Assembly: GCA_046727415.1 (NCBI GenBank)
Contig: JBKPCO010000068.1
Coordinates: 1-60,036 of the forward strand
DNA: 60,036 bases
Source of the DNA: Candidatus Methylomirabilota bacterium
GTDB taxonomy: Bacteria; Methylomirabilota; Methylomirabilia; Rokubacteriales; CSP1-6
Direction of reading: 5' to 3'
Below, in pieces: positions 1 through 60,036 of the stretch; position 1 is the first letter of the stretch, and every line of letters starts with the position of its first letter. The notes beneath the pieces are model-generated. The model was not told the DNA's origin and searched no databases. It saw only the letters and a program-made list of their open reading frames with translations. A program made the translations under genes and the position numbers.

Positions 1-109
1 GTCTCGGTTCGCGGCAGCCTGTCTCAAACTGGTTGCCATCTTTGTCGCACCGCCCGGCTCTAGAGCTGGGTTCGCGACGTAAAGTACCGATCCCGCACAC
101 GTCGACTGC

Positions 110-125
110 TGGCACTTCCATTGCT
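110..125 (+). promoter_or_regulatory. sigma54 (-24/-12) promoter
   Basis: TGGCAC-TTCCA-TTGCT with exact GG-N10-GC spacing, ~60 nt upstream of the ATG at 184. Confidence 0.7.
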
Positions 126-183
126 CCGCAGCCCCACGCGCCCTCATTTCGCTCATCCAGCTAACTCGAAGAGGAGACTCCGC

Positions 184-2073
184 ATGAGCTCGAGAATTGC
201 GCTCCTGGCTCTGCTCCTGTCTCCCCTGCTCGCAAATCCAGCCGCAGCCCAGACGACGATCCACGTCCCGGCGGATCAACCAACCATCCAGGCGGGAATC
301 GGCGCAGCGGCGCCGGGCGACGTGGTGCTCGTCGCGCCCGGGACGTACTTCGAACGGATCAACTTCTCGGGCAAGGCGATCATCCTGACGAGTGAGGCCG
401 GCCCAGCCGGCACCATCATCGATGGAAGTGCTGGAGGCGCCGTCGTCACCTTCAACGCCGGCGAAGGGCGCGGCTCCGTCATCAGCGGATTCACCATCAC
501 CAACGGCGGCGGCTTCTCTGGCAGCGGCGTCGACGTGTCGAGCGCCTCGCCCGTCATCGACACCAACATCATCACGGCCAACCGAGGCTGCGACGGCGTC
601 GGCATCAACGTCAGCTTTGGTTCGCCGCTGATCACGAACAACCAGATCACCGGGAACATTCGGACCGGGTGCTCCGGCGGCGTCGGCGGTGCCGGCATCA
701 AGGTGAGCGGCGCAAGCGCGGCGGTGATCGAGTCGAACTTCATTGCCGACAATTCCCTGACTGGAGGAAGCGGCGGGGGCATCTCGCTCTTCGCGGCGGG
801 AGCCCCGGTCATTCGCAACAACCGGATCGTACGCAATAGCGTGTCGGGCCTCTCCCCCGCTGCCCAGGGCGGTGCCATCTATATCGTCAATCAGTCGGAC
901 GCGCTCATCGTTCAGAATCTGATCGTCGGCAACAGCGCAGGCGAGGGCGGCGGCATCTACTGGCTGGTCCCCTCGGGCTCCCGCGGCCCGCGCCTCCTCA
1001 ACAACACGATCGTCGACAATCAGGCCACCGTCGCCGGACAGGGGTCCGCCGTGTTCGCGGACGGCTTCGACGTCGACGCGGTGCTGGTCAATAACATCCT
1101 GGTGGCTCCGGCTGGGCAGACAGCGCTGCATTGCGGCAATTTCAACGATCCCAATCCCCCGGTGATCCAGTTCAACGACGTCTTCACACCCGGGGGCCCG
1201 GCCTACGGCGGCATCTGCGCCGACCAGACCGGCATCAATGGGAATATCTCAGCGGACCCGGCGTTCGTCGCCCAGCAGGGCAACGACTTTCACATTCAAC
1301 CCGGCTCACCCGTGGTTGACGCGGGCAACAGCATGGTGGCGGACCTGCCGGCGATGGACTTCGAGAACATCGGCAGAGCCCGCGTCATCGACGGCAACGG
1401 CGACGGCGTGGCGGTGGTCGACATGGGGGTTTACGAACTGCCGACCCCCACGCCGGCCAATCGCATGGCGATCGCGGACAGCATCATGGCTCCCAACTCG
1501 AAGAACCTCAACGACGGGATGAATGCTCTGCTCGTCGTCGACACGCATCGGACTGTCGTCGCCTTCGACCTGACCGGCGTCCCGATCACCGGGCTGCGCC
1601 GCGTCACGCTCCGGCTGACGCTGGCGGAGCCCGCGACCAGCTGGGGCGGCCAGGGCCGCCTGGTCTCGGTCCATCGCCTGGGGACGCCGTTTGCCGAGGG
1701 TAATGGGCAGTGGTTTGACCTTCCGGGCAGCAGCCGCACACGCGGCAACGGTCCAGGAGTCACCTGGAATTGCGCCGTCGACAGAGAGATCGCCAACACG
1801 GCGGCTGACTGTGGCGCGCCGTGGAACGGCGGCTCGACGGCGGCTGGCCCGGCCTCGGCCACTGCACTGCATACCAACGGCCTGACGGGCCCCGTTGAAT
1901 GGGACGTGACGGCAGATGTGGTTCAGGCTCTATCCGACAACGCGGCATCGATCCAGTGGCTCATCCGGCGCGCGGTGGAGGGCCAGGGCGGCCAAGCGCT
2001 TTACCATTCGAAGGAAGGCACGGCCACGCTGAGTAACCCGGATCTCGCGCCCACGCTACTGTTTGAATTCTAG
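184..2073 (+). CDS. secreted right-handed parallel beta-helix protein with choice-of-anchor-Q-like motif and C-terminal DNRLRE-like domain
   Basis: GAGGAG RBS, signal peptide ending AAA-QTT, repeated N-x-I-x-x-N/GGGI beta-helix units, DPAFV...DFHIQPGSPVVDAG...DMGVYE motif, C-terminal AFDLT...LRLT...WDVT...P-L domain. Confidence 0.75.
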   Translation: MSSRIALLALLLSPLLANPAAAQTTIHVPADQPTIQAGIGAAAPGDVVLVAPGTYFERINFSGKAIILTSEAGPAGTIIDGSAGGAVVTFNAGEGRGSVISGFTITNGGGFSGSGVDVSSASPVIDTNIITANRGCDGVGINVSFGSPLITNNQITGNIRTGCSGGVGGAGIKVSGASAAVIESNFIADNSLTGGSGGGISLFAAGAPVIRNNRIVRNSVSGLSPAAQGGAIYIVNQSDALIVQNLIVGNSAGEGGGIYWLVPSGSRGPRLLNNTIVDNQATVAGQGSAVFADGFDVDAVLVNNILVAPAGQTALHCGNFNDPNPPVIQFNDVFTPGGPAYGGICADQTGINGNISADPAFVAQQGNDFHIQPGSPVVDAGNSMVADLPAMDFENIGRARVIDGNGDGVAVVDMGVYELPTPTPANRMAIADSIMAPNSKNLNDGMNALLVVDTHRTVVAFDLTGVPITGLRRVTLRLTLAEPATSWGGQGRLVSVHRLGTPFAEGNGQWFDLPGSSRTRGNGPGVTWNCAVDREIANTAADCGAPWNGGSTAAGPASATALHTNGLTGPVEWDVTADVVQALSDNAASIQWLIRRAVEGQGGQALYHSKEGTATLSNPDLAPTLLFEF

Positions 2074-2080
2074 TCGCAGC

Positions 2081-2128
2081 GACCCCGACTCGGAGGGACG
2101 GCTCTGTCGCCTCCTCCGAGTCGCGGTC
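2081..2128. terminator. GC-rich hairpin between convergent genes
   Basis: GACCCCGACTCGGAGG / CCTCCGAGTCGCGGTC inverted repeat (15/16). Confidence 0.55.
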
Positions 2129-2134
2129 CACTCT

Positions 2135-3136
2135 TCAGGCGAGCCGGATCACGTAGAGCATGCTGCCGCTGTCCTTGCTGGAGAGAAATCCGTCGGGACT
2201 CGACACGGTATCAGCCAGCGGCTCGGAGCTCTGTCGCACGGTCCGGTGCGCACGGAACGGCGCGAAGTGGACCCGCGTGGCCCCGAGCGCCTCGCACGCC
2301 GCTCCCGTCCACTGATTGGTCGCCTCGATCAGCATGAAGGCGTAGCGCAGCGCCTGGTAGCGCGCGGCGGTCGCGGCCACCAACTCGAAAACGTCCTCCT
2401 TCCCAAGCGCGTCGGACCGCGCCACCATGAAGTGGTGGCCGACCTCCCCCGCGGCGTGGGCGCCCCGAAACTCCGGGTACGCGATCGAGAGCGCCTTGAT
2501 CGACTCCGCGTCCTGAGCCCCGAGCAAGGCGAACACCGGCTCCACGAACGCTAGGACGGCATCGAGAAACGGGTCGCCGTGGCGGAAGCTCGGCGGGTCG
2601 CCGAGTGGCGGCATCGGCTCGTTGATCGCGCCGCCGATCACATCGCCGGTGTCATCGAGGATGGCGAGCGACTGGCTCAGCGCCTCGTCGTTGACCGCGA
2701 TGGCAGAACGAGGACTCGTAGCGTCCGTGAGCACGAGCAGGCGGATGAACCAGTACAGGAGGTTCTCCCGGCTCCAGGGGCCGAACGCGGATCTGCCGAA
2801 CGGATCGATGTGAACTGCCTCTCGCAGCCCTTGCGGCAGAAATTTCGCGGGCTGGAGGTGCCTGCACTGTGGCTCGCGATGCGCGAACGATATCCCCACC
2901 ACTTCCGCCAATCGCATGACCTGAGCCGCCGTCAGCCGCGACGCGGGCACCGCGGTGTACCTGCGGCTGCGATGGGGCCGCGCACGCTCGAAATCGACGA
3001 GCGGCAGTATCGCCGGCAACGGCTGCACCCCGTGCTCAGCGACTTCTTCGGCGCTCGGATAGCGACAGAAGGACAACGGCCGCGGGACGCCCATGGCCGG
3101 CTTGCCCTTGAGTAGATTTCGATCTTTCATGACCAC
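2135..3136 (-). CDS. hypothetical protein, possibly GNAT-fold (AANAT-like)
   Basis: 333-aa ORF with AAGGAG RBS (GTG 3136 or ATG 3130); C-terminal IEATNQWTGAACEALGATRV resembles GNAT motif B. Confidence 0.55.
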   Translation of the reverse strand: MVMKDRNLLKGKPAMGVPRPLSFCRYPSAEEVAEHGVQPLPAILPLVDFERARPHRSRRYTAVPASRLTAAQVMRLAEVVGISFAHREPQCRHLQPAKFLPQGLREAVHIDPFGRSAFGPWSRENLLYWFIRLLVLTDATSPRSAIAVNDEALSQSLAILDDTGDVIGGAINEPMPPLGDPPSFRHGDPFLDAVLAFVEPVFALLGAQDAESIKALSIAYPEFRGAHAAGEVGHHFMVARSDALGKEDVFELVAATAARYQALRYAFMLIEATNQWTGAACEALGATRVHFAPFRAHRTVRQSSEPLADTVSSPDGFLSSKDSGSMLYVIRLA

Positions 3137-3178
3137 GTTCTCCTTCTGAACGGTCGTTCATACTTGAGGACTTGGCGG

Positions 3179-3194
3179 AGCATCCGCAGTGCCA
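3179..3194 (-). promoter_or_regulatory. sigma54 (-24/-12) promoter
   Basis: minus strand TGGCAC-TGCGG-ATGCT, GG-N10-GC, ~45 nt upstream of the 3136 start. Confidence 0.6.
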
Positions 3195-3341
3195 AGGGTG
3201 GAACGAGCAAAACCCATGGAATTTTTGTGTCTTTCGCAGACGGGGCCCCGGAAGGGTCGGGCGGCCTCATCGGGCAAGGCTCCGCAACGTTCGGGCGACG
3301 TGCCGTGTGAGCTCTGCTACGATCCTGCGATCAAGGGGCAT

Positions 3342-4949
3342 ATGAAGAGCCCGGATAGCGGCTCGGCGGCGGAAAAGCTGTGGTGGTTCCGAGATGCCCG
3401 GGACCCACTGCCGCCCCCACCTTCCCGTCGCTTGCGATGGCCTCACCGGCGCCACACGCTCGACGCCATCGCCTGTCTATCGCTGTCGACGCTCTGCTTC
3501 AGCCAGGCGCGCAGCGAGATACTGTTCCGGCCCGGCTGGGATTTTTACAACCTGACGCCGCTCCAGACGTCCTCGCTCGCGGCATTCGTGCTGAACTTCG
3601 TCGGGCTCGCGGCCGTCGGCTTCGTGGCTGTGCAATGGATTCGACGTCTCCGGCGACCGCTGTGGCAGCGTCTCGCTGCCGGAGCCGCCGCGGCGACGCT
3701 CCTCGCCTCCTTGAACTTCGCGCGCGTCACACACGAAACGGTCAGCCGCTGGACGGACGTCATCGGCCGGCCCGGTCTGCTGGTCCTGGTCGTGCTGATG
3801 CTCGCCGCGTCGCTGGGCTGGCCACGACCGGCCCTGCGTCTGATGCGCGGCCTCGCGCTGGTCACCTCACCGCTGGCGATCGTCACGACGGCCCTTGCCT
3901 CGTGGATGTTTCTCGAGCTGGCGGCGGGACCGACGTGGCGCTGGGTCGACCCGGCGCCGCTCAAGCGGACGCCGCCGAGTCTCCGGCGCGTCGTCTGGCT
4001 CGTGTTCGAAGAGCTCGACCAGCGCATCGCGTTCGAGGCACGACCGCCTGGTCTCGGGCTGCCGGAGCTCGATCGGCTGCGGCGCGAGTCGCTCTACGCC
4101 GATGCCGCGCGTCCGCCGGCGGGCACCACCGAGGTGGCGATCCCCGCGCTCATCATCGGGCGCCCGGTCGTCGCGGTTGCGCCGATGAATCCCAGGGATC
4201 TCGAGCTCACGTTCAAGGACGGCAAGAAAGCGCAATGGAGCGCTCAGCCGACCGTGTTCGCGAGCGCCCGGACGCTCGGCTACGACACGGCGTTAATCGG
4301 ATGGCACCTGCCATATCCGCGGGTCCTCGGCGCTGCGCTCGGGCTCGCGCACTGGAGACCATCCGTCGACCACGAACAGGCGCGCGGCCATACGTTCAGT
4401 GAGGCGTTCGGGAACCAGTGGGCGAGCCTCGCGCCCCCGGTGAATCGCCGCCGCCTGCTGTCAGGGAGGGTTGCCGAGCTCGCCGACCTGGCGATCCGCA
4501 CCGCGGTCGACGACCGCTTCGGGCTCGTCTTTCTTCACCTGCCGATTCCTCAGCCGCCGGGAGTCTACGATCGGGCCACGGAACGTCTCACAGCGTGGAA
4601 CTTCAGCCACGAGGGTGGGGGCTATTTCGACAACCTGGCCCTCGCCGATCGGATCGTCGGCGAGCTTCGGCGCGGGCTCGATCGCGCGCGCCTCGGCGAC
4701 GTCACGTGGATCGTGGTGAGCTCCACTCGGTCCTGGCGCGGGTCGAAACAGTACGACGGGCAGACCGACCCGCGCGTGCCATTCCTCGTGCAGCCGCCTC
4801 TCGGCGGCCCCACGAGGCACGTGGACGCCCCGTTCAGCACGCTGGCCACACACGATCTGGTGCTGGCGATCCTGCGCGGCTCAGTGAGCGACACGACCGA
4901 CACCGCTGTCTGGCTCTCTCGCCATGCTGCGGCATCACAGAGGGATTAA
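3342..4949 (+). CDS. membrane protein with sulfatase/alkaline-phosphatase superfamily domain
   Basis: ~5 N-terminal TM segments, then VVWLVFEELD, GTTEVAIPAL, FLHLPIPQPP, YFDNLALADR and DPRVPFLV motifs. Confidence 0.7.
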   Translation: MKSPDSGSAAEKLWWFRDARDPLPPPPSRRLRWPHRRHTLDAIACLSLSTLCFSQARSEILFRPGWDFYNLTPLQTSSLAAFVLNFVGLAAVGFVAVQWIRRLRRPLWQRLAAGAAAATLLASLNFARVTHETVSRWTDVIGRPGLLVLVVLMLAASLGWPRPALRLMRGLALVTSPLAIVTTALASWMFLELAAGPTWRWVDPAPLKRTPPSLRRVVWLVFEELDQRIAFEARPPGLGLPELDRLRRESLYADAARPPAGTTEVAIPALIIGRPVVAVAPMNPRDLELTFKDGKKAQWSAQPTVFASARTLGYDTALIGWHLPYPRVLGAALGLAHWRPSVDHEQARGHTFSEAFGNQWASLAPPVNRRRLLSGRVAELADLAIRTAVDDRFGLVFLHLPIPQPPGVYDRATERLTAWNFSHEGGGYFDNLALADRIVGELRRGLDRARLGDVTWIVVSSTRSWRGSKQYDGQTDPRVPFLVQPPLGGPTRHVDAPFSTLATHDLVLAILRGSVSDTTDTAVWLSRHAAASQRD

Positions 4950-4975
4950 GATCCGGCGCCCCATGAGAGGATGCG

Positions 4976-5887
4976 ATGAGACTCACCGTTGCTGACGCGA
5001 TCTCCCCTTCCTACTTCGTGGCCATCGCCGCCATCGAGCTCGGATTCTTCCGGCAGGAAGGCGTCGATATGGAGTTCGTCTTCTCGCCGCCGAATCCGTC
5101 GCAGGCGCTGAAGGACGGGACAGTCGACTTCTTCGGGGGCTCCCCCTTCACCGGGCTGCGCGCCTTCCCCGGCTGGCGGGGCGGTGCCCTCCTGTGCGCC
5201 CTCGCCCACTACAACTACTGGTTTCTGGCGGTCCGGGCCGACATCAAGTGCGAGCGCGGAGACGTCGGCGCGGTGAAAGGCCTGCGCCTGAGCGCGTCGG
5301 CCGACCCCGGCCTGACGATGAAGCGGTTACTGGAGGAAGCGGGGATCGATCTGCAGCGAGACAACGTCCGGATCGTTCCCAGTCCCCGGCGCACCAGTCC
5401 CAACTGGGCCTGGGATGGCGTGGACGCCATCGAGCAGGGCGTCTCGGATGGCTACTGGGGCAACGGCCTCCGGGCCGACCTCGGCGTGAAGCGCGGTATC
5501 GCCAAGATCTTGCTCGATGTGCGCCGCGGTGACGGACCGCCCTCGGCACGCCACTGGACCTTCCCGGCGCTGGCGACCACGGAGCGACTCGTCAAGGAGC
5601 ATCCAGACGTGGCCGCCGGGGCGGTGCGGGCCATCGTCAAGACGCAGCAGGCACTGCGAGCCAATCCGCAGCTGGCCGTGAAGGCCGCGCAACGCCTGTT
5701 TCCTGCCGAGGAGGCGAGCCTCATCGCGTTCGAGGTGGCGCGTGATGCTCCCTTCTACGATCCCACCATTACCGAAGAGATGGTCGCTCACATCAGCCGG
5801 TTCGCCCGCGAGATCGGCGCCCTGGAAGGCGAAGTCAGGTACGACGAGCTGGTCGCGACCCGGTTTGCCGGTCTCTGGAAGGGATAG
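4976..5887 (+). CDS. ABC transporter substrate-binding protein (SsuA/NMT1-THI5 type)
   Basis: AIELGFFRQEGVDMEF and ALKDGTVDF motifs; no adjacent permease or ATPase. Confidence 0.8.
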   Translation: MRLTVADAISPSYFVAIAAIELGFFRQEGVDMEFVFSPPNPSQALKDGTVDFFGGSPFTGLRAFPGWRGGALLCALAHYNYWFLAVRADIKCERGDVGAVKGLRLSASADPGLTMKRLLEEAGIDLQRDNVRIVPSPRRTSPNWAWDGVDAIEQGVSDGYWGNGLRADLGVKRGIAKILLDVRRGDGPPSARHWTFPALATTERLVKEHPDVAAGAVRAIVKTQQALRANPQLAVKAAQRLFPAEEASLIAFEVARDAPFYDPTITEEMVAHISRFAREIGALEGEVRYDELVATRFAGLWKG

Positions 5888-5926
5888 GGCGCGAACCCAG
5901 CCCCGCGATCGGGAAAAGAGAGGACG

Positions 5927-6493
5927 ATGAGTCCTCCCTCCGATGCGGAGGTGGTCGGCCGCTCGCTGGCCGAGCCCGAGGCCTTCGGGCTGATCTACGA
6001 CCGCCACGCGACCACCCTGCTGCGCTTCCTGGGTCGCCGCGCGGGCGCCGGGGTCGCCGAGGGGCTCGTCGGCGAGCTGTTCCGGATCGCGTTCGAGCGG
6101 CGCAAGGCGTTCGACGGCTCGCGCGCGAGCGCACTCCCGTGGCTGTACGGGATCGGCGCCAATCTCTTGCTGAAACACCGGCGCGCCGAGGCCCGGCGGC
6201 TCCGCGCCAGCGCGCGGATCGCCGCGAGCCTCGAGGTACCGGATAGGCGCGCGGGCGCGACGGCCCTCGACGCGCGCCTGCTGTTCCCGCGCGTCGCCGA
6301 CGCCATCGAGGCCTTGCCGGACGACGAGCGGGAGACGCTCCTGCTCTTCGCCTGGGAGGATCTTCCGTACCAGAGCATCGCCGAGGCGCTCGAGCTGCCG
6401 ATCGGCACGGTGCGCTCACGACTCAACCGCGCCCGCGCGCGCCTGCGCGAACTGCTCGAGCCGAAGGGGAAAGACAGGGTGAGGTCGCGATGA
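5927..6493 (+). CDS. ECF RNA polymerase sigma-70 factor
   Basis: region 2 (AFGLIYDRH...PWLYGIGANL) and region 4 (YQSIAEALELPIGTVRSRLNRAR). Confidence 0.93.
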   Translation: MSPPSDAEVVGRSLAEPEAFGLIYDRHATTLLRFLGRRAGAGVAEGLVGELFRIAFERRKAFDGSRASALPWLYGIGANLLLKHRRAEARRLRASARIAASLEVPDRRAGATALDARLLFPRVADAIEALPDDERETLLLFAWEDLPYQSIAEALELPIGTVRSRLNRARARLRELLEPKGKDRVRSR

Positions 6494-7029
6494 AGCCGGT
6501 GGACCTGGCGAAGAAGCTCCGGCGCGACGCCGTGTTCGAGGCGGCGGCGCTCGACCGAGGAAAGGCGGAACTCATGGCGGCAATCCGACAAGAAGGCGAG
6601 CGACGGATCCGGCCGACGATCGTTCCCCAGGTCCCGTATGCGAATATCGGTGCCGCGCTCTCGTTCCTGGAGCGCGCGTTCGGGTTTCGCGAGCTCCTGA
6701 GCTCCCGGCTCGAGGGCGCGCACGGCGTGATCCATCACGCCAACGTCGAGTTCGGCGACGGGGTGATCGGGATCGGTACGCAGGGCGCGCATGGCGCGAT
6801 CAGCCCGCAGAGTGCCGGCGTCGCGAGCCAGTACATCAGCGTGGCCGTCGCCGACGTCGACGCGCACTACCAGCGAGCGCTCGCCGCGGGGGCACGGATC
6901 GCCGACGAGCCGCACGACGAATCCGCGGGCGTTCGCGCTTACGAGGCGCTCGACCTCGAGGGCCACCGCTGGCGCTTTCTCCAGGGGGCGCGCGAGATGC
7001 CCCGGTATGAGCGGCGGGGGCGGCCGTGA
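6490..7029 (+). CDS. VOC/glyoxalase family protein with N-terminal helical extension
   Basis: AALSFLERAFGF, VADVDAHYQRALAAGA, DLEGHRWRF; ATGA overlap with the sigma gene. Confidence 0.85.
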   Translation: MKPVDLAKKLRRDAVFEAAALDRGKAELMAAIRQEGERRIRPTIVPQVPYANIGAALSFLERAFGFRELLSSRLEGAHGVIHHANVEFGDGVIGIGTQGAHGAISPQSAGVASQYISVAVADVDAHYQRALAAGARIADEPHDESAGVRAYEALDLEGHRWRFLQGAREMPRYERRGRP

Positions 7030-8225
7030 ACAAGAACGTCAGGCTCCTCTACGGCTTCTCGTTCTTCGATCCGTTCATGATCGTGATCCCCGTGTGGGTG
7101 CCCTATCTGGCGACGCAGGGAATCACGATGCGGCAGTTCATGGAGCTGCAAGCCGTGTTCGCGATCGTGATCCTCTGCGGCGAAGTGCCTTCGGGGTTGC
7201 TGTCGGACCTGTGGGGAAGGAAGAAGACGCTGCTGCTGGGCTCGACGCTCAAGGCGGTCAGCTTTTCGCTCCTGCCGCTGTGGAGCAATTACGAAGGGTT
7301 CCTCTGCTACCACCTGACGATGGGGATCGCGCTCAGCATGATTTCCGGCGGCGATGTGGCGCTCCTCTATGAGTGGCATCTCGCGGCCGGCGGCGAGAGG
7401 TCTCGGGGCACGGCTGTCCTCGGAAACATGAAGCTCGCGGGACAGACCGGGGCGGCGGCCAGCGCGCTGCTGGGCGGCGCGGTGGTCACGCTCTCCTATG
7501 GGCATCTCTTGTGGGCGAACGCGATCCTGAGCTGGATCCCGATGCTGCTGGTGCTGGGCGTCACCGAGCCGCCTGCCGCGCTGGCGGAGGGAAAGAAACG
7601 GAAACGCTCCGAAGACCTCAAGGAGATTCTGTCCACCACCCTGGGAAGGGACGGCGCGACGCGGTTCGCATTCTTCAATCTGATCGCGTCGGGGGCCGCC
7701 GGGCTCGTGATGGTCTGGACGCATCAGAAATACTGGCAGGACAGTGGCCTCCCCCTGGCCTATTTCGGCGTGCTGTTCGCGAGCTACAACCTGATCTTCG
7801 GCTTCGCAGGGAGAGCCGCCGCGCTCGCGACCACGAGATATGGCCAGCGAACCGTGTTTACCGCGGTCGGCGTCTTGCCCGTCATCGCGTGTCTCGGGAT
7901 GGCGTCGTTCTCGGGTTGGGGCGGGATATTGCTCGGGACCCTGGGCCAGATTGGTCGGGGCCTGGGCTCCGTGGTCTTTCTGAATACGCTGAACGAGAAG
8001 ATTTCGTCCGCGTTCCGAGCGACCGTGATCTCGATGGCGCAAATGGGGACTCGCGCATCTTTCGCGCTCCTGGGGCCAATCGTCGGCTACGGGATCGACG
8101 CCTGGGGATTGCAGTCCATCCTGTCGGCGCTGGGCGTGCTCTTCGCGATCGCCTTCGTGTTACTGCTGCTGCCGCTGGTGCTGCGCGAGCCGCGCCTGCG
8201 CCCGGCTGGCGCGTCGAGCGTGTGA
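7026..8225 (+). CDS. MFS transporter
   Basis: EVPSGLLSDLWGRKKTLLLG motif A, ~12 hydrophobic segments; GTGA overlap. Confidence 0.9.
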   Translation: MNKNVRLLYGFSFFDPFMIVIPVWVPYLATQGITMRQFMELQAVFAIVILCGEVPSGLLSDLWGRKKTLLLGSTLKAVSFSLLPLWSNYEGFLCYHLTMGIALSMISGGDVALLYEWHLAAGGERSRGTAVLGNMKLAGQTGAAASALLGGAVVTLSYGHLLWANAILSWIPMLLVLGVTEPPAALAEGKKRKRSEDLKEILSTTLGRDGATRFAFFNLIASGAAGLVMVWTHQKYWQDSGLPLAYFGVLFASYNLIFGFAGRAAALATTRYGQRTVFTAVGVLPVIACLGMASFSGWGGILLGTLGQIGRGLGSVVFLNTLNEKISSAFRATVISMAQMGTRASFALLGPIVGYGIDAWGLQSILSALGVLFAIAFVLLLLPLVLREPRLRPAGASSV

Positions 8226-8283
8226 CCCGCGCCTTCCGGCCCTTGCGCCTTCCACGGTCGCGCCCCGGTGCACCCCACGACGC

Positions 8284-9042
8284 TCAGCGCCTGTCGTACT
8301 CGTCGTGGCGACGCCACCAGACGCCCGTCTCGTTGCGCCCCTTGGGGGCACGGTCGAGCCACTGGTACATGCCCCAGAGGCCATCCACTCCGCGCGCGTA
8401 GGTCGAATAGGTGCGGTAGACGACGCCGTCCTCGAGCGCGAACGCGCTCATGCCAGGCCTCTCGCGCGAGTATGTGGCCTCGTCGGTTCCGCTCATGCGC
8501 GCGAAGACGTTCTCGTCGCCACTCTCCGAGCTCGCGTGCCACGCCGACTCGCGCCGGTAGTTGTATTCGATGCCCGCGCGCTGCTGCTCCTCGGTGAACC
8601 GCACGTTGAAGTCGGCGTTGAATTCCGTGCTGTCCGAGGACGCCCAGGGAAACGTCCAGCCCAGCCGCCGCTTGTAGGCCTGCAGCTTCGCGAGCGGCGC
8701 CCGCGAGACCGCCCACAGCATCACGTCGTGATTGGCCAGGTGCACGGCGAACCCGTTGAAGCCATCCGCGATCGCCGAGCAGGACGGGCACCCGGCGGTG
8801 TAGTCCGGCCCGAACATGAAGTGATAGACCAGGAGCTGCGATCGCCCCCGAAAGAGGTCCGCCAGCGACGCGTTCCCCTCGTCGGTGTCGAATCGATACT
8901 TCTTGTCGATTCGGACCCACGGCAGCTCTTGCCGCCGTCGCGCCAGCTCGTCGCCGCGCCGCGTGTGCTCCTTCTCCGCTTCGAGCAGCGCGAGCCGCGC
9001 TGCCAGCCATTCCTGCTGCGTTCCCACTTTGTGCTGCGTCAT
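8284..9042 (-). CDS. DUF899 family thioredoxin-like protein
   Basis: LFRGRSQLLVYHFMFGPDY...GCPSCS, VSRAPL, C-terminal WWRRHDEY; AAGGAG RBS. Confidence 0.9.
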   Translation of the reverse strand: MTQHKVGTQQEWLAARLALLEAEKEHTRRGDELARRRQELPWVRIDKKYRFDTDEGNASLADLFRGRSQLLVYHFMFGPDYTAGCPSCSAIADGFNGFAVHLANHDVMLWAVSRAPLAKLQAYKRRLGWTFPWASSDSTEFNADFNVRFTEEQQRAGIEYNYRRESAWHASSESGDENVFARMSGTDEATYSRERPGMSAFALEDGVVYRTYSTYARGVDGLWGMYQWLDRAPKGRNETGVWWRRHDEYDRR

Positions 9043-9117
9043 CGCTCAAGTCTCCTTCCTTCGCGTGTCTAGTGGTTTCTCGGTACGACCCGGGTGAATG
9101 CTGCCCACGCGCTAGAC

Positions 9118-9159
9118 TTACCCCCGGGTGTCGAGACGATGGGAGTGACAAGTCTGGCG
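9118..9159 (-). promoter_or_regulatory. conserved promoter/operator motif (TTGTCACTCCC-N20-TAAGTC), copy A
   Basis: 34/42 identical to 52980-53020; lies between the divergent DUF899 and HTH genes. Confidence 0.6.
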
Positions 9160-9167
9160 GGATTCCG

Positions 9168-10388
9168 ATGGACTCGCTGATCACGGCGGCGGCGCTGGCC
9201 CTCACCGCGGGTGATCCTCTCGGCGCGCTGAACCGTGTCGCCCTGCGCGACGACCCGCCCGCGCTGGCGCTGCGTGGCATCGCCATGGCGCAGCTCGGCG
9301 ATCTCGTCCGGGCGAAGAATCTCCTGCGGCGTGCCGCGCGCGCCTTCGGCCAGAGAGAGGCCGTCGCTCGCGCGCGGTGCATCGTCGCCGAGGCCGAGAT
9401 CGCGCTCGTCTCGCGCGACCTGGGCTGGCCCGCGACGGCGCTGGCCGCAGCCCGGGCCACACTCGAAGAGCACGGCGATCGCGCGAACGCCGCATATGCG
9501 CGGCACCTCGAAGTCCGGCGCCTGCTCTTGATCGGGCGCCTCGACGAAGCCGAGCGTACGCTTGCCGCGCTCGACCCCACGCCCTTCCCGCCCGCGTCGA
9601 GGACCGCCCACGAGCTAGTGGTGGCGGGGATCGCGATGCGACGCCTCCGGACGAAGGCGGCGGGGGCGGCGCTCGCTCGGGCCGAGCGCGCCGCGGGCTC
9701 AGTGCGGATCCCCGCGCTGACGGCGGAGGTCGAAAGCGCGTCCCGCGTCCTGAACACCCCGGCGGCGCGCCTGATCGCGAGGGGCGAGGAGCGTCTCCTC
9801 CGGCTCGAGGAGGTCGAGGCGCTGCTGGCATCGAAGGCGCTCATCGTGGACGCGTGCCGTCGCGTCGTGCGGGACGCCGGCACGGTGGTCTCGCTTGCGC
9901 GGCGTCCGGTGTTGTTCGCCCTCGCGCGCACGTTGGGCGAAGCGTGGCCGGCAGACGTGCCGAGGGACATCCTCGTCGCGCGAGCATTCGGCGCGAAGAA
10001 CGCCGATGAATCGTTTCGCGCGCGGCTGCGAGTCGAGGTCGGGCGCCTCCGCGCGGCGCTCCGGAAGCTGGCGGGGCCAGCCGCGACGAAGCGAGGATTT
10101 GCGCTGGCGCCGCGCCGCGCTCGCGAGGTGGTCGTGCTGGCGCCGCCTGTCGAAGGTGAGCATGCGGCGGTGCTGGCCTTCCTCGCCGACGGCGAGTCGT
10201 GGTCGAGCTCGGCCCTGGCGCTTGCGCTTGGAGCCAGCCAGCGAACCGTGCAGCGGGCACTCGACTCGCTGGCGGCCTCCGACAAGGTACACTCGTTCGG
10301 TCGCGGGCGAGCGCGCCGCTGGATGACCCCGCCCGTCCCGGGATTCACGACGACGTTGTTACTCCCCGCTCCACTGCCGAGTGGTTAG
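9168..10388 (+). CDS. large helical-repeat / helix-turn-helix transcriptional regulator (uncharacterised family)
   Basis: MDSLITAAALAL..GDPLGALNRVALRDD N-terminus, winged-HTH-like RARLRVEVGRLR, C-terminal HTH WSSSALALALGASQRTVQRAL. Confidence 0.75.
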   Translation: MDSLITAAALALTAGDPLGALNRVALRDDPPALALRGIAMAQLGDLVRAKNLLRRAARAFGQREAVARARCIVAEAEIALVSRDLGWPATALAAARATLEEHGDRANAAYARHLEVRRLLLIGRLDEAERTLAALDPTPFPPASRTAHELVVAGIAMRRLRTKAAGAALARAERAAGSVRIPALTAEVESASRVLNTPAARLIARGEERLLRLEEVEALLASKALIVDACRRVVRDAGTVVSLARRPVLFALARTLGEAWPADVPRDILVARAFGAKNADESFRARLRVEVGRLRAALRKLAGPAATKRGFALAPRRAREVVVLAPPVEGEHAAVLAFLADGESWSSSALALALGASQRTVQRALDSLAASDKVHSFGRGRARRWMTPPVPGFTTTLLLPAPLPSG

Positions 10389-10391
10389 GAT
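10356..10391 (+). promoter_or_regulatory. motif copy C (TTGTTACTCCC-N19-TAGGAT), probable leaderless promoter
   Basis: same 11-mer as copies A and B; -10-like TAGGAT 6 nt before ATG 10398, no SD. Confidence 0.5.
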
Positions 10392-10397
10392 GGGCGC

Positions 10398-11048
10398 ATG
10401 AGCCGATCAACCGCCCAGATCGTCCGCGAGTATGGCCCCTTCCCAGGTGCCGACCACGTGCACGGCGTCACGTATGACGGCCAGCACGTCTGGTTCGCTG
10501 CCGGAGACAAGCTGATCGCCTTCGATCCATCGAGCGGGAAAGCGCTGCGCTCGATCGAGGTCGCCGCGCATGCCGGAACGGCCTTCGACGGCCAGCATCT
10601 GTACCAGATCGTCGAGGATCGCATCGAGAAGATCGATCCGGCGACGGGCCGTGTGCTCGCCGCGATCCCGGCGCCCGGGCGTGGCGGAAACTCAGGGCTC
10701 GCGTGGGCCGAAGGAACGCTCTGGGTGGGGCAGTATCGGGACCGGAAGATCTATCAGGTCGATCCCCAGACCGGGACGATTCTTCGCACGATCGAGTCCA
10801 GGCGATTCGTCACCGGGGTCACCTGGGTCGACGGAGAGCTCTGGCACGGCACCTGGGAAGGTGACGAGAGCGATTTGAGGCGAGTCGATCCCCGGACCGG
10901 AGACGTTCTGGAGACGCTCGAGATGCCGCCCGGCGTGTTCGTTTCGGGGCTCGAGTCCGATGGCCGCGATCAGTTCTTCTGCGGCGGCGGAAGCAGCGGG
11001 AAGGTTCGGGCGGTCCGCCGGCCCAGGCGAGGCTCCTCGCGCAAGTAG
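10398..11048 (+). CDS. beta-propeller protein (glutamine cyclotransferase-like)
   Basis: repeated HGVTYDGQHVW / AGTAFDGQHLY / SGLAWAEGTLW / TGVTWVDGELW blades with IDPxTG. Confidence 0.8.
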   Translation: MSRSTAQIVREYGPFPGADHVHGVTYDGQHVWFAAGDKLIAFDPSSGKALRSIEVAAHAGTAFDGQHLYQIVEDRIEKIDPATGRVLAAIPAPGRGGNSGLAWAEGTLWVGQYRDRKIYQVDPQTGTILRTIESRRFVTGVTWVDGELWHGTWEGDESDLRRVDPRTGDVLETLEMPPGVFVSGLESDGRDQFFCGGGSSGKVRAVRRPRRGSSRK

Positions 11049-11188
11049 CGCCAAACCAGCACGCTGTCGAAGTAGCCAGTCGGTCTTCACAATGTCACTC
11101 ATCGAGTGTGCCCCCGCCTGCCGCGGACACGCGAGAAGAGTATGATCGTGGCACCCGATGCAGAGCTGCGATACGAGGAGGCGCGGCG

Positions 11189-12559
11189 ATGGCGACGATC
11201 TCGAAGACGAGGACACCCCGCGCGCTCGCGCAGACGGCTCGGTGGGCCGAGCCGGGCTCGAAGTCGGCGGCGCTCTTCGCGCGCGCCCAGGGCGTGTTGC
11301 CGGGGGGCAACTCGCGGACGACTGTCTACATGGCGCCGTACCCGCCGTACGCGGCCGCCGGGGAAGGCTGCTGGATCACCGATGTCGAGGGCGACCGACG
11401 CCTGGACTGCCTGAACAACTACACGGCGCTGATCCACGGCCACGCCCACCCGGCGATCGTCGAAGCGGCGACCCGCCGGCTCGCCCTCGGCGCGTCGTTT
11501 CCGATGCCGACCCCCGAGGAGATCGATCTGGCGGCGCTTCTCTGCGAGCGGCTGCCCTCGGCGGAGCGGGTGCGGTTCACCAACTCGGGCAGCGAAGCGG
11601 TGATGATCGCGGTCAAGGGCGCGCGCGCCTTCACGGGCCGACCCAAGATCGCAAAGTTCGAGGGCGCGTACCACGGCTCGTATGACTACGTCGAGGTGAG
11701 CCTCGGATCGACTCCCGAGACCTGGGGGAGTCTGGCGGCGCCCGCCAGCACCGCGTACTCGAAGGGGACGCCGCCGGCGGTGCTCGAGGACGTCGTCGTG
11801 CTGCCGTTCAATCACACGGAGCAAGCGGTTGCGCGCATCGAGCGCGAGGCCGGGCGCCTGGCAGCAGTGGTGGTGGATCCGGTCCCCAACCGCGTCGGCC
11901 TCGTCCCCGCCCGGACCGAGTTCTTGCAGGCCCTCCGCACCGTGACGAGAGCGCACGGGATCGTGCTTATATTTGACGAGGTCATCTCGTTCCGCGCCGG
12001 TTATCACGGCGCACAGGGCGCTCTGGGCGTGACACCGGACATGACCACACTCGGCAAGATCATCGGCGGCGGCTTTCCCGTGGGCGCCGTGGCGGGACGG
12101 GCCGACGTCATGGCAGTGTTCGATCCGACGCGGGGCGGGCCGCCGCCCGCGCCGCACGGCGGAACGTTCAACGCCAACCCGGTCACGATGGCCGCCGGCC
12201 TGGCCGCGATGCGGCTCCTGACACCCGATGCCTTCGCCCGGCTCGCCGACCTGGGCGCCAAGCTCCGCGCGAGCCTCGACGACTGCTTCAAGCAGGCCGG
12301 GGTCCCCGGGCGCGTCACCGGGCTGGGCTCGCTGTTCCGCCTTCATGCGGTGGATCGCGAGCTGAGCGACTATCGGAGCGCGCGAGCCACGCCCGCCGAA
12401 TCCGAGCGCCTGGTTCGGCTGGTGCGCCGGCTCATGGAGCACGGCGTGCTCATGTCGATCACCGGGCTCGGGTGTCTCTCGACGCCGATGGGTGACGCCG
12501 AGCTCGAGGGCCTCGTGGAGACGTTCGCCGCCGTCCTCGCAATGGAACGGAAGGCGTGA
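11189..12559 (+). CDS. class III PLP aminotransferase (GSA aminomutase-like)
   Basis: FTNSGSEA, AKFEGAYHGS, LIFDEVISFR, TTLGKIIGGGFPVGA, HGGTFNANP. Confidence 0.92.
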   Translation: MATISKTRTPRALAQTARWAEPGSKSAALFARAQGVLPGGNSRTTVYMAPYPPYAAAGEGCWITDVEGDRRLDCLNNYTALIHGHAHPAIVEAATRRLALGASFPMPTPEEIDLAALLCERLPSAERVRFTNSGSEAVMIAVKGARAFTGRPKIAKFEGAYHGSYDYVEVSLGSTPETWGSLAAPASTAYSKGTPPAVLEDVVVLPFNHTEQAVARIEREAGRLAAVVVDPVPNRVGLVPARTEFLQALRTVTRAHGIVLIFDEVISFRAGYHGAQGALGVTPDMTTLGKIIGGGFPVGAVAGRADVMAVFDPTRGGPPPAPHGGTFNANPVTMAAGLAAMRLLTPDAFARLADLGAKLRASLDDCFKQAGVPGRVTGLGSLFRLHAVDRELSDYRSARATPAESERLVRLVRRLMEHGVLMSITGLGCLSTPMGDAELEGLVETFAAVLAMERKA

Positions 12560-14619
12560 GCCGTTTCCGCGTCGCGGTCGACATCGGCGGCACCTTCACC
12601 GACATCGTCTTCCTCGACGCCGACGGACGCCTGCACATCAAGAAGGTGTCGTCCAGCGTGGACGACTACGCCCGCGCCATCGTCGACGGGCTCCGCGAGG
12701 TGTTCGACGAGACCGGGCTCGGCGGTCGCGACGTGGTCGAGGTGCTGCACGGTACCACGGTCGCGTCCAACGCGCTGCTCGAGCTGCGCGGGGCCAGGAC
12801 GGGACTCATCACCACCCGCGGCTTTCGCGACGTCCTCGAGATCCGGCGTCTGCGCATGCCGCGCCTCTACGACCTCACCTGGGAGAAGCCGCCAACTCTG
12901 GTCGAGCGCCGCCTGCGGATGGAGGTGAGCGAGCGGATCGACGCTCGCGGCGCGGTCCAGCAGCCGCTCGACGAGGGCGACGTGGAGCGCGCCATCGACC
13001 GGCTGCTGGCACAAGGCATCGAGGCGCTGTCCGTGTGCCTGCTCAACGCCTGGGCGAACCCCGTCCACGAGCAACGCATCAAGTCGATCGTCGATCGGCG
13101 CGCCCCAGGCCTGCCCTTGTGCATCAGTAGCGAGGTGCTACCGGAGATCAAGGAATACGAGCGAACGTCGACCACGGTGATCAACACGTACGTCCTGCCG
13201 ATCGTCCGCCGCTACCTGGCGACGCTCCGGACGGGTCTCGATGGGATCGGTGTGCGCGGCCCGCTCTTGATCATGCAGTCCAACGGCGGATTGATGACCG
13301 ATGCGGCGGCGGCCGCGATGCCGATGCACATCATCGAGTCGGGGCCGGCCGCCGGTGTCGTCGGGGCTCAGGCGCTGGCCCGGCGTATCGGGTTCGACAA
13401 GCTGATCACGTTCGACATGGGCGGCACCACCGCCAAGGCATCGATCGTCGAGGACGGCGCGGTCAGCCGGGCCACCGAATATCAGGTGGGCGGCGGGATC
13501 ATGCACGGCTCGCGGCTGCTCACCGGAAGCGGCTATCTGCTCCGGGTCCCCGCCATCGACCTCGCCGAGGTCGGCGCCGGCGGCGGCTCGATCGTCTGGC
13601 GCGATGCGGGCGGCGCGTTGCAGGTCGGCCCGCGCAGCGCGGGGGCGTCCCCCGGGCCGCTCTGCTACGACCTCGGCGGCACCGAGCCGACCATCACCGA
13701 CGCCAACATCGTGCTCGGCTACCTGAACCCGACGGCGCTGGCCGGCGGCGCCGTGAAGCTCAACGCGGCTCGGTCGCACGAGGTTTTCCAGGAGCGGGTC
13801 GCGGCGCCGCTCGGGCTATCGCTCGCCGAGGCGGCGTACGGCGCACATCTGATCGCGGCGTCGAACATGATGCGCGCCATTCGCGCGGTCTCGAGCGAGC
13901 GCGGTCGCGACCCGCGCGAGTATGCGCTGTTCGCCTTCGGCGGCAACGGGCCGTTGTTCGCCGCCGGGATGGCGCGAGCGCTCGAGATGACGCGCGTCGT
14001 CGTCCCGCCTGCGCCCGGGCTCTTCTCGGCCTTCGGCCTGCTCTATTCCGAGGTCGAGCACCACTACGTCCGCACGTGGCGCCGGCCGGCGCGCGGCCTC
14101 GATCCGGCCGAGCTGGCCGAGGCGTTCGGACGCCTGGAGGACGAGGCGCGCCGTCAGCTCGCCGCCGAGGGATTCACCGGCGCGGCCGTTCGCATCGCGC
14201 ACTCGGCGGACTGCCGGTACCAGGGGCAGTCGTTCGAGCTGACCGTGCCTGTGACGGCGGGCGCGTCGATCGAGGAAGGGTTCGGGCGCGAGCACGAGCG
14301 CACGTACGGACACCGCGCGGGCGCCGACGAGCCGGTCGAGATCGTGAGCCTGCGCGTCGTCGGCCAAGGCCTGAGTGACCGGCCGCGTGTCCCCGAGTGC
14401 GTGCAGATCGGCCGGAGCGCGGGCACGCTCGGCGGCTCGCGGCGCGTGTACTTCGGCCAGCGCGACGGCTGGATCGTGACACCCATCCTGACGCGCGGCG
14501 ATCTCGGGACGCCTCGCGATGGTCCGGCGATCATCGAGGAGTACGACGCGACGTGCGTGGTGCCACCGGGCGCCAGGGCTGCGCTCGACCTCTCGGGCAA
14601 CATCGTGATGGAGGTCTGA
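12556..14619 (+). CDS. hydantoinase/oxoprolinase family subunit A
   Basis: VDIGGTFTD, HGTTVASNA, ESGPAAG, FDMGGTT, GAGGGSI. Confidence 0.95.
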   Translation: MSRFRVAVDIGGTFTDIVFLDADGRLHIKKVSSSVDDYARAIVDGLREVFDETGLGGRDVVEVLHGTTVASNALLELRGARTGLITTRGFRDVLEIRRLRMPRLYDLTWEKPPTLVERRLRMEVSERIDARGAVQQPLDEGDVERAIDRLLAQGIEALSVCLLNAWANPVHEQRIKSIVDRRAPGLPLCISSEVLPEIKEYERTSTTVINTYVLPIVRRYLATLRTGLDGIGVRGPLLIMQSNGGLMTDAAAAAMPMHIIESGPAAGVVGAQALARRIGFDKLITFDMGGTTAKASIVEDGAVSRATEYQVGGGIMHGSRLLTGSGYLLRVPAIDLAEVGAGGGSIVWRDAGGALQVGPRSAGASPGPLCYDLGGTEPTITDANIVLGYLNPTALAGGAVKLNAARSHEVFQERVAAPLGLSLAEAAYGAHLIAASNMMRAIRAVSSERGRDPREYALFAFGGNGPLFAAGMARALEMTRVVVPPAPGLFSAFGLLYSEVEHHYVRTWRRPARGLDPAELAEAFGRLEDEARRQLAAEGFTGAAVRIAHSADCRYQGQSFELTVPVTAGASIEEGFGREHERTYGHRAGADEPVEIVSLRVVGQGLSDRPRVPECVQIGRSAGTLGGSRRVYFGQRDGWIVTPILTRGDLGTPRDGPAIIEEYDATCVVPPGARAALDLSGNIVMEV

Positions 14620-14621
14620 CG

Positions 14622-16391
14622 GTGGCCGCGCGACTCTCCGATCCCATCGGGTTCGAGCTGTTCAAGAACACGCTCCTGTCCATCGCCGACGAGATGGCAC
14701 TCACAATCTTGAGGACCGCGTACTCCGGTGTGCTCAAGGACAACATGGACTACTCCACGGCTTTCTGCGACGCCGAGGGGCGGACGGTCGCGCAGGGCCT
14801 GACCTTGCCCGGTCACCTGTCGTCGTTTCCCGATGCGCTCGCCGCCACGATCCGACGCTACGGCGACCGCATGCGGCCGGGGGACGTCTACGCGCTCAAC
14901 GATCCCTTCGAAGGCGGGATGCATCTGCCCGACGTGTTCATCCTCAAGCCGATCTTCCACGACGGACGACGGGTGGCCTTCGCCGCCACCATCTGCCACC
15001 AGACCGATATGGGCGGCCGGGTGGCCGGCTCGAATGCATCGGACTCGACCGAGATCTTCCAGGAAGGGCTTCGCATCCCGCCCGTCAAGATGTACGACGC
15101 CGGCGAGCCGAACGAGACCTTCTTTCGCATTCTGGAGAAGAACGTCCGCATGCCGGTGCGCGTGTTCGGCGACATGCGTGCGCAGCTCTCGGCCTGCCAT
15201 ATTGCTGAAGAAGCATTCGCGCGGCTGATCGCCAAGCACGGCGTTGCGCAGGTGTCGGCCTACATGGAAGAGATCCTCGACTACACCGAACGACTGACGC
15301 GCGCGGCGATCGCCGAGCTCCCGGACGGCGAGTGGAGCTTCACTGACTGGATCGACGACGACGGCATCGACTTCGGCACGCCGATCCCGCTCACGGTTGC
15401 CTTGAAGAAGCACGGTGATCAGATGACGGCGGACTGGACCGGCACCTCACCTCAGGTGAAGGGCGCCATCAACAACACCCTGTCGTTCACCCGCGCCGCC
15501 ACCTATACCTGTCTCAAGTCGGTCCTGCCCCACGAGATCCTCTGCAACGCCGGCTTCTACCGCGCCATCGAGGTCATCGCGCCGGCGGGGACGATCGCCA
15601 ACGCGGTACCGCCCGCGGCCTGCGCCGCTCGCGGCCTGACCGGGTTTCGCATGGTCGACACCGTCTTCGGCGCCCTCGCGCAGATGCTGCCCGACCGGGT
15701 GATCGCGGCCTCCGAGGGAGGCAACACCGGCGTGAGCATCGGCGGCTATCACGCGGATCGCACGCCGTTCATCTTCGTGGAGTTCATCTGCTCGGCCTGG
15801 GGCGGGCGGCCGTGGGCCGACGGACTCGACGGCAACGCCAACCTCTTCGCGAACATGTCGCTGCCCTCTGCCGAGGTCACCGAGACTGAGCAGCCGCTCG
15901 AGATTCTGTGCTGCGAGCTGATCCCCGACGTGGGCGGCCCCGGCCGGCATCGCGGCGGGATGTCGATCCGCCGCGCCTACCGGCTCACCGAGGACGAGGC
16001 CGTGCTTCAGGTACGCGCCGATCGCCACACGTTTCGTCCTTACGGGCTGTACGGCGGCGCGCCGGGCAAGCCATCACGGAATCGACTGATTACCGATGGT
16101 CGCGAGCGGGAGCTCACAGCCAAGGTCACCATGACTCCGATGCGCCGTGGCGACGTCTTCATCCACGATCAGCCCGGGCCCGGCGGCTGGGGCGATCCGC
16201 TCGAACGCGATCCGCTTCGGGTGCTGCGCGACGTCGCCAACGAGCTGGTCAGCCCGCCCGCGGCGCGTGATGATTACGGTGTCGTAATCGACCCGTCCGG
16301 CTCCGCTGTGGACGAGGACGCCACGATCCGGCGGCGAGCCGAGCTGCGGGCGGCACGCGGCTGGGCCACGCCGCCTATCATCAGCCGCTGA
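14622..16391 (+). CDS. hydantoinase B/oxoprolinase family subunit
   Basis: RTAYS...DYST, NDPFEGGMHLPD, HQTDMGG, IFQEGLRIPP, GGGWGDPLER; GTG start after GGAGG. Confidence 0.95.
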   Translation: MAARLSDPIGFELFKNTLLSIADEMALTILRTAYSGVLKDNMDYSTAFCDAEGRTVAQGLTLPGHLSSFPDALAATIRRYGDRMRPGDVYALNDPFEGGMHLPDVFILKPIFHDGRRVAFAATICHQTDMGGRVAGSNASDSTEIFQEGLRIPPVKMYDAGEPNETFFRILEKNVRMPVRVFGDMRAQLSACHIAEEAFARLIAKHGVAQVSAYMEEILDYTERLTRAAIAELPDGEWSFTDWIDDDGIDFGTPIPLTVALKKHGDQMTADWTGTSPQVKGAINNTLSFTRAATYTCLKSVLPHEILCNAGFYRAIEVIAPAGTIANAVPPAACAARGLTGFRMVDTVFGALAQMLPDRVIAASEGGNTGVSIGGYHADRTPFIFVEFICSAWGGRPWADGLDGNANLFANMSLPSAEVTETEQPLEILCCELIPDVGGPGRHRGGMSIRRAYRLTEDEAVLQVRADRHTFRPYGLYGGAPGKPSRNRLITDGRERELTAKVTMTPMRRGDVFIHDQPGPGGWGDPLERDPLRVLRDVANELVSPPAARDDYGVVIDPSGSAVDEDATIRRRAELRAARGWATPPIISR

Positions 16392-18420
16392 CGCGCGGCA
16401 GCGGTGAGACCTCGACTCGGGCGTCGTAGGCTGATTGGCCTGTGGTGAAGGGAAAGAGCCCGGCCGCCTCGTCCGGGATGGCAGGCGCTCCGCTGGTGAG
16501 GTCGTTGATGCCGCGCCAACCGTCGCGCATCCACACGATGCCGGCGGCGATCTTGTCGGTCACCCGCGCCCGAGCTTCGAGCGCGCCGCGCTCGTTGTGA
16601 ATGCGGATGGCCGCGCCGTCGGTCACGCCGCGCGCGGCGGCGTCGGCCGGTGAGATCCACAGCACGGGCTCGGCGTCGGCCCTGGCCAGCGACGGCAGCG
16701 CGCGCCCGTGATCGTAAAAGCCGTGAAAGTGCGCGAGCGTGCGTCCCTGGCGAAACGCCAGCGGATAGGGCGACGACGGCAGCGGCTCGTACACCGGCAG
16801 CGCCGGCAGCCCGTGGCGCTTCGCTCGCTCCGAGACGAACTCGACCTTCCCCGACGGCGTGTCGAACGCGAGCGTCGGATAGGCGACGTGCGAGACGTTC
16901 TGCGGATGGATGCCGCCGGCGGCGCGGATCCGGGCGACGGTCGCGCCGCCGGTGGCGGGGTGATCGAGGACGGCGTCGATCATGCCCTCGTCCGACTCCC
17001 ACGGGAAGAAGTCGCCGAGGTCGAGCCGCCGCGCGAGCTGACGCAGCACCCATGACGCCGAGCGCGCCTCGCCGGGCGGCTCGAGTGCCTGCGGCATCAG
17101 GTAGAGGTGGGTGTTCGTGGCCTTCATGCCCACCTCTTCCAGCCACGACGTGGCGGGCAGGAGCACGTCCGCGCACTCGCGCGCGGTGTCGCTCATGAAC
17201 AGGTCGTGCACCGCCACGAGATCACAGCCGCGCAGCCCGGCCACGACCTGGTTCGAGTCGGCGAACGACGAGACCATGTTCGTGCCCCACAGGAGCATCA
17301 CGCGGATGCGTCCGTCCACGAGCGCCTCCGTGATGCGGGGCATCTGGTCGATGACGTAGTCGCCGGGCGGCCGCCGCTCGTTGGCCGAGATGCTGGCGAG
17401 CCCGTGGCCGTGCGAGGTCGAGCCGTGGCGCGGGCCGAACCCGCCGCCGGGCACGCCGAGGTTGCCGGTGAGCGCGGGCAAGCACGCGACGGCACGTCCT
17501 GCCTGCCAGCCGTTGGCGCCTTTGTACATCGAGCTGCCGCCGATCACGATCATGGCCGGACGCGTGGTCGCGTAGCGGCGCGCGAGAGACTCGATCCGCG
17601 CGCCGGAGATGCCGGTGATCGCCTCCGCCCACGCCGGCGAGTGCGCCCGCACGTGGGCCGCCAGCTCGTCGAAGCCGAGCGTGTGCCGCTCGACGAACGC
17701 GCGGTCGTGCAGGCCGTCGCGCACGATCACGTGCATCATCGCCAGGGCCAGCGCCGCGTCCGTTCCCGGGCGGAGCACGAAAACCTCGTCGGACTGGGCG
17801 GCCGCCTCGGTCTCGCGCACGTCCATGGTGACGACGTGGGCGCCGCGCCGGCGGGCCGCGGCCAGGTGCCGCGCGGTGTTCGGCTGGCTCGCCAGGTTGG
17901 CGCCCCAGAGAAGGATGAGATCGGCGTGGGCGCCCATGTCCTCCTTGGTGCTCGTCTCCAGCACGCCGGTGAGGCCGAGGCCGAAGCCGCCTAGGCCCCA
18001 GCAGATCATCTGTGAGCCCCACGTCTGGCAGCCGTAGTGATTGGCAAAGCGCCGGACGAGATTCCCGGTGAGCCGCATGCCGTAGTTGTTCGCGGCAACG
18101 CCGTGGCCCGTCCACGTCGCCACCGCCAGCCGGCCGGCCTCGCGCATCCGCGCGGCGATCCGGTCAAGCACCTCGTCCCAGCCGACCCGCCGCCACTCCC
18201 CGCCGCCCCGCCGATCGCGCACCATGGGATGGAGCAGCCGCGCCGGATTGCCGATGATCTCCTTCGACGCCTGGCCTCGGACGCAGAGGAATCCCTGGCT
18301 GTCGGGATTATCCGGATCGCCCTTGACCGACAGCAAGCGGCCGTCCTCGATCTCCACGAGCATCCCGCAGAGCGTCGGGTGGCAGTTCATCGGGCACATC
18401 GTGCGCACCACCGTGCTCAC
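16381..18420 (-). CDS. molybdopterin-dependent oxidoreductase (DMSO reductase family)
   Basis: N-terminal CPMNCHPTLC...GFLCVRG Fe-S motif, LRPGTDAALA, ADVLLPATSWLE, FDTPSGKVEF, C-terminal Mo-dinucleotide domain. Confidence 0.92.
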   Translation of the reverse strand: MSTVVRTMCPMNCHPTLCGMLVEIEDGRLLSVKGDPDNPDSQGFLCVRGQASKEIIGNPARLLHPMVRDRRGGGEWRRVGWDEVLDRIAARMREAGRLAVATWTGHGVAANNYGMRLTGNLVRRFANHYGCQTWGSQMICWGLGGFGLGLTGVLETSTKEDMGAHADLILLWGANLASQPNTARHLAAARRRGAHVVTMDVRETEAAAQSDEVFVLRPGTDAALALAMMHVIVRDGLHDRAFVERHTLGFDELAAHVRAHSPAWAEAITGISGARIESLARRYATTRPAMIVIGGSSMYKGANGWQAGRAVACLPALTGNLGVPGGGFGPRHGSTSHGHGLASISANERRPPGDYVIDQMPRITEALVDGRIRVMLLWGTNMVSSFADSNQVVAGLRGCDLVAVHDLFMSDTARECADVLLPATSWLEEVGMKATNTHLYLMPQALEPPGEARSASWVLRQLARRLDLGDFFPWESDEGMIDAVLDHPATGGATVARIRAAGGIHPQNVSHVAYPTLAFDTPSGKVEFVSERAKRHGLPALPVYEPLPSSPYPLAFRQGRTLAHFHGFYDHGRALPSLARADAEPVLWISPADAAARGVTDGAAIRIHNERGALEARARVTDKIAAGIVWMRDGWRGINDLTSGAPAIPDEAAGLFPFTTGQSAYDARVEVSPLPRVSG

Positions 18421-18436
18421 TGGCCGCGGGCCTCCG

Positions 18437-18535
18437 CTAGCGAAGACGCCCGGCGGCGCGCAGACGGCGCTTCTTCTGCTTCTTCTTGAAGGCGGCGCGC
18501 TTGCGCGCGGTCTTCCGGCGATTCCTATCGGACAT
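18437..18535 (-). CDS. 32-aa highly basic peptide MSDRNRRKTARKRAAFKKKQKKRRLRAAGRLR
   Basis: own translation; GAGGAG RBS 6 nt upstream of ATG; below the ORF-track size cut-off. Confidence 0.7.
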   Translation of the reverse strand: MSDRNRRKTARKRAAFKKKQKKRRLRAAGRLR

Positions 18536-18611
18536 GGCTGTCTCCTCTCATCGAGCTCGGTCACCCCAAGGCTACGACACCGTCGAGCCTCGGTACAGAT
18601 GATTCGGGGCG

Positions 18612-19370
18612 CTAACCAATGACGATGCCCGCCGTCTCACGGCGCAGCATCGCGATCAGACTGGCCGCGACCATGTGGATATCCTCGGCGCGCACGACGC
18701 GCGGCCTCGCCGTCAGCTCGAAGACACCGACCCGCGAGCGCACCGTGAAGCCCATGGTGCGCCCGACGCTCCCTCGTGGCGGACGCATCACCCGGACATG
18801 CGTGGCATCGAGGCCTGGCCCGGCCAGAGCAGCCGCGATCACGACGTTGACACCCTCGGGGAAGCGCAGCCCGACCTCCCGCGCGGTGCCTTCGAACAGG
18901 AGCTCGGTCTCCGACGCCTCCCCGGCGCCGAGATCGATGAAGGCATCCAGGCGCTCTAGACCTCCGGCCATGGCGGTCGCGATGCCATCGAACGCGGCGA
19001 GCGCGCCCGGCGCAATGCGCAGAGCATGGCCGGTGGACGCCGAGATGCCGCGGATCTCGCGCTCGAGGACCGGGTCGGCGAGAGGGATCGGACTCACCGC
19101 CCACACCTCGCAGCGCTCGAGTGCCGCCGGCACGAGGGCACGGAACGCCGCCGGGCCGCCTGCCTCGATGATGAGGTCGTAGCCGCCCCCGAGGAACTTT
19201 TCGGCCGAGTCGGTCACCGGGAACCCGTCGAGATCGCGCGCGGTGCGAGCGAGCACCGCCGCCAGCGAATGCGGTCCGGCGTTTTCGGCCAGTAAGGCAC
19301 GCGCCACGGGCCGCCCGATCGCCCCGCACCCGATGAGGCCGACCCGTTTCAATGATGTCTCCTCGTTCAT
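18612..19370 (-). CDS. aspartate dehydrogenase-like (DUF108/NadX family) protein
   Basis: GLIGCGAIG Rossmann motif, IIEAGGP, LFEGTAREVGLRFPEGVNV. Confidence 0.8.
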   Translation of the reverse strand: MNEETSLKRVGLIGCGAIGRPVARALLAENAGPHSLAAVLARTARDLDGFPVTDSAEKFLGGGYDLIIEAGGPAAFRALVPAALERCEVWAVSPIPLADPVLEREIRGISASTGHALRIAPGALAAFDGIATAMAGGLERLDAFIDLGAGEASETELLFEGTAREVGLRFPEGVNVVIAAALAGPGLDATHVRVMRPPRGSVGRTMGFTVRSRVGVFELTARPRVVRAEDIHMVAASLIAMLRRETAGIVIG

Positions 19371-19430
19371 AAGCGCGCCTCGGCCGGCGGGGCCCCAGCC
19401 CCGCGACGGCCTGCGGCGCGCACTACGGGC

Positions 19431-20684
19431 TCATGTCGGGCGTGGCGACGCCGTCGCGGTCGCGGCTGTCACCGTACGATCACCGGCGAGGTCGGCCGGG
19501 CGCAGCCACACGAAAACCAACGCGCCGAGAAGCAAGGCGACCGTGACATGACCGAATGCCAGTCCCCATCCCAGCACGCTCGCGCCACCGAAGAGATCGA
19601 GCGTCGCGCCAAGCGCGAGCGGACCCAGGAAACCGCCCGCGTAGCCAAGTGTCGAGTGGACAGCCAAGGTCGCGCCACGCTGGCCCGGCTCGGCGCTGCC
19701 GGCACTCCCCGCCGTCAGAGACGACGAGTCGGACCAGATCAGCATCGCGTAGAGCAGAACGAGAGCGGCGGCGCCCGCGTACGGCAGCGCCGCGCTGAAC
19801 CCGATCACGGCGGCCAGCGCGGCCGAGGTGACCAGCGTGCCGAGGATGAAGCGCCGGCGACCGAATCGAATCGCCAGCTCGTTGCCCCACACGCTTGCCC
19901 ACACGCCGACGAGGCCCATCACGGTCGCGACGGTGGCGGGCGCCAGCGGGGTCCACGCGCCTGTTGTCTGGGCGGCCACGAACGTGAGGAACGTGACGAC
20001 CCACCCGCGCAGCGCGGACATCTCCCACGTATGCACGCAATAGGCGATCGAGTACGCCAGCGCCGATCGGTTGCGGAGGATTGGACGAAAATCGAGCAGC
20101 GCACGGCGCGGGCCGGGTGCAGCGCTCACAGGTCGGGATGGCAGACCGACTAGCACCAGCACGAACGCCAAAGTGGCGCCGACCGCGCCTGGCACCAGCG
20201 CCCACTGCCAGCCGAGCCAGGCGTTGACAGCGCCGGCGACACCGAACGAGAGCGCGCCGCTCACGCCGACCGCCGCCGCGTGCGCCGCGACGGCTCTGGA
20301 CTGCTGCTGGCCCTCTGCCAGGTCGCTCAACGCCTTGAGCCCCGGCATGTACGTGCCCGCCCAGCCGGCTCCCATCAGCGCCCGGAACGCCAGTGCCGAC
20401 CAGAACCCGCTTGCGATCCATGCGAACCCGGCGAACGCGGCGGCGGTCAGGGCGACGGAGCCGAGATAGACGCGCTTGGGGTCGATCCGATCTGTGAGCG
20501 ACGAGAGCAACGGGACCGTCAGCGTGTAGGCGGCGTAATAGATACCGTTGATCCAGCCGGCATCGGTGTTCGTCAGCGCCCAGACCGATATGAGCGCCGG
20601 GAGCACCGCGGCGACGCTGAACGCACCGATCTGGGCGCATGCCTGCGCCGCACACATCGCTACCACGCCGCGGGACAGCGTCAT
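19431..20684 (-). CDS. MFS transporter
   Basis: SLTDRIDPKRVY, GWAGTYMPGLKALSD; ATGA overlap with arsN1. Confidence 0.9.
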   Translation of the reverse strand: MTLSRGVVAMCAAQACAQIGAFSVAAVLPALISVWALTNTDAGWINGIYYAAYTLTVPLLSSLTDRIDPKRVYLGSVALTAAAFAGFAWIASGFWSALAFRALMGAGWAGTYMPGLKALSDLAEGQQQSRAVAAHAAAVGVSGALSFGVAGAVNAWLGWQWALVPGAVGATLAFVLVLVGLPSRPVSAAPGPRRALLDFRPILRNRSALAYSIAYCVHTWEMSALRGWVVTFLTFVAAQTTGAWTPLAPATVATVMGLVGVWASVWGNELAIRFGRRRFILGTLVTSAALAAVIGFSAALPYAGAAALVLLYAMLIWSDSSSLTAGSAGSAEPGQRGATLAVHSTLGYAGGFLGPLALGATLDLFGGASVLGWGLAFGHVTVALLLGALVFVWLRPADLAGDRTVTAATATASPRPT

Positions 20685-21196
20685 CTCCTTCCCGGCTCCT
20701 GGTCTCCATCCAGCAGACGCTCGACGATGATGCAATCACGCCACTCGCCCTCGAGCTTGCCGTGGCGCTTGTAGATGCCGACGACCCGGAATCCGCAACG
20801 TTCGTGCAGGGCGAGACTGGCGGTGTTCTCGGGGAAGATCCGGGATACGATCTTCCAGAATCCCCGCTCGGCGTAAGCGCAACAGAGTGCATCCAGCGCG
20901 ACGCGTCCGGCTCCCTTGCGGCGCGCCGACGAAGCCACATACACCGAATGCTCGGCAACGCCCGCATACGCCGGCCTCGCTCGATAGGGGCCCGCGCCCG
21001 CCCAGGCGACGACTCGACCTTCATGCTCCGCGACGATCGTCGGGAAGCGATCCCCTTTCTCGACGAGCTGCGCGGCGATCTGTTCCGCGGTCCGCGGCTC
21101 GGTCTCGAACGTGGCGATCCGTTCGGCGATCCCTTCGTTGTAAATCGCTGCGATCACCGCAGCATCTCCGGGCGTTGCGAGTCTGGTCGAGAGCAC
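20681..21196 (-). CDS. arsN1: ArsN1/phosphinothricin-type N-acetyltransferase
   Basis: IYNEGIAERIATFET, EHSVYV...RRKGAG, IFPENTASLALH..CGF...RHGKLEGEWRD; ars context. Confidence 0.8.
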   Translation of the reverse strand: MLSTRLATPGDAAVIAAIYNEGIAERIATFETEPRTAEQIAAQLVEKGDRFPTIVAEHEGRVVAWAGAGPYRARPAYAGVAEHSVYVASSARRKGAGRVALDALCCAYAERGFWKIVSRIFPENTASLALHERCGFRVVGIYKRHGKLEGEWRDCIIVERLLDGDQEPGRR

Positions 21197-21203
21197 GATC
21201 GGT

Positions 21204-22505
21204 TTATGGGGCGCGGGCAGCCCGAACGGGAGCGGCGGGCCGATCGTTCCCCGCCGCGGCCGCCCGCTGGCGCTCGTACCAGCGGGACATCAGCTCCATG
21301 GCGAGCCACGACGCCGAGCAGCCGACCAGAAGCAAGACCCGTCCGGGCCCCCAGCCCCATCGGTCCACGATCCAGGCGAAAACCGTCGGGGCAGCGGCGT
21401 TCACCACCAGCACGGGCGTGGCGATCAAACCGAGCAGGGCGCCGTACCCTCTGGCGCCGAATAGCGCGAGTGGAACGGAGCCGCGGACGATCGTGATCAC
21501 GCCCTGCGATGCGCCCATGAGCAGCGTGAAGGCGAGGACCAGCGGCAGGCTACCGGTGCCCGCCAGCAGCAGGGCCAGCGCGGGAGGCAGGACGCCGATC
21601 GCGATGCGGCCCACGGTGATCGCCCGCAAGTTCCGCGCGAAGACGATCTCGACGACTCTTCCGCCGAACTGCGCCACGCCCTTCAGCGACGCGACCCAGA
21701 CCGCGGCCGCCGTCGCCAGGCCGGCGGCCTCCAGCAAAGGAACGAGCTGCACCGAGATCACGCCGAACACGAATCCGTTGAGCGACATGATGAGCGCAAA
21801 GAGTGCGATGGCGATCGACCGGGTGGTGCCCTCGAGCGGGGGCCCGTCCCGGAACTCGACCGAGCGCCCGGCCGGTCCGGCTCTTCCTTCCGACTCGCGC
21901 CGCGCCAGGCCGAACCAGTGCAGCGGCAGGCAGACCACCAGGTTGATGAGGGCGAACACGACGAGGGTCTGACGCCACCCCATCTGTTCCTCGAGCGCAT
22001 GACCGATCACCCAGAACACCGATGACGCAAACGCCCCGAACAATGTCAGATAGGAGATGGCCTGCCGCCCGCGCGACGGCGCGACCTGCACCAGTGCGGC
22101 GAATGCCGCGTCGTACAGGCAGAGTCGCATCCCGATACCCAGGAACGCCCACACGACCAGGTAAGCCGGTTCGCTCCGCACGTGCGAGAGCGCGAAGAGA
22201 CCGGCCGAGACCAGCGCGGTGCCGAGCGTCATCACGGCGCGTCCGCCGTGGCGGTCGATCGCACGGCCGACGGCATTCGACACGACACCCATGACGAGCA
22301 ACGCGACGGTGAAGCCCAGGAAGACGAAGCCGCGGCTCCAGCCGGTGTCCCGACCGATCGGCCCCGCGAGGACTCCGAGGCAGTAGTAGCTGGTCCCCCA
22401 GGCGGTGATCTGCGTGATGCCCAGCGCGACCACCGCGCCCATCATGGGGTCGGCGAGTCGCGTGCGCCAGGCGGCGCGCTGCTTGGCGTCTGTTGCGCCG
22501 ATCAC
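21204..22505 (-). CDS. MFS transporter, ArsK-like
   Basis: ALGITQITAWGTSYY, GRAIDRHGGR, LYDAAFAALVQ; inside the ars cluster. Confidence 0.75.
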   Translation of the reverse strand: MIGATDAKQRAAWRTRLADPMMGAVVALGITQITAWGTSYYCLGVLAGPIGRDTGWSRGFVFLGFTVALLVMGVVSNAVGRAIDRHGGRAVMTLGTALVSAGLFALSHVRSEPAYLVVWAFLGIGMRLCLYDAAFAALVQVAPSRGRQAISYLTLFGAFASSVFWVIGHALEEQMGWRQTLVVFALINLVVCLPLHWFGLARRESEGRAGPAGRSVEFRDGPPLEGTTRSIAIALFALIMSLNGFVFGVISVQLVPLLEAAGLATAAAVWVASLKGVAQFGGRVVEIVFARNLRAITVGRIAIGVLPPALALLLAGTGSLPLVLAFTLLMGASQGVITIVRGSVPLALFGARGYGALLGLIATPVLVVNAAAPTVFAWIVDRWGWGPGRVLLLVGCSASWLAMELMSRWYERQRAAAAGNDRPAAPVRAARAP

Positions 22506-22518
22506 CGGACGTGACCGG

Positions 22519-23343
22519 TCACGAACGCGCGAGCGCCGGCTTTCGAGCCCTCACGAATGCGCTGATGAACTTGCCATCCACCGCGGCGATCGCGTCGGCG
22601 CCAAGCCCGGCGCCGGCGAGGACGTCGCGCGCGCGCGCGGCTGTGTAAATCCGCGTCGGCTCCACGTCGATATCTTCGAAGCCGGCCTTGGCGAGCTTGG
22701 CGCGGTACTCGCGCTCTTCGAGTGCGCCGGCAACGCACCCGATCCACAGCTCGACGCTGCGGCGAATCGCGGAGGGCACCTCCCCGCGCACCACCACGTC
22801 GGAGACGGCGAACCGTCCACCTGGCCTCAGGACGCGAAACGCCTCGGCCAGCACCGCGTCCTTGTCGGCGGACAGATTGATGACGCAGTTCGAGATGATG
22901 ACATCCACGGAATCGCCCGGCAGCGGGATATGCTCGATCTCGCCCTTCAGGAATTCAACATTCGTCACGCCGGCCTTCCGCTGGTTCTCGCGGGCCAGGG
23001 CGAGCATCTCATCGGTCATATCGAGTCCGTAGGCCTTGCCCGTCGGCCCGACGCGCCGGGCCGAGAGGAGGACGTCGATGCCACCGCCCGACCCGAGATC
23101 GAGAACCGTCTCGCCGGGTTTCAGCTCGGCCAGGGCGGTCGGATTGCCGCAGCCGAGCGATGCGGCCAGGGCCTCTGCCGGCAGGTCGGCCGTCTCGCCC
23201 TGTTCGTAGAGGTTCGACGTGATCGGATCGCAGCTGCTCGCCGCGGATGTGCTACAGCACGACGTCCCGCTGCCGCTCACCACGCGTAGCGCTGCCTGTC
23301 CGTACTTGTGCTTCACCACATCTTTGATCGATTCGTCACTCAT
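22519..23343 (-). CDS. arsM: arsenite S-adenosylmethionine methyltransferase
   Basis: [43 protein letters not shown]. Confidence 0.95.
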
Positions 23344-23373
23344 GGCACATCTCCTGCCTCGTCCGAACGCTCA

Positions 23374-23838
23374 TCAAGCGCAGCTGGTGCCGCCGCAGCA
23401 CGCGGACGCAGTCGCGGCGACCATCGTGAGCCCGCTCGGCCGGACCCCCGTCGCCGCCTCGTCGCCCTCGAGATCGTAGTTGAGGTGGTACACCTCCCAC
23501 TCGACGCCGTCCGGATCCTTGACCCAAAATTTATCCTGGTTCGCGTGGCAGCAGTTGACCCCCATCTCTTCAGTCACGGGCAGCCCCGCGGCCTTGACGC
23601 GGGCCAACTGGGACATCACCGTCGCCACGGAATCGACCTGGACCCCGACGTGATCGATGGTGCCGGCCCCGGCCGGGCCGCCGGTGGACAGCGCGAGGTT
23701 GACCGGCGCCCATTCGGGCAGGAACTTGACGTAGCCTTGCTTCACTTTCACGGGGTCGCCGCCCAAAAACTTCTCGTAGAAGTCGCGGCTCTTGGTCAGA
23801 TCCGACACGTGCAGGTGGAGATGGACCTTTGCGCTCAT
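23374..23838 (-). CDS. arsI: ArsI/CadI family VOC metalloenzyme (C-As lyase)
   Basis: HLHLHVSDL, DHVGVQV, CCHANQDKFWVKDPDGVEWEVY, C-terminal CCGGTSCA. Confidence 0.88.
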   Translation of the reverse strand: MSAKVHLHLHVSDLTKSRDFYEKFLGGDPVKVKQGYVKFLPEWAPVNLALSTGGPAGAGTIDHVGVQVDSVATVMSQLARVKAAGLPVTEEMGVNCCHANQDKFWVKDPDGVEWEVYHLNYDLEGDEAATGVRPSGLTMVAATASACCGGTSCA

Positions 23839-23846
23839 GATTCCCC

Positions 23847-24155
23847 CTAGCAGCACGCGGTCAGCAAGCGCACCAGCGCGGTGACCCGCTCCCGCTGCAC
23901 CGAATAGTAGATGTAGCGCTCTTCCTTCCGGCTCTCGAGCAAGCCCGCCCGCCGCAGGATGTCGAGATGATGGGACAAGGTCGCCCCCGGGATCTCGACC
24001 GCCTCCTGGATCTCTCCCACCGACATCTCGCGCCCGGCCTTCACGAGCAGGAAGAACACTTGAAGTCGGCTGAGATGGGCGAGGGCCTTGAACGCCTCGA
24101 CGTGCGTCTCGTCGGCCGTCAGCTGCGCCAGCGGCAACCGGGCTATCGTCTTCAT
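23847..24155 (-). CDS. arsR: ArsR/SmtB repressor with C-terminal Cys pair
   Basis: FKALAHLSRLQVF, TLSHHLDILRRAGL, ends LTACC. Confidence 0.9.
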   Translation of the reverse strand: MKTIARLPLAQLTADETHVEAFKALAHLSRLQVFFLLVKAGREMSVGEIQEAVEIPGATLSHHLDILRRAGLLESRKEERYIYYSVQRERVTALVRLLTACC

Positions 24156-24191
24156 GTTTCGAAGTTTATGGAAATATCGAATTGCTGTCAA
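24156..24191 (-). promoter_or_regulatory. sigma70 promoter with ArsR-type operator
   Basis: TTGACA-17bp-TAAACT-7bp-ATG; imperfect palindrome TTCGAAGTTT-N4-AAATATCGAA (24158-24181). Confidence 0.8.
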
Positions 24192-24910
24192 GCAGAGCCG
24201 GAGCGCGTCGCTTCCGAATGCGGCACGACAACCGTAGGCGCCACCTCGGGGAGTGTCGGAACGAGCCAGCGAAAGAGCCCGGTCGCGGCGGCCGCACCGA
24301 ACAATTGAGCGATGATGAACGCCGGCGCGTCGGCAGGCCGGATCCCGGCAAACGTGTCCGTGGCGGACCGGGCGAGCGTCACGGCCGGGTTGGCAAATGA
24401 CGTCGAGGCCGTGAACCAGTACGCCGCGGTGATGTACGAGGCGACGGCGAAGGGGACGGCGGTTGAGCGCAGGCGAGCACACCCCCAGATCACGGCGAGC
24501 AGCCCAAAGGTCGCGACAAACTCGCTGAACACTTGCGCCGGCCCGGAGCGCGCGTGTCGGGATGCGAAGAACACGGGCACTTCGAACATCACGTGCGCCG
24601 CCGCGACGCCCGCAAACGCTCCAATGACCTGCGCGCCGAGGTAGAGCGGGACCTCGTCCCACGGCAGTCCACCCTGGGATGCGTCTGCCAGCGTCACGGC
24701 CGGGTTGAAATGAGCGCCCGAGATCGGACCGAACGTGAGGATCAGGGCGACCAGCGCCGCGCCGGTGGCCATTGTGTTGGCCAGGAGAGCCACCGCCACG
24801 TTTCCTCCCGCCAGACGCTCGGCCATGATCCCCGAGCCGACAACCGCGGCGAGCAAGAGGCACGTGCCCACGGCCTCAGCGGTCACCCGCCGGGCGATCG
24901 TTCGTTGCAT
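24188..24910 (-). CDS. MIP/aquaporin family channel (AqpS-like, ars-associated)
   Basis: ISGAHFNPAVT and TASTSFANPAVT double NPA motifs. Confidence 0.92.
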   Translation of the reverse strand: MQRTIARRVTAEAVGTCLLLAAVVGSGIMAERLAGGNVAVALLANTMATGAALVALILTFGPISGAHFNPAVTLADASQGGLPWDEVPLYLGAQVIGAFAGVAAAHVMFEVPVFFASRHARSGPAQVFSEFVATFGLLAVIWGCARLRSTAVPFAVASYITAAYWFTASTSFANPAVTLARSATDTFAGIRPADAPAFIIAQLFGAAAATGLFRWLVPTLPEVAPTVVVPHSEATRSGSA

Positions 24911-24978
24911 TTCCGTTTCGTCTCGGGTCAAAGGCGCAGTGTGAGCTGCGCGGCCGTACACTACACGGGGAGGGCAGC

Positions 24979-25395
24979 GTGAACAAGCAGCGAGTCCTCT
25001 TTCTTTGCACGCACAATTCCGCCCGCAGTCAGATGGCCGAAGGCTTTCTCCGCTCGCTGGCGGGAGACCGGTTCGAGGTCGCGAGCGCCGGGACCGAGGC
25101 GACTCGCGTCCACCCGCTCGCGATACGCACCATGGCCGACATCGGCATCGATCTCAGCGGGCACGCATCGAAGATCGTCGACGAGCTCGTGGAGCAACCC
25201 TGGGACTACGTGATCACCGTATGCGATGCGGCCAATGAGGCGTGCCCCGTGTTTCCGAAAAAATCCAGCCGTCTGCACTGGAGCTTCGAGGACCCCTCAC
25301 AGGCCACGGGGAACGACGATCAGCGACTCGAGGTATTCCGGCGAGTCCGCGACCAGATCAAGCGGCGCATAGCCGATTGGATCAGGACCCAATAG
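24979..25395 (+). CDS. arsC: thioredoxin-dependent arsenate reductase (LMW-PTP fold)
   Basis: LFLCTHNSARSQMAEG, TVCD...ACPVFP, HWSFEDP. Confidence 0.93.
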   Translation: MNKQRVLFLCTHNSARSQMAEGFLRSLAGDRFEVASAGTEATRVHPLAIRTMADIGIDLSGHASKIVDELVEQPWDYVITVCDAANEACPVFPKKSSRLHWSFEDPSQATGNDDQRLEVFRRVRDQIKRRIADWIRTQ

Positions 25396-25411
25396 CCCCG
25401 CGCACGATCGG

Positions 25412-26428
25412 TCAGCCCTTCACCTGCCGTAGCGCGGGCAGCAGCTCGTCGCTCATGAGCCGCATGCTCGCCAGCGCGTGGGCCAGTGGCATGCCGAGCC
25501 AGTGCGTGCGAAAGAAGAGGAAGTTCGCGCCGACCGCTTCCCAGCACGGACGCAGCTGCTCGTAGCATTCCTCAGGGCTGCCCAGCACGAAGCGGTCACG
25601 CAGGAGCGCCTCGAACGGCTGGCGGAAGGTGTCGCCGTCAGGGAGCACCGCGTCCTGACCCCACGACGCGTAGGCGCGATACTTCGCGCCGAGATAGGGT
25701 CCGGCCAGCTCCAGCGCCGTCCGCCGGTCCTTCGCGCAGTAGATCTCCTTGATGAGCGGCCGCACGCGCGGCAGCGGCTTGCCCAGTCGCGCGAGCTCCT
25801 CGCGGTAGAGGCCCATCTGGCGCGTGATGCTGGCCATGGTGGCGTGCGGGTTCACGAACCACGTGTCGCCGAGGCGAGCTGCCCGGCGCACCGCGGCGTC
25901 GTTGTTGGCCGCGAACCAGATCGGCGGATGCGGCTTCTGGACGGGGCGGCATGTCAGCGTCACGTTTGCGAGCGTGCAGATATCGGTCTCGACGCTGACC
26001 TTGTCCTCGGTCCAGAGACGCTTGACGATCTCCAGGCACTCCTCGAACCGCCGCAGGCGCTGCCCCTTCGGCACCTTGAACGCATCGAACTCGACCTCGC
26101 GATAGCCCAGCCCCACGCCGAAGACGAAGTTGCCGCGCCAGATGACGTCGAGCGAGGCGATGCACTCGGCCACCTCGACCGGGTTGTGAAGATTGATGAG
26201 CAGCACGCCGGCCACGCCGGTCATCTCTCCAGCCTCGGCCGCCAGGCGCGCGAGGAAAGGTATGAGCTGGAGCTGGCGCATGCCTTCACTCAGGTAGTGT
26301 TGGCCGGTGCCGACCGCGTCCCAGCCGCGATCGCGCGCCAGGCGCGTCATCGCGAACTGCTCGTCGAGCGCTGAGACCATGTCGGTGCCGAGCGGGTTCT
26401 GGTTGGTGACGAAGATGCCGACCTTCAT
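25412..26428 (-). CDS. LLM class flavin-dependent oxidoreductase
   Basis: HNPVEVAECIASLD, GVGLGYREVEF, PVQKPHPPIW, AVRRAARLGD. Confidence 0.92.
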   Translation of the reverse strand: MKVGIFVTNQNPLGTDMVSALDEQFAMTRLARDRGWDAVGTGQHYLSEGMRQLQLIPFLARLAAEAGEMTGVAGVLLINLHNPVEVAECIASLDVIWRGNFVFGVGLGYREVEFDAFKVPKGQRLRRFEECLEIVKRLWTEDKVSVETDICTLANVTLTCRPVQKPHPPIWFAANNDAAVRRAARLGDTWFVNPHATMASITRQMGLYREELARLGKPLPRVRPLIKEIYCAKDRRTALELAGPYLGAKYRAYASWGQDAVLPDGDTFRQPFEALLRDRFVLGSPEECYEQLRPCWEAVGANFLFFRTHWLGMPLAHALASMRLMSDELLPALRQVKG

Positions 26429-26450
26429 CGTGCTCTCCCGGGCACCCGGC

Positions 26451-27185
26451 TCAGGCCAGCCGGTCGCCGCCGGCCGACCGCCGCGTGGCGTCGCGCGACG
26501 GATAGATGACGCTCTCCGCGTGACGGTACATCCATTCCACGGCGTCGGGCGCCAGGAAGTGGACCTCGGTGCGCGCGAGTCCGGCGAGCTGAAGCGCCGT
26601 GATGTTCCGACGCACCTCGGAGGTCAGCGTGTTCAGGCGGTGATAGGCCTCCGATATCGTCCGGCCGAGCGTGGTCACGCCGTGGTTCTCCATGATCAGG
26701 CTGTTCGTGTGCTCGATGAAGTCCTTGATCGGCCCCACGTCCTGCTCCACATCGAGGTGCGAAGGCACGACGTATGGGGGCTTGGCCATGACGTACGGGA
26801 ACTCGAGCGAGAGGACCCGTAGCTCCTTGGCAGCGCCGGAGGCGAACAGCGCGATGGTCTCGTCGTGATGCGCGTGGATGACTGCGCCGACGTCGGGCCG
26901 CAGGCGCAGGATCTCGCGGTTCAGGTTGTGGCCGACGCTCGTGGGCATGGTGCCGTGCAGGAGCCGCGGAGTCGGGATGTCGGTGATGACGACGTGCTCT
27001 CGCGTCATCTCCTCCAGCGACACCTCGGCATGCTTGGTGTAGGCCACACCGTGGGGGAAGTCGGGATGCGGCACGCGGATCGCAAGATTCCCCAGCGAGT
27101 TGTGGACGTAGCCGCGGGCGACGACGAGCTTCGCGTAGCGAAGCAACAGCTCGGCGACAGCATGGTCGAAGGGTATCGGCGTCAT
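26451..27185 (-). CDS. class II aldolase/adducin family protein
   Basis: SLGNLAIR, RPDVGAVIHAH, IMENHGVTTLG. Confidence 0.85.
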   Translation of the reverse strand: MTPIPFDHAVAELLLRYAKLVVARGYVHNSLGNLAIRVPHPDFPHGVAYTKHAEVSLEEMTREHVVITDIPTPRLLHGTMPTSVGHNLNREILRLRPDVGAVIHAHHDETIALFASGAAKELRVLSLEFPYVMAKPPYVVPSHLDVEQDVGPIKDFIEHTNSLIMENHGVTTLGRTISEAYHRLNTLTSEVRRNITALQLAGLARTEVHFLAPDAVEWMYRHAESVIYPSRDATRRSAGGDRLA

Positions 27186-27643
27186 CAGTACCGTCCTCCG
27201 AGCTTGCGGTGGTCCCAGCTCACGACCTTCTCCGGGACGATCTTGAGCACGACGCGCTTGGGCGCGCTGGCCAGCGCTCCCGGCTGCACCGGCGACGCAT
27301 TCGCCTGCGTCCCCGCCCGCGCCGCGAAGGTCGCCTTCACGCTGGCTTCGCCCTCGAGGATCTCGCAGCGTCCCCGGATCATCACGCCCCGCAGCTCCGA
27401 GTAGTCGTCGCCGGCCTCGATCATCAGCGCCACTCTGGGATTGCGGCGGATGTTGACGACCTTCTGCGCCTTTCCGTACGAGGTCATGTAGAACGCGCCG
27501 TCCCGCGCGAAGTAGTTCATGGCGACGACGTGGGGGAAGCCGTCCTTGTCGATGGTGGCCAGGGCGGCTTTCTTGCGCTCCCGAAAGAACGCGGCCTGCT
27601 CGTCGGGGCTCAGTCGGATCTGCTGCCGTCGATTGGTTGCCAT
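27185..27643 (-). CDS. pyridoxamine 5'-phosphate oxidase-like (split-barrel) flavoprotein
   Basis: LATIDKDGFPHVVAM, QKVVNIRRNPRV, VSWDHRKL. Confidence 0.88.
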   Translation of the reverse strand: MATNRRQQIRLSPDEQAAFFRERKKAALATIDKDGFPHVVAMNYFARDGAFYMTSYGKAQKVVNIRRNPRVALMIEAGDDYSELRGVMIRGRCEILEGEASVKATFAARAGTQANASPVQPGALASAPKRVVLKIVPEKVVSWDHRKLGGRY

Positions 27644-27689
27644 TCGTGCCCGTCTCCTCTCACGTGGGCAGGTGTGCCGACAGGAAGCG

Positions 27690-28346
27690 TCAGGCCTCGT
27701 CGAAGCTCTGCTTCGCCGCAGCCGCAGCATAGCCGGGGTGCGTGCGCACGGCGAAGCCGTGGCGGGCCCCCTCGTAGAATCTGAACGCACAGACCTTACC
27801 GAGATCCCGCATACGCGCCTCCATCCGACGCATGTCCGCAATGGGCGCCTGCTCGTCCTCCGTTCCGTGCAGGACCAGCACGGGGACGCTCACGCCCTCG
27901 GCGAGATCGTACGGCTCGGCGCCGCGCTGAGCACGCGCCGATCGGAAAGCGAAGCCGTGGAAAACGACGATTACCCGGATCTCCGGGTGGGCCCGGGCCG
28001 CCATGAACGCGTGCACCCCGCCGCGGCAGAAGCCGAAGACGGCCAGTCTCTTGAGATCGGCCTGGCCGGCCGATCTCAGGAAGGTCATTGCGCCTTGCAT
28101 ATCGGCGTACACGGGCTCGTCCGTCGGGTTGTCGCCGCGAACCTTCCAACCGTGCACCAGGGCGACGTAGCCCCACTCGGCGAGCCGGCGGGCAATCTCC
28201 GTGTACCCGTCGTCGGGTCCCGCCACGCCCCGGAGGATCAGTACGACCGGATGCGGCCCCTGGCGGTCAGGAGTCGCCAGGTACGATGGGACACTCGTCT
28301 GCCCGTCTCCGCTCGTGAATGTCACCGACTCGAGCCGCACGGTCAT
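27690..28346 (-). CDS. dienelactone hydrolase family protein (possibly C-terminally truncated)
   Basis: GFCRGG nucleophile motif, LHGTEDE, YEGARHGF; frame continues RFLSAHLPT after the TGA. Confidence 0.88.
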   Translation of the reverse strand: MTVRLESVTFTSGDGQTSVPSYLATPDRQGPHPVVLILRGVAGPDDGYTEIARRLAEWGYVALVHGWKVRGDNPTDEPVYADMQGAMTFLRSAGQADLKRLAVFGFCRGGVHAFMAARAHPEIRVIVVFHGFAFRSARAQRGAEPYDLAEGVSVPVLVLHGTEDEQAPIADMRRMEARMRDLGKVCAFRFYEGARHGFAVRTHPGYAAAAAKQSFDEA

Positions 28347-28565
28347 GACCCGACCTCCCGCGTACGTGATGCACAGGCTGGTGCTCCCTCGCAAGCCGAT
28401 ACTACCCGCGCGTCGGGACCCGTTCTACGGCAGACCAGGCAGTGGATGCAATCTCGACGTTCTCAAGGTCGTCGAAGGCCGAAGCTAGGACCAAGGTCTC
28501 TGTTGCGGTCACTCGGGGCGGTTTATGCTTTGACGGTGGTCAGAGAATCCCACAAGGAGATTGAC

Positions 28566-29795
28566 ATGCTCGTGAAGCCCGAAGAAGTCGGACTGTCATC
28601 GGGACGCCTCGGACGGATCAGCGATCACCTTCGGCGCTACATCGACGCCGGCAAGCTGGCCGGCACGCTCACACTGGTCGCTCGTCGGGGAAAGATCGCC
28701 TACTTCCAGCCGCTCGGACATCTCGAAATCGAGCGGAAACGTCCGGTCGCGCTCGATTCGATCTTTCGAATCTATTCGATGACCAAGCCGATCGCGAGCG
28801 TGGGGCTGATGATGCTGTGGGAGCAGGGGCGGCTACAGCTCGACGATCCCGTCCACAAGTTCATTCCGGCGTGGCGGGATCAGCGCGTCTTCGTCGGCGG
28901 CAACCATCCCGCCTGGAAGACGACACCCGCCGAGCGGTCCATGACTGTGCGTGACCTGCTGAGCCACACCTCCGGGCTCACCTATGGATTCATGGAGCGG
29001 ACCAACGTCGACGCAGCGTATCGCAAGCTCGGGGTCGCCGATCGCACGCGGGGCGGCTATACGGCACGCGACATGGTGGAGGAGCTCGCGGCGCTGCCGC
29101 TCGAATTCTCGCCGGGCACGCGCTGGAACTACTCCGTCTCGACGGACGTGGTCGGGCATCTGATCGAGCTGATCTCGGGGCAGCGGCTCGATGCCTACCT
29201 CCGCGAACACGTCCTGCAGCCGCTCGGCATGACGGATACGTCATTCGTCGTCACGGAGGACCAGAGCAAGCGTTTCGCCGCGAACTATCAGCGGCAGGCG
29301 GACGACAGCTTGAAGCTCATCGACGATCCCGCCAGGAGCATCTACCGCGACTGCGCGTTCTTCTCCGGTGGCGGCGGACTGGTCTCCACGGCCCACGACT
29401 ACTTCCGGTTCGCCTCGATGATGCTGAACAAGGGCGAGCTCGACGGCATTCGCCTGCTCGGGCGGAAGACGGTGGAGCTCATGACGACCAATCACCTTCC
29501 GGACGGCCAGGATCTTACGAACCTGGCGCTGCCCGGGATGTTCACCGAGACGGCCTATGCCGGCGTCGGCTTCGGGCTCGGCTTCTCCGTCATGCAGTCG
29601 CCGGCGCGCGCGCAGATCGCCGGAACGCCGGGCGAGTTCGCGTGGGGTGGCGCCGCGGGCACGGCGTTCTGGATCGATCCCGGCGAGCAGATGATCGTCG
29701 TCTTCATGACGCAGATCATGCAGATGGGTTTGCCGGCGCCGTACCCGCTGCGTCGCGAGCTGCGGACACTCACCTATTCGGCGGTTATCGAATAG
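28566..29795 (+). CDS. serine hydrolase (beta-lactamase class C-like)
   Basis: YSMTK (SxxK), LLSHTSG, WNYS, WGGAAGT; AAGGAG RBS. Confidence 0.93.
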   Translation: MLVKPEEVGLSSGRLGRISDHLRRYIDAGKLAGTLTLVARRGKIAYFQPLGHLEIERKRPVALDSIFRIYSMTKPIASVGLMMLWEQGRLQLDDPVHKFIPAWRDQRVFVGGNHPAWKTTPAERSMTVRDLLSHTSGLTYGFMERTNVDAAYRKLGVADRTRGGYTARDMVEELAALPLEFSPGTRWNYSVSTDVVGHLIELISGQRLDAYLREHVLQPLGMTDTSFVVTEDQSKRFAANYQRQADDSLKLIDDPARSIYRDCAFFSGGGGLVSTAHDYFRFASMMLNKGELDGIRLLGRKTVELMTTNHLPDGQDLTNLALPGMFTETAYAGVGFGLGFSVMQSPARAQIAGTPGEFAWGGAAGTAFWIDPGEQMIVVFMTQIMQMGLPAPYPLRRELRTLTYSAVIE

Positions 29796-29872
29796 CTGAG
29801 CCCGAAGGGAGACATCGACCCCGACTACTCAGAGCCTGCTGTTCGTGCGGCGGAGACGGGAGAGTCGACGAG

Positions 29873-30262
29873 ATGGCGAACGCGCGAGCTCATGCCTTCC
29901 TGCTGAGCCTGGTCATCAACGCAGTAGCGCTGCTCATCACAGCCTGGGTGGTTACTGGTATTCATCTCGGCGCCGCCCGACCTCACCCGATCACGAGTGA
30001 CTGGGTGACTCTGTTCATTGTGGCGTTGATCTTCGGCCTGGTGAATGCGGTTATCCGCCCGATTCTGATTCTGCTATCGCTTCCCTTGGAAATCATCACG
30101 CTGGGTCTCTTCATCTTCGTTATCAACGCGTTCATGCTGCTCTTGACGAGTTGGATTGCACAGGCCCTGGGTCTTGGGTTCCGCGTGGACACATTCGTCG
30201 CGGCGTTTCTCGGGGCGCTCATCATCTCGATTGTCAGCTTTGTCTTGAATCGGGCGCTCTGA
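29873..30262 (+). CDS. 4-TM phage holin-like membrane protein (DUF360)
   Basis: GLVNAVIRPILILLSLPLEIITLGLFIFVINA signature. Confidence 0.9.
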   Translation: MANARAHAFLLSLVINAVALLITAWVVTGIHLGAARPHPITSDWVTLFIVALIFGLVNAVIRPILILLSLPLEIITLGLFIFVINAFMLLLTSWIAQALGLGFRVDTFVAAFLGALIISIVSFVLNRAL

Positions 30263-30297
30263 CTAGGACCCTGTAGTTCTGACACGACCCTGTAGTT
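30259..30297 (+). repeat. tandem ~19-bp direct repeat with core GACCCTGTAGTT
   Basis: identical 12-mers at 30267-30278 and 30286-30297, each preceded by CTGAC. Confidence 0.7.
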
Positions 30298-30475
30298 AGG
30301 TTGGAACCCAATCGTAAAAGTGTCAGCAAACGGACACGTAAACGTAAAGTGTTCCAGAACGATCAGAACGATCGTCTGCGCTTCGCCACTACATCATTTG
30401 CCCCTCCCATTTGTGGGGGTTCACCTGGTTGGTGCGTACTGTCCCGGCGGGAGACTGGAATCGCAAGGCGCCCAC

Positions 30476-31450
30476 ATGAAGACGTCTGAGATCAGGATTG
30501 TGGTGTGGCTCTTTGTGAGCGTCGTTATTGCGCTCAGCGTGCTGGGGCTCGCGAATAAGGCTGACCTCCAACCCAGCGTGCCCCTCCAACCTGCCTCACC
30601 CGTTCAGACGACTCCGTCACCTCCTCTCACCACTGCGCCGCCTCAAACTGGAGGGTATCCGTCGAATCCCGAGCCCACCTCAGTGGCGGCGAAACAGAGC
30701 GACCCACTGCTCGGCAAGTCGGCCAGCCCGTCGCCGGCGAACCTCACCAGTGAGCCCCTGCATGCGGTGCGAACCCCGATGGGAACGGAGACGCCGGACC
30801 GACGCCTTCAAGCCAGCATTTCGCCGCCACCTGGAGATCCGCCGGCGCGGCCAGAGCTGGCTCCTGCAGGACCGGCACCTGAATCCCTATCGGAGGGCCT
30901 CACGGCCTTCAAGTGTCCGCTCAGCCGAGTAGCAGTGGTACGCGGCAGTGATTCCGAGGCGAGCGAGGGCGGGGGATTCTATGCGGCGCGGAAGAACGGA
31001 ATTCACGGAGCTGTGGATCTGAACGGTTCGCTGGGCGAGGCTGTGTTTGCCGTCGCGAACGGAAAAGTGGTGACGGCTGGCAATTGGGGAAAACTCGGCA
31101 AGACTGTGGTCCTCGACCACCTGGATGGTGGATATACGACTTACGGTCATCTCCACACCGTCGACGTGAAACCGAACAGCACCGTCACTGCGGGACAAAT
31201 GCTCGGCACGATCGGCTATTCAGGGAACGCCAAGAGACTGCAAGCGAAGAACCTGCCACCCCACTTGCATTTCGCCTATTTCCGCGGGTCTTCTCCCCTC
31301 CTGAGAATCAGGGATACCGCCGATGGTCTCGGAGCTTCACTCGTGCGAGACAACGGGGTTGCGGGGGCCACCGGGGTTGTCAATCCGACCTGGGCCGTCG
31401 GGTTTCACAAGTGTTGGGAGGAGCCGACCCTTGTGAAGCTTCCTGGTTAG
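30476..31450 (+). CDS. M23 family metallopeptidase with N-terminal TM and Pro-rich linker
   Basis: HGAVD (HxxxD), YGHL, PHLHF (HxH). Confidence 0.88.
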   Translation: MKTSEIRIVVWLFVSVVIALSVLGLANKADLQPSVPLQPASPVQTTPSPPLTTAPPQTGGYPSNPEPTSVAAKQSDPLLGKSASPSPANLTSEPLHAVRTPMGTETPDRRLQASISPPPGDPPARPELAPAGPAPESLSEGLTAFKCPLSRVAVVRGSDSEASEGGGFYAARKNGIHGAVDLNGSLGEAVFAVANGKVVTAGNWGKLGKTVVLDHLDGGYTTYGHLHTVDVKPNSTVTAGQMLGTIGYSGNAKRLQAKNLPPHLHFAYFRGSSPLLRIRDTADGLGASLVRDNGVAGATGVVNPTWAVGFHKCWEEPTLVKLPG

Positions 31451-31492
31451 CGCCTGGCCGTAACCTCTGACGCGCGTCTCTCGGTCGACGAA

Positions 31493-31747
31493 CTACCAGT
31501 TGAAGAACCACCAATTATGGCGACGACGGCGTCGACCGCTCTGCGAGCCGCCGCCACTGGTGTTCGCATCGTCTTGATCGCCTCGATGGCCTTGATAGCC
31601 TTGCTCGTCTTGATCGTGTCCTCCGTTCGACCCTGCCTTCGCGAAAGATGGAATGACAGGCAGAGTGAGAATGACGGGAGCGATGAAGACGGTTTTGCGA
31701 AGAACGTCTCGTCTCGTCGTGTCTGCGAACTCAAGAGGGTTTTCCAT
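31493..31747 (-). CDS. 84-aa peptide with Tat/RiPP-leader-like N-terminus
   Basis: GGAGGAG RBS; TRRDVLRKTVFIAPVILTLPVIPSFAKAGS, then low-complexity G/D/Q region and RRRRRHNWWFFNW. Confidence 0.65.
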   Translation of the reverse strand: MENPLEFADTTRRDVLRKTVFIAPVILTLPVIPSFAKAGSNGGHDQDEQGYQGHRGDQDDANTSGGGSQSGRRRRRHNWWFFNW

Positions 31748-32014
31748 GGTCACTGCTCCTCCGTGCGCGCCAGACACCTCGCCGCGCAACTCTCAGCCTA
31801 CAAATTCCCGGAGGGTGTGACACTCCGGTCTTTACCTCATTACCTCATTGGCGGCGTGCGACTCCTTGCCCAATCAGACACTGGTAAAAATGGAGCGGCA
31901 CGAATTCGCCCACTAAAGTCAGTAAGAATTCCCTACCTGGTGATCCGACAATTACCACCTTCAGGTAGTCCGCCGTCGTGGGTGCCGGCGTCCGGCGGGA
32001 CACCACGACGAACT

Positions 32015-32389
32015 TTACGGCTTGTCGAGGGCCTCGCGCACCGTGGCCAGTAATTGGTTGACGCTGATCGGCTTGCTCTGAAAGCCGTTGAATCCAGCCG
32101 CCATAATTCGCGCTCGGTCCTGGGTCATTACCGAAGCCGTGACGGCGATGACCGGAATCGGGCTCGTCACAGGATCGGCCCGCAGCCGTTGCAGTGCCTC
32201 AATGCCATTGATGCCGGGGAGCTGGATGTCCATCAGGATGAGCGCCGGATGGCGCTCGCCCGCGAGGCGGACACCGTCTTCGCCGGTCTCGGCTTCGATG
32301 GTCTGATAACCCTTGATCTGGAGTATGTCCCGCACCAGCTTCAAGCTCTGCGGGTTGTCTTCCACGATCAAGATCAGCTCATTCGCCAC
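32015..32389 (-). CDS. single-domain response regulator (DivK-like)
   Basis: ILIVEDN, LILMDIQLP, AVTAS, SKPI. Confidence 0.92.
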   Translation of the reverse strand: MANELILIVEDNPQSLKLVRDILQIKGYQTIEAETGEDGVRLAGERHPALILMDIQLPGINGIEALQRLRADPVTSPIPVIAVTASVMTQDRARIMAAGFNGFQSKPISVNQLLATVREALDKP

Positions 32390-32429
32390 GGCGCACCGGC
32401 AGGCTGAACGTGAACGTCGAACCCAGCAT
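32379..32429 (-). pseudogene. C-terminal remnant of a histidine kinase (GSTFTFSLPVRRGE*)
   Basis: HATPase_c terminal motif overlapping the response regulator start; rest of the kinase is absent. Confidence 0.65.
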
Positions 32430-33248
32430 CTACCGTTCCGCGCCGGGTCCGTCGCTGAAGAGTGACGGGACGAACGTATATGGATCTGCCGGCTCGGTGA
32501 GGAGCGCTTGCTGTCGCGGGGTGAGCGGGACATCAGGCGGTGAAAGGACCCGCGCGCGCGACCACGCCATCTGCGAGACGCAATACTTGTAGAGCAGAGT
32601 CCGGCGCTCGTGGTCGGCTTTCCATGGGGCTGTTCCGTGCATCACCGCCTCGGAGAATAGGACAACCGACCCCGCCGGTATCTCCGGAATGACCACACAG
32701 GAGGCCTTTTCCGGGGCCTCGTGGATCTGCCGTGGCAGCCTGAAGTGGCTCTTGTGGCTTCCGGGAATGCACCAGAGTCCCCCGTATGCCGCTCCGCAGT
32801 CGGTCAGATTCCAGGCTACGACCGTGAACCCCTCGTAGATGCGGTTGGTCGAAAAGTGAAAGCGTTCTCCCGGCCTGGTAAAGGAGTTGGGCGCCGACGC
32901 CCCGTAGTCCGCGTGCATGGCGCCCATGGTCTGCCCCTTCTGCATGCGGATCCCGTAGAGACGGTCCAGTCGAAAGCAGTCTCCGAGCCGAAGACGAAGA
33001 ATTGGCAGGATCGCCTCATGATCCAGCAGGCGACAGAACGGCTCGCCCCAGTTGAGAAAGCCATGATCCGGTCCGTGCTTACCGGCGGCGGAGCCAAAGC
33101 GGACGCTCTCGCGAGGGCTGGGGAGCCGCTGCGCATCGATCAATCGGTTCAGCTCGGCCACCTCCGCCGCCCCAAGGACGTTGTGGATCACCAGATAGCC
33201 TTGAAGATCGAAAAGGTACTGTTGCAGCTCCTGGTTCGAAGCGTCCAC
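32430..33248 (-). CDS. phytanoyl-CoA dioxygenase family Fe(II)/2OG protein
   Basis: FDLQGYLVI, HAD, GGLWCIPGSHK, VMHGT; start GTG 33248 (GAGGTG RBS) or ATG 33287. Confidence 0.88.
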   Translation of the reverse strand: MDASNQELQQYLFDLQGYLVIHNVLGAAEVAELNRLIDAQRLPSPRESVRFGSAAGKHGPDHGFLNWGEPFCRLLDHEAILPILRLRLGDCFRLDRLYGIRMQKGQTMGAMHADYGASAPNSFTRPGERFHFSTNRIYEGFTVVAWNLTDCGAAYGGLWCIPGSHKSHFRLPRQIHEAPEKASCVVIPEIPAGSVVLFSEAVMHGTAPWKADHERRTLLYKYCVSQMAWSRARVLSPPDVPLTPRQQALLTEPADPYTFVPSLFSDGPGAER

Positions 33249-33443
33249 GGTTTCACCTCTTCCCGTAGGTCGTGAAGACGTAGTCATGAGCGCTGGTCCT
33301 TTTGGCTCGCGTGCCGAGTATGCCACCGGCGCTCGAAGGACGACCATCCGATTTTCCGCGTGACCTTGGGGGACGAAAGAGGTCAGCGTCGGCCCCGTGC
33401 GCCTGCTACTCTTCCGTGGTCGAAACCACCTGGGAGGAACGCG

Positions 33444-34001
33444 ATGAGTGACCCGAGATTCACGACGCTGACACCGGAGACGATGACCGCGGATCAGAAG
33501 CGTGTGGCCGACGCAATCCAGTCAGGCCCACGCGGCAGCGGCCTCCGGGGTCCCTTCAATGCCCTTCTGCGAAGCCCCGAGCTCTGCGATCTCGTCCAGC
33601 GTCTGGGCGCCTTCGTGCGGTTCGGGACCTCCATCCCCCAGCGACTGAACGAGATGGCGATCATCATGGCCGGTCGCAAGTGGACCGCCCAGTACGAGTT
33701 CCACGCGCATCGCCGGCTCGCCCTCGAAGCGGGATTGAGCCCGGCCATCGCCGATGCCATCGCGGCGAACCAGCGCCCCGCGAGTATGGCCAAGGACGAG
33801 GAGACCGTCTACGACTTCGTCTCGGAGCTCCTGGCGACCGGCAGCGTCTCGGACCCGGCATTCCAGCGCGTCACGGACACCTTCGGTGAGCGCGGTGTTG
33901 TCGATCTCGTCGGTGCCGTCGGCTACTACAGCCTGGTGTCGATGACGCTGAATGTCGCGCGGGTGCCACTGCCCGCCGGAGTCACACCGCCCCTGAAATA
34001 G
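33444..34001 (+). CDS. carboxymuconolactone decarboxylase family protein
   Basis: GPFNALLRSPEL, AQYEFHAH, GVVDLVGAVGYY; GGAGG RBS. Confidence 0.9.
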   Translation: MSDPRFTTLTPETMTADQKRVADAIQSGPRGSGLRGPFNALLRSPELCDLVQRLGAFVRFGTSIPQRLNEMAIIMAGRKWTAQYEFHAHRRLALEAGLSPAIADAIAANQRPASMAKDEETVYDFVSELLATGSVSDPAFQRVTDTFGERGVVDLVGAVGYYSLVSMTLNVARVPLPAGVTPPLK

Positions 34002-34015
34002 GGCGGGGGCTCACG

Positions 34016-34867
34016 ATGGCCCCGCGTGTGAGCGCGCGGAACGCTGTCGCCGCGCTCGCACTGCTGGCGGGCCCCGGCTTAACCGCGTGCTCGAGCCCGC
34101 CGCCCGCGCCGCCGCAGCAGCCGGCCGCCGTCGAGACGAGCGTCTCGACCACCTACTACTCGGTGCGCGGGACGACGACGGCGGCGATCTTCGCGGCCAT
34201 CGACGCCAACGGCCTCGTCGAGAAGACCGGCCAGCGCGCGGTGGGCGTGACGTCCGCGGAATGGAAGCTGACCTCGGGCGACGTGGATGCCAGGGTCATG
34301 CCCTGCGTTTTTCCGTCTCTGACGGTCATGCTCCACCTCGCGGTCACGCTGCCGCGACACGACGCGCCGGAAGCCCTCCCGACCGACGTCCGGGGTCGCT
34401 GGGAGAGCTTCGTTGCCCGAGTCGCCGCCCACGAGCAGCGTCACGTCGACATCTACCTGGACGGCGCAAAGGCGATGAAGGCGCGCCTGGAGGCGACGCG
34501 GACATCCGTGTCCTGCGCGGACCTCGAGAAGGCGATCGACGCCGCTTGGCGCGCTGAGCAGGCGGTTGTCGAACGCGCGCAGGCGGAGTTCCACGCCGCC
34601 GATGAGACCACGGCCCAGAGCCAGCGCGCGTCGCTGCAGGCCCGGCTCGACGACGCCCGCGCGCGGCTCGAGCCCATGGATGCGGAGATCCGCCGCCTCG
34701 ACACCGAGCTCGCAGATCTTCGACGCCAGGTCGGTGCCGGGCGCGCGGATCTCGTCGCGCAGCACGACGCCCTCGCCGGGCGGCGCAGCGCGCTCGCGGA
34801 GGAGCACAACCGGCTCGTCGCGGACGTCAACGGCCTGATCGACGCCCTCAACTGGGCGCGCTGGTGA
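34016..34867 (+). CDS. DUF922-type Zn-protease-like lipoprotein with C-terminal coiled coil
   Basis: lipobox LTAC, YYSVRG, HEQRH (HExxH). Confidence 0.75.
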   Translation: MAPRVSARNAVAALALLAGPGLTACSSPPPAPPQQPAAVETSVSTTYYSVRGTTTAAIFAAIDANGLVEKTGQRAVGVTSAEWKLTSGDVDARVMPCVFPSLTVMLHLAVTLPRHDAPEALPTDVRGRWESFVARVAAHEQRHVDIYLDGAKAMKARLEATRTSVSCADLEKAIDAAWRAEQAVVERAQAEFHAADETTAQSQRASLQARLDDARARLEPMDAEIRRLDTELADLRRQVGAGRADLVAQHDALAGRRSALAEEHNRLVADVNGLIDALNWARW

Positions 34868-35732
34868 CCACGAGCGGCCCGCGAGACGCCCGCGGCTCGC
34901 CCAAGAGTTCCGTCTCGATGGTCAGCACCCAGTCGACGACCTCCTCGCGGCTCTGGAGAACCCCGTAGAGTCCCGCGAACACGATCGACGCGTCCTCGCC
35001 TCCAACCGTTGCCGCCCGCAGGGCCTCGTCGAGGCGCCGGCAAGCTTCCTCATATCGACACGCAGGGTCGTCCCCGGGAAGGGCCTCGTCGATGGAAGCC
35101 CCATAGAGTCGCTCACACCGGGCAAGGTGATGCAGGACGCGGCGGAGGGGCCAACCGCCGTCGGGCGGTTGCCAGTCGAGCTCGGCCTCGGTGAGCTCGC
35201 CGGCACGTTGTTGGACGAGCCGGGCTACCTGATCAATCCGCCATAGCCACGCGTCGAGGTCCGAGCTGGAAAGGGGCAGGAGATCACCCGGCAAGGTCAC
35301 ACTCGACCCCACCCACCCGTCGGTCGGTGTGGGTACCAGCCCGTCGCGCTGCCAGGCGAGCCACTGCTCGATCTGGTTGAGATGGTCCAGCGCGTGGTCC
35401 AGCACGCGGCGGAGCGCCTTGCGTGGGGTGTACGTGTAGCGGCCGACACCCGCGGGAGCCGTGAGCGGTCGCGGCTGCGCAGCGGTCAGCCTCGAGAACA
35501 GCTCGTTGGTCATGAAGGACGAGATCTCGTGGGACGGATCGTGGACGTTGAGCCGGGCGAGATGCGTCCGGGCTCGCTCGTGAGCCTCCTGGTAGTGGCG
35601 AACCGGATCTCGCGGCGCCGGAGTCAGTGTGTGGACTGCGACCATGCGGGCCGCGGTGGCATGCGCGAGCACAATGCCACCGTCCGTCATCGTTTTGAGC
35701 ACCAGTTGTTTCGACATGTCGAGGGCATTCAT
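34848..35732 (-). CDS. DinB superfamily protein (tandem domains)
   Basis: YTPRKALRRVLDHALDHLNQIE and WPLRRVLHHLARCERLY. Confidence 0.7.
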   Translation of the reverse strand: MNALDMSKQLVLKTMTDGGIVLAHATAARMVAVHTLTPAPRDPVRHYQEAHERARTHLARLNVHDPSHEISSFMTNELFSRLTAAQPRPLTAPAGVGRYTYTPRKALRRVLDHALDHLNQIEQWLAWQRDGLVPTPTDGWVGSSVTLPGDLLPLSSSDLDAWLWRIDQVARLVQQRAGELTEAELDWQPPDGGWPLRRVLHHLARCERLYGASIDEALPGDDPACRYEEACRRLDEALRAATVGGEDASIVFAGLYGVLQSREEVVDWVLTIETELLGEPRASRGPLVVTSAPS

Positions 35733-35932
35733 AAACCGGACCTCCTTCCCACTCAGGATGGTGGCCGGCGATGCCGCCGTCCAATGCATCTCTCGTATCC
35801 AGCCGATCAGCTTCCGTGATGCGGTCCCTGCACCTTTCACGTTGCCTCTGCGCACAGCGCCAGCTATTCTTCGGACCTCCAGCCCGATATCGATGGGGAT
35901 GGCGAACCCGCTTGGCACGGAGGAGCGTCGCG

Positions 35933-36775
35933 ATGGCGATCATCGATTCCCAGGTCCACTGCTATGAGGCGAACACGCCGAAACGGCCCTGGCACACCGT
36001 CCCGAATTGGCCCGACCACGCCACCGGCGACGAGATGGTGGCGGCCATGGACAGGCTCGGCGTCGATGGCGCGATCTTCATCTCCGCCTTTTCCATGTAC
36101 CGCTATGACGCGAGCTACGCGGTGGAGGTGCAACGGGCTCATCCCGGCCGGTTCGCCATCGTCAAACCGGTCGATCCGGATGATCCAGCGGTGGCCGACG
36201 TCATCGCAGACTGGAAGAAGACGCCGGGCGCAGTCGGCATCCGAATCATGATGACGAAAGAGGCAGGGCGCGATCCGAACGACCCGGGCCTCGACCGGAT
36301 CCTGCGCGCCGCGGTTCAGTACGACCTCCCCGTCAACATGCTGTGCTGGGGCAACGTGGACGCGGGCGCGGCGCTCATCGACCGCCACCCCGACACGCGA
36401 TTCATCATCGACCATCTGGCCATCATGCAGCCGCGAACGCCGCCTGCCCCGCCGCAGCCATGGGCCGATCTGCCGAAGGTGCTGGACCTCGCCAGGCGCC
36501 GGAACGCGGTGATCAAGGTCAGCGGTGCCTGCACGCTATCCCGGGAGCCCTATCCGTTCCGCGACATCTGGGACCCCCTCGCCCGCGTGTTCGACGCCTG
36601 GGGTTTCGATCGCTGCCTGTGGGGCACCGACTGGACTCGCGCCTTCGCAGTCGTCAACTACGAGCAGGCAGTCGAACCCTTCCGCCAGACCGACCGCCTG
36701 AGCGAAAGTGAACGCGCAATGCTGATGGGCGGTGCCTGCGCCAAGGCGTATCGCTGGTCGCCGAGAAAAGCCTGA
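35933..36775 (+). CDS. amidohydrolase-2 family protein
   Basis: IIDSQVH, IIDHLA, IKVSG, LWGTDW; GGAGGAG RBS. Confidence 0.92.
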   Translation: MAIIDSQVHCYEANTPKRPWHTVPNWPDHATGDEMVAAMDRLGVDGAIFISAFSMYRYDASYAVEVQRAHPGRFAIVKPVDPDDPAVADVIADWKKTPGAVGIRIMMTKEAGRDPNDPGLDRILRAAVQYDLPVNMLCWGNVDAGAALIDRHPDTRFIIDHLAIMQPRTPPAPPQPWADLPKVLDLARRRNAVIKVSGACTLSREPYPFRDIWDPLARVFDAWGFDRCLWGTDWTRAFAVVNYEQAVEPFRQTDRLSESERAMLMGGACAKAYRWSPRKA

Positions 36776-36782
36776 TGGGGAG

Positions 36783-36821
36783 GAGGACGCATCATCCGAT
36801 CGACGATGCGTCCTCTCTTTT
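36783..36821 (+). terminator. Rho-independent terminator
   Basis: GAGGACGCATC / GATGCGTCCTC 11-bp stem followed by TCTTTT. Confidence 0.75.
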
Positions 36822-36827
36822 GTCTCC

Positions 36828-37148
36828 CTATTGGGGCTGTTTCGGTGCGTCTGGGACCGGTTCGCTCCGGCCCCGAGATAGGCTGGTCAGAACCTTGCGG
36901 CCGTCATCTTGCTCTCGGTACATCGCGACCACAATCATGCCCTTGTCGAGAGCTCCTGAATTGAGCTGCGCTCCTGGCGGAGCTTGCAGCTTCGTGCCGT
37001 CGTCGAGAGTGAGCTCGGTTCCAGATTCGTCGACACTCTGCACCCGACCAACGAGCATCTTCTCGTCGGATTGCGTTTGAGCCGCCGCGTAGAGCGGCGT
37101 GGACGCAATCACTGCGACCAGGACTCCGAGCATCAATAATCTGTTCAC
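36828..37148 (-). CDS. small secreted protein (DUF1344-like)
   Basis: signal peptide, GRVQSVD...LTLDDGTK...GMIVVAMY. Confidence 0.6.
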   Translation of the reverse strand: MNRLLMLGVLVAVIASTPLYAAAQTQSDEKMLVGRVQSVDESGTELTLDDGTKLQAPPGAQLNSGALDKGMIVVAMYREQDDGRKVLTSLSRGRSEPVPDAPKQPQ

Positions 37149-37503
37149 TGAACCCTCCCGTGCCACAGAGTCGCGCGGCACCTCGAGATTTGGAACCGTG
37201 ATCGCCCTTTTCCGCGCGTGAATCCACCGGGGTATTCCCGCAACTCGCCCCGAGGATTTCCCCTAACGGGGCGTCGACAAACCCGGTAACCGCTACTCGG
37301 TAAATTCTCCGCGCCTTGAATTTTCGATCGACGCGAAGTCCATTCTCGCGTCCCCGTTCGCAGCTCGCGCTTGCATCGCAAACCGGGCCTACCAAGTAAG
37401 TCTTTCGTTGGCCCGACATTGCCGCCTACTGCCGGGCTGCACACCGACGCTCTAGCGTCGATTTACGAAGGTCTCGTTTGGGTCGACCGCCTCCGTTCGC
37501 GCT

Positions 37504-37519
37504 TGGCATTCGCCGTGCA
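37504..37519 (+). promoter_or_regulatory. sigma54 (-24/-12) promoter
   Basis: TGGCAT-TCGCC-GTGCA, GG-N10-GC, upstream of the DUF6496 gene. Confidence 0.5.
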
Positions 37520-37609
37520 AGAATCGAGTCCATGGTGATCGCCAAGAGCGAGCTACACATGGCCTTCGAGCGTGAGCGCTGCACCGCGCCGGAGACCGAG
37601 GAGGCAGCC

Positions 37610-38194
37610 ATGACGGAAACCAAGCCGGTGGAGCGCGCGAAGGACGAGGTTGAACAGGGCAAGAGGCCGTCGACGGCAGCCGGCGAGTTTGTTCGGGAGG
37701 AGATGCATCACATCCGCGAAGGCAAGCACGGAGCTCGGTCCACCAAACAAGCGATCGCCATCGGGCTATCGAAGGCCCGGCGCGCGGGCGTCCCACTCAA
37801 ACCGCCAAGCAAGGGCCGCACATCTGAGCGGACTCATGAGGCGGCCGAGCGCGACTATCAGATCGGCCAGGGCCAGCGGAAGCCCCGGGCGGCGTCGCGC
37901 AAGCGTGCGCGCGCCGTTTCGAAGGCGTTGAAGCGTGAAGGACGCGGCGCGGCGTCGAAGGCGGCGCTCTCGCAGCAGGCCCAGCGCTCGGCACGGGAGC
38001 GTCGCAGGACGAGCCGCTCCCCTAAGGCCGCTGCGCAGCGGGGCGCGGCGACACGCATGCGCACGGGCATCGCGAGTGAAGCGGCTCGGAAGGGGGCTCG
38101 AACCCGAAAGCGGCAGGGACTCGTCGCTGACGGAATCCCGCGCTCAAAACCGAAAATATCGAAACCCCAACTCACCGGAGAACAGCCATGGTGA
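37610..38194 (+). CDS. DUF6496 domain protein with basic histone-like tail
   Basis: AGEFVREEMHHIREGKHGARSTKQAIAIGLSKARRAG; R/K/A-rich C-terminus; GAGGAGG RBS. Confidence 0.85.
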   Translation: MTETKPVERAKDEVEQGKRPSTAAGEFVREEMHHIREGKHGARSTKQAIAIGLSKARRAGVPLKPPSKGRTSERTHEAAERDYQIGQGQRKPRAASRKRARAVSKALKREGRGAASKAALSQQAQRSARERRRTSRSPKAAAQRGAATRMRTGIASEAARKGARTRKRQGLVADGIPRSKPKISKPQLTGEQPW

Positions 38195-38382
38195 CTGTCA
38201 GCGAACGAGCGACGGCGCGGCTACTCGAACAGAAGCACGCCGCGAACTTGGACGGTGAGGCGGACGGCCTCCGCGTCGCCGCCGGCCCGAGCGGGCAATG
38301 GATACTGGTCGCCGATCAAGCGCGCGAAGACGATCAGATCTTTGACAACACGGTTATTCGAAACGAACGAAGGAGGAGTGTT

Positions 38383-38808
38383 GTGGCTAGCCACATGACT
38401 GTTGAAGAGATGATGACACCCCATCCCATCGCGTTGCCGCAGACGGCGTCCGTCTTTGACGCCGCTCAGAAGATGCGCGATGCCAGCATCGGCAACGTGG
38501 TCGTGCTCGATGGCCAGAAAGTATGCGGCATCGTCACTGATCGCGACATCGTCGTGCGTGCCATAGCAACCGGCCGGGAGCCGCGCTCGACGAAGCTGAC
38601 CGACATCTGCAGCCGTGAGCTGACGACCCTCTCGCCCGAAGACAGCGTCGAAACCGCAGTGCGATTGATGCGCCAGCACGCAGTGCGGCGATTGCCTGTC
38701 GTGAAAGGCGACCGCCCCGTGGGCATTCTCACCCTCGGTGATCTGGCCATCGAAAAAGACGGCGAATCGGCCCTGGCCGACGTCAGCGCGGCGCCGCCCA
38801 ACGTGTGA
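38383..38808 (+). CDS. CBS domain protein
   Basis: GIVTDRDIVVR, VRRLPVV...GILTLGDL; AAGGAGGAG RBS before GTG 38383 / ATG 38395. Confidence 0.9.
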   Translation: MASHMTVEEMMTPHPIALPQTASVFDAAQKMRDASIGNVVVLDGQKVCGIVTDRDIVVRAIATGREPRSTKLTDICSRELTTLSPEDSVETAVRLMRQHAVRRLPVVKGDRPVGILTLGDLAIEKDGESALADVSAAPPNV

Positions 38809-38930
38809 CCAACGTCGCATTGCCGGCCGCGGGCCGTCACGCGGCGCCTCGCGGCCGGCACTGCCGTATGTGGATAGGTATCCACCCGCGCGCGGGTCGC
38901 TGAGTTCGGCGACCGCCGAGGAGGCAGCCA

Positions 38931-39623
38931 ATGAGGCAACGCATCCAATTGGCGTTTTTCATCCCGTTTTGCGTCGCAATCTTCGCGACGCCGACGGCAC
39001 TACCGGCCAGGTCGTTCGCGGGTTCGCTAATGGGCGACGTGTTGGTGACTATGAAGGGCGATGTGAAGCGAGCCGCCGGCGTCGACGTGCTCATCGCCCC
39101 CGCGACAGCGCGATTTGATCGCGAATGGGAACGCCTCCAAAGCGAATACGAAGAGGGCATAACGCCCGTGGCGGCGGAATACGAATCTCTACACGCTCAG
39201 GAAGAGTCGCTACGGCTCCGTGGAGCAGCAGCGTCTTATACCTCAGGGACGACTGCAGACCGACAAATTGAGGAAACGCCTCGGAGACTCATGCTCTCAC
39301 AACAATCCGCCGCGCTCGTAGACCAAATGATGCGCCTCGGGAGAGAGCGATGGAGGCCTCTGCAAGAAACGTATACTCTCGCAGCGATACGGCTCGTCGA
39401 ACGACGCGCCACGGCCCGCGTCCCCACTAACCGCAACGGTCATTTCGAGGTCATCCTCCCTTCCGGCCGCTACTACCTCTTCTGTCGCTACCAGATCGCC
39501 GAGCAGACGATGTACTGGTTGGTGCCGGCGCACGTACAGCGCAACACACGTGCGAAGATTTCCTTGTCAAACCAGTCCGCTACGCGCTCGCCGTTGCGAG
39601 GCCGAACGTGGACGAACCTCTGA
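38931..39623 (+). CDS. hypothetical secreted protein
   Basis: GAGGAGG RBS, signal-like N-terminus, C-terminal TNRNGHFEVILPSGRYYL. Confidence 0.65.
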   Translation: MRQRIQLAFFIPFCVAIFATPTALPARSFAGSLMGDVLVTMKGDVKRAAGVDVLIAPATARFDREWERLQSEYEEGITPVAAEYESLHAQEESLRLRGAAASYTSGTTADRQIEETPRRLMLSQQSAALVDQMMRLGRERWRPLQETYTLAAIRLVERRATARVPTNRNGHFEVILPSGRYYLFCRYQIAEQTMYWLVPAHVQRNTRAKISLSNQSATRSPLRGRTWTNL

Positions 39624-39696
39624 CCGGGCCAGGTCCAGTCGCGGGAACCGTCCGCCCGACAAATCGTGTATAAGTAGGACTAGCCGGACTCGCCGG

Positions 39697-40104
39697 CTAG
39701 GCGGCGCGCGGTGCGTAGCGGAGTGAGATGTCGCCCGACGGGTACTTCCTGGTCTCCAGCAGCTCGAGCTACACGCTCTGCGACGTACCTTCGAGCAGCC
39801 GCCGGCCGTCACCGAGAAATACCGGGCACACCACGAACCGATACTCATCGATCAAACCGTGCTGAGTGAGCTGTGACACGATGGATGCGCTGCCGAAAAT
39901 CATCATATTTTTGCCCGGTCGTTGCTTCAGGGCCGTAATCTCATCGACGTCGAGCTCGCGGACCAGGCGAGCGTTATTCCAAGTCACCTCTTTCAGGGTT
40001 CGGGAGAAGACGAGCTTGGTCGCGTCATTCATCCAGGCGGCAATCGCTCGATGCTCGTTAGACTCGTGCCCAGGGCGGTGAGGATCTGGCCGCGAGGGAG
40101 CCAT
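39697..40104 (-). pseudogene. dihydrofolate reductase/RibD-C family pseudogene
   Basis: KLVFSRTL, IFGSASIVSQL...IDEY...PVFLGDG; N-terminus missing; internal TAG at 39769 followed by LELLETRKYPSGDISLRY. Confidence 0.8.
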
Positions 40105-40267
40105 ACATCGAGTCTAGACCGTCGCGTCAACGGCGGCGCAACTTCCTGGATAATGCCGGTCGCTTTGACCGCCGTGCGACGATCCGTTTCAAGAGGACAC
40201 CATTCGGGTGGAGTCGCGCTGACGACGGTGCTGCCTCTTCGTGCGCACGTACCCAGGAGGTGGCCGC

Positions 40268-42010
40268 ATGACTCGGTTCCGCGTCTGGGCGCCTCTGGCT
40301 GAGCACGTGCAACTGGCGTTGGGGAACACACGTCACCCCATGGAGGCCGGTGAGCGCGGATGGTGGCGGGCCGATCTCTCGCACGGTAGCGTCGACACCG
40401 ACTACGCATTCGTGGTCGACGACAGCAGGCCACTGCCGGACCCGCGATCGCCCTGGCAACCGCGGGGTGTCCACGGAATGTCGCGACTTGTCGACCACGC
40501 GGCTTTCGCCTGGACGGACATGGGCTGGCAGCCGCCGCCGCTGGCTTCGGCCGTGATCTACGAGCTCCATGTCGGCACGTTCACGTCCGCCGGAACTTTC
40601 GAGGCGATCATCGAGCGGCTCGGGCATCTTCGAACCCTTGGCGTGACCCACGTCGAGCTCATGCCGGTTGCGGAATTTCCGGGAGCGCACGGGTGGGGAT
40701 ACGACGGCGTCGATCTCTGGGCTCCCCGCCACGGCTATGGCGGGCCCGAGGGCCTCAAGCGCCTGGTAGACGCCTGCCACGCTCGCGGACTTGCGGTGAT
40801 CCTTGACGTCGTCTACAACCACCTCGGGCCGAGTGGTAACTACCTCGCACGCTTTGGTCCGTACTTCACCGATCGATATCGGACGCCGTGGGGAGATGCG
40901 ATCAACTTCGACGGTCCCGAGAGCGACGAGGTCCGACGCTTCTTTTGCGACAACGCGCTCATGTGGCTACGCGATTATCACGTGGATGGTCTCCGCATCG
41001 ACGCTGCCCACGCCATCGTCGATACTTCGGCAGTGCATGTCCTCGAACAACTGGCCGAGGAAGTCGACGCGCTCGAAGCCGAGGTCGGGCGACACATGGT
41101 TCTGATCGCCGAGAGCGATCTGAACGACCCGCGGCTCATCCGTTCCCGTGAGGCTGGTGGTTACGGCCTCGACGCCCAATGGGCCGACGACTTCCATCAC
41201 GCGCTCCATGCTGTGCTCACCGGCGAACGGGATGGCTACTACGCGGACTTCGGCAGCCTGGCGGACCTGGCCAAGGCGCTCGAGGCGGCGTTCGTCTACG
41301 ACGGGCACTACTCGCTATTTCGGCGTCGCCGCCACGGCAGATCGGCCATCGGGCTGCCCGGTCACCGGTTCGTCGTGTGCCTGCAGAACCACGACCAGGT
41401 CGGCAACCGGGCTCGAGGCGAGCGCGTGAGTCACCTGGTCGGAATCGAGCGAGTGAAGGTCGGCACGGCCCTGCTGCTCACCGCGCCATTCGTCCCGCTG
41501 CTGTTCCAGGGTGAGGAGTGGGCCGCGTCGACGCCCTTTCAATACTTCACCGATCACGACGACCCCGAGCTCGGCCGTGCCGTGAGCGAGGGCCGACGCA
41601 ACGAGTTCGTCGCTTTCGGCTGGAAGCCAGCGGACGTCCCCGACCCGCAGAGTCCGGAGACCTTCGCACGCTCGAGGCTCGACTGGAGCGAGCTGGGCCG
41701 AGAGCCTCACGCGAGCGTGCTCGACTGGCACCAGCAGTTGATCCGCCTTCGGCACCAGCTTCCGTCGCTCGGCGACCCCCGGCTGGCGCAGATCCGCGTC
41801 CGGTTCGACGAGACGGCGCGTTGGCTCGCGGTTGACCACGGGCCGTTCACGGTCGCCTGCAATCTCGGAGACACGAGCACACGCGTGCCAATCGAGCGCG
41901 GAGGCCTGCGTCTGCGGCTGGCCTCGGATCCCAGCGCCAAGCTCGTCCAGCACGGTGTGGAGCTGCCGCCCGTAAGCGTGAGCGTCCTGGTCAAGGACGC
42001 GGACATCTGA
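40268..42010 (+). CDS. treZ: malto-oligosyltrehalose trehalohydrolase
   Basis: FRVWAP, YELHVGTFT, WGYDGV, DVVYNH, DGLRIDA, QNHDQVGNR. Confidence 0.96.
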   Translation: MTRFRVWAPLAEHVQLALGNTRHPMEAGERGWWRADLSHGSVDTDYAFVVDDSRPLPDPRSPWQPRGVHGMSRLVDHAAFAWTDMGWQPPPLASAVIYELHVGTFTSAGTFEAIIERLGHLRTLGVTHVELMPVAEFPGAHGWGYDGVDLWAPRHGYGGPEGLKRLVDACHARGLAVILDVVYNHLGPSGNYLARFGPYFTDRYRTPWGDAINFDGPESDEVRRFFCDNALMWLRDYHVDGLRIDAAHAIVDTSAVHVLEQLAEEVDALEAEVGRHMVLIAESDLNDPRLIRSREAGGYGLDAQWADDFHHALHAVLTGERDGYYADFGSLADLAKALEAAFVYDGHYSLFRRRRHGRSAIGLPGHRFVVCLQNHDQVGNRARGERVSHLVGIERVKVGTALLLTAPFVPLLFQGEEWAASTPFQYFTDHDDPELGRAVSEGRRNEFVAFGWKPADVPDPQSPETFARSRLDWSELGREPHASVLDWHQQLIRLRHQLPSLGDPRLAQIRVRFDETARWLAVDHGPFTVACNLGDTSTRVPIERGGLRLRLASDPSAKLVQHGVELPPVSVSVLVKDADI

Positions 42011-42028
42011 ACCCGAAGACCGAGGACA

Positions 42029-45000
42029 ATGACTCCGGCTGAAGTCTTCCAGAAATTCGAGCGCGATCCCGCGGCGTTCACCCGTATCCCGACCGCGACC
42101 TACCGGATACAGCTCGGGCCTCAGTTGACCTTTGCCGATCTTCGCGCGATCGTCCCATACCTGTCGGCCCTGGGAATTTCCGACTGCCATCTGTCGCCGT
42201 TCCTGCAGCCCTGCTCCGAGGCATCGCACGGCTATGACGTCGCCGACCACGGGCAGCTCAACGCCGCGCTCGGCACCGAGTCCGACTACGGCGCGCTCGT
42301 CGAAACGCTCCGGCACCACGGCATGGGCCAGATCATGGACATCGTGCCGAACCACATGGGCATCTCGGGCAGCCGCAACCGCTGGTGGATGGACGTGCTC
42401 GAGAACGGCCGGGCCTCGGCCTACGCGGGATTTTTCGATATCGAGTGGGAGCCGATCAAGCTCGAGCTGAAGGACAAAGTCCTGCTACCGATGCTCGGTG
42501 ACCAGTACGGTCGAGCCCTGGAAAACCAGGCGCTCCAGCTCGAATTCCAGGATGGTGCCTTCAGTATTCGATATTACGAGAACCTGCTCCCGGTGGCGCC
42601 CGCCACCTACGTGGACATCCTGAGCTGGCGTCTGGACGAGCTCGCGCAGACGCTCGGTGCGGATGACCCGCACCTGCTCGAGCTACGGAGCATCGTCACG
42701 GCGCTCGGGCACCTGCCTCAACAAACAGAGCACGACGCGGTGCGGCTCGCCGAGCGCCAGCGGGAGAAGGAGATCGTGAAGCGTCGCCTGGTGGAGCTCG
42801 TACGCGACTCGTCCGCGATACGCGCGTTCGTGGACGAGAACGTGCGTCGTTATAACGGCATCAAGGGTGATGCCCGGAGCTTCGACCAGCTCGACGAATT
42901 GATCGCGCGACAGGCGTACCGACCCGCCTTCTGGCAGACCGCCGGTGACGAGATCAACTACCGGCGCTTCTTCGACATCAACGAGCTCGCGGCGATCCGC
43001 ATGGAGGAGCCGGCGGTTTTCGAGGCGGCACACCGTCTCGTGTTCCGCCTGGTGCGCGAGGGCGCGGTGACGGGCCTGCGCATCGACCATCCCGATGGGT
43101 TGTTCGCGCCCATCCGCTATCTCCGCGATCTGCAGCGGAGGTGCTTCCTCGAGCGCGCGCGATACGTCCGGCAGGCCGAACGCGGGGACGCGACCGAGCC
43201 GGCCGAATGGGAAGCGGCCGTGCTGAGCGAGCTCGATCGCCGGATCGCCGAGCACGAGGCGGCTCCCGACTCCTCCGGCGGCGAAAACGGTGGGCCCGCC
43301 GGGCTCGGGCTCCTGGCGCGCTGGTCGGCGACGCGCCGCGCGGTCCCCGGCCGACTGGTGCGTGCGGTGCGGGCGATGCTGGGCAAGCCCACGCCGACCG
43401 ACAATGTCGCCCGCCCCTTCTACATCGTGACCGAGAAGATCCTGATGCCAGAGGAACGGCTGCCGCCGCGCTGGCCGGCGGCGGGGACCACCGGCTACGC
43501 GTTTCTGAATGCGGTCAACGGCCTGTTCGTCGACCCTGCCGGCGCCCAGAGCTTGACGTTGACGTACGAGCGGTTCGTCGGCGCGCGTCTCGAGTTCGCC
43601 GAAGTGGCCTACCAGTCCAAGCGTCTCGTGATGGAGACCACGATGGCGAGTGAGATCGCCATGCTCGGTCAGCGCCTCGGCCGGATTTCCGAGCGGCGGC
43701 GCTCGGCCCGCGATTTCACCGATCGGATGCTCACCGTAGCGCTGCGCGAGGTCATCGCCTGCTTTCCGGTTTACCGGACGTACGTCGCGACCACCGACGG
43801 TGACGTGGCCGAACGGGACCGCCGATACGTGGAGGCGGCGGTGGCCGAGGCGCGGCGCCGCAATCCCTCGATGAGCGCGTCGATCTTCGAATTCATCGGG
43901 AGCCTCCTGTGGCTCGCCCTTCCCGTTGACATGAGTGACGCCGAGCGCGCGGAGGTCGTCGACTTCGTCCGGCGGTTCCAGCAGCTGACCGGGCCCTTCA
44001 CGGCGAAGGGTATCGAGGACACGGCCTTTTACCGCTATCACCGCCTGATCTCGCTCAACGAGGTGGGTAGCCATCCCGATGTGTTTGGCATCAGCGTCGA
44101 GGAATTCCACCGGCGCTGCCTCGAACGTCTCGCACACTGGCCAACCGCCATCTCCGTTCTCTCGACGCATGACACGAAGCGCGGCGAGGATGTGCGGGCC
44201 AGGATCAACGTGCTGTCGGAGATCCCCGACGAGTGGCGAACTCGGGTCCGCGTCTGGCATCGGCAGAACCTGTCGAAGAAGACGCGAATCGACGGCGAGC
44301 CGGCGCCCGACAACAACGAGGAATACCTCCTGTATCAGACACTCGTGGGCGCCTGGCCGCTGGATTCGAACGCCGGAGAGCACGACGCGTTCGTCGAGCG
44401 CATCCAGCGTTACATGCACAAGGCGCTCCGTGAGGCCAAGGTCCACGTGAGCTGGATCAATCCCCGTCCCGAGTACGACCAGGCTGTTCGCAACTTCATC
44501 GCCCGGCTCCTGGACCAGTCGCAGCGAAACGAGTTCCTCGACGACTTCCGTCCCTTCCAGGCCCGGGTCGCCGAGCTGGGCCTCTACAACTCGCTGTCCC
44601 AGACAATCCTGAGATTGGCTGCTCCCGGCATTCCCGAGCTCTACCAGGGCGCCGAGCTCTGGGAGCTGAATCTCGTCGACCCAGACAACCGTCGACCCGT
44701 CGACTTTGCTCGTCGTCAGGCCGCGTTGGCGGAGCTGAGCGGTCGGATCGAGGCCGCGGATGCCGATCTTGCGGGGTTGGCCCGCGACTTACTCGAGCAA
44801 CGCCAGGACGGCCGCGTCAAGCTCTACGTCATTCAACGCGGACTGGCGTACCGCCGCGAGCACGCGCAACTCTTCCTGCGCGGGAACTACGTACCCCTCG
44901 AGGTCAGCGGGGCCCGGGCGAATCATGTCTGCGCCTTTGCGCGGTCGTACGCCGAAGAAGAGGCCATCGTCGTGGTCCCACGGCTCCTGTCGCCACTGAT

Positions 45001-45205
45001 CGGGTCCGGGATGCCGCTAGGGGCTCAGGTGTGGGGTGAAGACGCCGTGATCTTGCCGGGGGGCACCACTCGGATGTACCGAAACCTCTTTACCGCTGAG
45101 ACCATCGAGAGCGGAGACACACCCGAAGGGCATCGGACATTGCCGCTCGCCGCCCTGTTCTCTCGTTTCCCGGTCGCCATACTCGAGCGTGCGAAGCGTT
45201 CGTGA
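42029..45205 (+). CDS. treY: malto-oligosyltrehalose synthase
   Basis: PTATYRIQ, SHGYDV, DIVPNHMG, NYRRFFDI, GLRIDHPDGL, STHDTKRGED, LVDPDNRRPVD. Confidence 0.96.
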   Translation: MTPAEVFQKFERDPAAFTRIPTATYRIQLGPQLTFADLRAIVPYLSALGISDCHLSPFLQPCSEASHGYDVADHGQLNAALGTESDYGALVETLRHHGMGQIMDIVPNHMGISGSRNRWWMDVLENGRASAYAGFFDIEWEPIKLELKDKVLLPMLGDQYGRALENQALQLEFQDGAFSIRYYENLLPVAPATYVDILSWRLDELAQTLGADDPHLLELRSIVTALGHLPQQTEHDAVRLAERQREKEIVKRRLVELVRDSSAIRAFVDENVRRYNGIKGDARSFDQLDELIARQAYRPAFWQTAGDEINYRRFFDINELAAIRMEEPAVFEAAHRLVFRLVREGAVTGLRIDHPDGLFAPIRYLRDLQRRCFLERARYVRQAERGDATEPAEWEAAVLSELDRRIAEHEAAPDSSGGENGGPAGLGLLARWSATRRAVPGRLVRAVRAMLGKPTPTDNVARPFYIVTEKILMPEERLPPRWPAAGTTGYAFLNAVNGLFVDPAGAQSLTLTYERFVGARLEFAEVAYQSKRLVMETTMASEIAMLGQRLGRISERRRSARDFTDRMLTVALREVIACFPVYRTYVATTDGDVAERDRRYVEAAVAEARRRNPSMSASIFEFIGSLLWLALPVDMSDAERAEVVDFVRRFQQLTGPFTAKGIEDTAFYRYHRLISLNEVGSHPDVFGISVEEFHRRCLERLAHWPTAISVLSTHDTKRGEDVRARINVLSEIPDEWRTRVRVWHRQNLSKKTRIDGEPAPDNNEEYLLYQTLVGAWPLDSNAGEHDAFVERIQRYMHKALREAKVHVSWINPRPEYDQAVRNFIARLLDQSQRNEFLDDFRPFQARVAELGLYNSLSQTILRLAAPGIPELYQGAELWELNLVDPDNRRPVDFARRQAALAELSGRIEAADADLAGLARDLLEQRQDGRVKLYVIQRGLAYRREHAQLFLRGNYVPLEVSGARANHVCAFARSYAEEEAIVVVPRLLSPLIGSGMPLGAQVWGEDAVILPGGTTRMYRNLFTAETIESGDTPEGHRTLPLAALFSRFPVAILERAKRS

Positions 45206-45240
45206 AGTACTCGCGGGACCCGCCTCAGCGCTGCAGCGAT

Positions 45241-46335
45241 CTACGGCATCAGGGGGATCTCGACGCGAGTGTTGTTCGTGACCACGCGGAGCCGAAGGTC
45301 GACCGGCGCTGACCGGAGGGGCGGCGTCGTGATGGAGTAGGTCCCGGGATTGGCGCCGGCTCCCAGCGCGAGGTCAAGCGTGGTGCCGTCCGCCGTGCGG
45401 ATGCGCAGGAAGACCTCGGCTCCCGCGAGAGGGCGGCCGCCCGAATCAGCGAGCCGTACAGCAAACGCCTCGCCCCCGCCGTTGGATGCCGGCGCCGGGT
45501 CACGCGTCACATCCACCTGGGGCGGGCCGACGTTGAGAGACGAGTCCCTCGACACGGCTCCCGTCTGCGACGGGCTGCTGGCGCTGGGGGTCGGCCCAGT
45601 CATTGTCGGCGCGTCCACGCTCGGTTCCGGTACGCTGCGACGCAGCGAGTCAGGGGCGCGGGAGCCCCACGGTTCTGGGCTCTCGGCCCGCTGTGACGCG
45701 TGAACCTCCAAGCTTGGCGAAGGCGTCTCGGCAACCGCCAGACCCGGCCTCGGCGCCTGAGCTTCAACAGCCTGCGGACTCTTCTCGACGAGGGGAGAAG
45801 CGCCCATCCCATCGATCGGCGGTGGCTCGACCGGGTGCGTCCGACTCACGAGGGTCCTCCCCGCTAGCGACAGCACGGGCAGGGCGACCAGCACAGCGAT
45901 CAGCCCGGTCAGGATCCACCGCTGCCGGAGGCGGGCTCTTCGCTTGAATCCGAGAATGCGCTCGAGTTGGCGCGCGTCCGCCGCCTCGAGCCCGACACGT
46001 TCGATCGGTGACGCCCCGCTGACCTCGAAGAGTTGCAGTTGTTCGTCCTGCACCGGACGAGTTTCGAACTGCGAGACAACGGCAAAACCGTCCCGCTCAA
46101 GCGCACGGGTGACGTCCGGGCGGCTGCGCCGGTCGGCGGAAGGCGGGTCCGACGGAGGCCCGTCGCGTCGCCGGTCTACGATGATTTCGAATTTTTCGCG
46201 TGCGCCCAGCGCCGTGGTGAACGATGCGACGAACTCGCCAGACAGGTGCCGATCACGGCTGACAATACACAGACGTCGCGACGCTTTGCTGGGCTCTCCA
46301 AGAGCATTCGGCCTGAATAGACCTCGCACCTTCAT
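45241..46335 (-). CDS. hypothetical membrane protein (IIVDRR domain, TM, Pro-rich linker, YtkA/FixH-like C-terminus)
   Basis: long ORF, paralog immediately upstream; start uncertain (46335 or 46404). Confidence 0.65.
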   Translation of the reverse strand: MKVRGLFRPNALGEPSKASRRLCIVSRDRHLSGEFVASFTTALGAREKFEIIVDRRRDGPPSDPPSADRRSRPDVTRALERDGFAVVSQFETRPVQDEQLQLFEVSGASPIERVGLEAADARQLERILGFKRRARLRQRWILTGLIAVLVALPVLSLAGRTLVSRTHPVEPPPIDGMGASPLVEKSPQAVEAQAPRPGLAVAETPSPSLEVHASQRAESPEPWGSRAPDSLRRSVPEPSVDAPTMTGPTPSASSPSQTGAVSRDSSLNVGPPQVDVTRDPAPASNGGGEAFAVRLADSGGRPLAGAEVFLRIRTADGTTLDLALGAGANPGTYSITTPPLRSAPVDLRLRVVTNNTRVEIPLMP

Positions 46336-46586
46336 CAAACCATTCTGGAATGCGGCGGCAGGCCAGTGGGTGACCTCGTGACGCCCGTCCATCGCTACCT
46401 TCATAGCCCCGCGACCCGCGATCTGACGAAGTTTTTCTGCGTCGTCCGCTTCGCCATGGGGCCAGATCTCCACCCCATGGTCGGCCCACTCCCCCATCGT
46501 CGACGACGGCGTTCCGCGCTTCTCCTAAAGAGGAGGGCGCCGATCTCTAAGGGGATCGAGGCGACCCGCTTCAGCGCTGCGGCGAT

Positions 46587-47604
46587 CTACGGCATCAGGG
46601 GGATGTCGACCCGAGTGTTGGCCGTGAGCACGCGGAGCCGAAGGTCGACCAAGGCTGACCGGAGGGGCGGCACGGTGATGGAGTAGGTCCCGGGATTGGC
46701 GCCAGCTCCCAGCGGGAGGTCAAGCAGGGTGCCGTCCGCCGTGCGGATGAGCAGGAGGACCTCGGCTCCTGCGAGTGGGCGGCCGCCCGAATCAGCGAGA
46801 CGTACAGCATACGCGTCGCCCCCGCCATCAGATGCCGGCGCAGGGGCACGCGTCACATCTACCTGGGGCATGCGGACGAGCAGAGACGAGCCCTTCAACG
46901 CTCCCGTCTGCGGCGAACGGCTGGCGCCGGGGGTCGGCCCAGTCCGTCGTGGCGTCTCGGCAACCGCCAGACCCAGCCTCCGCGCGTGAGCTTCACCAGC
47001 ATGAAGATTCTTCTCGACGAGCGGAGAAGAGCCTATCTCATTGCGAGGCGGTGGCTCGACCGTGCGTGTCCGACTCAAGAGGGGCCTCCCCACTAAAGAC
47101 AGGAGGGATAGGCGACCAGCACGCCGATCAGCCCCGTCAGAATCCTCCGCCGCCGGAGTCGGGCTCTTCGTCGGCGATTGAATCCGAGGATACTCTCGAG
47201 TCGGCGCTCATCCTCCTCCTCGAGCCCGAGACTTTCGATCGGCGACGCGCCTCGGCCCTCGACAAGTTGGAGATGGTCGTCCTGCATCGAATCGGTCTCG
47301 AACGGCTCGACAATGGCGAAGCCATTCCGCTCGAGCACCCGCGTGACGTGCTGGCGGACGCGGCGGTCTGCGGGAGGCGGACCCGTCGGAGGCCCGCCGC
47401 GTCGCCGGTCTTCGATGATGTCGAATTCTTCACGCGCCCCCAGCGCTGTGGCGAACGACGCAACCCACTCGCCAGACAGGTGCCGATCACGGCCAACAAT
47501 ACACAGACGTCGCGACGCTACTTCAGGTTTGCTAGGTTCTTCGCGAACCTTCATCAAGCACCATGCGGAATGACCTCGTGACACCCGTCCATCGCTACCT
47601 TCAT
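46587..47604 (-). pseudogene. frameshifted paralog of the 45241-46335 gene
   Basis: two consecutive ORFs (47093-47584, 46587-47093) that align to the intact copy if one C is restored near 47111. Confidence 0.75.
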
Positions 47605-47720
47605 AGCCCGGCGACCCGCGATCTCACGAAGTTTTTCGAGATCCCGTGTGGTAGGTCGACGACGGACACCACATCTTGCGGGCCGCGAAGCAAAAGGCCA
47701 GGCCAATGCGCGCACCGAGG

Positions 47721-47768
47721 GTCGTAGGGAGCGGCGTTTTTGAACCGACGACCTTTGGGCTGCGAGGC
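47721..47768 (-). other. degenerate 3' half of an initiator tRNA-Met (att-like remnant)
   Basis: GCCTCGCAGCCCAAAGGTCGTCGGTTCAAA vs canonical fMet GGCTCATAACCCGAAGGTCGTCGGTTCAAA (25/30). Confidence 0.55.
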
Positions 47769-47891
47769 TAGTACTGCGTCGACAACCTCAAACGATCCCC
47801 GATGAGAGCCGTCACTTAGCGGCGCCCTGGTGCATCCTCAGGCGCGCTGGTGACAAGCCCAACCCTCGACTCGGGTTTCGACCGCCGGCGT

Positions 47892-48914
47892 TCACGCGCT
47901 CCTTGGTCGGGTGCCCGTTCGCAGCGCGTACGAGCTCAGCACTCTCATGTAGTTCGCGCGCTCGAACGCAGCCGGCTCCGCCACCGATCGGTAGCTCAGG
48001 CTCCCCTGCATCTGCGCGATCGACGCGTACTCGTGTTCCTCCATCCACTGCAGGAGATCCGCGCGCACGCGTCCCAAGTACGCGATGCCGTTCTGCAGGA
48101 GCGCAGACGTCATCATCGCCACCCGAGCGCCGGCCATCATCGACTTCAAGACCTGCGCCGAGCCGTGCACGCCTCCGGTCACCGCGAGGTCTGCGCGCAC
48201 ACGGCCGTAGAGAATGGCGACCCAGTGCAAACGCACCAGCACCTCGGGCGGATTCGACAACGTCAGCCGTGGGGTCACCTCGCGCCGTTCGAGATCGAAA
48301 TCTGGTAGATAGAAGCGGTTGAAGAGGACCAGCCCGTCGGCGCCCGCGTCCGCGAGACGCTGCGCGAGATTGGCGATCGCGCTGAACACATGCCCGAGCT
48401 TCACCGCGACCGGGATCGAAAGGTTACGCTTCACATTCCGCACGAGGTCGACGTACATCTGCTCGACCTGGCCACCGGTCAGTTGTGGATCCGTGGGAAC
48501 ATAGTAGACGTTCAGCTCGAGCGCGTCGGCGCCCGCCTGCTCGATCTTCTTCGCGAACTCGATCCAGCCGCCCGTCGACACGCCGTTCAGACTCCCGATG
48601 ACCGGAATCCTTACTGTCTCCTTCGCGCGCCGCACGTGTTCGAGATACGCGTCCGGCCCGAGGTTGTACCCGGTGAGGTCCGGGAAGTAATCGCGCGCCT
48701 CGGCATAGCTCTCGGCCCCCCGCGTCAGGTACCGATCGAGGTGGGTGCTTTCGACGTCGAGCTGCTCTTCGAACAGCGAATGCAGGACGACCGCAGCCGC
48801 CCCCGCGTCCTCCATCGCGCGGATGTTATCGAGGCTCCCGCACAACGGCGAGGCCGAAGCGACCAGCGGACTGGTGAGCGACAAGCCGAGATACCGCGTC
48901 GACAGGTCAATCAT
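47892..48914 (-). CDS. dihydroorotate dehydrogenase-like protein (PFOR-associated type)
   Basis: [46 protein letters not shown]. Confidence 0.9.
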
Positions 48915-49021
48915 GCACGCCTCCGGCCGCGACCGGCATTGCTGAGCCCGTAGGCGATACCAGCGGCCGCCTCATTGCCGTCGATCCTGACGGTCGCGGC
49001 CCGGTCATGCGTTTCCGCCAT
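48911..49021 (-). pseudogene. remnant of pyruvate:ferredoxin/flavodoxin oxidoreductase (nifJ/por-like)
   Basis: 36-aa ORF with [12 protein letters not shown], the PFOR N-terminal signature, overlapping (ATGA) the DHOD-like start. Confidence 0.65.
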
Positions 49022-49351
49022 GATGATGACGACGTCCAAGATACGTGCCATGCAATTCGTCGGCGTCGGACAGAGGACAGGCGCCGTCTTTTCGCGAACT
49101 TCAGTGAGACCGCCGGGCCGACCGCCGCCGCAGCCTGGCGGGTTCGCCAGAGGCCCGATGAGGCGCGGTCGCCTCAGTGGGGCAGTCAGGGACCGACATC
49201 CGCGGAGTTCGAACTGCGGCAGTTCTGTTTCAGCGTGCCGTGTCTGACCGCGTTTCGGTTCGGTCCAAGAAGCTGCCCGCAAAGGTGCGACAAGGGCTGG
49301 GGAGGCCGACCGGCGCTCGCGCCGCCGTGGGAAGCGAGCTATCGTTGACAC

Positions 49352-50608
49352 ATGTCGCGCCTCACCACCAGAAAGCGAGCGCGCCTCCCGGACAGGGCCT
49401 TCGCATACATCGACTCTCGCGGCCGTCGCCGGCTGCCGGTCCACGACAAGGCGCACGTGAAGAATGCTCTGGCCCGGTTCAGCCAGGTCGTCTTCGAGAC
49501 CGATGCCTCTCGGGAGCAAGCACGCCGCCGGCTGCTCAACGCGGCGAAGAAGTTCCGCATCGTGCCCGTCGGGTTCATCACCGGACAGCTGCAATCCGAG
49601 CAGCGGCACGCCAGGACGGGTCGCCTCGTGATCGAGCTCGGACGGAACCCGGCACCGGGCGAGCTGGAACGGCGATTGCGGACCGTCCTTCGTGATCCCA
49701 CGCTCACCGTTCTGCACTGGTCCGATGCTGCGGGGGCGTACATGGACAGCACCGGCAAGCCCGCTCCGCTGCCGGCGGAAGGCGACCAGCGTGGCGTGAC
49801 GTATCTCGAGCGCCAGGGGCGGCCGATGACGGCGCTGGTGCACAACCCGATGACCCTCGATGATGCGGATCTCTCGGAGACCGTGCTGACGGCCGTCCGC
49901 TTCGTCGTCGAAAAGGAGCGCCTGCACGGCCAGATCCAGGCGACATCGACCGATGCCGCGGCCCTGCCCACCGGCTTCGTCACACTGCTCATGACCGACA
50001 TCGAGGCGTCGACCGGCCTGCTCCGCAGGCTGGGCGATGGCTATGGCGCGCTGCTGAACGACGTCAGATCAATCGTCCGGAGAGCGGTATCACGAGGGAG
50101 CGGCCGGGAAATCGATGCGCGCGCCGACGAGTTCTTTGCGGTCTTTGGTCGCGCCGCGGCCGCTATCGAGGCGGCGGTGGCCATCCAGCAGATGCTCCGC
50201 AACCACACCTGGCCCGACGATCTGGACGTGCGGGTGCGTGTCGGCATTCACAGCGGCCACCCGACACTGACGGATGTCGGGTACATCGGCCTGGCCGTCC
50301 ACACTACGGCCCGCCTCTGCGCGGCGGCGCATGGAGGGCAGATCGTAGTGTCCGCCACCACCAGAGCGGCAGCCGGGAAATCGACGTCGAGCGGCTTCCG
50401 ATTTCGGAGCCTCGGTCGACATCGCCTTCCGGGCCTTCCCGACGCCGAGATCCTCTTCCAGGTTCAGGCGCAGGGACTACGCCTCAGCTTCCCGCCCCCT
50501 CGCACCGGCCGTCGCTCGGCACCACGCCGCCGCCAGAAGGAGAGTGGGGATGGCGTGCGTCGGACGCCTCCCGAATATGGTCAGCTGGAGCTTCCCGAGC
50601 TCACCTGA
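49352..50608 (+). CDS. class III adenylate/guanylate cyclase with N-terminal DUF6582-like domain
   Basis: LPDRAFAYIDS..RRLPVHDKAHVKNALARF; TLLMTDIEAST, ADEFFAVF, RVRVGIHSG, GLAVHTTARL, GGQIVVS. Confidence 0.85.
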   Translation: MSRLTTRKRARLPDRAFAYIDSRGRRRLPVHDKAHVKNALARFSQVVFETDASREQARRRLLNAAKKFRIVPVGFITGQLQSEQRHARTGRLVIELGRNPAPGELERRLRTVLRDPTLTVLHWSDAAGAYMDSTGKPAPLPAEGDQRGVTYLERQGRPMTALVHNPMTLDDADLSETVLTAVRFVVEKERLHGQIQATSTDAAALPTGFVTLLMTDIEASTGLLRRLGDGYGALLNDVRSIVRRAVSRGSGREIDARADEFFAVFGRAAAAIEAAVAIQQMLRNHTWPDDLDVRVRVGIHSGHPTLTDVGYIGLAVHTTARLCAAAHGGQIVVSATTRAAAGKSTSSGFRFRSLGRHRLPGLPDAEILFQVQAQGLRLSFPPPRTGRRSAPRRRQKESGDGVRRTPPEYGQLELPELT

Positions 50609-50641
50609 GCGCGCGTGACGTCGAAATATGCCCTCACTGCC

Positions 50642-50950
50642 TCACGACACGCGTTGCACGAAGGATCGGTCCTCGACCAGGATGACGCCCGCCTGCCCGG
50701 CCCGGCGCGCCACCTCGAGATGCTCCGGATCAGCAGCGAGCGCCTCGCGATATCGCTCGTAGACAGCGAGGCTGGGGAAGTCGATGAGAGAAAGCGCACT
50801 GTTGGTGGGGCCGGCGAACTTCGTCGGCGCGTAGTAGCCGACCACCTTACCGCCACAGCGCTCGATCGGCGCGGCGATGGCGCGCGCATAGGCCTCGAAG
50901 TCGGCGAGCTTGTTCGCGTCCAGTGTGTAGCGAATGCACAGCGTGATCAT
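50642..50950 (-). CDS. NIPSNAP family protein
   Basis: IRYTLD...FEAYA...GYYAP...FPSLAVYERYR...EDRSF; GAGGAGG RBS. Confidence 0.85.
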   Translation of the reverse strand: MITLCIRYTLDANKLADFEAYARAIAAPIERCGGKVVGYYAPTKFAGPTNSALSLIDFPSLAVYERYREALAADPEHLEVARRAGQAGVILVEDRSFVQRVS

Positions 50951-51050
50951 TGGCGTCCTCCTCTTGTTTGCGATCTCTCACGTCGCAGTATCGCGCGCGC
51001 CGGACACGGGTCCACGCCGAACGCTTCGATGGGGACCAAACCATCGCGCC

Positions 51051-51079
51051 TTGTCTCTCTACAGCCCACGGTCTACGCT
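51051..51079 (+). promoter_or_regulatory. sigma70-type leaderless promoter
   Basis: TTGTCT-17bp-TACGCT-6bp-ATG. Confidence 0.5.
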
Positions 51080-51085
51080 GGGGCA

Positions 51086-51844
51086 ATGCGTGACACCGAC
51101 ATACTGGCGGACGTGGCCCGGCTCCTCGGCGAACCCGCGCGGACGCGCATCCTCACCGCGCTGCTTAGCGGTTGTGCATTCACGGGGAAGGAGCTGGCCT
51201 ACTTTGCCGGCGTGACGGCGGCAACGGCGAGCAGCCATCTATCCAGGCTGGTCGCCGGCGAATTACTGGTCATGGAGAAGCAGGGGCGGTTCCACTACTA
51301 CCGGCTCAAGTCCGCCGACGTCGCTCGCGCGATCGAGGGGTTGATGACGGTGGCGGCGTCAGTGACCCCGGCTGGGTGGCCGCCCGGCCACCGCGTGGAG
51401 GCTGCTCTCCGCAACGCGCGCATGTGCTATGACCACATGGCCGGCCGTCTCGGGGTCTCTCTGTGCGACATGATGGTGCGGCGCGGGCACCTAGTGCTCG
51501 TCGACGACGGCGCCGAGGTGACGGATGTCGGCGCGAGGTTCCTCGCGGGCGTCGGCGTCGACCTCGATCGCGCACGCGGGGCCAAGCGGCGGTACTGCCG
51601 TTCGTGCATCGATTGGACGGAGCGCCGCCGGCACATCTCCGGCGCCGTGGGGGCAGCCCTCGCCAAGGCGTTTCTCGAGCACGAGTGGATTTCGCGTGTC
51701 CGGGACAGTCGGGCCCTCACCATCACGCCGGGCGGACGGAAGAAGTTGACGGACCTAGGGGTGGTCGTCGATCCCTTGACGGCAGGTCCTCAGGCTTCCG
51801 ACGTTTCGCAGAGCATCCGGCTTTCCATGGTGAGCCAGAACTGA
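51086..51844 (+). CDS. ArsR family transcriptional regulator (CYDH/CxDW extended type)
   Basis: LLGEPARTRIL, TASSHLSRL, RMCYDHMAGRLGV, CIDWTERRRHISG. Confidence 0.9.
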   Translation: MRDTDILADVARLLGEPARTRILTALLSGCAFTGKELAYFAGVTAATASSHLSRLVAGELLVMEKQGRFHYYRLKSADVARAIEGLMTVAASVTPAGWPPGHRVEAALRNARMCYDHMAGRLGVSLCDMMVRRGHLVLVDDGAEVTDVGARFLAGVGVDLDRARGAKRRYCRSCIDWTERRRHISGAVGAALAKAFLEHEWISRVRDSRALTITPGGRKKLTDLGVVVDPLTAGPQASDVSQSIRLSMVSQN

Positions 51845-51982
51845 GGGGCGTCCCGCGCGTGGTCGTCGCGCTCCGCGACAAGACGAGGTGCGGCGGGAAG
51901 GGCCGAGCGGGGCAAGAACTGGTTATGCAGCGCCGGAGTCTGCAGCCCGAATCTCCCGGTGGAGCGGCAGCGTCCAAACGGG

Positions 51983-52357
51983 ATGGAACGTCTGATGAGA
52001 GCGACGATCGACACACCCGCTCGCCCCGACTCGACGGAAAGCGCGACGGCCGCGCTCGCTTCGGTCTTGGCTGGCCGGTCTGGTCTGACCATGATTCTCT
52101 TCCGGGACGACCAATCAGCCTCTGACATCCTGGCCACGATCCTCTTCGAGGTAGCGCACGGCTTCGCTGATCGCAATCCACCGATCCAGGTCGACGTCCG
52201 CGATCAGCCCGCGCTCACCGCGCTGTACAACGTCCGGACGACACCGACGATCCTGCTCGTGAAGGACGGCGTGGTCGTCGACCGGGTGGTCGGAACGCCA
52301 ACCAGGATCCTCCTGGAGAGCCTCCTCCGCGCACGGATACCGGGCGCTCCGCCCTAA
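51983..52357 (+). CDS. thioredoxin-fold protein lacking CxxC
   Basis: QVDVRDQPALTALYNVRTTPTILLVKDGVVVDRVVG. Confidence 0.65.
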   Translation: MERLMRATIDTPARPDSTESATAALASVLAGRSGLTMILFRDDQSASDILATILFEVAHGFADRNPPIQVDVRDQPALTALYNVRTTPTILLVKDGVVVDRVVGTPTRILLESLLRARIPGAPP

Positions 52358-52441
52358 TATCGCGTCTGGGCCCCCGGCACCAGGGAGTGCTTCCCGGGTG
52401 AGGTCTGGGTAAACGAAGGGGGTTAGCGGCCTCTGCGTCCG

Positions 52442-52921
52442 CTAACCCCTGGTCGTCTTGCGGATGCTGCCGAAATGTTCGTCGATGTGGCCGAGAAGAG
52501 CACCCTTGACCATCTCCTCGGCGCTCATCGGGGGCATCCCCGTGAACACAGTGCCGGTCTTCGCCAACTCGACATCGGAGAGGCCGCGCACGGCCGCAGC
52601 CGCCGTCGCAGCTCCCTTCTGGTGGAGCGCGATTGTCTCCTGCTTCGTACAGCCGGCGAACTCCTTGGCATGTTGGGCGTTCATCTCGTCGAGCATCTCA
52701 CGTGTGAAGTGTGGCAATGCCTGGCCGGCGGCGATCGTCTTGATGATGTGAGTTATCGGCTCGTAGCTGCTGGCGACGTGGTGCGCCGTCGCGGCGACCG
52801 TCCACTTCTCAGCGGCCGTCGTTCTCTTCCAGTCGGCATCGGTCAGCTTCTCGAGAAGAGCCGTGGCCTCCTTCGCCTTGGCCTCGAACTGCTCGGCAAA
52901 TGCCTCTCCCTTGGTTTCCAT
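52442..52921 (-). CDS. DinB / maleylpyruvate isomerase N-terminal-like protein
   Basis: LTDADW...WTVAATAHHVA...GHIDEHFGSI; AAGGAGG RBS. Confidence 0.8.
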   Translation of the reverse strand: METKGEAFAEQFEAKAKEATALLEKLTDADWKRTTAAEKWTVAATAHHVASSYEPITHIIKTIAAGQALPHFTREMLDEMNAQHAKEFAGCTKQETIALHQKGAATAAAAVRGLSDVELAKTGTVFTGMPPMSAEEMVKGALLGHIDEHFGSIRKTTRG

Positions 52922-52979
52922 GGTGTCCTCCTTGGTTTCCCTTGGCCACCCATTGCTCGTTGTTGCTCATGACATTCAT

Positions 52980-53020
52980 TTACCGCCGGGTGGCGAACAG
53001 TGGGAGTTACAAGTGTGACG
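52980..53020 (-). promoter_or_regulatory. conserved promoter/operator motif (TTGTAACTCCC-N19-TAAATG), copy B
   Basis: 34/42 identical to 9118-9159, ~60 nt upstream of the DinB-like ATG. Confidence 0.6.
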
Positions 53021-53072
53021 CGAGTCCGGGGTGTGCCGGAAGAAGGCGGAAGATATGCTCCGACTGCTCAGC

Positions 53073-54515
53073 TCACTTCGGCGTGGCTTCGCCCTGCCCC
53101 GCCCACTGCGCGTCCGTCAGCGTCCAGCCACCGCCGAGCGCCCGGTAGAGCTGCGCGTAGGCGAGCAGACGGTTCTGCCGAATCTGGGCGAGTGTGTTCT
53201 GGGCGGGGTAGAGCTGCTGCTGGGCTTCGAGCACCTCGAAATAGTTGGCCAGACCTTGCCGATAGCGAGCCATCGCGTGGTCGACGGCCTCCGCGAGCGC
53301 CTTCACCGCAATATCCTGCGCCGTCTCGGCCGCGCTCAGCTTGCCCAGCGCGGTGAGCGCGTCCGAGACTTCGCGCAGCGCGAGGAGGACGGTTTGCTCG
53401 TACTGCAGCCGCGCCTGTTCCGACTGCGCGGTGGTGGCGCGATAGGCTCCCAGCGTGCGGCCGGCGTTGAGAAGCGGCCCGCTCACGAGGCCGGCGACTG
53501 CCCAGATCGTCGCGCTTCCGCTCGTGAGCGAAGAAAGCTCGGGGCTGGCCGTGCCGAGGAGCGCCGTCAGGCTGAGCTTCGGAAAGAATTCGGCCTTGGC
53601 GACGCCGATTCGCGCATTGGCGCTCACGAGCGCTTGCTCCGCCTGGCGAAGATCGGGACGGCGCTCGAGCAAGGTCGACGGCAGCCCGGCCGGCACCGAG
53701 GGGACGACGACCTGCTCGTACATCGGCTTTCCACGATTAATCGGGCCTGGCGCCTTGCCCAGCAGGACGCTGATCTGGTTTTCCTTGGCAATGATGTCGC
53801 TCTCGATCAGCGGAATGTTGGCCTGCGCATCGCCGAGTGCACCGAGCGCGCGCGACGTCTCGAGCTTCGACGCCACGCCCAGGTTGAGGCGATCGAGGAA
53901 CAGATCGTACGTGCGCTGATAGGCCTCCGCGCTGTCCCGCGCGATCTGCAGGCGCACGTCGAGAGCCAGGAGCTCGAAGTAAGCCTGCGCCAGGTCGCTG
54001 ACCAGCGTCAGCCAGACGGCCCGACGCGCGTCCTCGGTGGCCAGCAGCGCGGCGCGAGCGGACTCGTTCGAGCGACGGATGCGACCCCAGATGTCGAGCT
54101 CCCAAGACATGCTCGTCGACGCGGAGAAGAAGTTGGTCGAGTTGGGCACCGGGCCGCCGGGGCTCCCCAGGATGCCGGGGCCGACCTTGCTCTTTCCGGC
54201 GCCGAGAGTGTAGTTGATTGACGGGAAGTAGTCCGAGCGCGCGACGCCGACATTCGCGCGTGCCTCCTGCACCCGTGCAGCGGCTATAGCCGCGTCGTAG
54301 TTACTGCGTAGCGCCTCCTGGATCAGCCCCTTCAAGATCGGATCCTGGAACACCTCCCACCACGGCGCATCCGCGAACGACACCGCCTCCGCCGTCTCCT
54401 GGCCCCGGAAGGTGGGCGGCTCGGCAACGGCGGGACGTTTGTAGTCGGGACCAATCGCACAGCCGGCGAGCGCCGCCGCCGCGACGAGCATCCACGCGGA
54501 AGCCCGAGATCTCAC
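53073..54515 (-). CDS. RND efflux outer membrane lipoprotein (NodT/OprM family)
   Basis: lipobox LAGC, GPDYKRP, SWELDIWGR, LLERRPD, LYRALGGGW. Confidence 0.95.
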   Translation of the reverse strand: MRSRASAWMLVAAAALAGCAIGPDYKRPAVAEPPTFRGQETAEAVSFADAPWWEVFQDPILKGLIQEALRSNYDAAIAAARVQEARANVGVARSDYFPSINYTLGAGKSKVGPGILGSPGGPVPNSTNFFSASTSMSWELDIWGRIRRSNESARAALLATEDARRAVWLTLVSDLAQAYFELLALDVRLQIARDSAEAYQRTYDLFLDRLNLGVASKLETSRALGALGDAQANIPLIESDIIAKENQISVLLGKAPGPINRGKPMYEQVVVPSVPAGLPSTLLERRPDLRQAEQALVSANARIGVAKAEFFPKLSLTALLGTASPELSSLTSGSATIWAVAGLVSGPLLNAGRTLGAYRATTAQSEQARLQYEQTVLLALREVSDALTALGKLSAAETAQDIAVKALAEAVDHAMARYRQGLANYFEVLEAQQQLYPAQNTLAQIRQNRLLAYAQLYRALGGGWTLTDAQWAGQGEATPK

Positions 54516-57500
54516 GGACGCGATGCACCCGGCGAGGGCTCGTCGCCGACCCCGCCGGAAATCGCCGCCGGAGCGGCTACCGGCCGGGCGGCGGCAAGCG
54601 GAGTTCGGCGGAAACGCTCACTGACGTAGAAGCTCACCGAGATGAAAAGACTGGCGATGAGCGTGTCGGTCAGCATCCCGCCGATCACGACGGTGCCAAG
54701 GACCCGACGTGCAACCGCGCCGGCACCGGACGCGGTCCACAACGGCACGCAGCCCAGGATGAACGCGAACGAAGTCATGAAGAGGGCGCGCCGACGCACA
54801 CGAACGCCTTCGAGCGCGGCGTCGACGAGCGACATGCCCCCCTCGTAGGCGACCTTGGCAAACTCGACGATGAGGATCGCGTTCTTGGCCGCGAGGCCGA
54901 TCACCATGAGCATGCCGATCTGCGAGAAGACGTCGAGCTCGAAGCCGCGAAGCCAGAGCGCTCCGAGAGCGCCAAACATCGCGATGGGCGTGGCGAGCAG
55001 GACGGCGAACGGAAGCGTCCAGCTCTCGTACAGGGCGGCCATGAGCAAGAACACCACCAGCACCGAGAAGCCGATCACGACGCTCGCCGGCACCCCCTGG
55101 GCAGCCACCTGCTCCTGGAACGACATCCCCGAGTAGTCGAAGCCCATGTCACGCGACATGGTTTGCGCGAATACCTCCTCGAGGGCCTGCATCCCCTGCC
55201 GGGTGGAGTAGCCTGGCGCGAGAAGTCCGTTGATCTGCGCTGCGCGATACTCGTTGAACCGCGTCGTGAATTCCGGGCCGTTGACCTCTCTCATCCGGAC
55301 CAGCGTGGACAACGGCACCGGCTGTCCGGCGGCGTTGCGCACATAGAACCGGCCGACGTTGTCGGCATGGGTCCGGAACTCGCCCTCGGCCTGGACGTAC
55401 ACCTGCCAGACCCGTCCGTACTGGTTGAAATAGTTCACGAAGGCCCCTCCGAGGAAAGCCTGGAGGGCCTGATAGACCGAGCTCAGATTGATCCCTTGCT
55501 TCAGGACCTTGTCGCGATCCACGTCGGCGAAGAACTGCGGCACACTCGGCAGCAGGGTCGTGAAGAGTCGTGCGAACTCGGGCCGCTTGCGGGCGGCGGT
55601 CAGAAATCTGTCCGTGCTCTCGGCGAGGAACGCGGGATCCTTGCCGGAGCGATCCTCCAGAATGAAGGTCACGCCACCGGATGTGCCGATGCCGGGAATC
55701 GCCGGCGGTGAGAACGCGAAGACCTGAGCCTCGGCCACGCCGGCCAGCTTCTGGTTCAGCTGTCGAATGATCACTTCGGCCGTGAGCCCATGCTTGTTGC
55801 GCTCGTCCCAGTCTTGCAGCGTGATGAAGTAGAACGAGTTGTAGGTCGTCGTGACCAGGCTCAGCAGGCTGAAGCCCGCCACGCCCGTGTAGTACTTGAT
55901 CCCCGGCTGGCTCTTGAAGATCGCGTCGAGCTTGTCGTTCACCACTGCGGTGCGATCGAGCGAGGCGGCCATGGGAAGCTGGCCGTTGGCGAAGATGTAG
56001 CCCTGGTCCTCCTCCGGGACGAACCCTCCGGGAAGTCGGAGGCCGAGGAGGCCCGATACGGCCGCCGCGGCGAGCAGCAGGAGGATCGCGAAGGCGGCCT
56101 TGCGGATCAGGATGCGGCTTCCATTGAGATACCCGGCCATCACGCGCTCGAAAACGCGGTTGAAGCCGCGGAAGAACCACCCGAGCGGGCCGCGCATCTC
56201 GCGCTTCTCTCTCAGTAATAGCGCCGCGAGCGCCGGGCTCAGCGTGAGCGCGTTGAAGGCCGAGATCAAGACGGACACCGCGATGGTGACCGCGAACTGC
56301 TGGTACATGCGCCCGGTGATGCCCGGGATGAACGCCGTCGGAATGAACACCGCGGCCATGACGAGCGCGATGGCCACCACCGGTCCCGACACCTCGTCCA
56401 TCGCCTTCAACGCGGCGTCGCGCGGGGAAAGCCCCTGCTCGATGTGCTGCTCGACGGCCTCGACCACCACGATGGCGTCGTCGACCACGAGGCCGATGGC
56501 TAGCACGAGGCCGAAGAGCGACAGTGTGTTGATCGAGAATCCCAGCAGGGGAAAGACCATGAACGCGCCGACGAGGGCCACGGGCACCGCCAGCAGCGGG
56601 ATGAGCGTCGTACGGAAGCCCTGCAGGAAGACGAAGACGACGAGCACGACCAGCAGGAGCGCCTCGACCAGCGTCTTCGCGATCTCCTTGATCCCCGCGC
56701 TGACTGCGAGCGTCGTGTCGAGGGCCGTCACGTAATCCAGGTCGGCAGGGAACCGCGCCTTCATCTCGTCCATCAGCTTCGTCGCGCCCCGCATGGTGTC
56801 GATGGCATTCGAGCCGGGCAGCTGGTAGACCGCAACGATTGCCGCCGGCTGACCGTTCAGGCGTCCGCGTCGGATGTAGTTCTGCGCGCCGAGCTCCACG
56901 CGCGAGACGTCCTTCAGCCGCACCAGCGCGCCGTCCGGCTTGGCCCGCACGACGACGTTCTCGAACTCCGCGAGGCTCCTCAAGCGCCCTTGCGCCAGCA
57001 CCGTGTACGTGAATTCTTGGCCGCGCGGGATCGGATCGCCGCCCAGCTGGCCTGCCGGGTTGACGGTGTTCTGCGCCTGCAGTGCACTGGCGATCTCGTT
57101 GACGGTGATGTCGAGCTTCGCGAGCGTGTCGGGGTTGATCCACAGGCGGATCGCGTACTGCGACGCCCCGAAGATTTGCACCTGACCGATGCCGGGCACC
57201 CGCGTCATCGGGTCGTTGATGTTGACGTACGCATAGTTGGCGAGGAACAGCGGGTCGTACGTGCCCTTCGGCGAGTACAGGACGAAGAGCCCGAGCGGCG
57301 CCGTGACGGACTTGATGACGGTGACGCCCTGGTTCACCACATCGGGCGGAAGCTGGGAGGCGGCCTGCGAGTAGCGCAGGTTCGTCAGCACCTGGTCGAC
57401 GCTCGGGTCGGTAGTGACGTCGAAGTTCACGCGCAGCTGCATCTGGCTGCCGGCGCTCTGGTTCAGCGAGTACATGTACAGCATCTTGTCGACGCCACTC

Positions 57501-57706
57501 ATTTGCTGCTCGATCGGCGTGGCCACCGATTGCTCGAGCGTTACGGCGTCGGCGCCCGGGTACCGCGCGGTCAACAAAATCTCCGGTGGCGCGATGTTGG
57601 GATAGAGCGCGACGGGGAGCTGCACCATCGCGACGACGCCGAGGATCACCATGAGGATGGAGATGACCATGGCGACGATCGGCCGGTTGATGAAGAACCG
57701 CGGCAT
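54512..57706 (-). CDS. RND efflux permease (AcrB/HAE1 family)
   Basis: FFINRPI, GLVVDDAIVVVE, NALTLSPAL, AKNAILIVEFA. Confidence 0.96.
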   Translation of the reverse strand: MPRFFINRPIVAMVISILMVILGVVAMVQLPVALYPNIAPPEILLTARYPGADAVTLEQSVATPIEQQMSGVDKMLYMYSLNQSAGSQMQLRVNFDVTTDPSVDQVLTNLRYSQAASQLPPDVVNQGVTVIKSVTAPLGLFVLYSPKGTYDPLFLANYAYVNINDPMTRVPGIGQVQIFGASQYAIRLWINPDTLAKLDITVNEIASALQAQNTVNPAGQLGGDPIPRGQEFTYTVLAQGRLRSLAEFENVVVRAKPDGALVRLKDVSRVELGAQNYIRRGRLNGQPAAIVAVYQLPGSNAIDTMRGATKLMDEMKARFPADLDYVTALDTTLAVSAGIKEIAKTLVEALLLVVLVVFVFLQGFRTTLIPLLAVPVALVGAFMVFPLLGFSINTLSLFGLVLAIGLVVDDAIVVVEAVEQHIEQGLSPRDAALKAMDEVSGPVVAIALVMAAVFIPTAFIPGITGRMYQQFAVTIAVSVLISAFNALTLSPALAALLLREKREMRGPLGWFFRGFNRVFERVMAGYLNGSRILIRKAAFAILLLLAAAAVSGLLGLRLPGGFVPEEDQGYIFANGQLPMAASLDRTAVVNDKLDAIFKSQPGIKYYTGVAGFSLLSLVTTTYNSFYFITLQDWDERNKHGLTAEVIIRQLNQKLAGVAEAQVFAFSPPAIPGIGTSGGVTFILEDRSGKDPAFLAESTDRFLTAARKRPEFARLFTTLLPSVPQFFADVDRDKVLKQGINLSSVYQALQAFLGGAFVNYFNQYGRVWQVYVQAEGEFRTHADNVGRFYVRNAAGQPVPLSTLVRMREVNGPEFTTRFNEYRAAQINGLLAPGYSTRQGMQALEEVFAQTMSRDMGFDYSGMSFQEQVAAQGVPASVVIGFSVLVVFLLMAALYESWTLPFAVLLATPIAMFGALGALWLRGFELDVFSQIGMLMVIGLAAKNAILIVEFAKVAYEGGMSLVDAALEGVRVRRRALFMTSFAFILGCVPLWTASGAGAVARRVLGTVVIGGMLTDTLIASLFISVSFYVSERFRRTPLAAARPVAAPAAISGGVGDEPSPGASRP

Positions 57707-57712
57707 GTGGGT

Positions 57713-59074
57713 CTACTTCGCCCCCGAGCTCGACTCCGCGGGTGTGTTCGGCGCCAGCCGGACTTTCTGGCCGGCGCGCACCCGGTCCCCTCCCTCGACG
57801 ACGACCCGCTCCCCGGGCTTCAGCCCCTCCGTTACAACCCAGAGCGGGCCGACGCGCGTGTCGGCCTTGACCGTGCGGATGTCGACCGTGTCGTCGGGGC
57901 GGACCACCGCGACCTGATGAATGCCCTGCACGTCCTGGACGGCGCGCTGCGGGATCAAGAGCGCCGACTTCTTCACCTCGACGACGGCGCGGACCTTGGC
58001 GTACTGGCCAGGCCGCAGCAGATTGGTCGGATTCGGAAAGATGGCTCGCGCGAGCACGGTGCCGCTGGTGACGTCGACCTGTCGATCGAGAGCCGCCGCA
58101 CGCCCGCGCTGAGGGTAGACGGTGCCGTCTGCCAGAATCAGCTCCAGCTCGAGTCTGCTGCGCTCGCTCGGGTCCGCCGCCCACCGCCGCAACACGGTGA
58201 GAGCCCGTTGCTCGCTGACCGGGAATTCTGCGTAGATGGGATCGACCTGCGACACCGTCGTCAGCGGCGTGCTGTCAGTCGGCCCGACGTAGTCGCCGAT
58301 GTTCGCCCCACGGAAGCCGGCGACTCCGGCGATCGGCGACAGCACCTTGGTGTAGCCGAGGTTGAGTCTGGCGTCCGCGAGCGCGGCGCGTGCGGCGGAG
58401 ATGTTGGCCTCTTGCGTCTTGACGTCGGCCTGGGCTCGTTCGAGCGCGGCGCGCGACTGCGAGACGGTCGCCTGCGAGTTCAGGACCGCGGCTCGCGCTG
58501 CCGCCACCGCCGCCAGATTGGCTAGATTGCTCTGGACGGCGTTGTCGAGCTCTTGCTGGCTGACCGACCCGCGCTGGGCCAGCGGCGTATAACGGTTGAC
58601 GTCGAGCTCCGTCTGGCGCTGGGTCGCCTCGGCCCGCTTCACCTGGGCCTCGTCTTGGGCCACCTTCGCGATCGCCTGTTCGACCTGGGCCTGGCTGGCG
58701 CTGACCTGCGCCTTGGCCTGGGTCAATTGTGATTCCGCGAGGGTCAGCTTGGCGTCGGCTTGGTCGGCGGCAGCCTGGAACGGCCGAGGGTCGACCTGGA
58801 ACAGGAGGTCGCCCGCCTTGACCAGCGAGCCTTCCGAGTAGTTCTGGCTCACGAGGTGCCCCGCCACACGAGCCCGGATCTGCGCGTTGATGGAGCCAAC
58901 CAGCGTCCCGACATACTCGACGGAGATCGGCACGTCGCGCTCTACGACCGGCTCGACCTTCACGACGGGCGGCGGTGGCGTTGCGGTCGCACGAGACGCA
59001 TCGCCACATCCGGCAGCGGTGATCGTCGCCAGCGCGATCAGTGAGACTCCGAGCAGGGCGCGTGCGTCTCTCAT
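57713..59074 (-). CDS. RND efflux periplasmic adaptor subunit
   Basis: lipobox AAGC, IRARVAG, extended helical hairpin, LRPGQYAKV, GLKPGERVVVEG. Confidence 0.93.
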   Translation of the reverse strand: MRDARALLGVSLIALATITAAGCGDASRATATPPPPVVKVEPVVERDVPISVEYVGTLVGSINAQIRARVAGHLVSQNYSEGSLVKAGDLLFQVDPRPFQAAADQADAKLTLAESQLTQAKAQVSASQAQVEQAIAKVAQDEAQVKRAEATQRQTELDVNRYTPLAQRGSVSQQELDNAVQSNLANLAAVAAARAAVLNSQATVSQSRAALERAQADVKTQEANISAARAALADARLNLGYTKVLSPIAGVAGFRGANIGDYVGPTDSTPLTTVSQVDPIYAEFPVSEQRALTVLRRWAADPSERSRLELELILADGTVYPQRGRAAALDRQVDVTSGTVLARAIFPNPTNLLRPGQYAKVRAVVEVKKSALLIPQRAVQDVQGIHQVAVVRPDDTVDIRTVKADTRVGPLWVVTEGLKPGERVVVEGGDRVRAGQKVRLAPNTPAESSSGAK

Positions 59075-59093
59075 GTGGCTTCTTCCTTCATCC

Positions 59094-59125
59094 TCTTCGC
59101 ATCTACTTCTTCGCATCTACTTCTT
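59094..59125 (+). repeat. 14-bp tandem duplication (TCTTCGCATCTACT x2.3)
   Basis: duplicates the last codons and stop of the cytochrome gene. Confidence 0.7.
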
Positions 59126-59656
59126 TGCACAGCGAGCGTCGGCCTGCTGGAGCGCCTGGATCGCCTGATCGTTGAACGGGATCGGCGCGCACCCATGGCC
59201 CTTCTCGCATACGAAGTCGAAGCTGGCCGCCGGCTGATGACAGCTCAAGCACGTCTTGCCCTGGGAGAGATTCACGACGCTGTCGCCACGATCCCGGATT
59301 TTCGTGCCGGTCGGTGAGACCTCCAGCGCGAAGAATTCCCAGCCGTTGGTTTTCGGGAACTTCTCACGCGGATGCTTCACCATGGCCTCAAACGGAACCA
59401 GCTGGAGGATCGTGCCGACAGGATACTCCGTGTTCCGAACGCTGTCCCGGAAGATGCGCATCGCCTCCGCGAGCTCCTTGGGATCCGCATGCTTGATGCG
59501 CGTATTCCGGACCTGGGGCCAGTCGAGGATGCACCCAAAGGTCTGCTCTGACACAGAGACGTCAGCTGCGGACGTGACGCCTATCATCCAGCAGGCTAAC
59601 CCAACACTCACGCCAATGGCGACACCGAGGAACAGGGAGCACAGGCTGGCTCTCAT
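59117..59656 (-). CDS. secreted c-type cytochrome, cytochrome P460/c'-beta-like
   Basis: signal peptide, YPVGTIL, MVKH...NGWEFF, C-terminal CLSCH followed by DFV. Confidence 0.7.
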   Translation of the reverse strand: MRASLCSLFLGVAIGVSVGLACWMIGVTSAADVSVSEQTFGCILDWPQVRNTRIKHADPKELAEAMRIFRDSVRNTEYPVGTILQLVPFEAMVKHPREKFPKTNGWEFFALEVSPTGTKIRDRGDSVVNLSQGKTCLSCHQPAASFDFVCEKGHGCAPIPFNDQAIQALQQADARCAKK

Positions 59657-59691
59657 TCGTTTCCTCTCAAGAATCCTCTCCGGCGCGTGCG

Positions 59692-59981
59692 CTAGCGCTG
59701 GTTGCGCGGATCATCTGTCGGGTTCAGGTACTCGAGGCCCAAGGGGCCAATTCCCGTCACCTGGGTGATGTACTCCCCCGATTTGGCCCAGTGGAAGTGG
59801 GATGTAGAAGACGTCGGACATGACCGTGTAGATGCGGTCCTCCGGGTGCTTGTGCGGCATGAGTTTCACGCCGGACGGCACCTTGACGCGAACAACGTAG
59901 GGGCCGGGTTCCGAAGGTTCGCCGACGACCACCGCGAGGCGAGCGGAAGGCGGCTTGGCTGGGCTGATGGGAGCGCGTCAT
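59692..59981 (-). pseudogene. cupin-domain pseudogene split across three frames
   Basis: MTRSHQPSQAAFRS / PPSARLAVVVGEP...PHKHPEDRIYTVMS / HFHWAKSGEYITQVTGIGP...DDPR* in three different frames. Confidence 0.75.
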
Positions 59982-59985
59982 CGCG

Positions 59986-60036
59986 CTACTCCTCAGGACG
60001 CGAGCCCAGGCTGGAGTGGCAGCTTGCGCAGCCGCT
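59986..60036 (-). CDS. C-terminal end of a probable c-type cytochrome (runs off window)
   Basis: SGCASCHSSLGSRPEE*, CxxCH heme motif; stop 4 nt before the cupin ATG. Confidence 0.55.
   Translation of the reverse strand, partial: SGCASCHSSLGSRPEE

Follow-up and report, generated by a model that had tools for sequence, protein, structure and literature searches.

Two stretches of similar sequence lie in the same orientation upstream of unrelated genes, 44 kb apart in the window analysed here (the whole 60,036-nt stretch of contig JBKPCO010000068.1 from a Candidatus Methylomirabilota bacterium). The question raised by this locus is whether they form a common regulatory element and, if so, which protein reads it and which genes it serves. 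One copy faces a gene for a DUF899 thioredoxin-like protein of 252 aa with a CPSC motif (8284..9042, minus strand, ATG at 9042; PF05988, E 1.8e-96), and divergent from it lies the gene of a 406-aa regulator (9168-10388, plus strand). The other copy faces a gene for a DinB_2/MDMPI_N-like protein of 159 aa (52442..52921, minus strand, ATG at 52921; PF12867, E 1.5e-10; PF11716, E 2.9e-10). These Pfam matches agree with the identities proposed in the original prediction (DUF899 and DinB-like). DUF899 is mentioned few times in the literature searched.

Global alignment of positions 9118-9159 with 52980-53020 gave 34 identical columns out of 42, with one gap, and 40 of 50 when the next 8 nt were included, reproducing the match first described. 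Measured from their left ends, the copies stand 76 and 59 nt upstream of the start codons (~60-76 nt in the original prediction), and re-measurement of the geometry also agreed, both minus-strand copies having the shared core followed after 19-20 nt by a TA-starting hexamer. In full, the element spans 26 nt and is asymmetric (GGAnTCnCGnC-N4-TTGTnACTCCC), with the TA hexamer 19-20 nt further on. It has a two-box layout, with box 1 (GGAnTCnCG) and, 15 nt downstream, box 2 (TTGTnACTCCC). At least four copies are present in the genome: sites A, B and C, and a weaker one on contig C4, upstream of a DUF899 paralogue.

Site A (9141..9166, minus strand) consists of box 1 GGAATCCCGCC (9166..9156) and core TTGTCACTCCC (9151..9141); it faces the DUF899 gene and its end is 1 nt from the regulator ATG. 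A putative -10 hexamer, TAAGTC (9115..9120, minus strand), follows 20 nt after the core. The opposite strand at 9113-9118 reads TAGACT, a possible -10 for the regulator gene; as a -10, TAAGTC is weak and TAGACT on the other strand is better, which weighs against the reading of site A as a promoter for DUF899. Site B (53002..53027, minus strand; box 1 GGACTCGCGTC, core TTGTAACTCCC at 53012..53002) faces the DinB-like gene, 44 kb from the DUF899/regulator locus and 45 nt from the stop of an outer-membrane efflux gene, with a putative -10 hexamer, TAAATG (52977..52982, minus strand), 19 nt after the core. A third exact copy, site C (10341..10366, plus strand; box 1 GGATTCACGAC, core TTGTTACTCCC), was absent from the original prediction. 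It faces a gene for a beta-propeller protein of 216 aa with glutaminyl-cyclase-like or PQQ-like repeats (10398..11048, plus strand; Glu_cyclase_2, E 1.4e-12), whose counterpart in a Nitratireductor plasmid is annotated as 'PQQ-binding-like beta-propeller repeat protein'. Of 76 A-type sites in relatives, 58 have the TA hexamer at a spacing of 19 or 20 nt. A consensus scan detected no sigma-70-type promoter in either region, and the core occupies the place of the -35 element, as had been proposed. The layout is class II-like, with the operator over the -35 position, no -35 hexamer and a fixed -10 phasing.

Judged from the genome alone, the similarity is weakly supported and not significant. When up to 1 mismatch was allowed, TTGTNACTCCC had 3 matches in the window against a shuffle mean of 1.2, and 3 or more were reached in 14 of 100 shuffles. 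The exact core occurs four times in the genome, three of them in the window, and a base-composition estimate also expects about four. Copy B was not recovered by blastn-short with copy A as the query (E <= 10). A position-weight matrix scan gave five sites at 39.5 (A), 38.1 (C), 33.5 (B), 24.4 and 22.8 bits, with the next match at 12.9 bits, and the reversed matrix used as a control gave no matches above 12 bits. This separation, the extension of the similarity upstream to GGAnTCnCGnC and the conservation in other genomes argue against chance. The shared upstream sequence can thus be taken as confirmed to be real, with the proof coming from comparative data and not from in-genome statistics alone.

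The 26-nt pattern was found in 15 of 41 related genomes, the regulator being present in 14 of the 15, so the motif tracks genomes with the HTH protein, the check put forward in the original prediction. The sole match in a regulator-less genome has 2 mismatches, the other 25 of the 26 regulator-less genomes have none, and a reversed-pattern control gave 1 match in all. With sites A and C on either side of the regulator gene, most of this co-occurrence is trivial; sites distant from the gene, which are the informative cases, are few and come from related genomes. Within 30 DinB-family loci, the core was present in only 2, from the regulator-carrying genomes G000 and G008. The DinB-like gene of G008, 82% identical, is preceded by the same site in a different genomic context, and an equally close copy in G030 is without the core. 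For close DUF899 genes, the core was found in 9/9 that face the regulator and in 0/4 of those that do not. Sites A and C were present in 9/9 related loci having both flanks.

Beyond these relatives, the triad of DUF899, regulator and propeller genes with sites A and C was found on 80 genome contigs, with a regulator identity of 76-87%, from Alpha-, Beta- and Gammaproteobacteria, Acidobacteriota, Gemmatimonadota, Planctomycetota, Methylomirabilota, Myxococcota and others. Site A is kept in 74/80 and site C likewise in 74/80, and the cores are visible in most of 80 metagenome loci (63-88% identity). Throughout the family, the operator is invariant. By sequence comparison, the regulator, its sites and the core targets are best read as a cassette dispersed, nearly unchanged, by horizontal transfer across many phyla; this cassette was absent from the original prediction. 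In public data the regulator family makes up no fewer than 8,000 clusters at 90% identity, and well-studied rhizobia and Paraburkholderia carry it on megaplasmids and chromids. Copy B is closer to foreign A-type promoters than to copy A of the same genome, with homology to them over ~75 nt that includes the spacer and the start of the leader.

Site C offers a view of selection on the DNA itself, as it spans codons 392-400 of the regulator, within the final 15 codons. The codons TTG, TTA and CTC are fixed in 78, 77 and 78 of 81 regulator genes, respectively. Third-position entropy at codons 397-399 is 0.10, 0.33 and 0.17, against a median of 0.95 over 242 conserved-residue columns, and the rare TTA is used for 99 of 4,691 leucine codons, 77 of these at codon 398. 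The C core is damaged in 3/3 loci without the propeller gene, compared with 3/73 with it. These data show that selection acts on the element at the DNA level, whatever is encoded downstream, as originally claimed for the motif. At the protein level, the LLLP tail is also kept in homologues of 40-55% identity (protein sequences compared), which weighs against the operator reading.

The TAGGAT hexamer (10386..10391, plus strand) follows the site C core by 19 nt and fits the -10 pattern TAnnnT. It also contains the regulator stop codon TAG, and its AGGA can be read as a ribosome-binding site for the ATG at 10398, 7 nt further on. In relatives, the regulator stop lies exactly 19 nt past the core in 71/73 and 68/69 sites, and the ATG lies 6 nt past the hexamer in 46/73 and 40/69. 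Since the hexamer is made up of a stop codon and a canonical AGGA, the propeller gene could simply share a transcript with the regulator.

The set of genes preceded by the element extends beyond the window. Extra sites elsewhere precede DUF899 paralogues in Chelativorans, Mesorhizobium and Paraburkholderia, and in other genomes they precede AHSA1/SRPBCC, short-chain dehydrogenase, GST and PpoB2 genes. The sequence data support the link between DUF899 and DinB-like genes made in the original prediction and add further genes to it. A stress theme (redox or electrophile) is only suggested by the CPSC motif of DUF899 together with the DinB, GST, short-chain dehydrogenase and AHSA1/SRPBCC targets. 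Taken as a whole, the original interpretation is partly supported, its binding, activation and thiol/electrophile signal standing as predictions.

The regulator was modelled with AlphaFold2 (pLDDT 92.7). It consists of a TPR-like domain (1-198), an OmpR/PhoB-like winged helix (~219-316), a MarR/ArsR-like winged helix (~330-392) and a low-confidence tail containing LLLP. The first 198 residues match TPR sensor proteins with VIA-align Z values of 15.8-17.4. Superposed on the sensor domains of PlcR, NprR, Rap and MalT, they score Z 16.0 (2qfc), 15.8 (1hz4) and 15.6 (4gpk), values to be read knowing that Z near 14 is common among helical repeats. For the middle domain, hhalign against four Trans_reg_C domains of the genome gave 91.4% (E 8.9e-7, 89 columns) and 85.6% (E 5.6e-6), and the order of secondary structure in residues 226-316 of the model fits a beta-sheet, three helices and a C-terminal beta-hairpin wing. 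With hmmscan, Pfam PF00486 (Trans_reg_C) had no match to the regulator even at E <= 10. A Foldseek search with a weak domain-only model (pLDDT 62.9) placed the OmpR-family BaeR only 25th (prob 0.47), fold searches for this domain being dominated by the TPR or C-terminal domain. A protein-atlas cluster with TPR and Trans_reg_C (score 0.88) is a lead only. Residues 330-392 superpose on MarR, ArsR, SmtB and Z-alpha (Z 9-10.8, rmsd 1.2-2.8 over 57-64 residues). In sequence, the MarR_2 match of 18 bits is below the curated cut-off of 27, matches to the PDB chains 7krh (E 0.046) and 2oqg (E 0.073) are also sub-cut-off, and the whole-protein architecture differs from both the MarR and ArsR families. 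MarR/ArsR-type domains are typical of repressors, which weighs against an activator reading.

With moderate confidence, the element is predicted to serve as operator and promoter for a small regulon of detoxification-type genes, switched on by the neighbouring 406-aa regulator. Box 2 would lie at about -43 to -33, where the -35 element is otherwise missing, and the two differing winged-helix domains would read the two differing boxes. Bound over the -35 region, the regulator would recruit RNA polymerase in the style of PhoB/SARP activators, with the N-terminal TPR domain as the presumed receiver of the signal. The sites would drive four genes: DUF899 (A), the beta-propeller (C), the DinB-like gene (B) and probably the DUF899 paralogue of contig C4. 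The site C promoter may fire from inside the 3' end of the regulator gene, perhaps yielding a leaderless mRNA. Because site A is located between any regulator promoter and the regulator start codon, the regulator probably limits its own synthesis. The A-type promoter would have been copied upstream of new cargo genes.

The same regulator could instead act at the same sites as a repressor or roadblock, occupying the promoters and its own leader for as long as no ligand frees it, a reading that we hold to be unlikely while still giving it some weight. Its C-terminal domain resembles families that are mostly repressors, site A falls between the possible regulator -10 (TAGACT) and the regulator ATG, and site C would lie within a possible regulator-propeller transcript, where AGGA serves as the ribosome-binding site. 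Nevertheless, the TA hexamers are not accompanied by a -35 hexamer or by any detectable sigma-70-type promoter to block, the strict orientation of sites A, B and C and their 19-20-nt phasing are in keeping with the geometry of activation, and the combination of OmpR/PhoB-like and TPR domains is that of activators. It is less probable still, and on the whole improbable, that the sites are promoters read by another factor (a host regulator, for example, or an alternative sigma factor), with the neighbouring regulator as a passenger. Box 1 (GGAAT) may be loosely like ECF-type -35 elements; but the spacing misfits the -35/-10 pair of an ECF promoter. A host factor would also need to be universal for a cassette present in so many phyla, the pattern is absent from regulator-less relatives apart from the single 2-mismatch match, and sites decay where targets are lost yet the regulator is kept.

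Two further readings concern the origin of the copies. That they are leftovers of segmental duplication without common regulation would account for the contig C4 copy, which retains the 3' end of the regulator gene in decayed form and part of the propeller gene start, and for the ~75 nt over which copy B follows A-type promoters. It is very improbable for the set as a whole, as copy B is kept before the G008 orthologue in a different context, the cores are exact while the flanks diverge, and synonymous positions within the core are frozen. A decayed HTH gene beside copy B, named originally as the mark of a plain duplication remnant, was not found, and the genome has one regulator match. Sites A and C are mutually inverted and flank a gene, so they might be the terminal inverted repeats of a mobile element, or a pair within the regulator mRNA, where the 11-nt cores (5' GGGAGUGACAA, 3' UUGUUACUCCC) are complementary and could pair with one G-U. 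Solo sites precede unrelated genes at a fixed distance from the TA hexamer, no Rfam family matched, and this reading is scarcely credible. An insertion sequence with terminal inverted repeats was rejected, given that no transposase or recombinase family was detected with Pfam, each genome has one copy and the DUF899 and propeller neighbours are conserved on the outer sides.

The predicted activator can be compared with several known systems. As in PhoB/OmpR class II activation at the Pho box, a Trans_reg_C-related winged helix is present and the site takes the place of the -35 element, with constant spacing to the -10, and the core TTGTCAC presumably resembles the Pho-box half-site CTGTCAT. 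Unlike these proteins, the regulator has a TPR sensor in place of a receiver domain and a second, MarR-like winged helix, its site is not a direct repeat of 11-nt phasing, and the Pfam Trans_reg_C model does not match. SARP/AfsR regulators also combine an OmpR-type winged helix with a helical-repeat domain (BTAD in SARP), and their sites overlap the -35 region of promoters lacking a -35 element; the SARP site lies 8 nt from the -10, compared with 19-20 nt here. In contrast to their order, the helical repeats of this regulator are N-terminal (1-198), followed by the winged helices with an extra C-terminal one, so SARP membership was rejected. Its operator is an asymmetric two-box site and not a set of heptamer repeats, and it has no tie to antibiotic biosynthesis clusters.

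The TPR domain superposes on the sensor domains of RRNPP proteins (PlcR, NprR, Rap) and on MalT domain III. RRNPP proteins, however, are peptide-binding regulators of Firmicutes with an Xre-type HTH at the N-terminus, whereas MalT combines an ATPase domain with a LuxR-type HTH. With a reversed domain order and another type of HTH, the regulator was rejected as an RRNPP member; only the TPR fold is shared. In arrangement, the locus recalls LysR-type systems, with a regulator divergent from its main target, an operator in the common intergenic region and autoregulation suggested by the geometry; it differs in the unrelated protein family, in the second operator embedded in the coding end of the regulator and in the conservation of the whole unit at ~80% identity across phyla.

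A broader reading is offered only tentatively, namely that the cassette is a self-contained, host-independent expression module in which the activator supplies the -35 contact via an invariant 26-nt operator and the A-type promoter is a portable plug for cargo. Three genes could then be kept under one signal in bacteria with widely differing promoters, from Proteobacteria to Acidobacteria, and the cargo recruited would be DinB, AHSA1/SRPBCC, GST, short-chain dehydrogenase and RibD_C-like genes. With an operator within the last codons of the regulator, protein and DNA signal would be inherited as a unit. The rare codon fixed in the operator would be a clean example of a cis-element constraining a protein C-terminus, and a defined operator with a short target list makes DUF899, the propeller family and the 406-aa regulator a testable regulon. 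An operator that is invariant across phyla may also bear on the expressibility of horizontally acquired genes in new hosts.

The original prediction that positions 9118-9159 and 52980-53020 of the window resemble each other was borne out, with 34 of 42 columns identical (one gap), or 40 of 50 when the next 8 nt are included. Copy A, on the minus strand before the DUF899 gene (8284-9042), reads GGAATCCCGCCAGAC-TTGTCACTCCC and is followed after 20 nt by TAAGTC, while copy B, on the minus strand before the DinB-like gene (52442-52921), reads GGACTCGCGTCACAC-TTGTAACTCCC and is followed after 19 nt by TAAATG. Judged within this genome alone, the match between A and B is not clearly beyond chance. 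The window contains three core (box 2) matches, against a mean of 1.2 in shuffled sequences and at least three in 14 of 100 shuffles, and the whole genome holds four exact cores, with our own base-composition estimate also at about four. Copy B was not recovered by blastn-short.

The third exact core in the window, TTGTTACTCCC (10356-10366, plus strand), is copy C, with box 1 GGATTCACGACGACG ahead of it. It lies inside the final 15 codons of the divergent regulator gene (9168-10388, product of 406 aa), and after the core come 19 nt, TAGGAT (which holds the stop codon), 6 nt and the ATG of a beta-propeller gene (10398-11048, 216 aa). Copies A, B and C have in common the pattern GGAnTCnCGnC-N4-TTGTnACTCCC. 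When this genome was scanned with a position matrix made from 76 distinct sites, all from other genomes, site A scored 39.5 bits, site C 38.1 and site B 33.5, followed by C4:12803-12828 (24.4 bits) and C193:4109-4134 (22.8 bits) on other contigs. The next match after these five reached 12.9 bits, and the reversed matrix gave zero matches above 12 bits in the same genome scan. The C4 copy precedes a DUF899 paralogue and is accompanied by remnants of the regulator 3' end and the propeller gene start. The C193 copy is a doubtful site, which may be chance or a relic, because it falls within a 181-aa hydrophobic membrane-protein ORF (residues ...GFAILLLL...) and has no TA hexamer at 19-20 nt. At C188:3975 the core alone is present, and it was taken as chance.

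The C4 region (C4:12803-13407 of this genome, outside the window) shows a C-type site with core TTGTTACCCCC and then TAGGAT, after which a 10-codon propeller-start remnant ends in a stop that overlaps the ATG of the DUF899 paralogue (49% identical). The decayed regulator 3' remnant lies upstream of the site, and a like arrangement is found in G038:C14 and G032:C13.

Selection acts on the DNA of site C within the regulator gene. In 81 regulator genes, picked irrespective of the motif, codons 397-399 are TTG in 78, TTA in 77 and CTC in 78. Their third-position entropies are 0.10, 0.33 and 0.17, compared with a median of 0.95 over 242 conserved-residue columns. The set has 99 TTA codons among 4,691 leucine codons, and 77 of them are at codon 398. 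Three loci lack the propeller gene despite available flank (L084, L094, L095), and all three have a damaged core, in L084 via synonymous changes; loci with the propeller gene have a single core substitution in just 3 of 73. In our reading, A sites are truncated at loci that lack DUF899 (e.g., L252, L232, L254).

A scan with one genome per species returned at least 562 regulator relatives, the best 80 being 76-87% identical. These 80 come from Alphaproteobacteria (Mesorhizobium, Chelativorans, Bosea, Bradyrhizobium), from Paraburkholderia, Caballeronia and Trinickia, from Pseudomonas, Halomonas and Rhodanobacter, from several Acidobacteriota orders (some contigs >1 Mb), and from Gemmatimonadota, Planctomycetota, Methylomirabilota, Myxococcota, Verrucomicrobiota and one Actinomycetota contig, some phylum labels being less secure due to short contigs. 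At these loci the regulator is usually flanked by DUF899 (~71-87% identical) and the propeller gene (~72-88%), with site A in 74 of 80 and site C in 74 of 80. The same cores are visible in most of 80 metagenome loci with a regulator 63-88% identical; when a 41%-identical homologue served as query, the metagenomes gave no match. The regulator gene is also present in 81 plasmid records, mostly megaplasmids or chromids, S. meliloti pSymB among them. At a 90% identity cut-off the family falls into at least 8,000 clusters, annotated at source just as 'hypothetical', 'ArsR family' or 'TPR repeat protein'.

Among 41 related genomes, the regulator is present in 15. Orthologous loci with both flanks have A and C in 9 of 9, and truncated ones hold whichever of the two the remaining flank permits. 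The 26-nt pattern with at most 2 mismatches has 33 occurrences, spread over 15 of the 41 genomes, with one match in total for the reversed-pattern control. Co-occurrence of motif and HTH regulator, proposed as a check on the original prediction, was found in 14 of the 15 pattern-bearing genomes, the exception (G009) being one 2-mismatch match. Since A and C flank the regulator gene, this overlap is largely trivial, and the informative cases are sites away from that gene. In the DinB family (30 loci), the core is found only in this genome and in G008, whose copy is 82% identical and which carries the regulator; it lies 87-91 nt ahead of the start. An equally close DinB-like copy in G030 has at least 3 mismatches, and the regulator was not found in that genome, which is 79% complete; in 27 DinB paralogues the core also has at least 3 mismatches. 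Close DUF899 genes facing the regulator have an exact core in 9 of 9 cases, 97-172 nt upstream, while the core is absent in the 4 of 4 that are not beside it (G030, G021, G005 and the second G013 copy). In G030, DUF899 and the DinB-like gene are neighbours on the same strand, which links the two genes independently. This locus (L176, G030:C92, 959-2259) has DUF899 (81%) and the DinB-like gene (82%) head to tail, with MFS gene fragments alongside and the motif in neither. Tandem sites were also seen: two TTGTAACTCCC cores 18 nt apart in G013 (L012, C96, ~1469-1487), and two full A-type sites in series in L226.

The AlphaFold2 model of the regulator has a pLDDT of 92.7, with a low-confidence tail. 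Residues 1-198 form a TPR-like domain, with superposition Z scores of 17.4 to 3gw4, 16.0 to PlcR, 15.8 to MalT domain III and 15.6 to NprR, values often reached by helical repeats in general. The middle domain (residues ~219-316) has no Pfam match, and compared with Trans_reg_C of four of the organism's own response regulators it gave 91.4% (E 8.9e-7, 89 columns) and 85.6%. The C-terminal domain (residues 330-392) is a MarR/ArsR/Z-alpha-type winged helix (Z ~10). Whole-model fold searches were dominated by TPR proteins. A domain-only model was poor (pLDDT 62.9), and searches with it matched tandem winged-helix proteins (3lmm with E 7e-4, YceH, ScpB) and the C-terminal domain, with the middle domain not settled. 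Despite the low model confidence, the tail motif (A/T)TxLLLP plus about six residues is retained even in 40-55%-identical homologues (alignment A1). Such conservation reflects either a putative operator that is family-wide or a protein-level role for the tail.

The two-box site has neither dyad nor direct-repeat symmetry, which fits a single polypeptide with two unlike winged helices; the two boxes of the putative operator would be read by these two different domains. Activation of the PhoB/SARP kind is favored because box 2 sits over the -35 position and neither region has a detectable sigma-70-type promoter, and the TPR domain would act as sensor. The main rival is repression by the same protein. 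Site A abuts the regulator start codon in most loci, and transcription of the regulator gene itself is probably also limited by this site. Its sequence is kept when displaced by ~45 nt (L257), and it is therefore more than translation-start context.

At site C, TAGGAT can equally be read as a stop codon plus an AGGA ribosome-binding site. The distance from the C core to the stop codon is exactly 19 nt at 71 of 73 and 68 of 69 sites. The hexamer conforms to TAnnnT in at least 65 of 73 cases, and an ATG begins 6 nt beyond it at 46 of 73 and 40 of 69 sites. On the side of site A, the conserved CTAArTCTAG (window 9113-9120) is near-palindromic, with TA hexamers both ways (TAAGTC towards DUF899, TAGACT towards the regulator), which suggests overlapping divergent -10 elements. 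The first 20-40 nt past the TA hexamer are conserved in the leaders, TCTCAYGACCAACAACC... (window 9058-9114, minus strand; A-type sites L076-L283); the copy B leader shares this stretch, TCATGAGCAACAACGAGCAAT, and a longer leader segment is common to some Proteobacteria.

The usual gene after A-type sites is DUF899, which has a CPSC motif and is weakly similar to AhpC/Redoxin. Others are AHSA1/SRPBCC (L083, L098, L155; so annotated in a Nitratireductor plasmid), short-chain dehydrogenase (L127, L152), GST (L151), PpoB2 (L130) and a small membrane protein of ~105 aa. Extra sites in cultured genomes stand ahead of DUF899 paralogues and an AHSA1-like gene, and one in G010 precedes a candidate RibD_C-like protein, read by eye. 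Neither the regulator nor DUF899 has an NCBIfam match, and PADLOC gave no meaningful defence-system match. Copy B matches foreign A-type promoters in 70/94, 69/91 and 68/93 columns, compared with 60/93 for its own genome's site A. The site is retained before the DinB-like gene of G008 in a different genomic context, and therefore promoter and gene behave as a unit. In the window around the DinB-like gene (50615-52357 and 53073-57706), this gene is just downstream of RND pump and outer-membrane efflux genes on the same strand, with no terminator found between them. Its convergent neighbour is a thioredoxin-like ORF (51959-52357), itself preceded by an ORF that looks ArsR-like by eye. Metatranscriptome contigs from four runs in three studies (plant-associated, soil) include near-identical pieces of all three genes (window 8200-11100), one crossing site A (9058-9195, 1 mismatch); having no strand or ends, and no evident RNA origin, they are not evidence of transcription.

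A literature search retrieved no paper on this regulator or motif, and the 11-mer cores, searched in both orientations, gave only unrelated primers among the matches listed. The regulator is a member of neither SARP nor RRNPP, as the domain order fails in both cases. An IS element was ruled out for the cassette, as was a known RNA family, with no Rfam match over 8900-10500. We rate the cassette as a probable local transcription factor together with the regulon it would control, unusual for its architecture, for a putative operator within the gene's own end and for its invariance across phyla.
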